Source: Cyanobacteria bacterium auto_48_18
GTDB taxonomy: Bacteria; Cyanobacteriota; Vampirovibrionia; Obscuribacterales; Obscuribacteraceae
Length of the DNA stretch: 64,000 nucleotides
Reading direction: 5' to 3'
Assembly: GCA_036170915.1 (NCBI GenBank)
Contig: JAVHQC010000006.1
Coordinates: 96,001 to 160,000 of the forward strand
A program made the position numbers and the translations under genes. Positions within the stretch are counted from its first letter, which is position 1. The number at the start of each line of letters is the position of its first letter. Under the pieces are notes generated by a model that saw only the letters and a list, made by a program, of their open reading frames with translations, had not been told where the DNA came from and searched no databases. Positions 1 to 64,000 of this stretch are shown piece after piece.

Positions 1-1341
1 TATCGCCGATGTGTTTGTCACCAGTACGCAGTCATCGGAAACCAAACTTTCTACTTCAGCAAGAAGTTTTTGTTTGAGCTTGCTGTCTTCTGGTACTGCC
101 TCAATCACCATGCCACAAGCGCTCAATATGGAGAGCTCGTGTGAAAACTTGATCTCTGTATGTTCAGGCAAGTGATCAGGCGTCAGGCGATGATGCTCTT
201 CAACTGCATGGTAAGCTTCTGTCATCTGCTGTGCGCGTGCTTCTGAGCTAGTTTTCACTAGAACATCGATGCCGTGAGCAGATGCGATCTTGGCAATATC
301 CATGCCCATAATGCCACTGCCGATAATGCCTAAAGTTTTCAGCTGCTTGCCCGCTGTTTTTTCAGCTGTTCGTGCAGCAGATCGAATTGTGAAGTCTTGC
401 GAGAAGAACAGCTGAATCAAATTGGAAGAGGTTTTATCTGAAGCCAGGTCAGCAAAAGACTTTGCTTCAAAGGCGAGACCCTCTGCCATTGCAGTGGTGG
501 TAGCCAGTTGTACTGCTTCAATAGCTTTAACGGGAGCTGGATAATTGCCTTTCAAGCGAATTTTAATTGATCTGGTCATGGTGGCAAAAAGCTTTTTAAG
601 CTTCTCGGGATCTTCAACATTTGCTGTACGTGGAGGAGCTTGACCACTAAGAATGGCTAAGGCAACGGTCTCTGCTTCTTTATACAAAATCTGTGCATCT
701 ACAATTTTGTCTACAATTCCAAGCTCAAGTGCGCGTTCAGCTGAAACAATATCTGAATTGAGAATGTATTCCAGAGCCACTTTGACTGGTATCAGGCGTG
801 GCAGTCTTTGGGTGCCGCCCAAACCTGGAATCAAACCCAGGCGCACCTCAGGTAAGCCTAAAACAGTCAGAGGTGAATCTGTAGCGATGCGATAGTTTGT
901 ACACAAAGCTACTTCAAGACCGCCTCCGAGGCAAGGACCATTAATGGCTGCTACAGTGGGCTTGCCTAAGTTTTCTAACTGATTGAAAACAAACTGCCCA
1001 TCTTGCGAGAGCTGGTGCGCTTGTTCCATTGACTCGAAACTCATGATTTCATGCAAGTCAGCGCCAGAGACAAAAGTATCAGGCTTTTTGGAAGCTATTA
1101 TCAGGGCTCTAATTTCTTCATCGCCTTTGATGGCTTGAATCAGCTCACGCAATTCCACCATAGCGTTGCTGCCCAAAACGTTGACTTTACCGGCGCAGTC
1201 GAACCAGAGAATGGCCACGCCTGAAGGCAACTTTTCAATCTTTAGATCACGCTGATGCTTCAAAGTCAGTAAGGTTGGAGCTTCTGCCGATCCTTCCTTC
1301 TGCAAGGCATCAACTGCCTCTTCGGTTGTCGGCTTATTCAA
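1..1341 (-). CDS. Fatty acid oxidation complex alpha subunit (enoyl-CoA hydratase / 3-hydroxyacyl-CoA dehydrogenase), 3' end outside window
   Basis: Manual translation (not in the ORF track because it runs off the edge): VAILWFDCAGKVNVL, CLGGGLEVAL, LGLPEVRLGLIPGLGGTQRLPRL, and Rossmann LGIIGSGIMG. FadB/FadJ family. TTG start at 1341 is tentative. Confidence 0.88.
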   Translation of the reverse strand, partial: MNKPTTEEAVDALQKEGSAEAPTLLTLKHQRDLKIEKLPSGVAILWFDCAGKVNVLGSNAMVELRELIQAIKGDEEIRALIIASKKPDTFVSGADLHEIMSFESMEQAHQLSQDGQFVFNQLENLGKPTVAAINGPCLGGGLEVALCTNYRIATDSPLTVLGLPEVRLGLIPGLGGTQRLPRLIPVKVALEYILNSDIVSAERALELGIVDKIVDAQILYKEAETVALAILSGQAPPRTANVEDPEKLKKLFATMTRSIKIRLKGNYPAPVKAIEAVQLATTTAMAEGLAFEAKSFADLASDKTSSNLIQLFFSQDFTIRSAARTAEKTAGKQLKTLGIIGSGIMGMDIAKIASAHGIDVLVKTSSEARAQQMTEAYHAVEEHHRLTPDHLPEHTEIKFSHELSILSACGMVIEAVPEDSKLKQKLLAEVESLVSDDCVLVTNTSAI

Positions 1342-1362
1342 TTCATTCCCCTTGGTGCTTTA

Positions 1363-2376
1363 TTAGGTTTGCAGTTTATAGCCGAAGGTCATGGCTTCTG
1401 AGAGTAACTGTTCTGGCAGTATATGAGCTTCTACTGCTCCTTTGCTAATTTCTCGAATTTCTGCCAATAGGCTTTCGGCTTCTTCAACATAGAGCTGGTC
1501 GGCAATTTTATAACCACCAAATGGCTTGCCCTGCTTGATGAACACCAGTATGTCCGGCTGCATTCCGTCTTCGCCCTCAGAAAAAGTCAGACAGCCGGTC
1601 TCGCCAGAAACCGCAATAGACATTAAAGTGGTATCAAAATAGTCTAGTAAAGTTTTTTCTTTGTCTTTGGCAACCGGGCAACCAAGAAACAAGGCCGACA
1701 TCGAAAGCACTACATCTGGTGGCAGCTCATAAACCTGCAAGAACGTATCTTGCTCATGTATGTCTGCTTTCATCAGTTTCATGGCTTTTTCTACAGCAAA
1801 AGTTTCTTGAGCATCTTTGCGACCATAAATGGCTCCTGCTACTCTTCCTTCAAACAGGAGCATTGCCGAACGCGACTTTTGCACTTCCGAGCGCACTTTA
1901 ATGCAACCGGTAAAATTGGCCAGTTCAAGCTCTGCCAGCAACATGGAAGTGTCGGCTACAGAGCTATTGAGCTCACGAAATAATTTGCCTGATACCGCAG
2001 GCATAATCAAGTCGATAGCACGTCGTAATTTTTGTGTACTGGGATATGAATCGACCCAAATGGCAAATGCATTATCTTCGTCAGAAGCGGTGCTGTGTTG
2101 AACCCGCTCAGTGGTGCCTAGCATAAAAGCGAAAGTCATGAGAGCGCGGTTGTTATGCATGCAAACAAAAGTTGCAGGAACAGTCTGGCCGATTTTCAGG
2201 GGCTCAATACTGGGCAAGAATGCCTTTATTTGTTGATGCTGAGGGTCATCATGTTCTGCTGACGGAGGCAACCCAGAACTGACCACAACGGCGTTGTAGC
2301 CGCCTGGCTCAGCGCTCTCGATCTTGCACATGACACTCTGGCCCGGGCGATAAATAATTGTGCTGTTATCAGTCAT
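1363..2376 (-). CDS. Hypothetical protein with two tandem PATAN/DUF4388-like alpha-beta units
   Basis: ORF 1363..2451, likely start MTDNS. Two similar segments: FTGCIKV...LLFEGRVAG and ETGCLTF...FIKQGKPFGG. Confidence 0.55.
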   Translation of the reverse strand: MTDNSTIIYRPGQSVMCKIESAEPGGYNAVVVSSGLPPSAEHDDPQHQQIKAFLPSIEPLKIGQTVPATFVCMHNNRALMTFAFMLGTTERVQHSTASDEDNAFAIWVDSYPSTQKLRRAIDLIMPAVSGKLFRELNSSVADTSMLLAELELANFTGCIKVRSEVQKSRSAMLLFEGRVAGAIYGRKDAQETFAVEKAMKLMKADIHEQDTFLQVYELPPDVVLSMSALFLGCPVAKDKEKTLLDYFDTTLMSIAVSGETGCLTFSEGEDGMQPDILVFIKQGKPFGGYKIADQLYVEEAESLLAEIREISKGAVEAHILPEQLLSEAMTFGYKLQT

Positions 2377-2451
2377 GAAGATGCGACCCGCACGTCTAGG
2401 TGGAAGTGACAATTTCTCACTTCTTATATCAATGTAGTTTATCATTACCAA

Positions 2452-3117
2452 ATGAACAGTGTTGCCAGCGTTTGCGTTGTAGCCATAATCCTATCTTTGC
2501 CCTTGACAAGCTGCGCCACCGCTGAGAACAGCTCTGTGACAAGCGTTTCTGTTTCATCGCAAGCAAGTCAGCCTGCTCCGGGCACCGTTAATTCTGCACC
2601 ATCACCCTTAGATCGCGTCACTGTGGCTGATGTTGAAGCAATTGCCAAGAATGTCGACATGGGCTTTGAAGACGGGTGGATTGCCGGCCGTGACGCTCGA
2701 GTATTTAAATCGCCATATAAAAAATTGTCCGCCCGTGACAAAGCAAGTTTTGCTGTGGCTTACCATGACTGGCTTGAGCCCTTTCATCAAGATCTCGGCA
2801 ATACGCTCTCTACGTATGTGCCTTATAAAAAACGATCTGCTTTCGCCAGGGAGTACTGGCAAAATTCATCTTCTTCCAGTTTATTTAAAAGCGCCATTGA
2901 GAAGTATCAAGTGGCCTGGATTCACGAGTCTCTGCTGGATGGATCGGAACTCTGGTGGCGGGCTGCTGAAAAGCGCTTTGGTAATAGAATAAATTCTGTT
3001 TTGACCCTGGTGCATGACACCGAGCAGAACATGGTGTCAAAATATATGGAAGACGAAAAAAGCGAAAGTACTTTTTCTGCTCAGATGTCAGACAAAACAA
3101 AGAAGCCTGAAAAATAG
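2452..3117 (+). CDS. Hypothetical secreted protein / possible lipoprotein
   Basis: 221-aa ORF; hydrophobic N-terminus ending LTSC; Ser/Pro linker. Confidence 0.6.
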   Translation: MNSVASVCVVAIILSLPLTSCATAENSSVTSVSVSSQASQPAPGTVNSAPSPLDRVTVADVEAIAKNVDMGFEDGWIAGRDARVFKSPYKKLSARDKASFAVAYHDWLEPFHQDLGNTLSTYVPYKKRSAFAREYWQNSSSSSLFKSAIEKYQVAWIHESLLDGSELWWRAAEKRFGNRINSVLTLVHDTEQNMVSKYMEDEKSESTFSAQMSDKTKKPEK

Positions 3118-3834
3118 ATGGGCCAAGATCACTTAGAAATTGCTAGAAGAAATGCCGAGCGCGCTGAGCAAGAGCTGCGTTTTCAGAAGCGTCTGGCTGA
3201 GCTGCAAGCGCGCAATAATCAGTTTCCATGGAATCTGAAAGAGCAGCCTAATTTTGAAATTCCGGCAGAACAATCTAAGCTTTTTGCCGATCGTTATATT
3301 GAAGACCCGTCTTTGACTGATGAAGAAGTTGAACGGCGCGCACTACTTGATCTTAACTCTTTTAATTTCTGGTCGTTTTACAAGCGCCTCAACTATGAGG
3401 CTCGTCGCGCGGCCAGATACAAGCGCCCATTATCGCTACTGTTTGTTACTGTGGATAAGCTGGCACAAATTGTGGAGCGTCACGGCTTACAAGGCGAGAA
3501 TGCCGTTATTCTCGGGTCAGGCCGCGGCCTGTTAGGCTGCGTAAGGGATGTTGATATTGCTGGGCGCTGTCGTGACGATTGCTTTGGCGTGATACTACCT
3601 GAGACACCAAGAAACGGGGCTGAAATTGCAGCAGAACGTATTCGCACACGTATGGAAAATTTAGCAGTTGATTTTAAAGGTGCGGAAATATTACTCACTG
3701 TCACTGTAGGTGGTGCCAGTATGGACGAAGTTTTAGATAAACCAGACCAGCTAATTGCGGCAGCTGTGGAGACTTTGCAGGTCGGCATTAAAGCCGGAGG
3801 CAATAGTGTCAATTTTCCAATTAGCGATGACTAG
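3118..3834 (+). CDS. GGDEF-domain protein with degenerate active site
   Basis: RYKRPLSLLFVTVD, VRDVDIAGRCRDDCFGVILPET, AAERIR, VTVGGA. Confidence 0.85.
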   Translation: MGQDHLEIARRNAERAEQELRFQKRLAELQARNNQFPWNLKEQPNFEIPAEQSKLFADRYIEDPSLTDEEVERRALLDLNSFNFWSFYKRLNYEARRAARYKRPLSLLFVTVDKLAQIVERHGLQGENAVILGSGRGLLGCVRDVDIAGRCRDDCFGVILPETPRNGAEIAAERIRTRMENLAVDFKGAEILLTVTVGGASMDEVLDKPDQLIAAAVETLQVGIKAGGNSVNFPISDD

Positions 3835-3877
3835 AGATCTTCCTAGATTTTTTCGACTGGTATAACAGATGTTTTCA

Positions 3878-4996
3878 CTATTCAGCCATTTGCTTGGCGC
3901 GTTCAGAGTGTACGGCATAGTCGGTATAGCCTTGAACCGAATCTGGTCCTCGTCCATAAAATGTGCTCGGATTTGCTTCGGTCAATTCAAGCTCGTTGGC
4001 AAGGCGATAAACAAAATCTGGATTTCCGATGAACGGGCGACCGAATGAGACCAGGTCGGCGGAACCTTTCTCCAGAATCTCTTCTGCTCGATGCCTGTCA
4101 TACCCGCCATTTGTTATCAATACATGTTTACAGCATTGACGAAACTTTTCAGCCACGTTCTTGATAATCGCTCCGGCTTCTATATCTGCCGGATTTGGCT
4201 CCATCAAATGAACATAAGCGAGATCCAGCGAGTTTAGTCTTTCCAGCGCGTGGGTGAAAAGCGCCTCAGGGTTAGAATCTCCCATTCCGTAAAAAGTGTT
4301 CGATGGTGAAAGCTTGATGCCTGTTTTCCCAGGGAAGATGCTACTAACGGCCTCAGCAATTTCGTACATAAACCTGGTTCGATTTTCTATTGAACCGCCA
4401 TATGAGTCTTCACGCTTATTACTGATGTCTTGAAGAAATTGATCTATCAAATATCCAAAAGCACCATGAATCTCAACTCCGTCAAAATTGGCTGCCAGAG
4501 CTAATTTTGCTGATGCACGAAATTGTTCGACGATATCGGCAATTTCATGCAGTTCCAACTGACGAGGAACTGCCAAATTCTCTTTGCCTTTTGGTGTATG
4601 GAGATCACCGATTCCAGCTATTGATGAAGGTGCTACGGGCTGTTTACCCTCGAGCAAATTTGGATGCGATACTCGACCAGAGTGCCACAATTGCAGAAAA
4701 ATACGTCCGTTGGACGCGTGAACTTTTTCAGTAACAACGGCCCAGCTTTTTGCCTGTTTCTCAGTAAAAATTCCTGGGGCATGCATGTAGCCATGACTAA
4801 GCGGGCTCACCATTGTACACTCTGAAACAATCAATCCAGCGCTGGCGCGCTGTGCATAGTATTCAGCCATGGGCGACGAGGGTTCGCCATCATCATGTGC
4901 CCTTAATCGAGTCATTGGTGCCATGACAATGCGATTAGGCAGTTGCAGTGCTTTCAAGCTAAAGCCTTGAAAGAGCTTTGTACTCTGAGTGTTCAT
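3878..4996 (-). CDS. Alkene reductase (Old Yellow Enzyme / NemA family)
   Basis: NRIVMAPMTR, YYAQRASAGLI, QLWHSGR, DGVEIHGAFGYLIDQF, GRPFIGNPD. Confidence 0.93.
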   Translation of the reverse strand: MNTQSTKLFQGFSLKALQLPNRIVMAPMTRLRAHDDGEPSSPMAEYYAQRASAGLIVSECTMVSPLSHGYMHAPGIFTEKQAKSWAVVTEKVHASNGRIFLQLWHSGRVSHPNLLEGKQPVAPSSIAGIGDLHTPKGKENLAVPRQLELHEIADIVEQFRASAKLALAANFDGVEIHGAFGYLIDQFLQDISNKREDSYGGSIENRTRFMYEIAEAVSSIFPGKTGIKLSPSNTFYGMGDSNPEALFTHALERLNSLDLAYVHLMEPNPADIEAGAIIKNVAEKFRQCCKHVLITNGGYDRHRAEEILEKGSADLVSFGRPFIGNPDFVYRLANELELTEANPSTFYGRGPDSVQGYTDYAVHSERAKQMAE

Positions 4997-5040
4997 TTAT
5001 TAGGTCTCCTGAGGTCTTATACTTATTGCGGTTATTCTGC

Positions 5041-6804
5041 TTATTGCGCTTTGCCTAGCACAGCAATCTTTGCTTTTGCCTTTTCAACGCGCGGATCTTG
5101 AACCGGTGCCAACTCGATAAATGTAGTCAACTCTGACTTCGCCCCTTGAGCGTCGCCGAGCTTTTCCATGGTGCTGGCCAGCAAGAAGTGGGCATCAAGG
5201 TTCTTAGGATCAATGGCGGTTGTTTCTTGGTAGACCTTTTTAGCAGAGTCGGCGTCACCTTTGAGCAAAAGCGCAGAGCCCAGGTTTAAACGGGCAGAAA
5301 TTAGCTTAGGGTCTAATTTGACAGCTTCTTTGGCGTGAGCAAATGATTGACTGACGTTGCCAGAGCGAGCGAATGCGTAGCTCAATCGATCATGCATCTG
5401 GGCAGAATTAGGAAACAGGTAAATAGCTTGCTCTAGCAAGTTAATGGCGTTATCAAAATTGCCCGCAGCCACGCATTTGTTAGCCAGCGCACCTAAAATC
5501 ACTTTGTCTTTGGGGTTCAACTGATAAGCCAGTTCAAGCTCTTTAATGCTCTGGTCTTCTTGACCGAGCTTGTTCAGCACCCTGGCATAGTTTGCGTGAA
5601 ACAGGGCATCATTCGGCTTTAGAGTAATCGCTCTTTTATATTGTTCAGCGGCGGCTGTCCAGTCGCCTTTGATCGTCAGCACTGCACCATAATCGGCAAT
5701 GGCGTCGGCATAGTCAGGATCTGTTTCGATGGCGGCTTTGTATTCGGTAATGGCCCCGTCAAAATTGCCTTCGCCCACAAGATTGTTGGCTTTGAGATAG
5801 TGTGCCTCTGCCGCCAAGAACTGCATAACGTTTTCAGGAATCTCTTTTATGCGTTCTTTAGTGGGCGCACCAAGTACGATGTCATTTCCCACCCAGTCAG
5901 ATTTCATTACAGGCGTCTGTTTTTTTGAATTGGAGCTGCCACTGGTTTCTTGTTCAGTCAACTCACGGGCTTTTTGAAAAGCAGTGGTAAGTGGTGCCAT
6001 TCCATCATTTTCTTTAAGCGCTTTGATCAAATTAGATGAAAAAGAACTGCCCCAGGTCATTTGATCTGGTTTGCTTGATGTCAAAATAATGTAGCCCTTG
6101 CCTAGATTTACCTTACTCGAATCTACGCTGGCCTTAGGGTAGGCGGTTTTAGCCCCTTCAGTTAACTCTGCCGCTCCACTGTAGGGTGCCTCAAGCACCA
6201 TGACGATGCGGTCAGTGTTCACGTTTTCTTTCAAGGTCTTCATCAAAGACTGCATTGATATGCAAGTTGAATAGACGTTATCTAAAGCACAATCATATGC
6301 GCTTAAGTAAGTAGTACCGTCGGTGGTGGGAAAACCGTGGGTGGAAATGAAGACAACCACAAGATCATCAGGACCGGCCAGACTTCCGAGCCAGCCTTTA
6401 CCTAGATTGTTTAGGATGTTTTGCCTGGTGGCTTCTTGGTTGATTAGCGTCTTGACGTGGCTTTCCGGAAAACGACCAGCAGTTTCGTCTTTCAGATAGC
6501 TGGCAAAATTACGAGCTGCTGCATCCATTTTTGCATCAGGCGCGTCCAGTCGGTGTTCTCTAAACTTAGCGGTGCCGATTACAACCGCCCATTTCTGTTT
6601 AATGGGGCGATTGCCGGCTGTAGCATGCGGGTCAAGATCTTGAATTTTTGTCCATTGCACCCCTGATGCTGGTGCTTTATTCAAATCGGGCTCGGGGGCG
6701 GCACCACTAGTGGTACTGTTTTGTGCGGCTAGAGTCGGTGTCAAGGCCGTAAGAATCAAGCTTCCGGCCAGGCTTATCAACCTATTCAACAGACAAAACT
6801 TCAA
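5041..6804 (-). CDS. Secreted caspase-like (peptidase C14) domain plus C-terminal TPR protein; catalytic Cys absent
   Basis: Signal peptide; KWAVVIG, ATRQNI, VFISTHG, VLEAPYSG, SSKPDQMTW, QTP; then about 7 TPRs. Confidence 0.85.
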   Translation of the reverse strand: MKFCLLNRLISLAGSLILTALTPTLAAQNSTTSGAAPEPDLNKAPASGVQWTKIQDLDPHATAGNRPIKQKWAVVIGTAKFREHRLDAPDAKMDAAARNFASYLKDETAGRFPESHVKTLINQEATRQNILNNLGKGWLGSLAGPDDLVVVFISTHGFPTTDGTTYLSAYDCALDNVYSTCISMQSLMKTLKENVNTDRIVMVLEAPYSGAAELTEGAKTAYPKASVDSSKVNLGKGYIILTSSKPDQMTWGSSFSSNLIKALKENDGMAPLTTAFQKARELTEQETSGSSNSKKQTPVMKSDWVGNDIVLGAPTKERIKEIPENVMQFLAAEAHYLKANNLVGEGNFDGAITEYKAAIETDPDYADAIADYGAVLTIKGDWTAAAEQYKRAITLKPNDALFHANYARVLNKLGQEDQSIKELELAYQLNPKDKVILGALANKCVAAGNFDNAINLLEQAIYLFPNSAQMHDRLSYAFARSGNVSQSFAHAKEAVKLDPKLISARLNLGSALLLKGDADSAKKVYQETTAIDPKNLDAHFLLASTMEKLGDAQGAKSELTTFIELAPVQDPRVEKAKAKIAVLGKAQ

Positions 6805-6828
6805 TTGCTATCTCCTGCTACTCACTAC

Positions 6829-8580
6829 TTATTGATGGGCAAGAGCCACATCTACCGCCATAAGTCCATTGGGGTCGTTAAAGCTTACTTTAACCAAACT
6901 GCCTGACATAATTGTGGTGCTGCGAGCCATTCTTTCTTGACCAGGCACTTGATCAGGCAAAATCACCGGGGTTGGATCGTCCCATGATAATTGCATGCGT
7001 GTGGGCACCAGATCTTTAGCACCAGACATGTCGTCAGAAACATAGGCAGTGAGATATTCAGGCGGGTTAAGAGCGGCTTCGTCAGCTATTTTCTTGGTTG
7101 AATAAAGCAGACTGATTTTTTCAATACCAGGATTGTGATCGAAGGTCAGCCAATCTTTAGGCAATGGGTAGTCGACTTTGGCTTTGAGCTGATTGTCTTT
7201 ACCTGTATCCTTAGATGGGAACAGGATGGCTTTTTTACCACTGCTGCTCTGTTTCATCAAGATGTAAGCAAAGCCGTCTTTGTCTGGTATCACATGAAAG
7301 CGAATTGAATCACCAGATTGAAAAGCCATTTTATTGTTGCAGCGGAAAATCTTGCCTTTGCGATTGAGTTCAATCCAGTAAGACATGCCTGTGCTCTCAG
7401 ATGACACTTTAACTGTGTTCTTAGGAGACTCTGTCATAGGGGTTACAGGCTTAACTGGCTTTACCGTCACGGCTGGTGCCAGTACAACAACTTCTTCCTC
7501 TTTTTTGGGCTTCACCGCAATTTCTTCAGTCGGTTCTTCAACGCCCTTGGCCAGAACTTTTTTGTCTATCCACTTATTGACGAAGCTAAGATCGTCTTTG
7601 CTGAATTGACCGATTTCAAAGATCAAGTGCTCAGCCGAGTTTGACATTACTTTGTCTTTGTTTGGAGTGGCGAGACTATCGAAAAGTTTGAAGGTGGCAA
7701 CTGGCCGCACCAATTTATCGTTCGAACCCATAATGAAGAGTACAGGTGTTTGCTTGATCAGGGTAGCTTGTTCGATATTGCCGTCCATGAATTTTTGGAA
7801 GGCTCTCAGTTCGTTAGGGCTCAGTTTGGTACGGCAAAGTGGGTCGTTAAGCCAGCGCGATCTCAGATCGCTTTTTGTTGTGGCTTTGCCAACTACCATC
7901 GGGCCGATGTCCATGGGTTTGTCGAAGCCAGCAAAAATGGCATGAGCACCGACGTGCAGAGTGACGTCGTTGAAGCGATCACCTGACGGTACTGACGAAA
8001 TCAGTCCGTCAATTAAGTCAGGGTACATGGCGGTGGCGTGAATGCCTATTCCTCCACCCATAGACTCACCCAGCATAATCACAGGAAGACCAGGGTGCAC
8101 TTTGCGAATCTCGAGCAAAGCTCTTTTGATATCCACCAGTGAGCCATCAAAGTCTATCAGCGCATTTTTTTCTTTTGGAATCCACGAACCAAAACCACGC
8201 ATATCAATGGCGTAAGTAATGATGCCCTTTTTCGCCATTTCTCGGCCGAACTCTTCGTAAACACCTTTGTGTAAGCCCAGGCCGTGGATGCACAAGAGCA
8301 CTGCCCTTGGAGTGGCCGTTTCGTCTATCCACCGCAGGCAAGGCACTTTGTCGAGCTTCTGTGTTTTGCCTGTGTTAGCCACAGTGGCCCCGGCCATGGC
8401 AGAGACTGGAAACTGTGCTGACGGGCCGGCTGGCGGAGCATAGTGACTGATTGCGTTTTCAGCGCGAAAGATATCATAGTTGTCGCCGGCGTTCTGGGCC
8501 TTTGCTTGCATCCCGTTAGCCTGGCTAAAAATTATGGTGGCGAGAGCCAGAAATGTATTTGTTTTTTTCATCACTTTCAC
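6829..8580 (-). CDS. Secreted alpha/beta hydrolase (lysophospholipase-like) with C-terminal DUF4384-like domain
   Basis: Signal peptide; HGLGLH, DMRGFG, GESMGG nucleophile elbow, GSNDKLV, AEHLIF. C-terminal FQSGDSIRF...DGFAYI...SSG...LFP...PGIEKI resembles DUF4384. Confidence 0.85.
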   Translation of the reverse strand: MKVMKKTNTFLALATIIFSQANGMQAKAQNAGDNYDIFRAENAISHYAPPAGPSAQFPVSAMAGATVANTGKTQKLDKVPCLRWIDETATPRAVLLCIHGLGLHKGVYEEFGREMAKKGIITYAIDMRGFGSWIPKEKNALIDFDGSLVDIKRALLEIRKVHPGLPVIMLGESMGGGIGIHATAMYPDLIDGLISSVPSGDRFNDVTLHVGAHAIFAGFDKPMDIGPMVVGKATTKSDLRSRWLNDPLCRTKLSPNELRAFQKFMDGNIEQATLIKQTPVLFIMGSNDKLVRPVATFKLFDSLATPNKDKVMSNSAEHLIFEIGQFSKDDLSFVNKWIDKKVLAKGVEEPTEEIAVKPKKEEEVVVLAPAVTVKPVKPVTPMTESPKNTVKVSSESTGMSYWIELNRKGKIFRCNNKMAFQSGDSIRFHVIPDKDGFAYILMKQSSSGKKAILFPSKDTGKDNQLKAKVDYPLPKDWLTFDHNPGIEKISLLYSTKKIADEAALNPPEYLTAYVSDDMSGAKDLVPTRMQLSWDDPTPVILPDQVPGQERMARSTTIMSGSLVKVSFNDPNGLMAVDVALAHQ

Positions 8581-8722
8581 TTAGACAGATATCCTAACAA
8601 GTCACCTACTGCAGCCACTGCCAATTTAGGCGTAACCGGCAAAAAGTAAATGAGCCCCAGCCGAGGGCCAGGGCATCATTATATATGGTTGCCATTAAAA
8701 CCGGCTTGAGCTTAGCTGACCT

Positions 8723-10762
8723 TTATTTTGCCGCTCCGGCTTCTTCTTCGGCGTTAGCTCCGTCTTCAGCCTTAGCGCCATTTTCAGCTTTGGTTTCATG
8801 ATTAGAATTACCGTTGCTGCCTTCAGGCTTAGCTTCTTCGGCATCAACGTCTTTCTCATCTTCGCCTTCAGCGTCAGCTTCGTCTGTTGCTGCCGCTTCG
8901 CCTTCGGCTTTGGCTTCCGTGCCTTCATCTGAGGCGGTTTCAGCCGCTTGCTTCTGCTTGTATTCGTTGCCTTCCTGGTCCATGATGACAACATGGCCGC
9001 GCAGCTCGTTCATAGTCTCTCTGATTTCGGCTTCTGCAGCCTCGGCAGCTACTTGACCGCGCAATTTACCTATGATGTCTTCGGCTTTTGCTTTTGAAGC
9101 GTCAGTTAAGCCTTTGCCCAGATCTTGCATCTGTCTTTCGACTGTGTAGATCAGGCCGTCAACTTCATTGCGCAAATCGGCCATGGCTTTGGTCTTTCTA
9201 TCGCCTTCGGCATTCTCGGCAGCTTCTTTAACCATCCGCTCAATATCTTCTTTGGTCAGGTTAGTGCTGGCTGTGATGGTGACATTTTGTTCTTTGCCGG
9301 TGCCCAGATCTTTAGCCGTTACTTTGACTATGCCGCTGGCATCAATATCGAAAGATACTTCGATGCGTGATGCGCCACGGGCACCAGGGGCGATGCCGTC
9401 CAGTCTGAAATTACCAAGCTTTTTGTTGTCGCGTGCCATGGCCCGCTCACCCTGGAAGATGTAGATATCTACTGCGGTCTGGTTGTCTTCGGCAGTTGAG
9501 CAGAGTTGGGTTTTGTGGCAAGGAATAGTGGTGTTACGCTCCACCAATTTGGCGAAAACACCACCCATGGTTTCAATACCAAGAGAAAGGGGTGTGACAT
9601 CAAGCAGTACCAGGTCTGTTACTTCACCGGCGAGCACACCTGCTTGCAGTGCGGCACCCACTGCCACCACTTCGTCAGGGTTAACGCTTTGATTTGGTTC
9701 TTTACCGCCAGTCAGGCTTTTGACCAGGTCTTTGACGGCAGGTATACGAGTTGAACCGCCAACCAGAACCACTTCATCAATTTCGTTGTAAGTAAGTTTG
9801 GCATCGGCCATAGCCTGTTCGATTGGCTGTTTGCAACGCTCAACGAGAGTGTGAGTGAGCTCGTTAAAACGTGAGCGAGTCAATTTCATGTCAAGGTGCT
9901 TGGGCCCCTGATCGTTGGCTGTAATGAAAGGCAAGGAGATAACTGTTTCAGTCACTGATGAGAGTTCAACTTTTGCTTTTTCTGCAGCTTCAGTTAGACG
10001 TTGTAGAGCTTGTGGATCTTTGCGCAAATCAATAGATTCGGAACTTTGAAATTCTGTGGCAATCCACTGTACAAGCGCGTGATCGAAATCGTCGCCACCC
10101 AGGTGAGTATCACCTGAGGTTGATTTTACTTCGATCAAACCATCACTGACTTCGAGAATGGAAACGTCAAATGTACCGCCGCCAAGATCGAAAACCAGAA
10201 TAGTTTCGTCTTTGCCTTTTTTCTCAACGCCATATGCAAGCGCTGCTGCAGTGGGTTCGTTGATGATGCGCAGCACTTCAAGACCAGCAATAGTGCCTGA
10301 GTTTTTGGTTGATTGTCTTTGTGAGTCATTGAAATAAGCAGGTACTGTAATGACGGCACTGTCTACTTTTTCGCCCAGATATTTTTCAGCATCTTCTTTC
10401 AGTTTGCGCAGAATCATGGCTGAAATTTCTTCAGGCGTGTATTCTTTGTCTGAAATCATCACGCGTACGCCGCCATCTGATGATTCTTTAACTTTATACG
10501 AGACGATTTTGCATTCTTCTGATACTTCGTTAAAGCGTCTGCCGATGAAGCGCTTGATTGAGTAAATGGTATTGACCGGATTGACTACGGCCTGTCTGCG
10601 GGCCAGAAGCCCCACTAGCCGTTCACCAGTTTTATTGAAGGCCACAACTGAAGGTGTGGTGCGACCGCCTTCAGAGTTTGCGATGACGGTGGCGCGGCCA
10701 CCCTCCATCACTGCGACGACAGAGTTTGTTGTTCCAAGATCGATTCCGACTGTTTTTGCCAT
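8723..10762 (-). CDS. dnaK: Chaperone DnaK (Hsp70)
   Basis: [53 protein letters not shown]. Confidence 0.97.
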
Positions 10763-10950
10763 GGTTTTTTTCGCGGTTCCTAAGAAACGGTTTTAATATA
10801 GATATAGACTAGCAAAGGCTACCACCAAGCATCGCTCGCTGTAAGACTTAGTGCCAGACTGTAACTTTCTTTTAGTGCAAATGGTGGGAAAAGGGAATAG
10901 AATGGCAGTCAAGAGCAACGCTGTTTTTTGTAGCGGTCAGTAAGAGGAAT

Positions 10951-11274
10951 TTGAGAATGGATCAACAGGGTGAGCAACCGCTGGAGGCAAGACCAGGTAG
11001 GCGGGCCGGACGCATGACCCATAGCGAGCTCAAAACGCTCAAAACTGTGCAGACAAAAGAAGACAGTCCGCTTGTTCAGCTCGTCAAAGGCATTCAAGGT
11101 TTTTGGCTTGGAATATTCAGCACTTTTGCCAGTTTACTTCCCACCAAAAAACATTCGTCCTGTGCGGTAAATGGTCATGTTTTCCCAAAAGGAGCATGGG
11201 ACGGCGATTTTCCCCGCTGCACACATTGCGGAGAGCAAATCACTACGGCTGATCAATTTGGTGGACCCAGATAA
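10951..11274 (+). CDS. Small hypothetical protein with putative Zn-binding motif
   Basis: CAVNGH...RCTHCG (C-x3-H / CxxC); start uncertain (possibly 11014). Confidence 0.55.
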   Translation: MRMDQQGEQPLEARPGRRAGRMTHSELKTLKTVQTKEDSPLVQLVKGIQGFWLGIFSTFASLLPTKKHSSCAVNGHVFPKGAWDGDFPRCTHCGEQITTADQFGGPR

Positions 11275-11350
11275 ATTGATTGACTGAGCTCTTGATTCCC
11301 TATACCATACGTATCTATGTAATTGTTTTTGAATCGGTATACCTTCGCTA

Positions 11351-13822
11351 GTGTCGCAGTCTGCAAAAAAAACAGTAGTGATAGGTGTAAGAGACTTCGC
11401 TATGCCCTGTCCACGTACAGGCAGCATCGAGGTTAACAGTGGCTATGGTCAATTATTTGGCGGGCCGCTCGCCCTGGCTGCAGAAGGCCGGCAGTTGCAT
11501 GGAAAAATTCAGAAGGAACGCCAGCGCCTTTTTCCAATTTACAAAGCCGAGGTTAAGGCTGCCCACAAATTTGACGGTGAGAAATATATTTTCAGTGTGT
11601 CTGGACGCATTGATGGTTTTGTTGATGGCCTGATACCAGAAATTGAAGAAATCAAAAGCTCAACTTCGCCAGTGGAGTTGTTGCAGAAACTGGCCAGCGA
11701 TCACGAACATCCATACAGTTTGCAGCTGGCCACCTACGCATACATTTTATATCTAGAGAGAGAAGTGGTGCCACGCACCAGATTCTTAGTTACTTCGAAC
11801 ACATTCGATAAAGTCGATGTTCTCGAATACGATTTTCAGGTTCCACTTTACGAAAAGTGGCTTGCTCTGCGCATGGCCGAGCTTGAAGAAGAAGTCAAAG
11901 CTGAAGAAGATGCGCGCACTCGTCGCATGGAGATGGCCGAGCGATTAATATTTCCCTTTACGAAATTGCGCGTGGGGCAAAAAGAATTAGTCGATGAACT
12001 GGCCAGTGATATTCAAAGCAAACATCAAGTGCTGGTGCAGGCACCGACAGGCCTTGGCAAAACCATCGGCGTAATTTTTCCGCTTTTGCAAGACAGCTTA
12101 CGGCGTGGTCAAAAGCTCGTCTACGTCACTCCCAAAAACAGTCAGCATTCTGTTGCACAAGAAGCCATAACCCGACTGCAAGATGGTGGTGCTGCCATTA
12201 AAGCTTTGACTCTTAATGCTAAAGCAAAAATGTGTTTGAAAGAAGAAGTTATTTGCAATCCTGGCTATTGTGAATATGCTCGTGACTATTATGAAAAAAT
12301 GAGCGAGCATAAAGTTGTTGAAAAAATGGCAGAAATGACCAGCCTCACTGCCGATGCTTTCAAAGAAATCGGGCAGCAATATCAGGTTTGCCCCTTTGAA
12401 GCCTCACTAGATGCGGTGGCAGCAGCTGATGTAGTAATTGGCGATTATAACTATGTTTTCTCGCCGCGTAATACACTGGGAAGATTTACTTATAGTTTGA
12501 GTAAAACACCGCAGAAACCTAATTTGGTCATTGACGAAGCTCATAATTTGCCTCAGCGCGCAGTTGATTATTACAGTAAAAGTTTAAATTCAGCAGTAAT
12601 TGCTAACCTGGCTCTTGAGCTGGCATCATTGCCCTTTGATCAGGTGGTGGAAGCAAGAGCTGTTGTCTCAAAAATTCAATTTGTCATTGCTAACGTTGGT
12701 CGCATGGTCGGCTACAAAGAATCGCGTATCACCATTTCGCGTGACTTATTTGGCGAAGCTTTGCCGGCTTTGCAAGACCTGGTAGTGCGTAGAATCGCCA
12801 GCAAGGCTGCTGACAGCAGCCCAGGGGCAGATCCGCTTATGGCTATCATGCACTATTTCAACGATTTTATTGATGCCGTTGATTATGAAGGTGAAGAATT
12901 TTTCCACCTTTATACTCGCAATAAACTACGCGACGGCACCATAGATGAAGCGCTAAAAGTAATTTGCTGCGATGCGTCGGCCAAGCTCAAAATGGCTCAT
13001 AAAGAGTTTGCACACGTGGTGGCATTTTCTGCCACCATTAAGCCATTTGATTATTTTGCTCAACTCTCAGGGTTGGACGACCCAGAGCTTTCTAAGCGTG
13101 AGTATACGAGCCCTTTTCCTAAAGAACACCGCAAGCTACTTGTCATTCCTCAAGTTTCCACAAAATATTCAGATCGGCAGAGAAATTTTGGCAAAATTGC
13201 TGATGGAATAGCCCGCATTGTGCAAGTCAAGCCTGGCAATTATTTTGTTTTCTTCCCCAGTTTTGCTTTTCTTGGCAGTGTGCACGATCTGATCAAAGAG
13301 AAATTGCCCAATTCTGTTTTGCTGCTCAAACAAGATAGTGAAATTACTCAGGCGAAGGCCAAAAGTATTATGGAATCACTGGCTAAATCAGATTCGCCCA
13401 CTTTAGTCTTTGCTGTGCAGGGTGGGGTTTTTGCCGAAGGAGTAGACTATCCGGGCGAAATGATTATTGGTGCGATTATTGTGGGGCCCGGCCTGCCCAA
13501 TTTCAATTTTGAAAGAGAGCAAATTCGACAATATTACGATAAACGTTATGGCAATGGTTTTGACTATGCCTACGTTTATCCGGCCATGGCTAAAGTTATT
13601 CAAGCGGCAGGCAGAGTTATTCGCTCAGGTGATGACCGCGGTTTGATTGTGCTGATGGATCAGCGCTTTATTCAGAAACAGTATGCTGATTCCATGCCCG
13701 CCGACTGGTTCGATAAACAAGTCAGTGAGTTAGTATCAGCCAGCATCATTGCCGATATTCAATCGTTCTGGCAGAGTCAAGACACAGCCATAAAAGATCG
13801 AGTTTTAAGTGAAACTAGCTGA
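11351..13822 (+). CDS. Rad3/XPD/DinG-family Fe-S DNA helicase with N-terminal PD-(D/E)XK nuclease domain
   Basis: GRIDG...IEEIKS...QLATYA nuclease motifs; APTGLGKT; four Cys (KMC..IC..YC..VCPFE); DEAHN; SAT; EGVDY; QAAGRVIR. Confidence 0.92.
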   Translation: MSQSAKKTVVIGVRDFAMPCPRTGSIEVNSGYGQLFGGPLALAAEGRQLHGKIQKERQRLFPIYKAEVKAAHKFDGEKYIFSVSGRIDGFVDGLIPEIEEIKSSTSPVELLQKLASDHEHPYSLQLATYAYILYLEREVVPRTRFLVTSNTFDKVDVLEYDFQVPLYEKWLALRMAELEEEVKAEEDARTRRMEMAERLIFPFTKLRVGQKELVDELASDIQSKHQVLVQAPTGLGKTIGVIFPLLQDSLRRGQKLVYVTPKNSQHSVAQEAITRLQDGGAAIKALTLNAKAKMCLKEEVICNPGYCEYARDYYEKMSEHKVVEKMAEMTSLTADAFKEIGQQYQVCPFEASLDAVAAADVVIGDYNYVFSPRNTLGRFTYSLSKTPQKPNLVIDEAHNLPQRAVDYYSKSLNSAVIANLALELASLPFDQVVEARAVVSKIQFVIANVGRMVGYKESRITISRDLFGEALPALQDLVVRRIASKAADSSPGADPLMAIMHYFNDFIDAVDYEGEEFFHLYTRNKLRDGTIDEALKVICCDASAKLKMAHKEFAHVVAFSATIKPFDYFAQLSGLDDPELSKREYTSPFPKEHRKLLVIPQVSTKYSDRQRNFGKIADGIARIVQVKPGNYFVFFPSFAFLGSVHDLIKEKLPNSVLLLKQDSEITQAKAKSIMESLAKSDSPTLVFAVQGGVFAEGVDYPGEMIIGAIIVGPGLPNFNFEREQIRQYYDKRYGNGFDYAYVYPAMAKVIQAAGRVIRSGDDRGLIVLMDQRFIQKQYADSMPADWFDKQVSELVSASIIADIQSFWQSQDTAIKDRVLSETS

Positions 13823-15560
13823 AGAGAAAATTCTATTTTTAGATTGCCAGACCACTGGTGCCACTCCAAAAACAGCGCATGTACTTGAACTTGGCTGGTC
13901 TTTGAGTGAAGTCAGTGATACGAAACCGACCATAGTCAATCGGATTTTACGGCTGCCTGACGCTCAGGAATTACCCTTGCGTATTCAGCGCATTACCGGC
14001 ATCACAGCTGATGATATGGCCACAGCACACAGTCCGGCCGATGTAGTGGCAGAGCTGATGGGGCAAGTTGGTGATGTATCGCTTGGTGGTGTTAGATTTG
14101 TGGTGGCACATTACGCACAGTTTGAAGAAAGTTTTGTTGGGCAACTTTTTGCCGATCATGCGGTGGACGCACCATTCAAATTTATTTGCACCTGTCAGAT
14201 TGCCAAAAGGCTTTATCCTGATTTACCATCACGTGCAATCCGGGCACTGGGCGGCTATTTCGGCTTGAGTCTTTCTGAAATGAAACGATCATCGTGTCAT
14301 GTGGAAGCCACCTTCTTTATCTGGCAGAGATTACTAGCAGATTTGTCCGCGTTGGGCATTGAAGATAGCGATCAATTGCTTGAGTGGTTAAGTAAACCGC
14401 TGGTGAAAAAACAAGCTAAGAAGAATGCCTATGCCATTCCTATGGAAAGGCTGAAGCGACTTGATCTGCCAGACCGGCCAGGCATCTATCGTATGCTAAA
14501 TGCTGAAGGCAAAATTCTCTATGTGGGCAAAGCCACTTCGTTAAAAAGCCGCGTCAACAGTTATTTTCGCGGACGCAAAGGTAAAGATTCTAAAACCAAA
14601 GAGCTGATTAGCCAGATATTTGATGTGATGGTAACCGTTGTAGCCACCCCGCTTGAGGCCGCTCTACTAGAAACTGATCTGATCAAACAACACGACCCAC
14701 CCTATAACCGGGCATTGCGCGAGCGCGGCCGCTTCCTCAGTTTTTATAATCACGATTTTACTGAAAGCTCGCTTAACCAGGATACCAACTTTAAATTTGG
14801 CCCTTTTATCAGCGATCAATTTAAACCGCTGCTCGATTTATTAGAGGCTTTGAAGATCGGCTCGCGGCCGCCGGAGTTGTTCTGGGGCCTGGTGGGAGAA
14901 GAGGTGATTGGCGCTGCCTTTGAACTATTTCTACAAAATCTACAAAATAGAATGCTGGCCGATTATTCTCTTGAGCAAATGACGGCGCGAAAATTTCTTG
15001 CACAGGGCATGGTGCTTCTTCGTGCTGAAGTCAATGCTTTGCGCGCTCTCAAGCGCGAAGCGGAAAAGCTGTTGAAGGATACAGAAGGTCAGTTAGAAGT
15101 TGTGGGGCAGCCAGATAATCAACTTGATGAACAGCTTGTTGAACAGGCAGATGACCAGGCTGACGAAGAAGAGCGCGAATTAGATGAAAATGATGTTCTG
15201 GAGATGATCTACGGCATTTTGATGCGCAGCGCTAAGATGCATCTGCAAGCAAAGAAACTAACAATTTTGTTGAACAGTAGCATTGAATTTTTTGACGGTG
15301 AGCATCGGGTTTTAACTTTTAGTAACGGAAGCTTAGCTGATATGCCTGATTCGTTGGCTGACGCTGGTTGGGGCTCAGGTGACAGCCCATGGCGCGGTCT
15401 TGATATAAACACTTATGATCGCATGCGGGTGTTAATGACTGAATTGGCCCGCGTCTCGGCTAAAAATCAGGTAGTGATGTTCGGCCCATTAGAAGTGCGC
15501 GAGAAAGCATTGCTACAGCCTCATGTTGACCAAATGAGTAAGCTTAGTTTTACCCGTTGA
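13809..15560 (+). CDS. DEDDh exonuclease-like domain fused to UvrC-type GIY-YIG endonuclease
   Basis: FLDCQTTG and ITGIT in the N-terminal domain; PGIY...LYVGKATSLKSRVNSYF...EAALLE...PPYN. Overlaps the helicase stop. Confidence 0.88.
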   Translation: MKLAEEKILFLDCQTTGATPKTAHVLELGWSLSEVSDTKPTIVNRILRLPDAQELPLRIQRITGITADDMATAHSPADVVAELMGQVGDVSLGGVRFVVAHYAQFEESFVGQLFADHAVDAPFKFICTCQIAKRLYPDLPSRAIRALGGYFGLSLSEMKRSSCHVEATFFIWQRLLADLSALGIEDSDQLLEWLSKPLVKKQAKKNAYAIPMERLKRLDLPDRPGIYRMLNAEGKILYVGKATSLKSRVNSYFRGRKGKDSKTKELISQIFDVMVTVVATPLEAALLETDLIKQHDPPYNRALRERGRFLSFYNHDFTESSLNQDTNFKFGPFISDQFKPLLDLLEALKIGSRPPELFWGLVGEEVIGAAFELFLQNLQNRMLADYSLEQMTARKFLAQGMVLLRAEVNALRALKREAEKLLKDTEGQLEVVGQPDNQLDEQLVEQADDQADEEERELDENDVLEMIYGILMRSAKMHLQAKKLTILLNSSIEFFDGEHRVLTFSNGSLADMPDSLADAGWGSGDSPWRGLDINTYDRMRVLMTELARVSAKNQVVMFGPLEVREKALLQPHVDQMSKLSFTR

Positions 15561-15655
15561 CCGGAAATATCTTCATTTTTGTCTCATTTTTCAAAGCGAG
15601 GCTATGGCCCTTGAGCGGGTATAGAAAGCTTGGAGAAGGTGCAGAGGAAGAAATT

Positions 15656-16345
15656 ATGTTTGCCAAACGTTGCAGTTTCAGAACTTATCAGTTGATTTTA
15701 GCCACTATTTCTCTTGCCAGTCTTGTATCTGCGCCCGCTGCCATGGCTCAGGTCGCCGGGGCAAATCAGAGCATTTATCGCGACGAGCAAGAAATGCTAA
15801 ATACTGACCAGGCCATGATTAACCAGTATCAGACTTCTGAAACAGCGGCGGAGAACAAACTCGCTGCGGAGCAGGCAAAAACTAATGCCTACAGATTATA
15901 TGCTGAAGAGCGTATTGCCCAACTCGAGCAAAATAAAAGCAAATCGCCTGCGCTGGCCGGTTCCAAAGCTGGTGAGATGAGAGTTTTGCAGCAATGGTTG
16001 ATGCAAGACAATGCTTATCGCGCCAAACAGCAGGCTTATATCGACCAATTAGAGCAGTGCATCAGCAATTTGCGCACTAGCCAAACCAACACTTTGGCTA
16101 ATTTGAACACTGATATCAATTCTATGCGCCAGAGTGTGCAAGATGGCAAAGATCAGCAAAAATTTGAAAATCAGATGCAGATGAACCAGTTTAACGAGCT
16201 GAAGAGTGAAATGGGCGCCTGTTCCTGGGGTGATACTCCTAGAGATGGCACTTACAACTCGGTGGGTGGTTACGGCTTCAATGGAGGCTATGGCTACAGC
16301 ATGGGGGGCGGACGCCGCTGGCTCGGGGGCGGTCGAGGTTATTAA
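15656..16345 (+). CDS. Hypothetical secreted coiled-coil protein with Gly/Tyr-rich tail
   Basis: ATG 15656 after GAGG; signal peptide ending AMA; Q/N-rich helices; tail GGYGFNGGYGYSMGGGRRWLGGGRGY. Confidence 0.7.
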   Translation: MFAKRCSFRTYQLILATISLASLVSAPAAMAQVAGANQSIYRDEQEMLNTDQAMINQYQTSETAAENKLAAEQAKTNAYRLYAEERIAQLEQNKSKSPALAGSKAGEMRVLQQWLMQDNAYRAKQQAYIDQLEQCISNLRTSQTNTLANLNTDINSMRQSVQDGKDQQKFENQMQMNQFNELKSEMGACSWGDTPRDGTYNSVGGYGFNGGYGYSMGGGRRWLGGGRGY

Positions 16346-16348
16346 AGA

Positions 16349-18301
16349 TTGTCCGAAGCTGATACTAATAAAAAGAAAAAAGATGATACCGCTGCTGGTG
16401 GCGATCTTCCTGGCTCGCCCTCCGGTTACTCATTCTTTGTAAACGAACCAGGTAATGCTGCTTATACATTCGGTATGGATACCTCTCCTCCAGATTGGTT
16501 CCATACAATGACTTCAGGTATTAGTGTCTCTGCACCTTCTCCTTCTCCTAACCAAGCTTCCGGCCCTTCTCAGACTTCTTCAGTACCGCCTTCTGCCGGT
16601 GATGATGGCGACCATGCCAGTATTGCTCAAGATGTGATGTTTTCTCAAGGCGTGACCATTTCTCAAAACGCGGCGCCTACGCAGGAAGCAAAGGTTTTTG
16701 AAAATACTTTTGACTGGCAGCATACTAGTGTGGCTGAAAATGCCACCTATTCAGCAATGGCACACGTTACTCAAGATGCCTTCAATACGCCACATACAAA
16801 TGTGGCCCAGAATGCCAGCTATTCGCAGCAAGCTTCGGTGGCTCAAGACGCATTTGCTACACAGCAATCTAGCGTGCAAGCAAGCGTTGCTCAAAATGCT
16901 TTTTCTCTGGAAGATGCCAGTGTCTCTCAAGATGCCTTCCAAGTGCCTGAGGCTGCACCTTTTACTCAAGCAGAAAACTCTGACGGCACCGCTAAAAGTG
17001 CACCAGATTTGCGAGATTGGGGAGTGGTGCCTCCCACGGAACCGGCTTATGATGCCTATCAGGCTGATGCTGAAGGCTGGCCCAAGCAACGTGGGGCGAA
17101 AAGGCCACGTGAAGTAACTACCGCACCCTTGCACTTATCGGCTGATAAACGCTTTGCCAAGCTAGCGCTCACACCTGAGTTGACGGCCACCATCGATCGA
17201 ATTTACACACTGGTTGACCTCGACTTTAATGGCTATGTTGATTTCTTCGAACTTTCATCAGTGCTGGAAAGCGATCATCTAAGCGAGTCAGAGAAAGGCT
17301 TTGTACGTCTCATTTATGCAGTTGGATGCAAGGTTTTGGCAGAGCGGCCGCCAGTTTCTAATGGTACGGTGCCGGCGTTGACAAAACAAGATTTTACCCT
17401 TGCCTTTGCCTATCAGGTAGCCAGCACCATGGGTAATACCGAGGCAGTCAGCAAAGGTATTCTGCAAAGCGGACAGAGTACGAAAACCGGTCAATTTGTG
17501 GAGTTTAAGCCCTCACTTTATGCCGACCCTGATTATCCTCTGGTTTCAATCAAACCAGCTGCTGTGAAGCTAGGCACTATGGGCGATGCCTATTTCGCAG
17601 CTGGTGTGGGCTCACTGGCTGAAACTCGGCCGCGTGCCATGATGCGCATTATTTGCGAAAATCTTGACCATAGTTTTTCCATTAGCTTTCCCGGTGCTCA
17701 CGGCAAGCCACTAGAAGTGATGCCCCCTCGTCCGGAAGAGCTAATGCGCTATGCCCTGGCGGCCAAGTACGGCTTCTGGTTTCCTTTGTTGGAGAAGGCT
17801 AACGGTATCTATATGGCCCAGACTAATAGATTGGGTGCAAAGCTTGTGGATAAGCGTAATGAGTCATTTTCTCGCGCCGCTGAAGTAATTGAAACTTTAA
17901 CCGGTGCCACTACGGGCACACTGGTCACAGCTGATTGTTTGCCCGCAGATCTTTTGCGCAAGATTGCTGACCTGACTGGTAAAAAACAGCTAGTTATTGC
18001 TGTTTCTTCTGACTTTGTTCCTGATGCTTCGGCATTCGTGGGCACATCTCCTATTGCCAATAAGCCCTATCCGCTCACCGGTATCGATTTGCAGCGTGGC
18101 CAGGTCTTTCTCGCCAGTGTCTACGGCCAGGCTCAGAGCGCACTTGGTGATGAGCCGATGCAATTTAGCACCGAGCAATTTTTACGCTTTTTCAAAGTTG
18201 TTTATTATGAAGAAGACAGTGAGTCAGGCTCAAAGGTCTCTCATTTGATGCGCACTAAAAAGAAACCTAATGCTGGCGGCAATCCATGGAAACAAGCTTG
18301 A
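16349..18301 (+). CDS. Calpain-like (peptidase C2 fold) protein with EF-hand and N-terminal repeats; catalytic residues absent
   Basis: DLDFNGYVDFFEL EF-hand; VKLGTMGDAYFAAGVGSLA; WFPLLEKA; IETLTG. Confidence 0.72.
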   Translation: MSEADTNKKKKDDTAAGGDLPGSPSGYSFFVNEPGNAAYTFGMDTSPPDWFHTMTSGISVSAPSPSPNQASGPSQTSSVPPSAGDDGDHASIAQDVMFSQGVTISQNAAPTQEAKVFENTFDWQHTSVAENATYSAMAHVTQDAFNTPHTNVAQNASYSQQASVAQDAFATQQSSVQASVAQNAFSLEDASVSQDAFQVPEAAPFTQAENSDGTAKSAPDLRDWGVVPPTEPAYDAYQADAEGWPKQRGAKRPREVTTAPLHLSADKRFAKLALTPELTATIDRIYTLVDLDFNGYVDFFELSSVLESDHLSESEKGFVRLIYAVGCKVLAERPPVSNGTVPALTKQDFTLAFAYQVASTMGNTEAVSKGILQSGQSTKTGQFVEFKPSLYADPDYPLVSIKPAAVKLGTMGDAYFAAGVGSLAETRPRAMMRIICENLDHSFSISFPGAHGKPLEVMPPRPEELMRYALAAKYGFWFPLLEKANGIYMAQTNRLGAKLVDKRNESFSRAAEVIETLTGATTGTLVTADCLPADLLRKIADLTGKKQLVIAVSSDFVPDASAFVGTSPIANKPYPLTGIDLQRGQVFLASVYGQAQSALGDEPMQFSTEQFLRFFKVVYYEEDSESGSKVSHLMRTKKKPNAGGNPWKQA

Positions 18302-18316
18302 TTGCCACCTTATATT

Positions 18317-18685
18317 TCAAGCTTTGTAGTTGCCGAATTCTTTGATCAAATCGGCCACAGCAGCTTTTAGCTCTTTGCCGGCAGTTAACTCGGCAATTTT
18401 TTGATCTTGCTTGAATGTCGTCAATGCCACTTCTGCTTTCTGCCTGACTCTGTCGTTAGGATGGGCTTGCGAGACAAAATAGAGGGGCGGAATGCTCACC
18501 GGTTTTTGTTCTTTAACCAATTGATCGATAACTATGCTGACTGCTTGATAATCTTCGTTTTTCAGCCCAGCGATTAATGCTTTGAAAAGCATATGATCGA
18601 TTTTATTGAAAATGCCTTTGGTGGCTGTAGAGACCAGATCGGCTACTGAATTAAACTGAGCACCATAATCACTCAAAATGGGCAC
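18317..18685 (-). CDS. Hypothetical protein (helical, HEAT-like)
   Basis: 122-aa ORF; SIPPLYFVSQAHPNDRVRQKAEVAL. Confidence 0.65.
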   Translation of the reverse strand: MPILSDYGAQFNSVADLVSTATKGIFNKIDHMLFKALIAGLKNEDYQAVSIVIDQLVKEQKPVSIPPLYFVSQAHPNDRVRQKAEVALTTFKQDQKIAELTAGKELKAAVADLIKEFGNYKA

Positions 18686-18745
18686 CTTAAGAAAGCTGTT
18701 AAACTGTCGGGGCTAAAGAATAGATAGCTGCCATTATGTCATGGG

Positions 18746-21352
18746 TTGATAAGCTTGAGAAGTAAATCACTGCTGCCGGCGTCTGTGAGCCTGCTTTTGT
18801 GGCTTGCCGGTGCCAATGCGTGGGCTTCTCATGATAGTTTTCTCTTTGGTGAACAAGAGAAAATTACTACCTGGGACGGTGCCCTTAAAGCTTCCGACCT
18901 GGGCATCGTTAGCTTGATTAACAGCGGTTGGCAAGCCAATTTAAACCAAGTGTTAGTTGATCAATATCTCGCACGCACTGTACTCAATCAACTTGCTCCC
19001 GACTCAAAATCTCTCAAACAAATTGATAAAGTCAGCAGAGCTGCCGAGGTTCAGTTGCTGACAAAGTTTTCTAATCTTCGTTTGGCCCGGGCCGAAAAGA
19101 TATTGCAATTACATACACTGGCGAGAGCCCAGCAGTTTGACCAGGCTCGCAATCAGCTTATCGCTCTGATTGTTTTTCAGCAGTCATCGACAACGAAAGA
19201 GCCAGGAAAAAAAGAGCCTGACAAAAAAACGCCTGGCAAAGAACAGTCTGGCAAAAAACAGTCTGGCAAGAAACAGCCTGACAAAAAGCAGAACACTGCC
19301 AAGGCAAAGCTTTCTTTCGCTGCCGCCTATCAACTAGCAATGAAATTGGCTAATGATTTAAAAAACAGTGAACCCGAAAACAGCCGCTCTTTATTGACAG
19401 CATTAAACCTGCTTGCACAGTCAGGTGCTAAAGTGAAATCTATGAAGCCTTTCAATTTGGATATCGGCCAGAATGTTGATGCGGAGGCAGAAAGTCTCTA
19501 TTCAGACGGTGTGGCACTGTTTAAGGCGGGGCAATTTGAGAAGGCCGAAGCAAAGTTGCGCCAGGCTCTGACTGCTTATGAGCAGGCTAGTGGTGAAAAG
19601 AGACTGTTGCAAGAGCGCGAAACCCGACTGGCCCTGGCTCAGAGCTTAAGCGGCCTTGACCGTCGTGAAGAGGCTCTGCAACATTTTAGTGCCGTCATTG
19701 AAAATCTAAAACAGTCGCCACTTTCTGCCAGGCCGCAGACCGATGAAACTGTGGAGCAATTCATACGCTTGGCCGAAATTGGTCTGGTTGACTTACCTTT
19801 GCCGCCTGCAAAAAATTACATAATTACACAAGAGCAAAAAGACAAAGTCGTGCATAGCTTGCACGCTCTAGTTTCAGCTGCATATCTGTGCAAAATAGAC
19901 GGCAAGCTTAGCGAGGCTGCCCATCTTTTTCGTAAGGCCAATTTAGTCAGTCAATATTATTTTCCCGAACTAGAAGATTTGCGCTCTAGTGTTTCTTATG
20001 ATTTGGGTGAAACTTTATTTTGGGCTGGCTCCTGCGATGAAGCTGAGCACTATATGACCGAAGCGCTCAATTTGAGGGAAAAGAAAGGCAAAACCGATAA
20101 TGCTGCAGTTGATACACGAAGCACCCTTGGTCGTATTTTGATTGCAGCAGAGCGTGGAGAATTTGCCAGACGCTTTTACCTAGAGACCATGCAGCTTTTG
20201 GCCGCACGAGAGTTTGGCGCACCTGTTGATAATTTTCGAGCGCTTTCGTTTGAGCAATTGACTGAACAACTTTCGCAGCATTATTTTAAAACTGCTCAAA
20301 GGGCTTCAGATACGGCCAGTGAAAGTTTTAAGCGGCAATTCAGCGATGCACTTCAAGGTTACGCCGATGCCTCAATTGCTTGTAAGCGTTACGACCAGGC
20401 CACCATCAGTGATGCTGTTTTGCTTTCTATGCGGGAAGCCAAAGGCGATGAAAAAGACCAGGTTTTAGCCACTTTATGGCAAATGGCCTGGGTGGCTCAG
20501 ATGGCCAATCAATTTGAAGAGTCGGCTAGACTTTATACGCGTATGATAGAAGAGTTTCCCCAGACAAAAATCAGGCAGGTGGCTGACTGGTATCAGTCTC
20601 GCGCCATTGCTCTCGATCTTCTCGGGCGCTATAAAGAAGCCACCAGTGATTTTAAAAAGGCACGCGATGGTTTTAAGATATGTCTTAAAGACGAGCAAGA
20701 TCTTGATGAAATCGACCGTCTCACTTGGACCATCGGTGACATTGAATATAACTTGTTAAGCCGCCATAAAAGCCCACCTTCAGATAGTGATTATCTTAAA
20801 GCCGAACCAACCTGTTTTTGGCAAGCAAAGCGCTTTCCACTAAAAGTATTTGTCGAGAGCAGCACCACCAATGGTTTCGGCGGCGATCTGAAAAAATTGA
20901 TGCTTAAGGCCATGGCGCAATGGACTGATTTTGAAAACTCACCAGTCAAGCTTGCTTTCGTCGACAGCGCTAAAGAGGCTGATGTATATATCGAAAGAGT
21001 GACTTCATATGACGATATTCCTTACAGTTCTGCCGGTCGCACCAGCGTAATTTACGTTAACGGTGATGCTGGTTCAAGAGCACTGGATAAGGCCCATGTG
21101 CGCGTCTACTGCCCATCATACGATGGGGAGTCTTCGGTGCAAAATGGCATTGACAAGATCATCAATCAAGAAATGAGTTCATTTGCAAAAACTCATCTTT
21201 ATACACTTTTTATGCACGAATTTGGTCACGTAATTGGAGTTGGGCACTCTCCCGCCGGGCAAGATGTAATGTACTGGAAGTCATGTTCGTCAGAGCTTTC
21301 TAGCCGTGACCGAGAAAGTATTCGCAAGCTTTATCGTCATAACCAAAAATAA
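18746..21352 (+). CDS. Secreted TPR protein with C-terminal matrixin (M10) metalloprotease domain
   Basis: Signal peptide; TPR-like helices; FPLKVFV, HEFGHVIGVGHS, DVMY Met-turn, LSSRD. Confidence 0.88.
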   Translation: MISLRSKSLLPASVSLLLWLAGANAWASHDSFLFGEQEKITTWDGALKASDLGIVSLINSGWQANLNQVLVDQYLARTVLNQLAPDSKSLKQIDKVSRAAEVQLLTKFSNLRLARAEKILQLHTLARAQQFDQARNQLIALIVFQQSSTTKEPGKKEPDKKTPGKEQSGKKQSGKKQPDKKQNTAKAKLSFAAAYQLAMKLANDLKNSEPENSRSLLTALNLLAQSGAKVKSMKPFNLDIGQNVDAEAESLYSDGVALFKAGQFEKAEAKLRQALTAYEQASGEKRLLQERETRLALAQSLSGLDRREEALQHFSAVIENLKQSPLSARPQTDETVEQFIRLAEIGLVDLPLPPAKNYIITQEQKDKVVHSLHALVSAAYLCKIDGKLSEAAHLFRKANLVSQYYFPELEDLRSSVSYDLGETLFWAGSCDEAEHYMTEALNLREKKGKTDNAAVDTRSTLGRILIAAERGEFARRFYLETMQLLAAREFGAPVDNFRALSFEQLTEQLSQHYFKTAQRASDTASESFKRQFSDALQGYADASIACKRYDQATISDAVLLSMREAKGDEKDQVLATLWQMAWVAQMANQFEESARLYTRMIEEFPQTKIRQVADWYQSRAIALDLLGRYKEATSDFKKARDGFKICLKDEQDLDEIDRLTWTIGDIEYNLLSRHKSPPSDSDYLKAEPTCFWQAKRFPLKVFVESSTTNGFGGDLKKLMLKAMAQWTDFENSPVKLAFVDSAKEADVYIERVTSYDDIPYSSAGRTSVIYVNGDAGSRALDKAHVRVYCPSYDGESSVQNGIDKIINQEMSSFAKTHLYTLFMHEFGHVIGVGHSPAGQDVMYWKSCSSELSSRDRESIRKLYRHNQK
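19196..19291 (+). repeat. Imperfect 15-nt coding tandem repeat (K-x-P/S-G/D-K)
   Basis: KEPGK KEPDK KTPGK EQSGK KQSGK KQPDK KQ. Confidence 0.75.
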
Positions 21353-21459
21353 AGTTAGGCACTGGTGGTGCCAAATTTGAACACAAGGATTGTAAAGGGT
21401 TAATCTTGCTCAAACGGCAAGCGGCTAAAATGTTGCTTGCCCCTACTTTGAGAATAGAT

Positions 21460-22158
21460 ATGCATTCTGCCAAAACTGATCCTGGCATCCATCCAAGCCC
21501 TGTAGACCGCAACAAGTCGATTATCTGGGCCCGGTATCTAATTGATTCCACCGATTGGTTGATGCTTGCAATCAATGTCAGTCGCGCTGAACCTTCAGAT
21601 CTGCGCAATAGCGTTCTGTCGTCGTCTATACGACTTTTGACACTATCAGTGGTGACTCCAGGTGGCAAGGTTTTGTTTGAAACTATGCTCAAGCCACAGC
21701 AAGTTATACCCAACGAGCTGATTAGTGATCATGGTATTGATCAAGCCGTGGTCTTTAATGCACTGCCTTTCAGTGAGATTGTTATTCACTTGAACAAATT
21801 GTTCGAAGGCAGAAAAGTATTGGCCTGGGATCTCAATGCATTGCAAGAATTGCTAGATGAAGTATCTACGGTTTATGCTCAACCGCAGTTGCCTTTAATC
21901 GGCTTTAGTCTGCGCCCTGAATATGCTCGATTTGTCGGGCAGATGGATACACAAGCCCATTATTCGCCACAAGAATTAAAGGTCGAAGGCAAAGGTGCTA
22001 CCGCCCAGTGTCGTGCTCTGCTATCTACACTTTACGAAATGGCCAGTTCTTCGCAATCTAGCAACAATGCTGTTGCCGGCAACCAAGGTTGGACTGGCGA
22101 ATTTTACCGGCCTAAAGTTTCGGCAACTGAAAAAATCAAAGACTTTCTAGGTCTTTAG
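21460..22158 (+). CDS. DEDDh 3'-5' exonuclease-like fold, catalytic motifs degenerate
   Basis: GKVLFETMLKP...IP...HGI...NALPFSEI...LFEGRKVLAW matches the DnaQ-like scaffold; no DxETTG. Confidence 0.65.
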   Translation: MHSAKTDPGIHPSPVDRNKSIIWARYLIDSTDWLMLAINVSRAEPSDLRNSVLSSSIRLLTLSVVTPGGKVLFETMLKPQQVIPNELISDHGIDQAVVFNALPFSEIVIHLNKLFEGRKVLAWDLNALQELLDEVSTVYAQPQLPLIGFSLRPEYARFVGQMDTQAHYSPQELKVEGKGATAQCRALLSTLYEMASSSQSSNNAVAGNQGWTGEFYRPKVSATEKIKDFLGL

Positions 22159-23194
22159 TAATCAATTGCAAGGCCGGATCGGATAAAAACCGCACGGGCA
22201 TAATTGGATCTAATAGAGTGGTGCCGGCACCAAATAGGCCGGTACCATAGTGATTGATTGGCACTCCCAGTCGCCTGTATAGCTCGACGGCAGCGCCAAT
22301 GCAGGTCCACCTATCGCTGGCTATGCGGCCCATAAAGGTACCGAACCAGTCGTAGCCGCTGGCATGAAAAAATTTTTGCAGCCCATTTTTAATAGATTGT
22401 GGCAAAGGCAGATAATCAATTCTTTTTGCTAATCGAATATTCTCTTCAATGGCCCATTTTTTATTGGTCTGAACCATTTCTAAAGCTGCGTCGGCGGCCT
22501 TCTTTTTTTGCTCCGCTGTCCACGGTGTCTTTAAATGCAGGCCTACATAGTGACCTTTGTAGCCCGCACCTGTGAGATCATCAATGTCGTGCAAAATGCA
22601 GCCTTTCGCCATATATGAGCTGAAAAGCATTTTTTTACCGTCCGCCATTTCAATTACTGTTTCGGCATGACCAACACTTTCATGCAAAGTTTTGGCGATA
22701 TTTCCGCTGGTGAGAAGCAAATCGCCTGATTGCAGTACCGCAGCCGGCGGATTAATTAGCGTATTCAAAGGCACGGGCCCATACCCCTGTTTCTTGAACC
22801 GTGCTTTGTTTCTTCTGTAAAGAACGAAAATATAGATCCATAGGGCCAGCTCTGCCAGGGCAAATACATGCACCACTGGATGAATGGCCCTGGCCAAAAG
22901 AGCGACTGAACTCATGAGGATACCGAGCACCACTGGTAGTTGCAGCTCAATGCGCGAGAGCACATCAAAATAAGTCTGTAATAAATGGTCTACTTTTATA
23001 CGAGTTAAAATCAACCAGGCGCCGCTTACCGCTACGCAACCGCCCGATAGCTGCACGTCTAACTGGCCGCTGAAAAATTTCCATGTCAGCCAGATTAAGG
23101 CCAAGTAGCTGATGGTATTGAGGCCTTTTACCAGGCTAAAGTAAGCAGGTGTGCGTTGTACTTCAACGCTGGCGGCTGGTGGACAATAAGACAT
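22136..23194 (-). CDS. Membrane protein with permuted papain-like (NlpC/P60, YiiX/LRAT-like) domain
   Basis: About 4 N-terminal TM segments; LQSGDLLL, GHAETV, YDW, TCIGAAVELYRRLGV (His before Cys). Confidence 0.7.
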   Translation of the reverse strand: MSYCPPAASVEVQRTPAYFSLVKGLNTISYLALIWLTWKFFSGQLDVQLSGGCVAVSGAWLILTRIKVDHLLQTYFDVLSRIELQLPVVLGILMSSVALLARAIHPVVHVFALAELALWIYIFVLYRRNKARFKKQGYGPVPLNTLINPPAAVLQSGDLLLTSGNIAKTLHESVGHAETVIEMADGKKMLFSSYMAKGCILHDIDDLTGAGYKGHYVGLHLKTPWTAEQKKKAADAALEMVQTNKKWAIEENIRLAKRIDYLPLPQSIKNGLQKFFHASGYDWFGTFMGRIASDRWTCIGAAVELYRRLGVPINHYGTGLFGAGTTLLDPIMPVRFLSDPALQLITKDLESL

Positions 23195-23354
23195 CGCCCT
23201 AATTTACAGGGCCGTAGAGTTTTTGGCCAGCTTTGCGTGTTCCAGCTTTAACTTCTCAGCTTTACCTTTTAGGGATGAGATGAGAATTCTTCCTAACTTC
23301 TCCATAAGCAGTGTCAGGTTGGTAGAATGCTCAATTTAGGCCCTGCTCTCTCAT

Positions 23355-26015
23355 ATGCGTGATTTTCAAATCAAAAGCAAAACTGCCGCTCTGGCCCTCA
23401 CCGTTCTTTTGAGCGCGTCTGCAGGCAGCTTTGTATTCGGGCAAGAGTCTGTCTGGCAGGCTCTCTTTGCTTCTGGCGCTAATGCCGCGCAGGCTCGTAA
23501 CTGGCCCGAAGCCGAGAAGCACTTAACTGCCGCGTGGAATTCTGCCAACGAATTTGAAAACAGCGATCCACGAAAGGCAAAGACCTTGAGGGCGCTAGCT
23601 GGAGTCTACTCAGCATCAGGCAACTATGTTGCTGCCGAAAGTCATTATCAACAGTTGCTCAAATTAGATGATGGCGCCACCGACGCCGTGCGATTTGTCG
23701 ATTTGCGCGCCCTCAATCATGTGCTCGTGGCCGCAGGCAAATTTGCCGACGCTGAAAAAATCCTTCAACAACAACAAGAGATTGCCGAAAAGCTCAATGA
23801 AAGCAATGCCAGGGCCTCTGTCTGTACCGATCTTGCCATGCTCTATCAGCGCACCGGGTCCATTGGCAAAGTCGAAACCCTGTTGTTACAAGCCATAAAA
23901 CTGAAAGAGCAAGATCACAGCAAGAGCGATGCTGCTGTTCTAATTGCTCAAGAACGTCTGGCTGACTTTTATTTGAGCCAGGGCCGCCTCTCAGAAGCAG
24001 AGACCCTTTATACACTGGCAACGACTCAGCGTCAGATTATTAACGCTAAAGACTTATCTCTTTCAAAAAATCTAGCTAGCCTGGCAGTTTTATATCAGAA
24101 GCAAGGCAAGGATGCTAAGGCCGACAGTACCTCTAAACAAGCCATTGCTGAGGTTGAAAAACAATTTGGACAATCGCAAGAATTGGCTGCCGCTCTTGTT
24201 GTTCGCGGCCGGCTGCTCAGTGAAAATCGCCCTGACCTGGCAATTATTGTTTTGCAAAAAGCACTGCAAATTCGCCTCAAAGAAGCAACTTCCGACGATC
24301 AGCAATTGAGCGCAACACTGCTGGCGCTGGGCAATGCTTATCTTGAGTGTGACAATTATAGAGCGACAGAAAAAAGTGTAAAACAAGCCCTGGCTATTGA
24401 TGAAAGGGCCGCGGGAAGAAAGTCACCGGCAGTGGTGCTCGACTTAACTACCCTGGGGCAGTTGTATCTGCGCCAGGGTAAATATTCACTTTCAGAACAA
24501 GTCTATAAAGAAGCGTTGGAAATCTCCAGGGCCATCCACGGCGATGAGCATCCTGAAGTCGCCACCTGCATGAACAATCTCGCTTTCCTTTACGGCAACA
24601 TGGGCCACCTTGATCAAGCGCAGGCCTTACTGACTCAGGCACTGGCTGTGCGAGAGAAAGTTTATGGTAAATCGCACATTCAAGTAGCGCAAAATCTGGT
24701 CAATCTTGCCGACATTCTGGTGCGGAATGATCAAAAATCTAAAGCGGTACCACTTCTGGTGCGTGCTCTAGCAATTGAAGAGCAATCGCTTGGCGCTGAC
24801 CATGACTATGTAGCGCTTATATTGCGCGAACTGATTGATATCATGAAAGATGATAATGCCCAGTTAGACGCGGCCGAACAATACGCCAGGAGCCTGTTGG
24901 CCCGTGATCAGCGCCTCACCAGTGACAGTAATTTGTTAGTCGCTCGTGATCTCGAAATTCTCGCTAAAGTGCTTATTTCTGCAAATAAAACTGCTGAAGC
25001 AAAACCGCTAATTGCCCAAGCGCGGTCAATTGAAAAAGCAGAGAAGGGTCTTTATTTTGAGCAGAATCAGCCGGCGGTTGTCGCTGCTCCTGCCGGAGCA
25101 AAACCTATTCAAGATAAATGGGCGCTGGTAGTAGGTATCAGTAGTTTCCAAGATTCGTCGTTGAATTTGCGATTTGCCGCTAAAGACGCCATCGACTTCA
25201 AAAATTTCCTCATTACTCGTGCCAATTTTCAGCCTGACCATGTCAAATTGATTACCGATCAAGACGCCACCCGGTCAAATATTGTGGCCCTACTTGGCGA
25301 CAAGTGGTTGAAACATGTCGTCAAGAAGGATGATATGGCTGTGATTTATATTTCCAGCCACGGTACTCAGGCCGCCAGCCAGGTTGGCGGAGCCAATTTT
25401 ATTGTGCCTTATGAAGGTAACGCCCAGAACATCGTCTTTTCTGGTATTCCCATGCAGTGGCTGGTGGCCGGTCTTAAAGATCTGGTGCATTCTGATCGTA
25501 TCTGTGTGTTTTTAGACGTTTGCCACGGTGGCGCGGCTGCCAACAGCGAAGTGCTCAAAGAAAAGTCTGCCTATTCAGAGCCTGCTGAAACTGCGCAATC
25601 ACCTGGAGAATCTGGTGGTAAGGGCATCTATCGCATTCGCAATATTACTGCCGAGACCTTAGTCTCGCCGCCGGGGCAAATTGTGGTTGCAGCCAGTCAA
25701 GCCGATCAGATATCCTGGGAGTCAAAGCGCTATTCTAATGGCGTGTTTACTCGGCGGCTGATAGAAGGTCTGACCTTAAACGGTGCCGACACTACTCTCA
25801 ACCAGGCTTTTAATTATTTAAAAGAGCAGGTTGAAGAGGAAGTATTGAGAGATCGCACTCAATTGCAAGCACCGGTGGTAGTACCAAAACTCGGTCTCGA
25901 TAATGAACCAAAATTAGGCACTAAACCGGCAAATCCACGTAGCCCTGCAGAAATTTTAGCTAAGCCCTCAGGCACTAAGGCATCCAGCTCATCGGTCACT
26001 GTTAAGAAGCAATAG
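23355..26015 (+). CDS. Secreted TPR (kinesin-light-chain-like) protein with C-terminal caspase (C14) domain, His-Cys dyad intact
   Basis: Signal-like N-terminus; TPRs such as HPEVATCMNNLA; KWALVVGIS, LRFAAKDA, ISSHG, FLDVCHGG, QISWE, NGVFT. Confidence 0.92.
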   Translation: MRDFQIKSKTAALALTVLLSASAGSFVFGQESVWQALFASGANAAQARNWPEAEKHLTAAWNSANEFENSDPRKAKTLRALAGVYSASGNYVAAESHYQQLLKLDDGATDAVRFVDLRALNHVLVAAGKFADAEKILQQQQEIAEKLNESNARASVCTDLAMLYQRTGSIGKVETLLLQAIKLKEQDHSKSDAAVLIAQERLADFYLSQGRLSEAETLYTLATTQRQIINAKDLSLSKNLASLAVLYQKQGKDAKADSTSKQAIAEVEKQFGQSQELAAALVVRGRLLSENRPDLAIIVLQKALQIRLKEATSDDQQLSATLLALGNAYLECDNYRATEKSVKQALAIDERAAGRKSPAVVLDLTTLGQLYLRQGKYSLSEQVYKEALEISRAIHGDEHPEVATCMNNLAFLYGNMGHLDQAQALLTQALAVREKVYGKSHIQVAQNLVNLADILVRNDQKSKAVPLLVRALAIEEQSLGADHDYVALILRELIDIMKDDNAQLDAAEQYARSLLARDQRLTSDSNLLVARDLEILAKVLISANKTAEAKPLIAQARSIEKAEKGLYFEQNQPAVVAAPAGAKPIQDKWALVVGISSFQDSSLNLRFAAKDAIDFKNFLITRANFQPDHVKLITDQDATRSNIVALLGDKWLKHVVKKDDMAVIYISSHGTQAASQVGGANFIVPYEGNAQNIVFSGIPMQWLVAGLKDLVHSDRICVFLDVCHGGAAANSEVLKEKSAYSEPAETAQSPGESGGKGIYRIRNITAETLVSPPGQIVVAASQADQISWESKRYSNGVFTRRLIEGLTLNGADTTLNQAFNYLKEQVEEEVLRDRTQLQAPVVVPKLGLDNEPKLGTKPANPRSPAEILAKPSGTKASSSSVTVKKQ

Positions 26016-26023
26016 GAGAAATT

Positions 26024-27058
26024 ATGAAACTGGTAAATAGCGTTGGCAACGGTGGCAGAAATATGTTTACTACTCGTCGAACAGTTGCCGCCGCCTTGCT
26101 TGTGGCGCTGCTGGCTGCCTCGCTTCCTGTTGCTCCGGCTCAAGCATTCTGGCCATTTTCAAAGAAACATTCTGCCGACAACAAACGTAAGAAAAGAAAT
26201 TTGCACGGCACACAAGTTGGCCTCGTGCCTGGTAATCCACCAGCAATTTACTGGCAGGCGAAAAAACCTAAGGCCGTAATTTTGGCACTGCACGAGCTTG
26301 GTCTTTATAGTGGCTGCTTCGACGACCTCGGCCAGCGTATGGCTGAAAAAGACATTTCTGTCTACGCCATTGACTTGCGCGGCTTTGGTGGATGGCGTGA
26401 AATGGACAAAAAAGAAAGCAAAATGGATTTGAAAAAGACATTAGCTGACGTCAAAGGTTCTTGTGAAGAAATACGCAAACTTCATCCGGACGTACCTGTT
26501 TTCATTCTCGGTGAGGCCATGGGTGGTGCTCTGGCACTGCAAGCCGCAAGCGAATATCCAACCTTAATTAACGGCATCATCTCAGCTGCCCCTGGTGGCG
26601 ATCACTTTAAGTCAGTGAACAATTTCATGAACGTTGGATTAGGCATGGCTGTAGGCTCTAAGCATGCGTTTGGTTTGGGCGAAAAACTGATGGATGTGGC
26701 CACACCAAAGCAAGAATTGAAAGCAGCACTTAGTGACGACGACATGGTGCGCATGGACGTTACTGCAGGCGAAATGGTGGCCTGCCAGTTCTTTATGTAC
26801 AAGACTAAAGCGATGGCAAAAGAAATTAAAAACATGCCTGTGCTGATTGTGCACGGCGACAAAGATGGCGAATCTAAGCTTGTTGGTTCAGAAAGCGTCT
26901 ATAAAAATCTGGCCACTAAAGACAAAAAGTTTGTGCGTTTGCCAGAAGGCGACCACTACACCTTTGAAGATGTAAAAGTGGCAGATGATGCTTTTGGCAC
27001 AGCTCTGGCGTTCATTGACGAACATACCAGCGGCAATGCACCGGCTAAAGCGGAATAG
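26024..27058 (+). CDS. Secreted lysophospholipase-like alpha/beta hydrolase lacking the catalytic Ser
   Basis: Signal peptide ending AQA; HELGL, DLRGFG, GEAMGG, HGDKD, GDH. Confidence 0.85.
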   Translation: MKLVNSVGNGGRNMFTTRRTVAAALLVALLAASLPVAPAQAFWPFSKKHSADNKRKKRNLHGTQVGLVPGNPPAIYWQAKKPKAVILALHELGLYSGCFDDLGQRMAEKDISVYAIDLRGFGGWREMDKKESKMDLKKTLADVKGSCEEIRKLHPDVPVFILGEAMGGALALQAASEYPTLINGIISAAPGGDHFKSVNNFMNVGLGMAVGSKHAFGLGEKLMDVATPKQELKAALSDDDMVRMDVTAGEMVACQFFMYKTKAMAKEIKNMPVLIVHGDKDGESKLVGSESVYKNLATKDKKFVRLPEGDHYTFEDVKVADDAFGTALAFIDEHTSGNAPAKAE

Positions 27059-27089
27059 CTAAAAGTCGTTTGTGTTCTAAAAGGTAAAA

Positions 27090-27164
27090 TGGTGCACGAG
27101 GAGAGATTCGAACTCTCGACCAAGCGCTTAAGAGGCGCGTGCTCTACCGCTGAGCTACTCATGC
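27090..27164 (-). tRNA. tRNA-Lys (CTT)
   Basis: GCATGAG/CTCGTGC acceptor plus ACCA; D-arm GCTC/GAGC; anticodon loop CT-CTT-AA; T-loop TTCGAAT. Confidence 0.95.
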
Positions 27165-27300
27165 AAAAAAAGGCCAACAATTGGCCTGCTCAATCATTAT
27201 AAACTGATTCAGTGGAGTCTGAGCCCTTAGACCTGCATCATTTAAGCAGGTGGTCCGTAAATTGTTGCATTGCTTTTACAAATATCAAATCGAAGAGCGC

Positions 27301-27320
27301 TTGCACTACATGTGGTGCAA
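27301..27320. promoter_or_regulatory. Near-perfect 20-bp palindrome, NrdR-box-like
   Basis: TTGCACTACATGTGGTGCAA in a long intergenic region. Confidence 0.4.
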
Positions 27321-27488
27321 TTTCCCTTAGATTTATCCCTTACAGCTGCCTAACTTTCAATGATTGAAAAGTGCTGCTCGAATTTATCAACACTTTGACA
27401 ACTCTTTGTTTGCAGAATTTTCCAGGAAAAAACTATTCAATCTGGTCAGTGTCTGGTCTAATAGTGTTGAATGTGCAACCATTGAACG

Positions 27489-27518
27489 AATCGAAGAAAT
27501 CGAAGAAATCGAAGAAAT
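27489..27518 (+). repeat. 9-bp tandem repeat (AATCGAAGA)x3
   Basis: Three exact copies just upstream of the AGGAG RBS of the 27534 ORF. Confidence 0.85.
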
Positions 27519-27533
27519 GAACAGGAGCAAACC

Positions 27534-27794
27534 GTGGACATCCATGAATTGGCGAGATTGCAACAACAGAGTGACAGCGATCACGTCATGGTTGAAGTTG
27601 AAGACACGATAAAAGCGGGCAAGCCACGCTGTTTTCTTTCTGCCGATCGCAATGCGCCCGACACTGTGACGTTGCATCGCTATCGCGATGGCGGCACGCT
27701 GCTTCGAATTTTAGATTTGAATACAGAACGCGGCCTCAAAAGGCTGACAGAGCTTAATGTTGTGTCCGCCCCAGGTGGCGATCGCTCCTTTTAG
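27534..27794 (+). CDS. Small hypothetical protein
   Basis: 86 aa; GTG start preceded by AGGAG. Confidence 0.6.
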   Translation: MDIHELARLQQQSDSDHVMVEVEDTIKAGKPRCFLSADRNAPDTVTLHRYRDGGTLLRILDLNTERGLKRLTELNVVSAPGGDRSF

Positions 27795-27889
27795 ACTTTC
27801 CCTTTATAAATCTCTCAGGTTGTCAGTACGTTCGTCGGTGGCGATACTGTGGGAACAACTTCAGGCATCTGCGGTCTACTTTGAAAATC

Positions 27890-27909
27890 ATCAGAATTAA
27901 ACTTCTGAT
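27890..27909. promoter_or_regulatory. Inverted repeat, candidate Rrf2 auto-operator
   Basis: ATCAGAA-N6-TTCTGAT, 17 nt before the Rrf2 ATG. Confidence 0.5.
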
Positions 27910-27926
27910 TGACCGGAGTGGACACC

Positions 27927-28382
27927 ATGATTTCTCATACCGCTGAATACGCGCTGCGTGCAGTAATTTTCCTGGCTCAGGATTATCGCGGAGCGCACAC
28001 TGCGCAGGAGATTTCTCAGGCCACTCATGTTCCTCTGCCTTACTTGTCGAAAATTCTTAACGGTCTTGTGCGCACCACCCTGGTCACCTCACAGCGCGGC
28101 CTGGGCGGTGGATTTGCCCTGGCGGCTAATCCGAATAAACTTAGCTTGCTGACGATTATTGACGCTGTAGAACCAATTAAGCTTTGTGAGCAGTGTCCCA
28201 CCGGTTTGGGGCGAAAAAGGGGCAATAGCTGCCCTCTGCACGCTCTTTTAAATCAATCTGTGGAGCAAACCAGGGCAATTTTCGCTCAATCAACTGTGGG
28301 CGATTTACTTACCCAAGATAAACAAGCCAGGCAAAAACTTTGTGTTTTAACTAATGGCGCTAAATCAGTAAAGCGCAGCTAA
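27927..28382 (+). CDS. Rrf2 family transcriptional regulator
   Basis: TAEYALRA, YLSKIL, SQRGLGGGF, IIDAVE; CEQC...CPLH putative Fe-S ligands. Confidence 0.92.
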   Translation: MISHTAEYALRAVIFLAQDYRGAHTAQEISQATHVPLPYLSKILNGLVRTTLVTSQRGLGGGFALAANPNKLSLLTIIDAVEPIKLCEQCPTGLGRKRGNSCPLHALLNQSVEQTRAIFAQSTVGDLLTQDKQARQKLCVLTNGAKSVKRS

Positions 28383-28407
28383 TTCCTATTACGTATCATA
28401 TACAAAT

Positions 28408-29103
28408 TTAGGCAACGTGAACAATCGGACGTTTATCAGGTTCGCGCTCGTGCTCGCGTAATATTTCTCTGATCAAAGGAGCCGTTCCACCTTCACCGAA
28501 AAAGGCGTACTTGAGCGCGTAGGCCAGGGGATGACCTTCACTCCAGGAAAGGTAAATGTGAGGATTTTCGTGCTCTAAATCACGCAGATGCAGCAGCAGG
28601 GCGGCTATGGCATTGGCGGCAGCCGGTGACTTGCAGCGAAGCACGCGAAAATTCCCCTCAAGATGACCCGTGACAGTCAGACTGTCTTGATTCTCGGCCA
28701 GTATTGGTATTACTTCCACAAAAATAAAATCGCCTTCGTCTGCCTGAATGCTGTGTTTTCGCCTGGCGTCTTGCTGGATTTGTTCGTAATTTTTGTGGCC
28801 ATATCTCTGGGCCAATAGTCTAATGACGCCTAGATGTTTGGCGCCGGCTTCATCAACGAAACCTTTGGCCAGGTCGTCGAGTTGCACCGTTACGACTCGG
28901 CTTTCTCTTTTGCGCATGTACAGAGCCACGGTCACTACCAGAAAGATTGCCACTATGGCACCTGTAACCAGGCCGTCTGCCTCATCGAGATACCAGCCTA
29001 AAACACAGAGGGAAAGCACGGCAAAAAAGAGGCTCAAACCGATTAGCGATCGGCGTGTATAAACATTGAGCAGTATTTTTTGATTCTGGTTGTTGTCTGT
29101 CAT
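28408..29103 (-). CDS. Two-TM protein paralogous to the C-terminal domain of the upstream transporter
   Basis: Shares EGxFIFxEV, VLRCKS, NAIAA, EGHP, FFGEG, KRPxVHVA with 29118..31112. Confidence 0.8.
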   Translation of the reverse strand: MTDNNQNQKILLNVYTRRSLIGLSLFFAVLSLCVLGWYLDEADGLVTGAIVAIFLVVTVALYMRKRESRVVTVQLDDLAKGFVDEAGAKHLGVIRLLAQRYGHKNYEQIQQDARRKHSIQADEGDFIFVEVIPILAENQDSLTVTGHLEGNFRVLRCKSPAAANAIAALLLHLRDLEHENPHIYLSWSEGHPLAYALKYAFFGEGGTAPLIREILREHEREPDKRPIVHVA

Positions 29104-29117
29104 AAAGTTGTGTCTGA

Positions 29118-31112
29118 TCAGGCTACGTGAACTAGTGGTCTTTTGATATCATTCGGCTCAGTGTTGCGAATGATTTCTCGCGTCAGGGTGGCAGTTTCAC
29201 CCTCACCGAAAAATATGAACTTGAAGGTATAAACAATAGGGTGGCCTTCTGTCCAGCCCAAATAAACGTGCGGATTCTTTTTGGTTTTATCGCGAATGTG
29301 CAACAAGATTGCGGCAATGGCATTTGGCACAGCCAGGCTCTTACAACGCAGCACATGGTGGCCGTCAATTTCATGACCCGTCACTTCCAGTACGGTGTCA
29401 GAAAATTCTGAGACATCTTCTGTTTCAACTTCGAGGAAAATAAAATTGCCTTCGCGAGCCTGTATGCTGTGAATCATGCGGGCATGCGCTTCTTTCTCGC
29501 TGAGATCGGTGCTACCGGCGCGGCTGGCCAATAAGCGAATTTCGCCCCAGTGACTTTTGCAGGCAGCATTGATAAATTCAGTGGCTTTTTTATCGAGAGT
29601 TACAGTTTCTACTCGAAGCTCAGTAGAGCGGAAAGCTCGTGAAACAAACGAAGTCACCAGAATGCTGAAGACAAAGAACAGGGCGATGCGAACGCCTTCT
29701 GGTTTCTGAGTAATATTGACGATGGATGTCCAGATAAAAACAATACTGATAATTGAAAAAAGATACTTTTTAGGCAGACGAGTTTGCCATGATGTAATTG
29801 CTGAGGCTAGAGCAGCTGATGTAATCAACACCAGCACACCTGTGGCATAGGCCCCGGCCTGCGCGTCGACGTCGGCCTTGAATATAATCGTGACACCATA
29901 GGCGATGGCGGTGAAAAACATCACCAGGGGGCGCACAGCACCGGCCCATTCAGGTGCCATACCATAGCGAGGCAAATAGCGCGGCACCAGACTGAGCAAA
30001 CCAGCGATTGCCGAAGCGCCTGCAAACCAGAGAATCATTATGGTGCTGAAATCGTAAAAGGTGCCAAAAATTTCGCCCAGATGTGTGTGGGCCAGATAGG
30101 CCAGTGCTCGACCGTTGGCTTCGCCGCCTTCTTTATACAACTCAGCAGGAATGAGTAGCGTGGTGACCATGCTTGATGCCACCAGGTAATAACTCATAAT
30201 CAATGCGGCGGTGGTGAGTAAGTGTTTGGCATTGCGAATGCGCCCTGCCGGATTTTGCGGCGTGTCTGTGGCATCGCCGCGCACCATGGGCATCACCGCA
30301 ACGCCTGTTTCAAAACCCGACAAACCGAGAGCTAAGCTCGGAAAAAGCAGGCACGCGGTAGTGAGCATATTGAAGCCGTTGCCAAAATTGGTCACCAGTT
30401 TCTGCACCCAGTCGTTTAATAGCGCAGGGTGTGTTGCAATCTGCCACAAGCCCCAACCGACAATAACATTGGTCAAAAGCAGATAGATGCCGACGATCCA
30501 GACTGAGATACCAATAGCTTCTTTGAAGCCTTTGAGAAAAACGGCACCAAGGGTGGTTATTAATAGCAGAGTAACCAAGACTCTATTTTTCTGATGCATC
30601 CAGAATGGAATCAGTGGGTTTTCAAGTATATGCGCGGTGGCGTCCGCTGCCGATAGAGTGATTGTGATGATAAAACCGGTGGCGGCAAAGCCAAGTAAAA
30701 GCAAAACAATGGTTTTACCCCACCAGCCTGGCAGAAGGCCTTCTAGCATTGACACTGAGCCCTGGCCGTTCGGGCTGCGTTCGGCCACGAAGCAGTAGGC
30801 GGGAAGAGCACCGAAAAGTGTAACGATTACCAGCACAAGAGTAGCTACCGGCGACAAAATATTGGCCGCCAGAAAAGCAATGCCTGGTTGATACCCGAGG
30901 GTAGAGAAGTAATCTACGCCTGTCAGGCACATCACTTTCCACCAGGCATCTGTGTGATGCGTCTGGCTGTCCTTGTTCTTGAGGCCTTCCAGTAGCCACT
31001 TTTCAAATTTGTCAGGTTTCTTGGCGGCCAAGTTTAGCTCCCTTATCAACTGTAAGAGTATATCTTGCTCTGAGGGCTCAATGCTTATGTTTGCTCTGTT
31101 TACAAGAGGCAC
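29118..31112 (-). CDS. APC-superfamily (amino acid / cation) transporter
   Basis: About 12 [40 protein letters not shown]. Confidence 0.85.
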
Positions 31113-31179
31113 TAAATATCTTTGAATCTGTTATTAGTAGATGCATATGTAGATTTAAGCGGGTGGCGGAGACTTTCAA

Positions 31180-32973
31180 ATGTTTAGCGGCGGCCCGCCT
31201 GTCCACTTAATGTGGTCTAGCATGTATAACTCCGATAAAGCCAAGCTCAAGCGTAAGGTTGAGTGGCGGCGTATTGCCGCGCTTTTTGCCCCTTACTGGA
31301 AGCTCGAGCTTGCCGTAATCGGGTCCATTATTGTTTCATCAACCCTGGGCCTCGCCCCGCCGCTGCTTACACTGGCCATTATCGACAAAGCTCTACCGAG
31401 CCACAACTTTCCCCTTCTTTGCTGGCTGGTGGCGGCTATGGTGGCATCAGCCTTTCTTGCCGGGCTGGTTGGGGTCTATCAAGGATATTTAAATTCGAAA
31501 GTGGGCGAAGGTATTGTGCGTGACTTGCACACTAACTTAGTTTCGCATCTGCATCGTATGCCTGTTTCATTTTTTACCAGTACTAAGACCGGCGAAATCA
31601 TGAATCGCGTCAGCAGCGATGTGGAAAGTGTTGACGGCGTGATTACTGGCACCATTGTATCCATTGCTACGAATATCATTACTATTATTACTACACTGAT
31701 AGCCATATTCGCACTCAATGTTAGCCTTGCGGTGGTCTCGATTGTAGTAGTGCCACTGATGGTAGTACCGCTCTGGCCTGTGGGCCGTCGCATGTATGAC
31801 GCCCGCAAAAAGACGAGAACCAAACGCGATCAAATTCAAGCTGCTACTCAGGAGACTCTTTCTGTCTCGGGTACTGTTCTGGTTAAGTCATTTGTCAAAG
31901 AAGATTATGAACGTAAGCGCTTTTATAATCTGGCTTCAGAACTGATGGATTTAGAAATAAATGTAGCGATGATCGGCCGCTGGTTTATGATGGCAATTAC
32001 AGCCATGGTTACTATCGGACCAGCGATTATCTGGCTCGCCGGCGGCTGGCTGGCCATCTATCACGGTATCACCATTGGTGTGCTGGTCAGTTTTGTCGCT
32101 TTGATAGGCAGGCTCTATACGCCCGTGTCGGCCCTTGCCGGCGTGCAAATACAAGTGGTCAGCGCACTGGCTGTTTTTGAGCGTATCTTTGATTATCTTG
32201 ATATGACCGAAGAACAAGATTTGCCTGAAGCGCAAGCTCTAGACCAAAATCAATTAATGGGTAAGGTCGAATTTGAACACGTCACTTTTCACTACCCGTC
32301 AAAACGCGCTGGTGTAGAAGATTTGAATCTGGTTATTGATCCAGGTCAGATGGTAGCCTTTGTGGGCCCCTCCGGGGCTGGAAAATCGACCATCACCAAT
32401 TTGCTTACCAGGCTGTGGGAGATTGATGAAGGCCGCATTTTAGTAGACGATAGAGATACTAAGCTAATCACTCGCGACTCACTGCGGGAAAATATCGGCA
32501 TAGTGACGCAAGAAACTTATTTGTTTCATGACACCATCGCAGCCAACCTTCGTTATGCCAAAGTCGATGCGTCGTTAAGTGAGCTGGAAGATGCCTGTCG
32601 CGCTGCTAACATTCATGAGCTGATTGCAAGCATGCCGGAAGGTTACGAGACCATCGTGGGCGAACGGGGGCACAAGCTTAGTGGCGGTGAAAGGCAGCGT
32701 CTGGCTATTGCCCGTGTGCTGTTGAAAAATCCGCGCATTCTTATTTTAGATGAAGCCACAAGCTCTTTAGATAACGAGAATGAAGCGATGATTCAAGCAG
32801 CGCTCGTGCCTTTGATGATCGGCCGCACATCGCTGGTGGTGGCACACCGTTTAAGCACAATCATTAATGCCGACAAGATTTTTGTTATGGAAAATGGGCG
32901 CATAGTTGAAAGCGGCACGCATAAAGAGCTGCTCGCCGCGGAAGGCGTTTATGCGCGTTTGTATTTTAGGTAA
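31180..32973 (+). CDS. ABC exporter, fused permease/ATPase
   Basis: TM domain; GPSGAGKST, LSGGERQR, ILDEATS, AHRLST. Confidence 0.95.
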   Translation: MFSGGPPVHLMWSSMYNSDKAKLKRKVEWRRIAALFAPYWKLELAVIGSIIVSSTLGLAPPLLTLAIIDKALPSHNFPLLCWLVAAMVASAFLAGLVGVYQGYLNSKVGEGIVRDLHTNLVSHLHRMPVSFFTSTKTGEIMNRVSSDVESVDGVITGTIVSIATNIITIITTLIAIFALNVSLAVVSIVVVPLMVVPLWPVGRRMYDARKKTRTKRDQIQAATQETLSVSGTVLVKSFVKEDYERKRFYNLASELMDLEINVAMIGRWFMMAITAMVTIGPAIIWLAGGWLAIYHGITIGVLVSFVALIGRLYTPVSALAGVQIQVVSALAVFERIFDYLDMTEEQDLPEAQALDQNQLMGKVEFEHVTFHYPSKRAGVEDLNLVIDPGQMVAFVGPSGAGKSTITNLLTRLWEIDEGRILVDDRDTKLITRDSLRENIGIVTQETYLFHDTIAANLRYAKVDASLSELEDACRAANIHELIASMPEGYETIVGERGHKLSGGERQRLAIARVLLKNPRILILDEATSSLDNENEAMIQAALVPLMIGRTSLVVAHRLSTIINADKIFVMENGRIVESGTHKELLAAEGVYARLYFR

Positions 32974-32996
32974 ATTTTGGGGTGTGGCCGTTCAGG

Positions 32997-33042
32997 GTTG
33001 AGCTGAGCTGAGTTGAGCTGAGTTGAGTTGAGTTGAGTTGAG
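32997..33042 (+). repeat. Pentanucleotide microsatellite (G[T/C]TGA)x9
   Basis: gttga gctga gctga gttga gctga gttga gttga gttga gttga. Confidence 0.9.
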
Positions 33043-33061
33043 ACCTATGTCAGTTTTTAAA

Positions 33062-33114
33062 GCCTAAGAAATTTTACAACCGATGGGTTGTATGAATTTA
33101 CAACTTGTAAGTTG
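33062..33114. repeat. Dispersed palindromic intergenic element, copy 1
   Basis: GCCTAAG...TACAAC-N6-GTTGTA-N6-TACAAC-N6-GTTG; ungapped match to 51506..51558. Confidence 0.75.
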
Positions 33115-33130
33115 TAGATTCATGCCGTTG

Positions 33131-35245
33131 TTATTGCTGGTCCCAGTGATATTCAGTAACGCCTCTTTGTGAACGTACTTGCGTACTAGCCGCAGTACTT
33201 GCTGGCCTCGCTGTTTGCTGAGTCGCTGGAGCATAATTGGCAGCGGCACTGGGATCAATTTCACTATATGGCACATCGTTACTGTGGCTGATAGGCTTCG
33301 AATTGACTTTGTTGTAGTCGGCAGGGGCGACAGCATAGCGCGAAGTCAATAACATTCCGGCCGGTGTGGGCACGCTATTGTAATAGCGTTGGTTATATTG
33401 CCTGAAGACCCTGGCCATCACTGTTCCGCCGGTAACATGCTTGCCAGCTACCGGGCTTTTCTCATCGCCACCGCCCCACACCGCAGTCACCATATCTGGT
33501 GTGAAGCCGACAAACCATATACTTTTTGATTTGTCGGCAGTGCCTGTTTTTCCGGCCACAGGTCGCCCGGCCAACTTGGCCTGAGTGCCTGTGCCGCGGC
33601 GCACCACTTCAGTAAGAATATCTATCAGCCAGGTCGTTTGTTCTTCAGGAAAAACGCGGTGAACCATGGGCACATAAGTGTCGAGTAGTTGGCCACGGCT
33701 GTCTTTTACTTCACGAATCATCCAGGGTGCAATGGCTACGCCGCCTCGGGCAATAGTGCCGTATGCCGCAGCTAGTTCTAGAGGTGTGACTGCCGAACTA
33801 CCAAGGGCCAGAGCAATTGTTGGTGCCAGCTCGCTCTTTATTCCTGCTGCTCTCAGTGTGCTGATGGAATTGGCAATGCCCACTTGATCCATGACGCGAA
33901 TGGTGCACATATTGCGCGACTGGCACAGTGCCTCGCGCACAGTGATGTCGCCCATATATTTTCCGTCGTAGTTTTTGGGTGCCCACTCCTCTCCAGTTTC
34001 TTGCGTCATTTTGTACGGCATGTCTTGCACAGTGCTCTCAGGAGTGAGAATACCAGCCATAAAAGCAGTGAGGTAAATAAATGGCTTTAGTGAAGAGCCT
34101 GCTGTGTGCGGGTTAACTGCGCTATTCCATTGATTGTCCCAGTAATCATGAGCCCCGCCAACAAGAGCGCGAACAGAACCATCTTTTACCGATAAGCTCA
34201 CCAGTGCTTCTTCTTCAATGCCGGGTGGTGCGCGTCTAATTTCAGAAGCCAGCACTTGCTCTGCCGCTTCTTGAGCCACCGGATCAAGGGTGGTAAAAAT
34301 TTCGAGCCCATTTACACCAATGGTGCGCTGATCGAATTGCCTGCGTACCGTCTCTAAAACTAGAGCAGTAAAATAAGGGTTATGTTTAAATGGCTGACTT
34401 GGTTTCGCCACCTGTGCACGTTTAAAAACCAGTGGCTTAGATTCAGCTACTAAACATTCGCTGTCAGTGATAAAGCCACATTCAACCATCGCTCGCAACA
34501 CTTGTTTTTGTCTGTCGATGGCTTCTGCGCGGTGATCTTTGCCACCTAAAAATGAGGGCTGGCGAATGATACCAGCGAGAAAGGCTGATTCAGAAATAGA
34601 GAGATTGCTGGCATTCTTACCAAAATAATTTTGCGCTGCTTGCTGAATACCGCGAGAGCCATTGCCAAAATAAATTTCACTCAAGTAGATAGAAAATATT
34701 TGTTGCTTGGTATATTTTTCTTCCAGCCGATAGGCGGCAACAACCTCTGCCAGCTTGGTTACAGCATTGCGTTTAAGTTCGGGGAAAAACAAATTCTTAG
34801 CTAGCTGTTGCGTAATTGTAGAGCCGCCTTCCACCATGCGTAGTGCCTTTGCATTAGCAATTGATGCGCGCAAAACGTCCTGAAAACTAATGGCTCCGTG
34901 GCTGTAAAAATTCTTGTCTTCAGCAGCCAGTACCGCTTGCTGCATAGAAAGCGGCACTTGCTTAAAGGGAATAATTGTGCGCGGCATGCCTAAATTGATA
35001 CGTTCAATTAGTTTGTCATTGCGATCATAAATTGAAATAGAATCAACTGGTTTATAGCTTTTTAGATAATCAATATTGGGCAGTCGGTTTACTTCTTGAA
35101 CGACGAGCAAACCGATTACCGTGCCGCCCAGGGTAGCCATCACCAGGCCGATTTGAGCCAACATAATAAAGATCGTCCAGCTCGACTTGAGAAAATCTCT
35201 CATGCCGCCCATATCGTTCATTTCTCTTAAATTTTTTGGCCGCAT
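33131..35245 (-). CDS. Class A penicillin-binding protein (PBP1A family)
   Basis: AEDKNFY, GSTITQQLAKN, GSSLK (SxxK), SRN, KTGT. Confidence 0.95.
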   Translation of the reverse strand: MRPKNLREMNDMGGMRDFLKSSWTIFIMLAQIGLVMATLGGTVIGLLVVQEVNRLPNIDYLKSYKPVDSISIYDRNDKLIERINLGMPRTIIPFKQVPLSMQQAVLAAEDKNFYSHGAISFQDVLRASIANAKALRMVEGGSTITQQLAKNLFFPELKRNAVTKLAEVVAAYRLEEKYTKQQIFSIYLSEIYFGNGSRGIQQAAQNYFGKNASNLSISESAFLAGIIRQPSFLGGKDHRAEAIDRQKQVLRAMVECGFITDSECLVAESKPLVFKRAQVAKPSQPFKHNPYFTALVLETVRRQFDQRTIGVNGLEIFTTLDPVAQEAAEQVLASEIRRAPPGIEEEALVSLSVKDGSVRALVGGAHDYWDNQWNSAVNPHTAGSSLKPFIYLTAFMAGILTPESTVQDMPYKMTQETGEEWAPKNYDGKYMGDITVREALCQSRNMCTIRVMDQVGIANSISTLRAAGIKSELAPTIALALGSSAVTPLELAAAYGTIARGGVAIAPWMIREVKDSRGQLLDTYVPMVHRVFPEEQTTWLIDILTEVVRRGTGTQAKLAGRPVAGKTGTADKSKSIWFVGFTPDMVTAVWGGGDEKSPVAGKHVTGGTVMARVFRQYNQRYYNSVPTPAGMLLTSRYAVAPADYNKVNSKPISHSNDVPYSEIDPSAAANYAPATQQTARPASTAASTQVRSQRGVTEYHWDQQ

Positions 35246-35252
35246 CAGAGTG

Positions 35253-36146
35253 TTAGTTCTGCTTGATGTTTAGTTGTGCCTGATACCACGATCGTATCGA
35301 TGGATCTATCGTAAATGCTTTTTCGAAATCTAGCGCGCTCTTCGATCGGCTACGCTCGTCATCTTTAAGGGCGTGTAAAAAGGCGCGGTGAAAGTAAGCC
35401 TGTGCGCATTGCGGATTGATTTTGATGGCTTTATTTAAGTCAATCATGGCGGCGTCAGGTAAACCCATTTCATCAAGCAAACGACCGCGACTCAAGTAAT
35501 TAGTCCATTCTTCGGGCTCGCTATCAATGACGGCGTTAAAATCTTGCAAAGCTTCTTTAGGTTTGTTCAATTTCCATAAACTATGGGCCCGGTAGTAAAG
35601 ATCAGGCTCAAAAGCCGGGCTCAGTTGTACGGCCTTGGTGATATCTGCTACTGCTTCCTGGAACTTTTCCATGCGATAGTGCAGCTGTCCGCGATAGCTA
35701 TACAGGCTCGGTGAGTCGTCCTTAATAGCAATGGCATTATGATAATCAGTTAGTGCCAGACTTAACTGCCCGAGATCATTGTGAATTTCGGCTTTGGCAG
35801 AAATAATAATCACAAGCAAACTGTCGCTGTCTGTGAGTGTGGTGGCAACTTCGACGCATTTGAGCCCTTCTTCAGAGCGGCCCATCTGGTGCAAACACAG
35901 CCCCTTATTCATGTATGCAAGCGGGCTGCGTTCAACTGCAATTACCGCCTCAAAATCTTTGATGGCCACTTTATAGCGCCCGGCCATCATCAGCGCATTG
36001 CCGCGATTAAGCTGAGCCTGCCAGAGGCTTGGGTTAGCCTCAAGTGCGTGCGTAAAGCAAAGCGCCGCTTCGTTAGGGCATTGCTTTTGCAAATACATAA
36101 AACCTTGCTGAAAATGTCTGCTGGCTTCTGTGTCGTTCATTTTCAA
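35253..36146 (-). CDS. TPR protein
   Basis: Repeated AYxNRG / A..D...AI TPR motifs. Confidence 0.88.
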   Translation of the reverse strand: MKMNDTEASRHFQQGFMYLQKQCPNEAALCFTHALEANPSLWQAQLNRGNALMMAGRYKVAIKDFEAVIAVERSPLAYMNKGLCLHQMGRSEEGLKCVEVATTLTDSDSLLVIIISAKAEIHNDLGQLSLALTDYHNAIAIKDDSPSLYSYRGQLHYRMEKFQEAVADITKAVQLSPAFEPDLYYRAHSLWKLNKPKEALQDFNAVIDSEPEEWTNYLSRGRLLDEMGLPDAAMIDLNKAIKINPQCAQAYFHRAFLHALKDDERSRSKSALDFEKAFTIDPSIRSWYQAQLNIKQN

Positions 36147-36201
36147 CTCGGGCTGGTAAGGGCTGGTATGCCCTATTTATACCGTATTACGCTGGGCACA
36201 T

Positions 36202-37032
36202 TTACTTGCTGAACCAATCTATTAGCAGACTGGCGAGTTCATCTGGTTTATCTAGCGGAATCCAGTGGCCACAGTGCTCGAAGCGCTCATAACGCCACTT
36301 TGCATCAACGTACTTTTCGCTACTGGTCATTTGGTCTTCGGCCAGAGCCGGGTCAGGGCCGTAGACGCCCAAAGTGGGTACCTGGCAGTGTGGAGTCTTG
36401 GCAAAAAATAGCTGCAATATATTGGCCCGGTACCAGTTAAAACCAGCAGTGAGGCGACCTGGCCTGCTTAGCTCCATAATCCACTGTTGTACGCCGGGAG
36501 TTTTTCCGGCCATGCGACGCACTGCTTTCCAGTTATCGCGTTTGAAGGCGGCCTCAGCAATGCCTGGCAAAAGAAAAAGCCCGATGTACCAGCCTTTAAG
36601 TTTTTGCTCTAGGCCGGCAAAGCGATATGCCATAGGGTGCCCAACCGATATCACCACAAGTTTTTCTACCAGTTCCGGATGCCTTATGGCCAAAAGCCAG
36701 GCGATTATGGCACCCCAGTCATGGCCTACCAGGTGAACCTTTTGCTCGACACCCAAAACCTTGAGTAGCTCAACGGCGTCATTGAGAATTTCGTTCAGTT
36801 TGTAAGCGCTTTTGGATGGTGGTGCGTCAGACTCGCCATAACCGCGCTGGTCATAAGCGATAACTTCAAAGCCGGCTTCGACAAGCGGTGGTGCAACCTT
36901 AGACCAGAGCTGAAGCGAATTGGGGAAACCATGCAGCATCAGCACCGGCGCACCACTACCGGCACGACCAACGTTTAAGGTGATGCCGTTGACCAAAATT
37001 CTTTGCTTGGTTAAGTCTGTACTGTCCGGCAA
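36202..37032 (-). CDS. Alpha/beta hydrolase (epoxide hydrolase-like)
   Basis: HGFP, DQRGYG, GHDWGA, GHWIP; TTG start with GGAG inferred. Confidence 0.9.
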   Translation of the reverse strand: MPDSTDLTKQRILVNGITLNVGRAGSGAPVLMLHGFPNSLQLWSKVAPPLVEAGFEVIAYDQRGYGESDAPPSKSAYKLNEILNDAVELLKVLGVEQKVHLVGHDWGAIIAWLLAIRHPELVEKLVVISVGHPMAYRFAGLEQKLKGWYIGLFLLPGIAEAAFKRDNWKAVRRMAGKTPGVQQWIMELSRPGRLTAGFNWYRANILQLFFAKTPHCQVPTLGVYGPDPALAEDQMTSSEKYVDAKWRYERFEHCGHWIPLDKPDELASLLIDWFSK

Positions 37033-37130
37033 TGGTGAACTCCGCTTTGTACTAAACAATAAATAAAGCACAAATGGAACCAAAAACATACGTTGGCGTC
37101 ACAGGCGCGGTGATAACTAAAGAGAAGAGC

Positions 37131-37520
37131 TTGAAGATTGGCGACAGCGCTAGAGTTACTCGCGATAAGTTAGTGGCGCGCATCATGCAGGGCGTATTTG
37201 TGCTTGTGCCCTTTGTGGCAGGACTCGATAAATTTTTCAATTTGATGACTAACTGGGAGCGCTACGTTTCGTCCCTGGTCTTACAAATTGTGCCATTTTC
37301 AGCTCATCAGATTATGGTGGCATCGGGGCCGGTTGAGATGGCCATCGGCATTCTTGTAGCGGTTAAACCCAGGCTTGGATCACTGGCAGTGGCAATAATG
37401 CTCATAGGCATCGCGGTCAATCTGCTTACCATGCCCGATCAATTGCACATTGCTTTTCTCGATTTGAGTTTGGCTGTGCTGGCAATGGCGCTATTTGCGT
37501 TGAGTAAGGATGTTGACTGA
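37131..37520 (+). CDS. DoxX-like membrane protein
   Basis: VPFVAGLDKFFNLMTNWERY, GPVEMAIG; 3-4 TM; start uncertain. Confidence 0.75.
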   Translation: MKIGDSARVTRDKLVARIMQGVFVLVPFVAGLDKFFNLMTNWERYVSSLVLQIVPFSAHQIMVASGPVEMAIGILVAVKPRLGSLAVAIMLIGIAVNLLTMPDQLHIAFLDLSLAVLAMALFALSKDVD

Positions 37521-37565
37521 CATTTTAAAAGACGAATTAAAGAAACATGCTGCGGGATATGTTTT

Positions 37566-37595
37566 AGAAAAAATACCTCCGGAGGTATTTTTTCT
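37566..37595. terminator. Perfect 30-bp palindrome, probable bidirectional intrinsic terminator (or operator)
   Basis: AGAAAAAATACCTCC|GGAGGTATTTTTTCT. Confidence 0.6.
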
Positions 37596-37650
37596 GCAGA
37601 AGACTGACAGTCACCTTATGAAACATAAGCAGGTGTGAGACAATCACCTC

Positions 37651-38475
37651 ATGTGCGGACGCTACACTCTATCCCATTCTACAGAAGAGATACTGGCTCA
37701 CTTTGCCGTTGCCAGTCTTGCGCTGCCCATTGCCCCTCGTTATAACATCGGGCCCTTTCAGTGGGTGCCAATTGTTATTTCAAATCGCGCCCCTGAAGGA
37801 GGCCGACTTATAGAAGCGGCGCGCTGGGGTTTTCTGCCTGGTTGGGTGCGCGACAGCAAGAAAAATCCGCCCATGATTAATGCACGCAGCGAATCAATTG
37901 CGGTGAAGCCATTCTTCCGCACTTCATTTGCTGCACGAAGGTGCATTGTTCCGGCAGATGGTTTTTACGAGTGGGAAGGCCAGGCTAAAAATCGCAAACC
38001 CTGGCGCATTCGTTTGAAAGACCAGAGCCTCATGGGTTTTGCCGGCCTTTATGAAGACTGGTCATCCACTGACGGTGACGAGATTCGCACTTGCGCCATT
38101 ATTACTACGGCCGCAAACAACAAAATGTCGCGCTTTCATGACCGTATGCCGGTGATTTTGCCAAGACAATTAGAGAGCGACTGGCTCAATCCACAAAATA
38201 AAAATTTGGCGCAACTCGAATCAATGCTCAAGCCTTATCCTGATGATTTGATTGACATTTACCGCGTCTCTACCGACGTCAACGGCACCGGCACTGATAC
38301 CAGAGATTTGATTGTACCAATCGATATTGCTGCTGAAACAGCTGCCGAAGCAGCTGCACAGGCAGAAGAACACGCTGCAGCCGCAGCTGCTAAAGCGAGC
38401 AAGGCTGAGGCCAGAGCGGCTGCTAAAAAGCAACCGCTCGATAATGGCCAGCTCAGTCTATTTAGTGACCTCTAA
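37651..38475 (+). CDS. SOS response-associated peptidase (SRAP / YedK / HMCES family), abasic-site processing
   Basis: N-terminal MCGRY, RYNI, INARSE, RCIVPADGFYEW, HDRMPVIL. Confidence 0.95.
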   Translation: MCGRYTLSHSTEEILAHFAVASLALPIAPRYNIGPFQWVPIVISNRAPEGGRLIEAARWGFLPGWVRDSKKNPPMINARSESIAVKPFFRTSFAARRCIVPADGFYEWEGQAKNRKPWRIRLKDQSLMGFAGLYEDWSSTDGDEIRTCAIITTAANNKMSRFHDRMPVILPRQLESDWLNPQNKNLAQLESMLKPYPDDLIDIYRVSTDVNGTGTDTRDLIVPIDIAAETAAEAAAQAEEHAAAAAAKASKAEARAAAKKQPLDNGQLSLFSDL

Positions 38476-38483
38476 AAACTAAA

Positions 38484-41231
38484 TCAGCTGGCGTCCAGTA
38501 CCTTCAATTGTGAATGAACGCTTTCCAATTGTCTTGTCAGTTCGCTCAACTCGGTTTCAATCTTAGCCACCTTTGCAGGTGGTGCTTTCGATTTGAAATC
38601 AGGATTAGCGAGCTGTGAATTAGCTTTAGCTATTTCTTTTTCAATAGACGCCTTGCGCACATTGAGCTTTTCTTTTGATTTTGGAATATCAATTAGTTTC
38701 GCCAACGGCACATAAATATTGACTGAAGACACAGCTTCGCATGCCGCCATAGATGGTGGCGAGCAATCCATGCTGATATCGAGTGGGCTGGCTTTGGCCA
38801 GGCGCTCAATGTAAGTGGCACCATCGAGCAGACACTTCATCTCGTCTTCGTCCTGGCAAACAATCATTACTTCAGCTTGCGTAGAAGCTGGCACGTTGTA
38901 CGTTTGACGAATATTTCTGATGGAGCGAATTACGCGCATGAGAAATTCCATTTTTTCATCGGCATCGTCATCGATGAAGTTTTCATCAGGGCGCGGATAA
39001 GGCGCAAACATGATGGAGACAAAATCTTTAGGGAAGTACGACGATTTTGGAGTCTTGGTCCACAACTCTTCAGTGATGAAAGGCATAATCGGATGCAGTG
39101 CGCGCAGCAGCCCTTCGAATACGGTTTGCAGAACGGCTTTGGTCTGGCCGGTGCCTTCACCAGAAGCCGCTTCTTGCGCTAATTGAATTTTGGCAATTTC
39201 TACATACCAGTCACAGAAATCACTCCAGGTGAAGTCGTGTAGATGGTTAGCCGCTTTGTCAAAGTCATAGTCTTGGAAATACATTTGCAGGAGATCAAGC
39301 AAGACGTTATAGCGATTGAGAATCCAGCGGTCAGCCAGAGTGAGGTGCGCAGGATTGACACCTTTTGGCTCAAAGCCTTCGATTTGAGTCAAGACGAAAC
39401 GTCCGGCATTCCACAATTTGTTGGCGAAGCGTTTGTACTCATCTAATTTTTCAGGACGGAAACGCACATCTTGATCGCCCTTAATTCCCACTGAAGCGAA
39501 CCAGAAGCGATTAGCATCGGCGCCATAAGTGTCGATCATGTCCAGCGGGTCAACGGCATTGCCTTTTGATTTTGACATGCGCTTGCCGTCACCGGTCTGA
39601 ATAACCGGGTGAATGAGCACGTGTTTGAAAGGAATGGTTTTCATGAATTTCATAGACATGAAGATCATGCGGGCAACCCAGAGGTTGATAATTTCGCGAG
39701 CGGTAGAAAGTATCGTGGTGGGGAAGAACATCTTCATTTCTTTAGTGCTCTCGGGCCAGCCCAGAGTAGCAAAAGGCCAGAGGGCAGAGCTGAACCAGGT
39801 ATCAAGAACGTCTTCGTCTTGAGTCAGTTCGGCGGCGGGTGCCGAACATTTTTCGCAGCTTTCAGGCGCGCTTTCGTAAGCATCGATGTGATTGCATTTC
39901 TGGCAAGTCCAGATTGGAATGCGGTGGCCCCACCACAACTGTCTGCTGATGCACCAGTCGCGAATGTTTTTCATCCAATCTAAATATTGACTGGAATAGC
40001 GCTCTGGCACAAACTGCACTCTTTGCTCTTCAACCACTTCAATAGCCGGTTGAGCCAGTTCTTTCATGCTCAGATACCACTGATCGGTAAGCAGTGGTTC
40101 GATTACTGTTTGGCACCGCTCGCAGTGCCCAAGGCCCACGTTGTAATCGCGCGATTCTTGCAGCAACCCTAATTCTTCAAGTTTTAAAACCGTTTGCTTG
40201 CGGGCCTCAAAGCGTTCGACGTTGTGTAAAAATTCCGGTACATATTCACTGTTATTCAGGTTACCCTTCAAGTCAATGACGGTAAGCTGCGGCAGTTTAT
40301 GACGCACTCCTACTTCGTAGTCGTTGATGTCGTGAGCAGGTGTGATTTTTAGTGCCCCAGTACCAAATTCGCGCTCGACATAAGAGTCGGCAATTACTGG
40401 TATCAAGCGATTAGTGATTGGCAATTTTACGTTCTTGCCAATAAATGCTTTGTAGCGATCATCTTCAGGGTGCACAGCCACGGCCACGTCACCATAAAGT
40501 GACTCTGGTCTTGTGGTGGCCACAGCTAATTCGCCGCTGCCGTCTTCAAGTAAATACTTGATGCAATAAAGGTGGCCTTTCTTTTCGTCGTGTTCTACTT
40601 CCAGATCAGACAGACTGGTGGCACAACGCGGGCACCAGTTAGTGATGCGATTGCCACGGTAAATGAAACCCTCTTTATAAAGGGTGACAAATGCACGATA
40701 GATAGCCTTTACATAAGATTCGTCCATGGTGAAGGCCACGCGGTCCCAGCTGAAGCTGACACCGATGCGTTTGTATTGGGCCATGATCGAGTCGCCGTAC
40801 TGCACTCGCCATTCCCAAACTTTCTCAATAAATTTCTCGCGGCCTAACTGATGGCGATTGATGCCTTCTTTTTTCAGTTGCCGCTCCACTACCATCTGGG
40901 TGGAAATGCCGGCGTGGTCTGTGCCTGGCTGCCAGAGCACGTTGTAGCCCTGCATTCTCTTTAAGCGAATCAAAACATCTTGGATTGTGCCGTTGAGGGC
41001 ATGACCCATATGTAAATTGCCCGTAATGTTGGGTGGCGGCAAAGCCACCGAAAAATTCGGGCGGTCCGGATTCATTTCTAGATTGAATAATTTGTTTTCG
41101 TGCCAGTAAGTGGTCCAGCGGGCCTCTACTTCCTTCCAGTCGAAGGCATTAGAAGACGGCTTTTCGGCTTCATTAGAATCCTCTTTAATGGGATTGCCCT
41201 CTGTGGTATCTGCGGCGGAACTCTTAGCCAT
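38484..41231 (-). CDS. valS: Valine--tRNA ligase
   Basis: PPPNITGNLHMGH, GTDHAG, WCISRQLWWGH, DTWFSS, RMSKS, C-terminal coiled coil. Confidence 0.97.
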   Translation of the reverse strand: MAKSSAADTTEGNPIKEDSNEAEKPSSNAFDWKEVEARWTTYWHENKLFNLEMNPDRPNFSVALPPPNITGNLHMGHALNGTIQDVLIRLKRMQGYNVLWQPGTDHAGISTQMVVERQLKKEGINRHQLGREKFIEKVWEWRVQYGDSIMAQYKRIGVSFSWDRVAFTMDESYVKAIYRAFVTLYKEGFIYRGNRITNWCPRCATSLSDLEVEHDEKKGHLYCIKYLLEDGSGELAVATTRPESLYGDVAVAVHPEDDRYKAFIGKNVKLPITNRLIPVIADSYVEREFGTGALKITPAHDINDYEVGVRHKLPQLTVIDLKGNLNNSEYVPEFLHNVERFEARKQTVLKLEELGLLQESRDYNVGLGHCERCQTVIEPLLTDQWYLSMKELAQPAIEVVEEQRVQFVPERYSSQYLDWMKNIRDWCISRQLWWGHRIPIWTCQKCNHIDAYESAPESCEKCSAPAAELTQDEDVLDTWFSSALWPFATLGWPESTKEMKMFFPTTILSTAREIINLWVARMIFMSMKFMKTIPFKHVLIHPVIQTGDGKRMSKSKGNAVDPLDMIDTYGADANRFWFASVGIKGDQDVRFRPEKLDEYKRFANKLWNAGRFVLTQIEGFEPKGVNPAHLTLADRWILNRYNVLLDLLQMYFQDYDFDKAANHLHDFTWSDFCDWYVEIAKIQLAQEAASGEGTGQTKAVLQTVFEGLLRALHPIMPFITEELWTKTPKSSYFPKDFVSIMFAPYPRPDENFIDDDADEKMEFLMRVIRSIRNIRQTYNVPASTQAEVMIVCQDEDEMKCLLDGATYIERLAKASPLDISMDCSPPSMAACEAVSSVNIYVPLAKLIDIPKSKEKLNVRKASIEKEIAKANSQLANPDFKSKAPPAKVAKIETELSELTRQLESVHSQLKVLDAS

Positions 41232-41439
41232 TTTTCTCTCTTTAGTATGCAGGACGGCACTGGCAAATGATTATAACGGTGTCAAGAACTCAGGTTCAAC
41301 CAACCATTAAGCTACTTCTAGGCTTTGGCTCAACTACTAATGTATTGGTGTTAGAATTTTGTATCTGGCAAGAGGCAGCTACTGCTTTGACTTGACTACC
41401 GTCCGTCGCCTCACGGACCATGGAGCATTTGCATCCGGC

Positions 41440-42000
41440 ATGATTTCTAGTAACGATTTTCGCACGGGCGTGACGATTGAATATAACAATGGCGTCTGGC
41501 AAATAATTGAATTTCAGCACGTAAAACCTGGCAAAGGCGCCGCCTTCGTTCGGGCTAAAATGAGAAATATCGAGACCGGCAACGTGCTTGATAACACTTT
41601 CCGCGCTGGTGAAAAGCTGCCTCAGGCAATCGTTGAGAAGTCTGAGCTGACATATCTTTACAAGGCCGGCGAAAATTATGTGATGCAGAACATATCGAGC
41701 TGGGACCAGATTGAACTTAGTGCTAGTCAAATCGGACCAGGCGTTGAGTTTTTAAAAGACAACACTGAAGGCATTGTTATGCTTTCCTTTAATGACCGCA
41801 TGCTTGGCCTTGAATTGCCAAACACCGTAGAACTGGAAATCAGCGAATGCGCACCAGACGAAAGAGGCGATACCAGCTCTGGTGGCGGTAAGCCCGCAGT
41901 GCTGGAAACTGGAGCAACGATTACTGTGCCTTTCCACATTAAAGTGGGAGACAAAGTTAAGGTTGACACTAGAAACCGCAAATATTTGACACGCGTTTAA
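41440..42000 (+). CDS. efp: Elongation factor P
   Basis: MISSNDFRTG, HVKPGKGAAFVR, RGDT, KPAVLETG. Confidence 0.96.
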   Translation: MISSNDFRTGVTIEYNNGVWQIIEFQHVKPGKGAAFVRAKMRNIETGNVLDNTFRAGEKLPQAIVEKSELTYLYKAGENYVMQNISSWDQIELSASQIGPGVEFLKDNTEGIVMLSFNDRMLGLELPNTVELEISECAPDERGDTSSGGGKPAVLETGATITVPFHIKVGDKVKVDTRNRKYLTRV

Positions 42001-42008
42001 ATTGGGAA

Positions 42009-42530
42009 TTGCCAGTGAAGATAGACCTGCAGCAAATTAAAGAGTTGCTTGGAATTGTCAGTTCAACTGACGTTACCGAGTTCACCATCGAATTTGGTGA
42101 CCAGCGCATCACTGTCAAAAAAGACAGAGCAGCGCTTGCACAAGCCATAGAAGTTCCAGTACAGGCACGGCCGCAAGCGCAAGTTGCTGCTGTTGCTGTG
42201 GCTGAGCCGGTTAAAGCTCCGGCGCCTGAGCCGTCTGCTAAACCAGAGGCACCTTCTCACAGCGATGATAATGGCGCATCGGCTAATACCGTTGCCATCA
42301 CTTCGCCAATGGTCGGAACGTTTTATGGCCAACCCTCTCCCACGGCACCTTCTTTCGTTAAAATCAACGACAGAATTAGTGTTGGACAGACGGTTTGTAT
42401 CATCGAAGCAATGAAATTGATGAATGATTTGCCTTCTGAAGTGTCCGGCAAAATTGTCAAGATTTGCGTCGAGAGCGGTACAACCGTGGAGTATGGTCAA
42501 ACACTCTTCCTGGTTGATCCTAAAGGTTAA
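42009..42530 (+). CDS. accB: Acetyl-CoA carboxylase biotin carboxyl carrier protein
   Basis: [17 protein letters not shown] biotinylation motif. Confidence 0.96.
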
Positions 42531-42538
42531 GAGCACAG

Positions 42539-43894
42539 ATGATTGAAAAGGTTCTGATCGCCAATCGTGGCGAGATTGCACTGAGAGTACTCAGGGCCTG
42601 TCGCGAACTCGGTATCGCCACTGTGGCCGTCTATTCTCAGGCAGACTCAGAGTCGCTGCATGTCAAACTGGCTGACGAAGCCTATTGCATCGGGCCGCCC
42701 CAGTCAGGTCGTAGCTATTTGCACATTCCTGCCATCATTTCCACAGCGGTGGTGACTGGCGCTGATGCAGTTCATCCTGGTTATGGTTTCCTTTCAGAGA
42801 ATGCTAACTTCGCTCAAATTTGCGCTGATCATCGCATCAAGTTTATTGGTCCGAGTGTGGAAGCAATTAATTCCATGGGTGACAAGTCGTCTGCCCGCGA
42901 AGCTATGCGCGCTGCAGGCGTACCCGTGGTGCCAGGCAGTCACGGTCTGATTGAAGACGAAGAAGAAGTGAGAAAGTTAGCCGATGAAATCGGTTATCCA
43001 ATTATCATTAAGGCCACTGCTGGTGGTGGCGGTCGCGGCATGCGTGTTGCCAACGATCAAGCCCAATTACTTAATGCCATGGCTTCTGCTACAAGCGAGG
43101 CAGCCGCTGCGTTTGGCAACGGTGGCGTGTACATTGAAAAATATCTCAAACCTATTCGCCACGTTGAAATTCAAGTAATGGCTGATAGCTTCGGCAATTG
43201 TATTCACCTCGGTGAGCGTGACTGCTCAGTGCAGAGACGACACCAGAAACTAATTGAAGAAACGCCAAGCCCTGTGCTCACTCCTGAATTGCGCGAGCGC
43301 ATGGGAGCAGCTGCAGTACGCGCTGCCAAGCAAATAGATTATGAGGGCGCGGGAACAGTCGAATTTATTCTTGCTGGTACCGATTTCTATTTCATGGAAA
43401 TGAATACTCGCATTCAAGTAGAACACCCTGTTACTGAGCTGGTTACAGGCATCGATTTGATCAAAGAACAAATTCGTGTTGCTTCTGGTATGCCACTGTC
43501 AGTCACTCAAAGCGAAATCGAGTTTCGTGGTCACGCCATTGAATGCCGTATTAATGCTGAAGATCCAGATCGCAATTTCTTGCCTTCACCAGGACGCGTC
43601 GATGCTTATATTGCACCAGGTGGGCCCGGCGTGCGCGTAGACAGTCATTGCTATCCTGGTTACGTCATTCCACCTTATTATGACTCACTGGTAAGTAAGC
43701 TTTGTGTCTGGGGCAAAGACAGAGACGAAGCCATATCGCGCATGCAGCGCGCTTTAGATGAGTACGCCATCACCGGAATTAGGACCACAATTCCCTTCCA
43801 CCAGCGCGTACTTGCTCATCCAATGTTCCGCAAAGGGCTTGATGTCAGCACTGACTTTATCGAAAGATATATGACCCCTCAGGAAGCAAAATAA
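42539..43894 (+). CDS. accC: Acetyl-CoA carboxylase biotin carboxylase
   Basis: [47 protein letters not shown]. Confidence 0.97.
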
Positions 43895-43946
43895 AGCTTT
43901 AAAACAGGGGGTAAAATAAACAATCTAGCTTAGTTAGTGCCTTTTT

Positions 43947-44018
43947 GGCTCCGTAGCTCAATGGTGGAGCGTGCGACTCATAATCGCCTGGTTACTGGTT
44001 CGAATCCAGTCGGAGCCA
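43947..44018 (+). tRNA. tRNA with CAT anticodon (elongator Met most likely; Ile2 not excluded); CCA not encoded
   Basis: GGCTCCG/CGGAGCC-A acceptor; loop CT-CAT-AA; GTTCGAATC. G1:C72 paired and no 3GC anticodon stem, so not initiator. Confidence 0.92.
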
Positions 44019-44068
44019 ATCTTTTTTTGACATGATCAAAGCTAATTCGTCCCATGACCTTGTACGTT

Positions 44069-44644
44069 TTAGGCTAACAGCGCTTCTATGCGTTTGCGGA
44101 AGAGCGGTTGATCAAAAGATTCCATGGTCAAGAAGCTGGCTCCTAGAGCCTGAGTTGCAATCCTTAATCCATCGGTTAGTGAAGCATTTAAGACTGGTTC
44201 CAGGCTTAAGCAAACAAAAGGTATAGCCCTTAGACCGGGATCGCCCTTAACCCATCGCATTAAGTCAAAAACGCTTCTGTAATGACCGTCTTCGGCTTGC
44301 ATACGAATGTCAACTATAATTAGTTTGATATTTTCAGTCTTGAGAATATGAATGGCATTTGAGAAAGAGTTGCTGTTCGTGACGCTAGTAAAGTCTCCCA
44401 GACTGCCAATTAGGCGATTGATAGTTTCATAGTTTTCTGACACCGTCAAAATTTTTGCGAAATTAGTTGCAGCCTTGCGAACTACTTCGATGCGCTGTTC
44501 TAATGCATGTATGCCGCTTCTGATCATTTTAAGAGCGGCACTATCCACCGGTAAAATTCCCGCTTTAAGGACATACTCTAGTTGTGCCAGCATCATCATC
44601 CGGCACGCATCAAGCTCTGCCAGAATTGGGGGACTATTGTCCAT
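44069..44644 (-). CDS. Atypical response-regulator receiver-like protein with N-terminal helical extension
   Basis: IKLIIVDIRM, LMRWVKGDPGLRAIPFVCLS, ALGA; start MDNS inferred. Confidence 0.65.
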   Translation of the reverse strand: MDNSPPILAELDACRMMMLAQLEYVLKAGILPVDSAALKMIRSGIHALEQRIEVVRKAATNFAKILTVSENYETINRLIGSLGDFTSVTNSNSFSNAIHILKTENIKLIIVDIRMQAEDGHYRSVFDLMRWVKGDPGLRAIPFVCLSLEPVLNASLTDGLRIATQALGASFLTMESFDQPLFRKRIEALLA

Positions 44645-44848
44645 AAAACACCTGTGGGAAATTTTCCCGGTTCTCAAACGGTTGAATCGTGGAGACCCTG
44701 ACGACATCATAAACGAAATTAGACAAATTTATACTGTCTGCTACGGGCTAATTTGCTGTAGAGCTAGGCCTGCTGGGCTTTCACCGGTTACTGTCGATGA
44801 GATCCAGCAGCATCGCCTACGGTGCCTATGAAGGTATCACACATGGGC

Positions 44849-45055
44849 CTAGGCAGAGTTTCTGAATGTTGGGTCAGTAGCTGCCGCGAGCAGCGCTCTT
44901 AGTGACACAACTTTCTTATCAATAAGAACTAAACCGGATGTGATTGTTTTTCTTTCAATACTTGAATTGAGTAATTTTGGATCAGCAAGTAATTGAGCCA
45001 TTTTAAATTGTAAAACTTCCAATTCTGCCAACGTAAGTGCAAAGTCTTCGCTCAT
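44849..45055 (-). CDS. Small hypothetical protein
   Basis: 68 aa, GAGG RBS; resembles the N-terminus of the 44069 ORF. Confidence 0.55.
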   Translation of the reverse strand: MSEDFALTLAELEVLQFKMAQLLADPKLLNSSIERKTITSGLVLIDKKVVSLRALLAAATDPTFRNSA

Positions 45056-45094
45056 GTGTGCCTCTTCATACCACTTCCATGCAGACTCTATCTT

Positions 45095-45502
45095 TTAAGC
45101 CGCAAGGTTTGGCAAATCGGGAAATTCTGGAATAAACTGGTGCAAGATTTTCGATAATTCTTCAATTGAACAACCTTTTTTGAGCAATGCATCCATGCCT
45201 GCATCCAAACATTGGTGAATTGCAGAGAGCTCTGAAAGGCTGGAATAGGCAATAATCGGGACGCGTCTCATAGTGCCCAATTCGGTTTGTCTGATTTTCC
45301 TAGTGCATTCAAAGCCACTCATATCTTGCATTTCTAAATCCATGATAATCGCTGAATAGAAACAAAGTTTGATTTTCTCCAGGGCATCTGCGCCGCTGCC
45401 TGAGCCATCTCCGGCGAACCCAATCTTGCTAACTAAAATGACCATTGCGACAACGTTCAGAAGTTTGTCATCAACAACTAGGATGACCGGTCTCTTTACC
45501 AC
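45095..45502 (-). CDS. Single-domain response regulator
   Basis: ILVVDD, IIMDLEM, GFEC, PIIAYS, AGMD..LKK. Confidence 0.88.
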   Translation of the reverse strand: MVKRPVILVVDDKLLNVVAMVILVSKIGFAGDGSGSGADALEKIKLCFYSAIIMDLEMQDMSGFECTRKIRQTELGTMRRVPIIAYSSLSELSAIHQCLDAGMDALLKKGCSIEELSKILHQFIPEFPDLPNLAA

Positions 45503-45535
45503 TGAGCAGAATTCAAGTAGTTGCGTATTATCATG

Positions 45536-45952
45536 TTATTTGCCTGTGTGCACCTGTGACGAATGTAAGCGTAAAATATGACTGACGCGCGACCCAGCTA
45601 AATCAGATGTTGCCTGTAGGATGCGTGGCGCCTTTTTTTCATTCAGTCGCCTAATAGTTCTCTTGGCGCGCTCGGCAATAAAGGGATTGCTGTCTCCCAT
45701 TAATACGTTGAGTATTTCTACATTAAGGTTGTGGTTTTCTGCTATGGCAAATCTGAGATCAAGATTTTCGTCTCTGCTTAAGGCCATGACAGTCTCAATT
45801 GGTGTCATTCTATTTTCTGCAACTGCAATGCGAACATCAACATCTGAATGCCTAGCCAATGCATTTAGAACTGCAGGTGAGGTAAGCGTCTGTTCGGCGA
45901 GAGCCGCTGCCCATGCCGCTGTACAGTTTTGCCAGTTTAGTTGAGTCTCCAT
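45536..45952 (-). CDS. Leucine-rich-repeat-variant (LRV/HEAT-like) protein
   Basis: DVDVRIAVAENRMTP, NLDLRFAIAENHN repeats. Confidence 0.7.
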   Translation of the reverse strand: METQLNWQNCTAAWAAALAEQTLTSPAVLNALARHSDVDVRIAVAENRMTPIETVMALSRDENLDLRFAIAENHNLNVEILNVLMGDSNPFIAERAKRTIRRLNEKKAPRILQATSDLAGSRVSHILRLHSSQVHTGK

Positions 45953-46077
45953 GGTGTTGCCTCTGCTCTGTAAACCTCGCTGAAGCTTCATAAGAGGATC
46001 ACACGCTTACAAGCCTTGTCTACAGTCAGCATACTTGTTTCCTGGCGCACCATGCCGAATCTTAAGTATTAGCCTGT

Positions 46078-46533
46078 TTATGGATTACGAATCAAAGTCT
46101 CTTTGACGGTGCGCTTCATTTCACGAAAACCATCAGACACGTTTTCGGTCACTTCTTCTGAGCGCTGCCTGGCCTGGGTCAATTTGAGTTCGGCATTGGT
46201 GAAAAATTTGTCGTCCGGGCGCCCCTTTGATTTTGCATAGGTCGACTCTATCTGTCGCATCTGACTCATGGCGCGCTCAATGTTGCGAGTCGCCTCTTTG
46301 CTCTTGCCCAGCGCCTCCAGTAAAAAGAAACCGGCCGAACCTTGTCCGTGGGCAATATTGAGTAAAAGTAATTCTTCTCTCGTAAACTTGCGGTCAAAGG
46401 CTAATGACTCTTCGGCACTTTGACAATTGCTTTGAGCAAAAATGCCTGTACCAAGCAGTGTGCATATAACCGTAGTTTTGATAACAGTCTTCAGTGGCAG
46501 CGCTATTGTCACTTCTCTTCCAGCCATATCCAC
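46078..46533 (-). CDS. Hypothetical secreted/membrane-anchored protein
   Basis: 151 aa; N-terminal hydrophobic segment. Confidence 0.6.
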   Translation of the reverse strand: MDMAGREVTIALPLKTVIKTTVICTLLGTGIFAQSNCQSAEESLAFDRKFTREELLLLNIAHGQGSAGFFLLEALGKSKEATRNIERAMSQMRQIESTYAKSKGRPDDKFFTNAELKLTQARQRSEEVTENVSDGFREMKRTVKETLIRNP

Positions 46534-46597
46534 CTCAATTTGACCAACCAGAGTCTACAAGACTTGAGCTCTTCCTGATATTCTCAACTTAAATGGA

Positions 46598-47971
46598 GTG
46601 GTCATGGCTAAAAATTGGCTAAGCACAGCTCAATATTTGAATTTTGCCGCCATTATTTTATTGACGGCTACGCAAACCGCGGCATGGGCTCAATCTGCGC
46701 CATCGCCGGCGCCTGACAGCTTCGAGTTGAGTGCTCCGGTTTCAGACCTGCCTTTGCAATCGACCACATCTACTAACTCTCAATCTTCCAGCCAGAGCCT
46801 TGAGCAGAATCTCAATTTTGATACAGTGTCTGCTGGCCAGCTTCTGCTCTCAGGCATGGAGAATGCTCAATCTGACCGGCTGGAGCTGGCTATTCGTCAG
46901 TTTCAAGAGGTGATTCGTCGCGAACCAAACAATGTGTCGGCTCACAACAATTTAGCGGTTTGTTTGAAGCGTCAGGGCCACAACCGTGCTGCTCTCGATG
47001 AGTTTCGCAAGGCCATTGATAACAATCCAACCAGGCCTGAATTATTCAATAATTTGGCCCATTCTTATATTGCCACAGGTCAGTACGATCAGGCGGTGGA
47101 GGCACTCTATCGCGCATTGCGGCTCAATCCTGATTTTGCTGAAGCCCACCGCAACCTTGGTCATGTTTTGGCTTTAAAAGGCGATCATGATGCTGCCGTT
47201 ACAGCCTTTCAAGAAGCGCTGAAAGACAATCCGCAACTGCAAGACGTGCATGTTGACATGGGAGATTCGCTGCGAGCCTTGCGCCGTTATGAGCAGGCGT
47301 CAATCGAATATAAAACGGCTCAGAAAAATCTCCAAGACAAGAACGGCGTACTTGCGCGCGATATTCAGCTTCGCCTGGCCAAAAGTTATGAAGGCATGGG
47401 TGAGCTTGAGCAAGCGCGCACTATTCTTTCGGCTTTATTAGAGTCAAAGCCTGACGATACTGACTCGCTAAATTGTTTAGGAGTTGTATTGTGGAAAATG
47501 GATCATTTGCCTGAGGCTGTCTTTGTTTTAGAAAAGGCATTGAAGGTTGATGCCAGCTATCCTCAGGCGCGCAATAACCTGGGTATCGTGCTCTATCAGC
47601 TCAAACGTTACGAAGAAGCTGTAGACGTCTGGAGGCAGGCCCTTGGCCTCAAACCAGATTATCCGGAGGCACATTACAATATGGGCGTGGCACTTTACCA
47701 ATCAGGTTTGCTACAACAGTCATTAGATGCGTACAAAGAGTGTTTGAAATACGCACCGGTCGATGCTAATGCTCATAATAATTTAGGACTAGCATTATGG
47801 CGACTGGATCAAAAAAATGAGGCCATTGCAGAATGGCGTAAGGCCATTGAGTGCGATTCTAATTTAGCCCAGGCCTTTTCTAATCTTGGTCGTGCCTTAC
47901 ATAGTGGTGGCGCCAACAAAGAGCAAGTGGGTCCAAGTGGCTCAGATCTAAGTAAACTGGAGAGTCCTTGA
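46598..47971 (+). CDS. Secreted TPR protein
   Basis: Signal peptide ending AWA; about 10 TPRs (AHNNL, AEAHRNLG, PEAHYNMG). Confidence 0.9.
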   Translation: MVMAKNWLSTAQYLNFAAIILLTATQTAAWAQSAPSPAPDSFELSAPVSDLPLQSTTSTNSQSSSQSLEQNLNFDTVSAGQLLLSGMENAQSDRLELAIRQFQEVIRREPNNVSAHNNLAVCLKRQGHNRAALDEFRKAIDNNPTRPELFNNLAHSYIATGQYDQAVEALYRALRLNPDFAEAHRNLGHVLALKGDHDAAVTAFQEALKDNPQLQDVHVDMGDSLRALRRYEQASIEYKTAQKNLQDKNGVLARDIQLRLAKSYEGMGELEQARTILSALLESKPDDTDSLNCLGVVLWKMDHLPEAVFVLEKALKVDASYPQARNNLGIVLYQLKRYEEAVDVWRQALGLKPDYPEAHYNMGVALYQSGLLQQSLDAYKECLKYAPVDANAHNNLGLALWRLDQKNEAIAEWRKAIECDSNLAQAFSNLGRALHSGGANKEQVGPSGSDLSKLESP

Positions 47972-47974
47972 TAA

Positions 47975-48373
47975 ATGGAAAAAGCATTCGACGATTTCAG
48001 TTTTAAAGAAACGGCTCATACCGTGCAAGAAGCAATGGTCAATATTTTTTGCCGAATTATTTTTGACTGGGCTGTTCACGGTTTAGCCGTTGCTGCATTT
48101 TTCTTTTTGTTCGGCGCCATTCTTTTGACGCGTAAAAACAGGCTGTCTAAGCCCTTTTTCGCTGTGGGAAAAAAACTAGGAATTTTTTGCGCTATTGTCG
48201 CCGCGCCAGGTTTAATCACTCTTGCCACCACTGGCAGTCTTCCGCCCGTTGGCGTTTACAATGTCAACTCACTAGGTTTTCTTTGCCTGTGGAGCTTGAT
48301 CTGTGCTCATATGCTTGGCGAAGAAACCAATTATCAGTGGTTTGTTAAACAAAAAGCAGATAAGCTAGACTGA
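47975..48373 (+). CDS. Hypothetical membrane protein (3 TM)
   Basis: 132-aa hydrophobic ORF, 3 nt after the TPR gene. Confidence 0.7.
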   Translation: MEKAFDDFSFKETAHTVQEAMVNIFCRIIFDWAVHGLAVAAFFFLFGAILLTRKNRLSKPFFAVGKKLGIFCAIVAAPGLITLATTGSLPPVGVYNVNSLGFLCLWSLICAHMLGEETNYQWFVKQKADKLD

Positions 48374-48397
48374 AGGAAAGATTTTTGGGAGGAGCTG

Positions 48398-49117
48398 ATG
48401 AACATCTGGAAACAGAGCTTCTTTTTAGCAATGCCGGTATCAATAATTTGTATTGGCAGCGTTGAGGCCCAAAATTCAGGCGGCGCAGTCACAGGCCCAT
48501 ACAGCGGCTGGACACCCACCCATCAAGCGCCAACTGCCGGAGGCATGGGAATTTACGGCACGCCCGATTATCGCGGCGGCGCTCGCTATTATTTTTCAGG
48601 TTCGTACTTGTCTCCAGATAATCGGCCTCTGGTGTTTAATCCGCTTACACCTTTTATTTGGGGCATCAATAACAAACCGCCCGGCCTGGGTGATAACTGG
48701 TTTGTCGGCCGCGTCAACGGTGGCAATGTAGATTACTGGCGTGGCACTGCCGGCTATTTTTATCCATGGCTCAATGGTGGCGGAATGGTTACATACATCG
48801 GCCCAGGTGGAATACCAGTTACTCTTGGCGCCCCCATAATTTATTGGGGAGGTGGAGGCTCAGAGCCAATTTCGCAATTACCACCGCCGGCTATACAACT
48901 GGCTGATGCCGCGAAATTTTTAGACGATTCTTTCAAAGACAAAAAAGTATTGGAAGTTCGCTACAAACATCTGAAGCTGCGCACTTCTGATTTGCAAAAG
49001 AAAGAGCGCAGTTTGCGTATTGCTCAGGGTGGCGAACTTGATAAAGAAGGCGAAGCTGAAATCAGGCGTGATCTTGAAAGTTTGACCAAAGAAATGAACG
49101 CCAGCGTCAAGAGTTAA
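48398..49117 (+). CDS. Hypothetical secreted protein
   Basis: GGAG RBS; signal peptide; Gly/Pro/aromatic-rich N-half, helical C-terminus. Confidence 0.7.
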   Translation: MNIWKQSFFLAMPVSIICIGSVEAQNSGGAVTGPYSGWTPTHQAPTAGGMGIYGTPDYRGGARYYFSGSYLSPDNRPLVFNPLTPFIWGINNKPPGLGDNWFVGRVNGGNVDYWRGTAGYFYPWLNGGGMVTYIGPGGIPVTLGAPIIYWGGGGSEPISQLPPPAIQLADAAKFLDDSFKDKKVLEVRYKHLKLRTSDLQKKERSLRIAQGGELDKEGEAEIRRDLESLTKEMNASVKS

Positions 49118-49141
49118 AATCTAAAAGCTAGAATTTAAAGG

Positions 49142-49792
49142 CTAAACAGAGGCAAAATCAAATCGCTGACCAAAGGCAGTGCTGATGATTGTCTTTAGCT
49201 CTTCTTGCACAGCACTAAGTGCTTTGCTGGCGTCAATTACTTGCCAGCGTTGTGGTTCTTTTTTGACCAGTTCGAGATAACCCTGACGCACGCGATGATG
49301 GAATTCGATTGCCTCGCGTTCCATGCGATCGTGACCACCAGGGTGCAGACGCCCCAGCCCTTTTTCGCTTTCCAGATCAAAAAGAATAGTCAGCTCAGGT
49401 GTCAGCCCTTGAGTAGACATGGCATTGAGTTGGCTAATCAAATTTAGATCAAGAGAACGGCCATAACCCTGGTATGCCACTGTTGAGTCTGTATAGCGAT
49501 CGCAAATTACCAGCTTGCCTTCTTTCAGTGCCGGAATAATCAACTCATCCACATGCTGCGCCCGGTCGGCTGAATAGAGCAAAAGTTCTGCCATAGGGCT
49601 GACCGGATTACCTGGCGTAAGCAGTGCACGGCGAATTTGCTTTCCAAGGGGCGTGCCACCAGGATCGCGGGTGATTAAATGCGGTATGCCGGCGGCCTCG
49701 AGTTTACTGGCCAAAAGCTTGACCTGCGTGGTTTTACCCGCCCCCTCTGGTCCTTCCAGGGTGAGGAATGTGCCGGGATATCCGTGGGTCAT
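49142..49792 (-). CDS. tmk: Thymidylate kinase
   Basis: EGPEGAGKTTQ, ADRAQH, CDRYTDSTVAYQGYGR. Confidence 0.96.
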   Translation of the reverse strand: MTHGYPGTFLTLEGPEGAGKTTQVKLLASKLEAAGIPHLITRDPGGTPLGKQIRRALLTPGNPVSPMAELLLYSADRAQHVDELIIPALKEGKLVICDRYTDSTVAYQGYGRSLDLNLISQLNAMSTQGLTPELTILFDLESEKGLGRLHPGGHDRMEREAIEFHHRVRQGYLELVKKEPQRWQVIDASKALSAVQEELKTIISTAFGQRFDFASV

Positions 49793-49945
49793 TAGCGAAA
49801 GGTCTCCGTCTGAAAATAGTTAATATTGTTGCACAAATGATATGATTGCCAGCCTGTTGGAAAGATTTTCACGGCGACGCGCTCTGGGAGCGCTCCTTTT
49901 GCCTATTCAACTTCCATTAGCACTTACATTTAGAGAGGTTAACTC

Positions 49946-51448
49946 ATGGCTCAGACCTTAACGGCTCCCAAAGTCAAAGTAGATCGCAAGTGGCAACTCT
50001 GGATCGATGGAAAGTTTGTTGATGGTGCAACCGAGCGCACTCTCATAAACCCCGCCACCGGCAAAGTGCTGACTAAAGTTTCTGAAGCTTCTAAAAAACA
50101 AGTAGAAGACGCCATCAAGGCTGCCAGAAAAGCATTTGATCATGGTCCGTGGCCACGTCTGAACGCTCTTGAGCGCTCACAGTTTTTGATCAAAATCGCC
50201 GACGCTATTGATGCCCATGCCGAAGAGTTAGCAGAGCTTGAAACTTTAAACGGCGGCAAACCGTTGCGTGAAGCCAATTATGATATTGCTGATGCTGCCT
50301 ATTGCTTCCGTTATTATGCAGGGCTTATCACCAAGCCTAGTGGTCAATCAATCGATGTGCCCGCACCATCAGTCACCACCGTGGTGCGCGAACCGATTGG
50401 TGTTTGTGGACAAATCATTCCCTGGAATTATCCGCTCTTGATGGCTGCATGGAAGTTGGCTCCAGCTCTAGCTGCCGGCAACACCTGCGTGCTCAAGCCT
50501 TCTGAATATACACCGCTGACGGTGATACGTCTGGCCGAAATTTTAAGCGATTTGCATCTGCCCGAAGGCGTGGTCAATATCGTCTTGGGTGACGGTCCAA
50601 CTGTTGGGCAACCGCTGGCTGAGAGCACTCTGGTTGATAAAATTGCCTTTACCGGCAGTGTCAAAACCGGAAAAATTATTGCTGCAGCTGCTCTAACTAA
50701 TTTGAAAAAAGTCACCCTTGAACTGGGCGGCAAGTCACCAATGGTGGTGTTCCCTGATTTCGATCTCGATATTGCCGTGGACTATGCGCTCTTTGCCATC
50801 TACTGCAACGCCGGCCAGGTATGTTCCGCCGGATCGCGCATGATTGTCGATGCTTCAATTTATGATCAGTTCGTTAAAAAAATGGCTGAGCGCGCCAAGA
50901 AAATTCGCGTAGGTCCTGGCCTTGAAGACGAAACTGAAATGGGACCACTAGTAAGCGAAACACAAATGAAGCGTGTGCTCGAATACATTGAGATTGGTAA
51001 AAAAGAAGGGGCTAAGCTGGTCACCGGCGGCGACCAGGCCAAAGGCGAGAAGTATGGCAATGGCTATTACGTCAACCCAACCATCTTCAGTGATGTGAAA
51101 GCGGACATGCGCATTGTTCAAGAAGAAATATTTGGACCAGTGGTGGTTGTTCAGAAATTCAAAACTGAAGAAGAAGCAGTTGAATTGGCTAATGATTCAC
51201 CATTTGGCCTGGCTGGTGCGGTCTTTACAAATGACATCACCCGGGCGCACCGTGTGGTTAAGCAATTAAGGGCTGGAATCACCTGGGTTAACGCTTATCA
51301 CAACACTTATACCGAATGCCCATGGGGTGGCTATAAGCAGAGTGGTTGGGGTCGTGAGCTGGGTACCTTTGGCCTTGAAGCTTACACAGAAGTTAAGCAA
51401 ATCAATATCAATTTAGATCCGCAGGCTGTGGGTTGGTTTGAAGCTTAA
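49946..51448 (+). CDS. Aldehyde dehydrogenase (betaine-aldehyde dehydrogenase-like)
   Basis: PWNYP, FTGS, LELGGKSP, GQVCSAG, EEIFGP, GGYKQSG. Confidence 0.95.
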   Translation: MAQTLTAPKVKVDRKWQLWIDGKFVDGATERTLINPATGKVLTKVSEASKKQVEDAIKAARKAFDHGPWPRLNALERSQFLIKIADAIDAHAEELAELETLNGGKPLREANYDIADAAYCFRYYAGLITKPSGQSIDVPAPSVTTVVREPIGVCGQIIPWNYPLLMAAWKLAPALAAGNTCVLKPSEYTPLTVIRLAEILSDLHLPEGVVNIVLGDGPTVGQPLAESTLVDKIAFTGSVKTGKIIAAAALTNLKKVTLELGGKSPMVVFPDFDLDIAVDYALFAIYCNAGQVCSAGSRMIVDASIYDQFVKKMAERAKKIRVGPGLEDETEMGPLVSETQMKRVLEYIEIGKKEGAKLVTGGDQAKGEKYGNGYYVNPTIFSDVKADMRIVQEEIFGPVVVVQKFKTEEEAVELANDSPFGLAGAVFTNDITRAHRVVKQLRAGITWVNAYHNTYTECPWGGYKQSGWGRELGTFGLEAYTEVKQININLDPQAVGWFEA

Positions 51449-51505
51449 TTTAGTTCGCCTTTGGCGGGTTTAGGTTTGCTCTTCTCTAGGGAGTGCTGAT
51501 CTGTT

Positions 51506-51558
51506 GCCTAAGGATTTTTACAACTTATAGGTTGTGCTCGCGTACAACCTATAAGTTG
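51506..51558. repeat. Dispersed palindromic intergenic element, copy 2
   Basis: Contains a perfect 15-bp inverted repeat caacttataggttgt / acaacctataagttg; matches 33062..33114. Confidence 0.75.
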
Positions 51559-51584
51559 GTTTTTGGGGTCTAGGTGAAAAAAAC

Positions 51585-52385
51585 ATGGGTCTTAGAGGGT
51601 TGGTCTTAATGCAATTTGCGTTTGGGCTTTATATTCGAACTTTTGCCGCAGCGGTGCTTATTGCGGCGACTACCCTGATGCTACACGTCTGCCCTCCTGC
51701 AGCTTCCGCGTTTTCAAACTCTCGTGAATATTTTATCGATGACGTCATTATTGAAGGTAATCGTTTAGTATCTACGGAAGAAATTTCACGGGTTATAAAA
51801 ACCCGCAAAGGCGACAAGTACGATCGCGACGTAGTTCTGCAAGACTTAAGGGCTATTCACGAGCTTGGTTGTTTTGATGAAGAAAGTCTTGCCGTTAATC
51901 CGACGTTGACGCCGAGAGGCGTGTTACTAAAGATTTGTGTAAAAGAAAACCCTACAGTTCAGCAATTTATTGTCAGCGGCAACGACTCAATTGCTTCAGA
52001 ACAGATTACAAAAATATTTTCAAATCAGTTGTTCAAGCCGCAGAACTTCAATAACTTAGTCTCTGCCATTGACCAAGTCGAATGCGTCTATCAAGAAAAG
52101 GGCTTCGTCTTAGCTCGTGTTGTGGACGTCAAAGACGGGCCCGATGGTTCTATAGAATTGGTCATAAACGAAGGCATACTTGAAAATATTGTCTTCGTCG
52201 GAAATGTAAACTTGAGCCATGCATGCCTAAAGGCAATGCTTAAGTTAGAACCTGTCGGTGCCATTAAAGAATTTCCCTACAACAATAATGCTAAGGCAAG
52301 GGCGGCTGCGCGGCTGAACCGATTTGAATCTGAGACATTTCCCGTTCTGAAACTACTAATGCCACACTCTCGTATTGTCAAGTGA
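51585..52385 (+). CDS. POTRA-domain-only protein, paralog of the downstream BamA N-terminus
   Basis: DDVIIEGNRLVSTEEIS.VIKTRKGDKYDRDVV closely matches BamA; no beta-barrel. Confidence 0.8.
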   Translation: MGLRGLVLMQFAFGLYIRTFAAAVLIAATTLMLHVCPPAASAFSNSREYFIDDVIIEGNRLVSTEEISRVIKTRKGDKYDRDVVLQDLRAIHELGCFDEESLAVNPTLTPRGVLLKICVKENPTVQQFIVSGNDSIASEQITKIFSNQLFKPQNFNNLVSAIDQVECVYQEKGFVLARVVDVKDGPDGSIELVINEGILENIVFVGNVNLSHACLKAMLKLEPVGAIKEFPYNNNAKARAAARLNRFESETFPVLKLLMPHSRIVK

Positions 52386-52492
52386 TTAGCATTTGCTCAG
52401 AAGTCTCTCTTTACGCAACACCTTGGCATGCATTGACGTCATGTTAGAATAGGGCTGCCGAAGCGGCACAAATAGTAACCAGTAGGCATCTA

Positions 52493-54484
52493 GTGAAGTT
52501 TCAAAGTTCGAGAAATTTAAAAGCATCGTCTGTGGTGGCAAGGCTTCTGTCAGCGTCTCTGGCGCTTTCAATTAGTGTTGCTCCTGCTTTTGCTCAATCA
52601 ATGGCCGAGCCTACATTCAAACTTCCCAATCAACAGTCTTCTTCTCCTGCACCAGCAGCGAGCAACTATCTTGTCGATGACGTCAAAATTGAAGGCAATA
52701 GACTTGTTTCTACAGAAGAAATAAGTAAAGTCGTCAAAACTCGCAAGGGCGATAAATATGACCGCGATGTGGTCATGCAAGATTTAAAAGCCATCCACGG
52801 CCTGGGTTATTTTGACGAACAAAGTCTGGCTGTAAATCCTGAGATGACTTCCAGCGGTGTCTTGCTCAAAATTCGAGTGGTTGAAAATGCTCCAATTACG
52901 CAGTTTTCAATTCGCGGCAATGAAGCCATTTCGACAGAAGAAATAACCAAACTTTTTTCAGACCAGCTGGGTAAACCGCAAAATTTAAACGCACTTTCAT
53001 CGGCAATTGAAAAAGTTGAACAGAGCTATCATGAGAAAGGCTTTGTGCTGGCTCGTGTGACCGATGTCAAAGACGATCCAGACGGCTCAGTAGAACTCGT
53101 TATTAATGAAGGCACCATCGACAATATCGAAATTGTCGGCAATAAAAAAACGCAAGATTTCATTATCAGGCACGGCATCAAAACCAAAGCCGGAGCCGTC
53201 TACAACGAAAGACAGTTAACCAATGATTTGCGCAAGCTTTACGCCAATGGTTATTTCCAAGACATAAGACGCTCGCTGGTGCCTTCGACTACCAATCCAG
53301 ACAAGTACACCTTAAAGGTCGAAGTAGACGAAAAGCGCACCGGATCTGTTGGCCTTGGTGGTGGCGTTGATTCGGTGGCCGGACCATTTGGCTCGCTTAG
53401 CTTTTCTGACGGCAATTTTAGAGGCCGCGGGCAAATACTTTCATTCAGTTCGCAGGTGGGTTCCGGCACATTCAATAGTGTAAGCAATAACATCAATAAT
53501 GGCGGCAGTACGTTCTTACCCACTGGTCGTACATACAACTTAGAAGCCAATTTCGTTGAACCCAGCCTTAGAGGGTCTGACGTTTCTATGGCGATAAATG
53601 CTTCTGGTCGCAATATGGGCAGCATGTTTATTGACCAGGCTATGCAACGCACAGTGGGCCTGAGCACCACGTTTTCTAAACCTTTGGCTCACGGATGGAA
53701 CGCTAATTTAGGTATCCTCGGTGAAAATACGGCACTGAAAAACGTAGCCGGAGTATCTGCGACGCAAGACATTTTGACCTCGATGCAAAATCGCGCACTG
53801 GCCAGCGGATTGGCCACAACTCAAGAAGGTGCGACTCTCCTGGCGGGACAATCAAGAGCTGAGCAACTTAAAGGTGGCACCTATTTAAGCGTCAGCCCAT
53901 CTCTCACTCGTGATACCAGAGATAGTGCCATGGATCCTACATCAGGATCTTTTTTGAAAGCTTCTGTAAGCCCTTCAGCTGGTCTGGGTGGCGGCTTTGT
54001 TAAAGGTGGCATTAGTGCCAGTAAATACAAGGCCCTGGGCAAAAACTTCACTTTGGCAATGAATGCGCAAGCAGGCAGTTCGTTTGGCGGTTTGCCGCAG
54101 TTTGCTCAATATAGACTGGGCGGCTGGAATGGCGTACGCGGTTACCGTTCGTTTTCCGACCTTGGTACTGGGGCGGGCATGCTTATGGGCACGGCTGAAA
54201 TTAGAGCAAAGCTTGCTTTCTTGCCTGATGACAACAAAATCACCAGCACCATTAAAAAGAATGTGCGTGGAGTTGCTTTCTTAGATTACGGTCAGGTGAT
54301 TGGCAACGGTACCACCAATACCCTTTTATCTCGTTCTAGCTTTGGTGCTTCCGTTGGTGTCGGTCTGCGCATCAACATGCCCATGATTGGTATGGTACGC
54401 ATTGATTACGGCCTGCCTATCGTCAGCTCCATTCTTGGTGCGCGTACACCGCGTATGACCGTAGGTTTTGGAGAGAAGTTTTAA
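52493..54484 (+). CDS. bamA: BamA/Omp85 outer membrane protein assembly factor
   Basis: Three POTRA domains; VRGY motif; GVGLR, RIDYG; terminal GEKF. Confidence 0.93.
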   Translation: MKFQSSRNLKASSVVARLLSASLALSISVAPAFAQSMAEPTFKLPNQQSSSPAPAASNYLVDDVKIEGNRLVSTEEISKVVKTRKGDKYDRDVVMQDLKAIHGLGYFDEQSLAVNPEMTSSGVLLKIRVVENAPITQFSIRGNEAISTEEITKLFSDQLGKPQNLNALSSAIEKVEQSYHEKGFVLARVTDVKDDPDGSVELVINEGTIDNIEIVGNKKTQDFIIRHGIKTKAGAVYNERQLTNDLRKLYANGYFQDIRRSLVPSTTNPDKYTLKVEVDEKRTGSVGLGGGVDSVAGPFGSLSFSDGNFRGRGQILSFSSQVGSGTFNSVSNNINNGGSTFLPTGRTYNLEANFVEPSLRGSDVSMAINASGRNMGSMFIDQAMQRTVGLSTTFSKPLAHGWNANLGILGENTALKNVAGVSATQDILTSMQNRALASGLATTQEGATLLAGQSRAEQLKGGTYLSVSPSLTRDTRDSAMDPTSGSFLKASVSPSAGLGGGFVKGGISASKYKALGKNFTLAMNAQAGSSFGGLPQFAQYRLGGWNGVRGYRSFSDLGTGAGMLMGTAEIRAKLAFLPDDNKITSTIKKNVRGVAFLDYGQVIGNGTTNTLLSRSSFGASVGVGLRINMPMIGMVRIDYGLPIVSSILGARTPRMTVGFGEKF

Positions 54485-54593
54485 TAACACCCGTTCAGCT
54501 ATGCTGGTTTGAGCCGGCCTAATGTTGTAAACTGTGCGCTCGGGCCTATTTACATGGTTAAGTGTTACCTGAATATATTCTTTGGAGAGATGA

Positions 54594-55115
54594 ATGCAGT
54601 ACGTTCAAAAGTCTTCCGCCGTTATTGCCAGCGCAATTCTGTCAGTTGTTATCGCCTCCGGCGCGCTTGCACAGGGAACCGCCGCTGTTAAAGCAGCCAC
54701 TCTTGGTGTAGTCGATCGCGACAAAGTGATAACCAGCTTCCCAAAAGCACAAGCAGCCGCTGAAGACCTCAAAAAAACTGAAGACTCAGTGAAAAAGTTG
54801 CTTGAAGAGTCAAACAGACAGTACGAAGATGCTAAGAATGCCAAAAAGCCTCAAGCCGAATTGGAATCTTTGCAAAAGCGTTTGCAAGCCAAAATTGATG
54901 AAGAGTACAAGAGAGCCACATCTAAGGCTCAAGGTCTTGAAACTTCACTCGAAAATGACATTGATAGCGCTATCAAAGCTGAAGCTGCAAGCCGCAAGCT
55001 CGATACCGTATTGATGAAGGGTGCTGTTTTGATGGGTGGTGTTGATATTACTGATGGCGTTGTAAAGCGCCTTGGTGTTTCAGCCAGTGCTTCATCTAAA
55101 TCTGCCATCAAATAA
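54594..55115 (+). CDS. skp: Skp/OmpH periplasmic chaperone
   Basis: Signal peptide; LGVVD, coiled coil, GGVDITDGV; located between bamA and lpxD. Confidence 0.88.
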   Translation: MQYVQKSSAVIASAILSVVIASGALAQGTAAVKAATLGVVDRDKVITSFPKAQAAAEDLKKTEDSVKKLLEESNRQYEDAKNAKKPQAELESLQKRLQAKIDEEYKRATSKAQGLETSLENDIDSAIKAEAASRKLDTVLMKGAVLMGGVDITDGVVKRLGVSASASSKSAIK

Positions 55116-55160
55116 TGGCTACTGTGGTGATTCGCCTTTGAGTCTTATTTTATGATCGTC

Positions 55161-55198
55161 ACTTTACCCGTGCTTTTGCGCGGGTAAAGTTGTTTTTT
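55161..55198 (+). terminator. Intrinsic terminator after skp
   Basis: ACTTTACCCGTGC...GCGCGGGTAAAGT followed by TGTTTTTT. Confidence 0.75.
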
Positions 55199-55228
55199 GT
55201 ACCTATTCAACAATGAAGGAGACCTGAG

Positions 55229-56344
55229 ATGAGGCTGCCGCAAGCAATGAATTTGGGTCAGATCGCCGGATTGATCGGCGGCCGTGTGCACGGTGATTCG
55301 TCAATAATGGTGGAGAGTGTTTCCCCTTCTCCCCTTAATGCTAAAGATGATGATCTTGCTTTCGTATTTGAACAGAAACTGGTAAAAAAACTTTCTCAGT
55401 GCAAAGCAATAGCGGTAGTTGCTCCTTTTGGTACTGAGGTTGATTATCCTGAGCGCAATATGATTCTGGTCGAAAGGCCAAATCTAGCCATTCAAAAAGT
55501 ATTGGCAGCCCTGGCTCCCAAGCGCTTTTACCCAGAAAAAGGTATACACCCCACAGCGGTGGTTGATAGCTCTGCCACTATTGGTGAAGGCGCCTGCATT
55601 GGTGCATACGTAGTAATTGGACCGAAAAGCAAAATCGGTGATCGCACCATCATCATGCCCCATTGCGTTATTGGTGGCGCCGTTGAAATAGGCACCGATT
55701 CTATTTTGCATCCCAGTTGCTTAATTGCCGACTACTGCAAAATCGGCTCTCACTGTATTTTGCAGCAGGGCGCCAGCATGGGTGCTGATGGCTTCGGCTA
55801 CGTCACTGAAAGACCAAGCAATTTCGAAAAGAATATTGCCGGTACCAAAGATTTTTCCGATGATGCCAATCCGCTTTTGAAAATTCCTCAGATCGGGAAT
55901 GTGGTTCTGGAAGATTATGTCGAAGTGGGCTCATATGCCACAATTGACCGTGCCACCATGGGCGCTACCGTTATTGGTCAGGGCACCAAGATTGATAATC
56001 TGGTGATGATTGCCCACAACAATCGCTTAGGGCGAGAGTGTCTGGTTGTCGCCAGCGCTTCTATTGGCGGCTCATGTTCTATCGGTGATCGTGCCGTGCT
56101 CGGCGGCGGTGCCAATTTGAGCGACCACCTCAAGTTAGGCAATGACGCTGTATTATCAGGTGGCTCTGGTGCTATGAAAAATATTGATGCCGGAGATATT
56201 CATGCGGGCACGCCTGCCATGCCGGCTCGCGAATTCTTTGCCATGTACGCTAACTTGCGGCGTTTGCCCAGAGTGACCGATGACGTAAAAGATCTAAAAA
56301 GACGAATTGCTCTTTTGGAGGAGCAAATTCTCGGGGGGAAATAA
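55229..56344 (+). CDS. lpxD: UDP-3-O-(3-hydroxyacyl)glucosamine N-acyltransferase
   Basis: GIHPTAVV, hexapeptide repeats, DGFGY, TIDRA, KIDNLVMIAHN. Confidence 0.95.
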   Translation: MRLPQAMNLGQIAGLIGGRVHGDSSIMVESVSPSPLNAKDDDLAFVFEQKLVKKLSQCKAIAVVAPFGTEVDYPERNMILVERPNLAIQKVLAALAPKRFYPEKGIHPTAVVDSSATIGEGACIGAYVVIGPKSKIGDRTIIMPHCVIGGAVEIGTDSILHPSCLIADYCKIGSHCILQQGASMGADGFGYVTERPSNFEKNIAGTKDFSDDANPLLKIPQIGNVVLEDYVEVGSYATIDRATMGATVIGQGTKIDNLVMIAHNNRLGRECLVVASASIGGSCSIGDRAVLGGGANLSDHLKLGNDAVLSGGSGAMKNIDAGDIHAGTPAMPAREFFAMYANLRRLPRVTDDVKDLKRRIALLEEQILGGK

Positions 56345-57190
56345 ATGTCGATTTCGAACCAGGCGATCAATCTTCATCATATGTTAGCCGCAAGCCCTAA
56401 ACTGGCTTCGTACAGTGGCCGGGGCATGACTTCGAAACAAGATATTTTGGTTGAGCTTTATCAAGCTCCACCCGGAAGTGGTATCACTTTTCTATGCACC
56501 ACTGGTGATCAAAAAGATCTTGTGGCTGTGCCGGCCAGGGCCAGCTCAGTGGTCAACACTTTGCGCAATGTGGTTGTGGGCAGCGGCAAGACCAGACTTT
56601 GCATCGTCGAGCATTTTTTATGCGCTGCTACTCTCTGGGGTCTTGAAGATCTTTACGTTATGGTTGATGGGCCTGAGATGCCGCTAGCTGATGGCAGTGC
56701 GCAGTTCTGGATTGAGCTTTTTGAAAGCGCTGGCATCGAACGCAAACAAGTTGTTTGTGACATTACACTGCGTGAGGTAGTGTCTGTCAGTAAAGGCGAT
56801 CGTTCAATTTTAGCGGTGCCGGCGGACAATTTTTCAGTCACCTATTTGATGGATTGGAAGCATCCAAAAATTGGCCAGGTGTGGAAGAGCTGGGACCAGA
56901 CTCAAGATATTAAAGAGGTCTATGCGGCGCGCACCTTCGGTATGCTCAAAGAGCACGAGATGCTTGGTCTGGTGAATGACGTGGTCAGCATCACTGAAGA
57001 CGATTTTACTATGCCGCTGCGTTCACCCGATGAACCGGTTAGGCACAAATTGCTCGACTTGATTGGCGATTTGGCTTTATGTGGAGTCAATCCGCTACGG
57101 GTCAAAGCTCGCTTTATCAGCACGAAAGCAGGCCATGAACTTGACGTAGAAATAGCTAAGAAACTGCAAGCGCTTCTCTGTCAACAATAG
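56345..57190 (+). CDS. lpxC: UDP-3-O-acyl-N-acetylglucosamine deacetylase
   Basis: VEHFL, EMPLADGSA, ARTFG, DEPVRHKLLDLIGDL, AGH. Confidence 0.92.
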   Translation: MSISNQAINLHHMLAASPKLASYSGRGMTSKQDILVELYQAPPGSGITFLCTTGDQKDLVAVPARASSVVNTLRNVVVGSGKTRLCIVEHFLCAATLWGLEDLYVMVDGPEMPLADGSAQFWIELFESAGIERKQVVCDITLREVVSVSKGDRSILAVPADNFSVTYLMDWKHPKIGQVWKSWDQTQDIKEVYAARTFGMLKEHEMLGLVNDVVSITEDDFTMPLRSPDEPVRHKLLDLIGDLALCGVNPLRVKARFISTKAGHELDVEIAKKLQALLCQQ

Positions 57191-57198
57191 AGGTAACG

Positions 57199-58650
57199 AT
57201 GTACAAAATCGGTTTAGCTTTTGCCTTGTGCTTGACCATGGCCCTGCAAATGCCGGTTAATGCCGCCGAAACTGTTGCAGCCGGCGGTTCGCAGGGCATT
57301 TCGCTCACCGTGTACAACCAGAATTTTGGCCTTGTTAAAGATACACGCAATATCGACCTGGTGAGTGGCACAAATTATTTACGTTTCGAAGATGTTGCTG
57401 CAGCGATTGATCCGACAACTGTTAGCTTTAGCTCAATCACCGCACCTAACTCAGTGGTGGTGCGGGAACAAAATTATCAGTATGACTTGATGGATGTAGG
57501 CACCATTCTTTCTAAGTCGGTGGGTAAAGAGATAACAATTCGTCAGTACACAAATGGTGGTGTGCAGGAAGTAAGGGGCACTCTTTTAAATCAGCCTGTG
57601 GTCACTGTTGCTGATAGCAACGGTAATTTATCTACTCGTACTCAAAGCATTGTTCTTAAGACCGCTTCAGGAATTCTGGTGGGCCCTTCCGGTGAAGTAG
57701 AGCTTGCTGCTTTGCCTGCCGGTCTTGTTTCTAAACCGTCTTTGTTATGGAAACTGGAAAGTGATAAGGCTGGCCCACAGAAAGCTGAGATTAGCTATCA
57801 GACCCAGGGCTTAAACTGGAAATGCGATTATGTGGCAGTGGTTAATGCCGACGATACTTTGTCTGATCTGACTAGTTGGGTCACTCTTGATAATAAATCA
57901 GGTGCCACATATAAGAACGCTGCGCTGAAACTAATTGCTGGCGACGTGCACAAAATGCAAAATCAAGCGGTACCCTATGCCGCCCGGGCTAAAAGCTTGG
58001 AGGCCGCCTCACCGCAGTTTACTGAGCAATCTTTTGCCGAATATCACCTCTATGCTCTGGCTGGGAAAACTGATTTAAACAACAACGAAACCAAGCAATT
58101 GACGTTGTTTAATGCCACTGAAGTACCGGTGAAAAAGCTCTATGTGTTTGATTCAATAGATAGAAATTCTTATGACAGCATGTACGGTGTTCACAGCAAG
58201 TCGAATAAAATCAACGTCAAGCTCGAAATGTCCAACAGCAAGGCCAATAACCTGGGTATGCCCATGCCTAAAGGCAAGGTGCGCGTTTACAAAAAAGATA
58301 AAGATGGCGCCTTGCAATTTGTCGGCGAAGATCTAATTGACCATACACCTAGAGACGAAAAAATACGCATCTATTTAGGTAACGCCTTTGATATTGTGGG
58401 CGAACGCAAACAATTATTTCAGCAGCGAGTAAATGATCGCACGCGAAAACTTACTTATGAAATTACCATTCGTAACCATAAAGAAACGGCCGTTACAGTC
58501 AATTGTATTGAGCATAGCCGTGGTGATTGGAGAGTTACAGCGTCCAGTCATACCCCTGTTAGAAAAGATTCGCAGACCTTTGAATTTGCGGTAGAAGTGC
58601 CAGCTAATGGCGAAACCAAGGTGACCTACGACATTGAAGTGCGCTACTAA
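57199..58650 (+). CDS. Secreted DUF4139/DUF4140 family protein
   Basis: SLTVYNQNFGLVKD, EQNYQYDL, LVSKPSL, EYHLY, GMPMPKGKVRVY. Confidence 0.85.
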   Translation: MYKIGLAFALCLTMALQMPVNAAETVAAGGSQGISLTVYNQNFGLVKDTRNIDLVSGTNYLRFEDVAAAIDPTTVSFSSITAPNSVVVREQNYQYDLMDVGTILSKSVGKEITIRQYTNGGVQEVRGTLLNQPVVTVADSNGNLSTRTQSIVLKTASGILVGPSGEVELAALPAGLVSKPSLLWKLESDKAGPQKAEISYQTQGLNWKCDYVAVVNADDTLSDLTSWVTLDNKSGATYKNAALKLIAGDVHKMQNQAVPYAARAKSLEAASPQFTEQSFAEYHLYALAGKTDLNNNETKQLTLFNATEVPVKKLYVFDSIDRNSYDSMYGVHSKSNKINVKLEMSNSKANNLGMPMPKGKVRVYKKDKDGALQFVGEDLIDHTPRDEKIRIYLGNAFDIVGERKQLFQQRVNDRTRKLTYEITIRNHKETAVTVNCIEHSRGDWRVTASSHTPVRKDSQTFEFAVEVPANGETKVTYDIEVRY

Positions 58651-58663
58651 AAAGGAGTTTCTC

Positions 58664-60268
58664 TTGTCATTAAAGCCTGTGCTACACCTCACACAATTAT
58701 TGTTGGCCCTGTCGCTGGCAACTTCCACATCCTTAACTTTTGTCGCTTCCCCCTGTTATGCCAAAGGCAAAGATAAAGACGGCCAAAAAGCAAAAGTAGA
58801 AAAAGTCAAAATAGAGAAGACTGAAGAAAAAATTGAAGTCGAGAGTAATGCACCGGCTGTACCAAAACCGGCAGCAGCTGACATTCCAGTAGTGTCTGCG
58901 TCAAAACGCATAGCACTGACCATTTACAATCAAAACTTTGGTCTGATTAAAGACGTTCGTGATATCAATCTGACAAAAGGTATAAACTATCTTCGTTTTG
59001 AAGATGTGGCTGCCGCAATCGACCCAACATCAGTAAGTTTTGCCGCTCTCACTAATCCAAACTCAGTGGCTGTGCGTGAACAGAACTATCAATATGACTT
59101 GATGGATCAAGCCACTATTCTTTCTCGCTCAGTGGGAAAACAAGTTAAATTTCGCCAGTTCATGAGCACCGGTGGTGTGCGTGAAATTACAGGTACATTG
59201 TTGTCATCGCCCCTGGTGACTGTGGCCGACTCAAACGGCAACTTACAGCAACAGAGCCAGTCAATAGTGGTGCAAACCGCGTCTGGTGTGGTGGTAGGTC
59301 CGCAAGGCGAACTTGAATTGGCTGAGTTACCAGCTGGGCTGGTAGCTAAACCCTCTTTATTGTGGAAATTGGAAAGCGATAAAAGTGGGGTTGAAGAGAG
59401 TGAAATCAGTTATCAAAGCCGTGGCTTAAACTGGAAGTGCGACTATGTAGCCGTTGCCAACGCTGACGATAGTGCCTGTGATTTAACTAGCTGGGTCACG
59501 CTTGATAATAAATCTGGTGCGACTTATAAAGATGCTGCTCTTAAACTTATGGCCGGCGATGTGCACAAAGTTGCCGAGCAGCCACAGCCTGAGATGATGA
59601 TGGCCAGAGGGGGTGCGGCAATGGACGCTGCCAGCCCACAGTTCCAAGAACAAAGTTTTGCCGAGTACCATTTGTATTCATTGCAAAACCGCACTGACTT
59701 GCTCGACAATGAGACCAAACAGTTGACTTTATTCAATGCCAGCAAAGTGCCGGTGAAAAAACTCTTTGTTTTTGACAGCAATAATGTCTCGGCAAATTAT
59801 GACGGAAGTGGCCAGCAGAGCCAGAAAGTCAATGTCAAATTGGAAGTTTTGAATAGCAAGGAAAACAATCTGGGCATGCCCATGCCTAAAGGCAAAGTCA
59901 GAGTTTATAAAAAAGACAATGATGGAGCCCTCCAGTTTGTTGGTGAAGATCAAATCGATCACACTGCCAGAGACGAAAAAGTGCGCATCTATCTCGGCGA
60001 TGCTTTTGACATTGCCGCAGAGCGCAAACAAACAAACCAGACGCAGGTCTCAGAAAAGGTTCAGCGCGCCAGCTTCTCTATTGAAATTCGTAACCATAAA
60101 GATAGCGAAATTACAGTGACTGCAATTGAACATGCATATGGAAACTGGAAAATTATTGAGTCAAGTCAACCGCATACTAAAAAAGATGCGCACACTTTTG
60201 AGTTTGCAATAAAAGTGCCTGCCAATGGCGCGACCACTGTCACTTACACTATCGAAAATCGCTATTAA
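58664..60268 (+). CDS. Secreted DUF4139/DUF4140 family protein (tandem paralog)
   Basis: Same motifs as the previous gene; TTG start after AAGGAG inferred. Confidence 0.85.
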   Translation: MSLKPVLHLTQLLLALSLATSTSLTFVASPCYAKGKDKDGQKAKVEKVKIEKTEEKIEVESNAPAVPKPAAADIPVVSASKRIALTIYNQNFGLIKDVRDINLTKGINYLRFEDVAAAIDPTSVSFAALTNPNSVAVREQNYQYDLMDQATILSRSVGKQVKFRQFMSTGGVREITGTLLSSPLVTVADSNGNLQQQSQSIVVQTASGVVVGPQGELELAELPAGLVAKPSLLWKLESDKSGVEESEISYQSRGLNWKCDYVAVANADDSACDLTSWVTLDNKSGATYKDAALKLMAGDVHKVAEQPQPEMMMARGGAAMDAASPQFQEQSFAEYHLYSLQNRTDLLDNETKQLTLFNASKVPVKKLFVFDSNNVSANYDGSGQQSQKVNVKLEVLNSKENNLGMPMPKGKVRVYKKDNDGALQFVGEDQIDHTARDEKVRIYLGDAFDIAAERKQTNQTQVSEKVQRASFSIEIRNHKDSEITVTAIEHAYGNWKIIESSQPHTKKDAHTFEFAIKVPANGATTVTYTIENRY

Positions 60269-61287
60269 GTCGGCAGCTGCTTTTCAGCTAAGCTGTCGAG
60301 CACCAGTTGGCCCGCACCAACGATACCAGCCATGCCACCAAGGTTCGACTTGTGTATCATCAGATTTTCGCCCACTCGTGGCAGACAACGGTCGGTCACC
60401 ATCTCATGCAATAAACTAAAATCGACGCATTCAGCCATACCGCCGGTAATGATAAAAGCATCTGGGTCAAGAATGTGAGCTAGATTAACCAGACCAGCAG
60501 CAATGTGCTCGTGCCAGCTATCCATAGCTCTTTGAGCGACGATATCACCGCTTTTGGCAGCATCGACAATAGCGTAAGTAGTAAGCTTTTCACCTAAAGC
60601 GCATAGTGGCGTTTGATTGCTGCTTAAACCACTGAGAATATCTTTGGCGGTTGCAACTAAACCGCGGCCGGCGCCGTATGCTTCCCAGCAGTCAAACAGA
60701 CCGCAGGTGCAAAGCCTTTTATTGCCCATAGAAATGCGAATGTGGCCTATTTCGCCACCACCCCAGTGAGCGCCGCGAAAAAGCTTGCCATTGATTATCA
60801 GTCCGCCACCAATACCGGTGCCTAGAGTGACCACTGAAATACAACTGGTGCTCATCAGTTCTCTGGCGCTGGCTTCACCGTAAGCGGCTGCATTAGCGTC
60901 ATTATCTACCAGTGTGGGCAGCATGGTTTTTGATTCCAGCATCTGTTTCAGCGGAGTACCAGCCCAGCCTGGTAAGTTGCCGGTAGAACCAACAATTTCA
61001 CCAGTGTCGCAATTGACGATTCCAGCTGTAGCAATACCTACACCTGACAAAACATAGTCTTTCTGAAAATGTTTGATAAGGTCAATTATTGCATCGACGA
61101 TATTTTCGGGTCCGCTAGGAGTTGCTACTTGTTTCGGCTCTGAGATTAGCTTGCTGTCGATTACTGCTGCCGCTCGAATTTTTGTGCCGCCTAAGTCGAC
61201 GCCCACAGCCGGCATTCTGGTTTTGACTAAACTGTCTACAGACGTTGTTGTTGTTATTGCTTTTTCTGTCATCCTGTCTTTCCGCAC
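60265..61287 (-). CDS. ROK family sugar kinase (glucokinase-like)
   Basis: GVDLGGT, DNDANAAA, GTGIGGG, EIGH, CTCG..DCWE. Confidence 0.93.
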   Translation of the reverse strand: MRKDRMTEKAITTTTSVDSLVKTRMPAVGVDLGGTKIRAAAVIDSKLISEPKQVATPSGPENIVDAIIDLIKHFQKDYVLSGVGIATAGIVNCDTGEIVGSTGNLPGWAGTPLKQMLESKTMLPTLVDNDANAAAYGEASARELMSTSCISVVTLGTGIGGGLIINGKLFRGAHWGGGEIGHIRISMGNKRLCTCGLFDCWEAYGAGRGLVATAKDILSGLSSNQTPLCALGEKLTTYAIVDAAKSGDIVAQRAMDSWHEHIAAGLVNLAHILDPDAFIITGGMAECVDFSLLHEMVTDRCLPRVGENLMIHKSNLGGMAGIVGAGQLVLDSLAEKQLPT

Positions 61288-61293
61288 TTTCGT

Positions 61294-63474
61294 CTAGATT
61301 CCGCCCATCTGACCATGGTCTGGTGAACCTTTGAGCACCAGGCGTTGGAAAGGAATTGGCTGTCCGTACAACAAATCGAAGCCGAAACGATTAATGCCCT
61401 GAATCATGTTGCGGGTGAGCAGCACTTTAAAGTCAGGTGGTCCAATGGCTGCAGTGACGGTTTTTTGATAGGGCAACTTGCTGTCGAAGCTGTAGCCGTA
61501 ACCGCCACCGAGGGTGAGCCATTTGTTGATTTTCACGTCGCCTTGAATATTAGCTGACTTCGAGCCTTGCAGAAACTGGTCGAAGAGGAAGGGCGAACTA
61601 CCTCTGACAGCTGATTGAGTGTAGTTAGTATTGAGGTTAAAGCGGTTTGCTCTGAACAGTAAACTTGGGCCAATTTGTCCCATCAGACGTGCGTCACCAG
61701 TAGAGTATCCGCTGGCAGCAAGACCACCAAAGAAGTATCCCTTCACACCATATTTTTCATTGCCCACCGAAAATACTGGTTGGGAAACTATTTGCACTTG
61801 TTCAGAGATTCTAAAGCCACTGGTTTTGACGGTATTGGTGGTGGTGCCACCATAGAGGGCCGCAAAAGCAGGACTGGTGTTAATCAATTGTGGATTGTCT
61901 TGAGCCCAACCAGCAGAACTGCGGAAATTAACACTGGCCAGGTAAGGTATTTGTTTTGCCACAGTATGGTTGTGCACCACTTCTGCAATCAGGCGAGCTC
62001 TCCGGAAACCATACAAACCATCTTCCAGGTATCTGTTGATACCTGCCTGGAATTTTGTATTGGGTGAAAGCTTAGTTCTGAAGTCAGCCACGAGAAGGTT
62101 CGACACAGAACCATAAGCTAAGCTGGAGCTCAGTTTCTTATTGCTGAAACCGACCTGGCCTGATAAGCCAACGCCGCTACCTTCAGTACTGCCGGTTGTG
62201 CCTCTGCCGCCTATCTGCACCATTGGTGCCCAGTGAAATCTACCGGTCTTGCCCATTGACGAGTTAAAGCTCGGACCAATATTGACACCACCACTTTGAA
62301 TGTTAGAGGTGATCATCGGGGTGACGGGGAACATGATGTTGTTCTCTTGACCCGTAGTGGCAACGAACTTAGGTATTGGAATGGTGAAATTATTGAAGAC
62401 CATACGGCCGCCGAGAACAGTGAGATTACCGCTCTCTTTATATTTCTCGTAAGTCATCTTCCGTGCTTTAAAAACGAAACTTCCTTTTTCAGGAAGATAA
62501 GCATCTGGGTGGCTTAACTTGTCGGCGATATCGGTAGCTGCACTGATTGGGCCGAACATCATGTTCTTGCCGATGTGGAACGGTTTTGGGGTCTCAAGGG
62601 TGCCGTTTCTGAAGATTAAGCCGTTCTTAGTGCCATACGCGCCGCGGGCAATGACCTGAGTGCCGTTCAGCTCAGTATCTGGTTCGGTAATCAGATATTC
62701 GTCTGAATCGACTTTGAATTTAAAGGCACTGCCTAAGGTCAATTGGCCATTGCGCAAAATTTTGACGTGACCACGAGCATCAACAATATTGGTGTTCTGA
62801 TCGTAGAGAATCATGTCGGCTTCGAGTTTAGAGTTTTGCCCGCCAATGATGGCAACCGCATTACCTGTGCCGAGGAATGTGTTTTTTTCTTGATCGTATT
62901 CAGTGTCATCAGCGACAATCTGAATGGTGCCACTCAGGGTTGTGTCTTCGCTGATGGCCGCGTCCATTTCGTTCAGAACAAGGTCATCGGCGGTGGCCGT
63001 TGCTTCTAAGGTTGGCGCGTTGCGAGCGTCTTCAGCTGAGATTCGGCTGGGAGCGTCTTTATCAATTTGAGGAACTTCTGCTTGCAATGCGGCATTGCCG
63101 GCAGTGCTCTTGATAGCGCCAGCAGGCGCACCAGATTCGGTGCTTAATTCTTCACTTTCAGTAGTATCAGCTGTATCAGCTGGGGTTTCGCCAGCTGCAG
63201 ATGTAACCGGTTTAGCAACTGGTTTAGCAACCGATTTAGCTGCCGCTTTAGGCTGCGAGCTTCGAGCGCTCTGAGGCTGAGTTTCGTTCTGGTCGATTCG
63301 GGGAGTGAGAGGCAGAAGTAGCGTGCCCGAAGGTTTGCTTTTGCTTCCAGCTGAAGCCACCGCAGGTAAAGCTAAGTTTGACAGCATCAGCAGCGATAAA
63401 CTTACTGCCACCATCTTTAGAGTTTGACGATCAGTGCCTTGATTCATAGAAACCTGTTTCTTGAGCAGCATCAC
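61294..63474 (-). CDS. LPS-assembly protein LptD/OstA-like
   Basis: Signal peptide; OstA-like ADDTEYD..TFLGTGN..LEAD.ILYD..VDARGHV; beta-strand-rich C-terminus. Confidence 0.7.
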   Translation of the reverse strand: MMLLKKQVSMNQGTDRQTLKMVAVSLSLLMLSNLALPAVASAGSKSKPSGTLLLPLTPRIDQNETQPQSARSSQPKAAAKSVAKPVAKPVTSAAGETPADTADTTESEELSTESGAPAGAIKSTAGNAALQAEVPQIDKDAPSRISAEDARNAPTLEATATADDLVLNEMDAAISEDTTLSGTIQIVADDTEYDQEKNTFLGTGNAVAIIGGQNSKLEADMILYDQNTNIVDARGHVKILRNGQLTLGSAFKFKVDSDEYLITEPDTELNGTQVIARGAYGTKNGLIFRNGTLETPKPFHIGKNMMFGPISAATDIADKLSHPDAYLPEKGSFVFKARKMTYEKYKESGNLTVLGGRMVFNNFTIPIPKFVATTGQENNIMFPVTPMITSNIQSGGVNIGPSFNSSMGKTGRFHWAPMVQIGGRGTTGSTEGSGVGLSGQVGFSNKKLSSSLAYGSVSNLLVADFRTKLSPNTKFQAGINRYLEDGLYGFRRARLIAEVVHNHTVAKQIPYLASVNFRSSAGWAQDNPQLINTSPAFAALYGGTTTNTVKTSGFRISEQVQIVSQPVFSVGNEKYGVKGYFFGGLAASGYSTGDARLMGQIGPSLLFRANRFNLNTNYTQSAVRGSSPFLFDQFLQGSKSANIQGDVKINKWLTLGGGYGYSFDSKLPYQKTVTAAIGPPDFKVLLTRNMIQGINRFGFDLLYGQPIPFQRLVLKGSPDHGQMGGI

Positions 63475-63866
63475 TTTATATGATTGACCTTGTTACTACT
63501 GCATGAGACGCACGAATTAGCAGACGCGTTCCCGCCTATTGTCGCAGCAAAATCGATTCTCTTTATTACTTCCAGCCAATGATTAAGATACCCGAAGCGT
63601 TGGTTATAGCTTATTAAAGGTGGTTCTGACAACCGGGATGTCAAAGAGTTGCACGCGTTTGTCAGTCAGTCTCGGCTAAAGGCAGACAAGTACGGCTGAC
63701 TTTGCGGCAAAATGTGAAGCCACCAGGGTTGCTGCGGCTGTCAAGGCGAAGATTGTGGCACTTTTAGAATTCACCTCAGTCTAAGCAAAAAACTGATTAA
63801 CCTTGTTTAAAGTTTGATTTTCCGCCCTGTATGTGAGTGAATGAAAATATTTAGTAGAGCGCAAAC

Positions 63867-64000
63867 ATGAACCCATTTGTCTTTCACACTCCAACAAGGG
63901 TGTACTTCGGTGAAGAGTCGGCCACTTCTTGTGGAGACTTCATCCTTGAGCTGGGCGGGTCTCGAGTGCTTTTAGTATCTGATGCCTTCCTCGAAAAGAG
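63867..64000 (+). CDS. Iron-containing alcohol dehydrogenase, N-terminal fragment (runs off window)
   Basis: Manual translation: MNPFVFHTPTRVYFGEES...LGGSRVLLVSDAFL. Confidence 0.75.
   Translation, partial: MNPFVFHTPTRVYFGEESATSCGDFILELGGSRVLLVSDAFLEK

Follow-up and report, generated by a model that had tools for sequence, protein, structure and literature searches.

Two caspase-hydrolase operons

We analysed a stretch of 64,000 nucleotides, hereafter the window, in which two operons, A and B, each place a caspase-type gene beside an alpha/beta hydrolase gene. The host family of both operons is Obscuribacteraceae, non-photosynthetic cyanobacteria. The features are the following:

8723 to 10762, minus strand: dnaK paralog that keeps its place upstream of operon A in many genera
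8654 to 8674, minus strand: terminator-like hairpin between dnaK and hydA, a consensus match only
8580 to 6829, minus strand: hydA, 583 aa, predicted exported monoacylglycerol-lipase-type hydrolase with a C-terminal DUF4384
6832 to 7395, minus strand: DUF4384 of hydA, with a predicted Ig-like beta-sandwich fold
6804 to 5041, minus strand: casA, 587 aa, predicted exported pseudo-orthocaspase (aa 71-302) with C-terminal TPRs
23355 to 26015, plus strand: casB, 886 aa, predicted exported TPR-orthocaspase, His669-Cys723
26024 to 27058, plus strand: hydB, 344 aa, predicted exported monoglyceride-lipase fold, nucleophile serine absent

Regarding operon A, the window sequence of casA has the histidine motif S-T-H-G (His156), its D-x-C aspartate is a glutamate and its cysteine is a proline (L-E-A-P-Y-S-G, with the proline codon CCC at 6186-6184; the orthocaspase form is L-D-x-C-H-S-G). 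The S1 aspartate is gone (M-D-A-A-A at 6528-6508), and the loop behind the cysteine position reads G-A-K-T-A at 6156-6142, the orthologs having mostly G-A/S-K-A/S-L. The triad of hydA is intact (Ser173-Asp288-His318), with IHGLG and with GESMGG, whose serine codon TCT lies at 8064-8062; the HG loop, G-x-S-x-G, Asp and His of Monoacylglycerol lipase/Hydrolase_4 were all found. From its sequence hydA is predicted to be of the monoacylglycerol lipase type, with putative lipid-ester hydrolysis. Its DUF4384 domain carries G-A-K-D-L at 7023-7009, a candidate caspase site in a low-confidence loop, and a fold search with this domain returned generic Ig-like matches only (best Z 7.7).

Regarding operon B, the casB dyad is intact (SSHG with His at 25359, LDVCHGG with Cys at 25521) and both S1 aspartates are present (F-A-A-K-D at 25173-25190, and D-V-C), the S1 position having been placed by alignment to yeast metacaspase GCIND and TbMC2 Asp95/Asp211 (PMC6426788). 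By its sequence casB has the features of an active orthocaspase, namely the dyad and two acidic S1 residues for Arg/Lys. It also has G-G-K-G-I behind the cysteine (25614-25628) and a linker K-G-L-Y-F-E-Q at 25044-25064. The start of hydB lies 8 nt past the casB stop. The hydB protein has LHELG and GEAMGG, that is, the serine is replaced by Ala165 (GCC at 26516-26518) and the oxyanion glycine by Glu91. Its model superimposes on 3pe6 with Z 29.5 and an rmsd of 2.7 A over 266 residues, and its closest structural matches are ordinary monoglyceride lipases.

Pfam assigned Peptidase_C14 and TPR to both caspase-type proteins, Hydrolase_4 to both hydrolases and, above the cut-off, DUF4384 to hydA. The TPRs are C-terminal in casA, and N-terminal and of another type in casB, in agreement with the swapped domain order described by the initial annotation, whose coordinates and residues in the four genes all proved correct. 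The change of HG to HE that it had seen in hydB is present too, and we can now place it in the oxyanion-loop motif, the catalytic histidine (His311) being retained.

Signal peptides were scored by a crude home-made hydrophobicity rule. All four window proteins, on which signal-peptide-like N-termini had been noticed before, pass this rule, and so do 100/113 hydB, 88/117 casB-like and 87/112 casA-like homologs, compared with 480/2089 control ORFs. We predict that the four proteins are exported.

The dnaK paralog was found upstream of operon A at 16 loci in one scan and at 5 more in another. It was rejected as an operon member because the terminator-like hairpin intervenes and many loci have no dnaK; it is probably a landmark and not a part of the system. 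The region-wide count of terminator-like hairpins was no higher than in shuffles.

Conservation of the pairs and of the lost residues

The casA-like and casB-like top matches form two sets of 120 sequences, with the window's own protein counted in and without genomic context. In the casA-like set the His-Cys dyad is found in 4/120, with 19 dyad states, the S1 aspartate in 0/120, the D-x-C aspartate in 4/120 and a basic site behind the cysteine position in 102/120. Histidine alone is present in 15/120, so that the kept histidine of the initial annotation holds for the window but is peculiar to its subclade. In the casB-like set, dyad, D-x-C aspartate and S1 aspartate are each found in 120/120, and the basic site behind the cysteine, a candidate for self-cleavage, in 115/120. 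HE together with GEAM occurs in 120/120 hydB homologs. Among 87 caspase rows, His and Cys are present in 3/23 of clade A and in 61/64 outside it, and among 82 hydrolase rows the serine is absent only from the 11 hydB rows.

The adjacency is conserved, as is the catalytic loss: neither of the grounds on which the initial annotation would have been refuted, namely orthologs with Ser/Cys and pairs not kept together, holds, and its interpretation is partly supported. GEAMGG was found in 44/44 hydB loci (18 genus codes); a caspase with intact Cys lies directly upstream in 41 of these, two genes off in one, and none lies within the flank in two. No caspase adjoins hydB in G027 and G035. Likewise, casA follows a Ser-Asp-His hydrolase in 62/62 readable loci. 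Five of the 64 casA loci have His-Cys beside an intact hydrolase, with Gln at the D-x-C aspartate. In the four fully counted genomes we found 13 caspase-hydrolase pairs at most 3 kb apart, where about 1.2 were expected from paralog numbers, and exactly one partner is defective in 13/13; these pairs stem from few ancestral events and therefore do not test independent cases. An exception was found in G032 (L079), where an intact caspase is tail-to-tail with an intact hydrolase. The idea that dyad loss accompanies DUF4384 fusion held in a first sample and was rejected, since G066 is fused and keeps His-Cys.

Both dead genes are under purifying selection, the dN/dS (with two close relatives for each gene) being 0.023-0.024 for casA and 0.022-0.029 for hydB. 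The pairing of an enzyme with a pseudoenzyme is real, and the family-wide residues and the dN/dS rule out sequencing error or local decay. A contig from the likely source run is identical to the B operon (0 differences), although it is not independent of the assembly.

Regarding the link between the operons, 49/51 hydB genomes also carry casA, and 20/69 casA-bearing genomes show no hydB. hydB is single copy in 51/51 genomes, and operon A is doubled as a unit in G000, which has two copies. In two genomes of another genus (G093 and G094) both operons flank a single dnaK, hydB-casB and dnaK-hydA-casA being contiguous and divergent, which fits a cross-operon link. In quick trees casA stands apart from casB and hydA apart from hydB, and the hydA and casA subtrees have their main subclades in common. 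We do not claim an independent origin of the two pairings, because a single clade for A and B was not rejected by AU tests, either on 36/87 caspase rows (p 0.40) or on 37/82 hydrolase rows (p 0.43). All pairs may therefore trace to one event.

The G-x-K motif and a possible lipase switch

The motif G-x-K-D-L/I is present in 38/38 DUF4384 domains. An N-terminal extension with G-x-K-small-hydrophobic was found in 9/17 fused and 1/5 split hydA, compared with 1/11 hydB, 1/49 other hydrolases and 2% of random windows; R/K-G ahead of strand 1 was found in 0/17 fused and 4/5 split hydA. All these counts are drawn from related, non-independent sequences. In standalone DUF4384 proteins the motif occurs twice, and three genomes have such a protein next to an intact caspase, both divergent from operon A. 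In the window itself neither the casA loop (GAKTA) nor the N-terminus of hydA reaches the full motif, and hydB Arg58 does not fit G-x-K followed by Gly. The motif, whose candidate cut lies before its small residue, resembles what is likely the self-cleavage loop of the caspases.

The reading that we prefer, tentatively, is that the four proteins make up an exported switch in which a caspase gates a lipase and the pseudoenzymes are adaptors. Shown here are the pairs with the state of their residues, the purifying selection and the folds, and the rest is inferred. casB and five other intact paralogs would cut after a basic residue (Lys/Arg), and intact caspases would activate themselves behind the catalytic Cys, after the Lys of a G-x-K-(G/A/S)-hydrophobic loop. 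Since the motif is common to casA and to the flexible hydA DUF4384 loop, and often to the hydA N-terminus, operon A could be a substrate package. casA, without dyad and S1 pocket, would be a non-catalytic adaptor or heterodimer partner, similar to cFLIP, while hydA would be processed in trans by casB or by a different active paralog, and its lipase activity would thereby be freed to act on lipids of the envelope or outside the cell. hydB, nucleophile-less and with a re-lined polar pocket, might be a ligand-binding regulator of casB. A complex prediction of casB (300-862) with hydB (42-336) scored 0.00 in two runs and counts neither way. Because of the casA genomes that show no hydB, casB cannot be the obligate activator, and an obligate cross-operon complex becomes less likely.

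The whole extracytoplasmic cascade, in which a ligand would act on hydB, hydB on casB and casB, via casA, on the G-x-K site of the hydA Ig-like domain to free the lipase, so that four jobs of one ancestral pair are split over two operons, seems to us unlikely. If it were true, it would be a bacterial parallel to pseudo-caspase regulation, DUF4384 would be a candidate caspase substrate or docking domain, a cleavage motif would be predicted for a family of 8-23 predicted-exported caspases per genome, and hydB would stand as a lipase fold that has no Ser but a new pocket.

hydB could instead have been repurposed as an enzyme or toxin that casB would mature at Arg58. Its His-Asp pair, together with Glu91, His194 or Cys254, would then make up a new catalytic or metal-binding site, and A and B would be separate caspase-effector modules. 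Asp281 and His311 are each retained in 118/120 homologs, and 14 positions are near-invariant in hydB but seldom shared by the 71 paralogs that have the Ser. Many of these positions border catalytic motifs, and Glu91, His194, Cys254, Tyr259, Glu283, Asp310 and Tyr312 are among them. Arg58 stands ahead of the fold and behind a basic run in 108/120, the next residue being mostly not Gly, and the constant single copy also agrees with this reading. The protein seems to have been remodelled and not just inactivated, and with its retained Asp/His and gained invariant polar pocket residues it may be a sensor or a repurposed enzyme. However, we matched hydB to no known catalytic constellation, its top structural matches being ordinary monoglyceride lipases, and operon A is left unexplained, so we consider a repurposed hydB improbable.

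A similarly doubtful explanation is non-proteolytic scaffolding, the pseudoenzymes being stable periplasmic binding partners or chaperones of their neighbours and the Lys motifs docking or structural elements. The strong conservation of casA despite the loss of dyad and S1 pocket, the shared subclades of hydA and casA and the frequent presence of operon A without B agree with it, but it accounts neither for one motif in the post-Cys loop, DUF4384 and the disordered hydA extensions, nor for the strict conservation of the casB dyad.

We think it very unlikely that the genes serve in phage defence or cell death in the manner of the caspase-hydrolase modules already described, with a hydrolase that would damage membranes. 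Such modules kill cells once cleaved (PMC12642450), casB weakly matches a PADLOC caspase model (E 1e-15) and Canu caspases too bear TPR and Ig-like domains, according to the accessible text (PMC12799240). Nevertheless, the operons occur in most of the family, in single or double copy and near dnaK and other housekeeping genes, the N-termini are signal-peptide-like, neither hydrolase was matched in PADLOC and no STAND or other phage sensor was seen. Finally, synteny inherited from an old dnaK-side cluster without functional coupling, with pseudoenzymes arisen for unrelated reasons, would suit the unrejected single origin and the lone hydB of G027 and G035, but it is hardly probable when the pairs stay intact while in many cases the flanking genes, dnaK and the link of A to B have gone, and when operon A is duplicated as a unit.

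Comparison with known systems

cFLIP is a pseudo-caspase that retains a cleavable loop and regulates its active paralog caspase-8. Both are eukaryotic, cytoplasmic, Asp-specific and DED-based, and the likeness of casA is an analogy only. cFLIP has been named as an inactive caspase (PMC8195603).

LcCaspase is active and activates an alpha/beta hydrolase by a cut after Arg, removing a middle fragment at two Arg-Gly sites (Evans et al., PMC12642450). By description, the likeness is that a caspase-like protease adjoins a lipase-like alpha/beta hydrolase and that the proposed switch is a cut after a basic residue with a small residue next. Our system differs in the predicted export, in one defective partner per pair and in genes that look like stable members of the family's gene set. 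Its candidate sites are G-x-K before a small residue, located within an Ig-like domain or an extension of the N-terminus. The neighbouring caspase is intact for B but not for 59/64 A loci, and instead of two Arg-Gly sites round a middle fragment hydB has one Arg58 and a continuous fold. At the level of whole systems, nothing in PADLOC or NCBIfam scored above the cut-off. We found neither this locus nor reciprocal caspase/lipase pseudoenzymes in the literature, although subscription papers and supplements could list such; the initial annotation likewise knew of no described system with this layout. Caspase-hydrolase pairing itself is already described (PMC12642450).

The YS/YN-type cyanobacterial pseudo-orthocaspases have fixed dyad substitutions and keep both S1 aspartates (PMC6426788). 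They share with casA the caspase fold, a substituted His-Cys dyad and long retention, some with export-like N-termini, whereas casA, a TPR protein whose gene goes with that of a lipase, has lost both S1 aspartates and shows 19 dyad states. The orthocaspase MaOC1 self-activates after Arg219, as the accessible text reports (PMC7475262). The fold of the hydrolases is common to Monoacylglycerol lipases/Hydrolase_4 (human MGLL, Mtb Rv0183), with the full triad in hydA; unlike those two, ours have signal-peptide-like N-termini, the DUF4384 fusion in hydA, and Ser to Ala with a polar re-lined pocket in hydB. In the accessible text on Csx29-Csx30, DUF4384 is fused to proteases and makes up some Csx30 C-terminal domains (10.1101/2022.08.17.504292). 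Canu (PMC12799240) and Csx29-Csx30 resemble our system in the caspase-like protease, the TPR or Ig-like domains and, as predicted for ours, a co-encoded substrate; their effector is a nuclease or an anti-sigma factor, and the accessible texts report no pseudoenzyme partner.

The known bacterial caspase-effector modules considered here have been described as defence switches that work inside the cell and whose protease is active, whereas this system looks exported, is kept over most of its family and has mirror-image pseudoenzymes of two unrelated folds.

The four genes of operons A and B

Translating the window bore out the four genes of the initial annotation and every residue it had named, and the domain assignments match the Pfam results. 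The genome belongs to the Obscuribacteraceae, which are non-photosynthetic Cyanobacteriota. The genes, together with a second copy of operon A elsewhere in the genome, are:

6804->5041, minus strand: casA, pseudo-orthocaspase with TPR; His156 present, Pro at the Cys position
8580->6829, minus strand: hydA, lipase-type hydrolase with Ser-Asp-His, plus the Ig-like domain DUF4384
23355->26015, plus strand: casB, TPR-orthocaspase with His-Cys
26024->27058, plus strand: hydB, hydrolase with HE and GEAMGG
G000:C12:8145-11677, minus strand: second operon A copy, its caspase without His and Cys (ATSS, LQAAYSG)

An alignment with monoglyceride lipase puts the HE substitution of hydB in the oxyanion loop, at the HG of the lipase, and the catalytic Asp281 and His311 are still present. 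All four proteins are predicted to be exported, a call made by a crude rule only.

Regarding the surroundings, the dnaK-like gene upstream of operon A (8723-10762, minus strand) is one of five in the genome and encodes a long acidic tail; neither dnaJ nor grpE was seen adjoining it. Between the operons lie genes for a signal-peptide-bearing TPR-matrixin metalloprotease (18746-21352, plus) and for a protein that weakly matches the calpain-like Pfam family Peptidase_C2 (16349-18301, plus). At 28408-31112 (minus) an APC-type transporter gene is followed by a shorter one in which the transporter's C-terminal domain occurs again.

Conservation of the caspase-hydrolase pairs

The proposed adjacency of caspase and hydrolase in operon A is conserved. 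Genes of the casA type occur in 69 of 85 genomes, and a hydrolase with Ser-Asp-His lies upstream in 62 of 64 casA loci, the remaining two being truncated by contig ends. Among 120 casA homologs only 4 have His-Cys, with 19 dyad states in all; the S1 Asp, which gives Arg/Lys specificity, is found in none and the D-x-C Asp in 4. The main subclades are common to the hydA and casA subtrees. Compared with two close relatives, casA has a dN/dS of 0.023-0.024 and hydA one of 0.021-0.032. In two genomes, G022 and G019, a TPR-thioredoxin gene (WCxPC) lies within operon A (L072:4507-5295, L077:3680-4393), and its product may keep extracytoplasmic cysteines reduced.

As for operon B, the loss of Ser in hydB beside an intact caspase also holds in the relatives. 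hydB was found in 51 of the 85 genomes searched within the order, always as a single copy; GEAMGG is invariant in all 44 genomic loci, and a caspase lies immediately upstream in 41, two genes off in one (G082), and is absent from the flank examined in two (G027, G035). Every caspase near hydB has Cys, and His wherever the contig extends over that position. His-Glu and G-E-A-M occur in every one of the best 120 hydB homologs, of which 118 keep Asp281 and His311 and 108 keep Arg58. His, Cys and both S1 aspartates are present in the best 120 casB-like proteins, some of which may be unpaired paralogs, since this set was taken without genomic context. Against two close relatives, dN/dS is 0.10-0.11 for casB and 0.022-0.029 for hydB. 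One contig with a 90%-identical hydB (L129) is titled Flavobacterium psychrophilum and is probably mislabelled or from a mixed bin.

The window's genome encodes 8 caspases along with about 11 hydrolases of the related family. We took a census of this genome, G003 (the only other genome of its genus included), G019 and G029, plus orthologs from other genera. Ser is missing in 11 of 82 hydrolase rows, all of them hydB; of the 87 caspase rows, His and Cys are kept in 61 of 64 outside the casA clade and in 3 of 23 inside. Across the four genomes counted in full, a caspase and a hydrolase gene lie at most 3 kb apart in 13 pairs, with about 1.2 expected. Each pair has exactly one defective partner, although these pairs have common ancestry and are not independent cases. 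Of the 64 operon A loci, 5 keep His-Cys; DUF4384 is a separate gene in four of these (G022, G023, G027, G088) and fused in G066. The pairs with pseudoenzymes are real and conserved.

Another clade of catalytically dead caspases with signal peptides has no adjoining hydrolase (L162:1321-2811, L202:970-2400, L239:1351-2664); we take its C-terminal domain to resemble TonB_C.

The hydB pocket and the shared motif

Our tentative reading, to which we give somewhat less than even weight, is an exported caspase-gated lipase switch: the active Lys/Arg caspases would self-activate and then cleave a shared motif, casA would serve hydA as a non-catalytic adaptor, and hydB would bind a ligand and regulate casB.

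The hydB model (pLDDT 92) has a monoglyceride-lipase fold. At fourteen positions hydB has a near-invariant residue that is rare among 71 Ser-bearing paralogs, and many of these positions flank the catalytic motifs (Glu91, Ala165, His194, Cys254, Tyr259, Glu283, Asp310, Tyr312). Judging by sequence position, these residues probably line the pocket. hydB looks remodelled, towards a new ligand or a new chemistry, rather than decayed. That hydB is a repurposed enzyme which casB matures is an unlikely alternative.

Regarding the motif, most intact caspases of the census have, a short way behind the catalytic Cys, a (G/A/S)-x-(K/R) site followed by a small and a hydrophobic residue, and the basic site is found in 115 of 120 casB-like and 102 of 120 casA-like proteins. 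Because the orthocaspase MaOC1 self-activates after Arg219 (PMC7475262, in excerpt), we infer that this region is a self-cleavage loop. All 38 DUF4384 domains carry a G-x-K-D-L/I version, and standalone DUF4384 proteins carry two copies. Of 17 fused hydA proteins, 9 also have the motif in their N-terminal extension; the corresponding figures are 1 of 49 for other hydrolases and 2% for random windows. The hydrolase of the second operon A has GSKQL in this extension. In the model of the hydA DUF4384 domain (pLDDT 71.5), a beta-sandwich with only generic Ig-like matches in the fold search, the motif lies within a low-confidence loop.

In three genomes of one genus (L285, L286, L288) an intact caspase-TPR gene and a standalone DUF4384 gene are divergent from operon A. 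The window's genome has a further standalone protein:

L297:431-4011 (G000:C34): DUF4384 with GAKGL and GSKDL, behind an 864-aa protein

Read by eye, the 864-aa protein begins like a trypsin, shows no triad that is obviously complete, and probably has a membrane segment. In this genome the linker of casB shares K-G-L-(Y/F)-F-E-Q with the standalone DUF4384 and with nothing else, but the string is found in only 8 of 120 casB-like proteins. In the window itself, the casA loop and the hydA extension fit the (G/A/S)-x-(K/R) motif poorly. We regard scaffolding without proteolysis as unlikely, on a par with the repurposed enzyme.

Link between the operons and comparison with known systems

In G093 and G094 hydB-casB and dnaK-hydA-casA are divergent with no gene between them. 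casB is also divergent from dnaK in G092 and in G066, where operon A lies elsewhere. The dnaK-casB gap is about 12.6 kb in the window's genus. Two more genera have divergent operons 45-75 kb apart, and in other genera the two are widely separated or lie on separate contigs. casA is present in 49 of the 51 hydB genomes and hydB was not seen in 20 of the 69 casA genomes. Therefore, an ancient physical link is likely and an obligate four-protein complex is not. In quick trees casB sits among unpaired DVCH paralogs, apart from the casA clade, while AU tests on sequence subsets did not reject a single A+B clade (p 0.40 for caspases, 0.43 for hydrolases). That the synteny is merely inherited seems to us improbable, and so, to the same degree, does a module for defence or death.

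Our searches of the openly available literature found no paper on this locus. In the parts of the sources available, 23 cyanobacterial orthocaspases have a DUF4384 fusion (PMC8283722) and DUF4384 is the C-terminal domain of some Csx30 proteins (10.1101/2022.08.17.504292). Cyanobacterial pseudo-orthocaspases retain both aspartates there (PMC6426788), whereas casA homologs have lost the S1 Asp in 120 of 120 and keep the D-x-C Asp in 4 of 120. Modules of caspase and alpha/beta-hydrolase (PMC12642450), Canu systems (PMC12799240) and conflict systems with both families as effectors (PMC8195603) have been described, and operons A and B, as read from their genes, have a similar logic. However, they lack the two R|G sites of the module in PMC12642450, and they differ from the caspase-effector modules, as far as these sources describe them, in being predicted to be exported and in that each enzyme has a pseudoenzyme partner.
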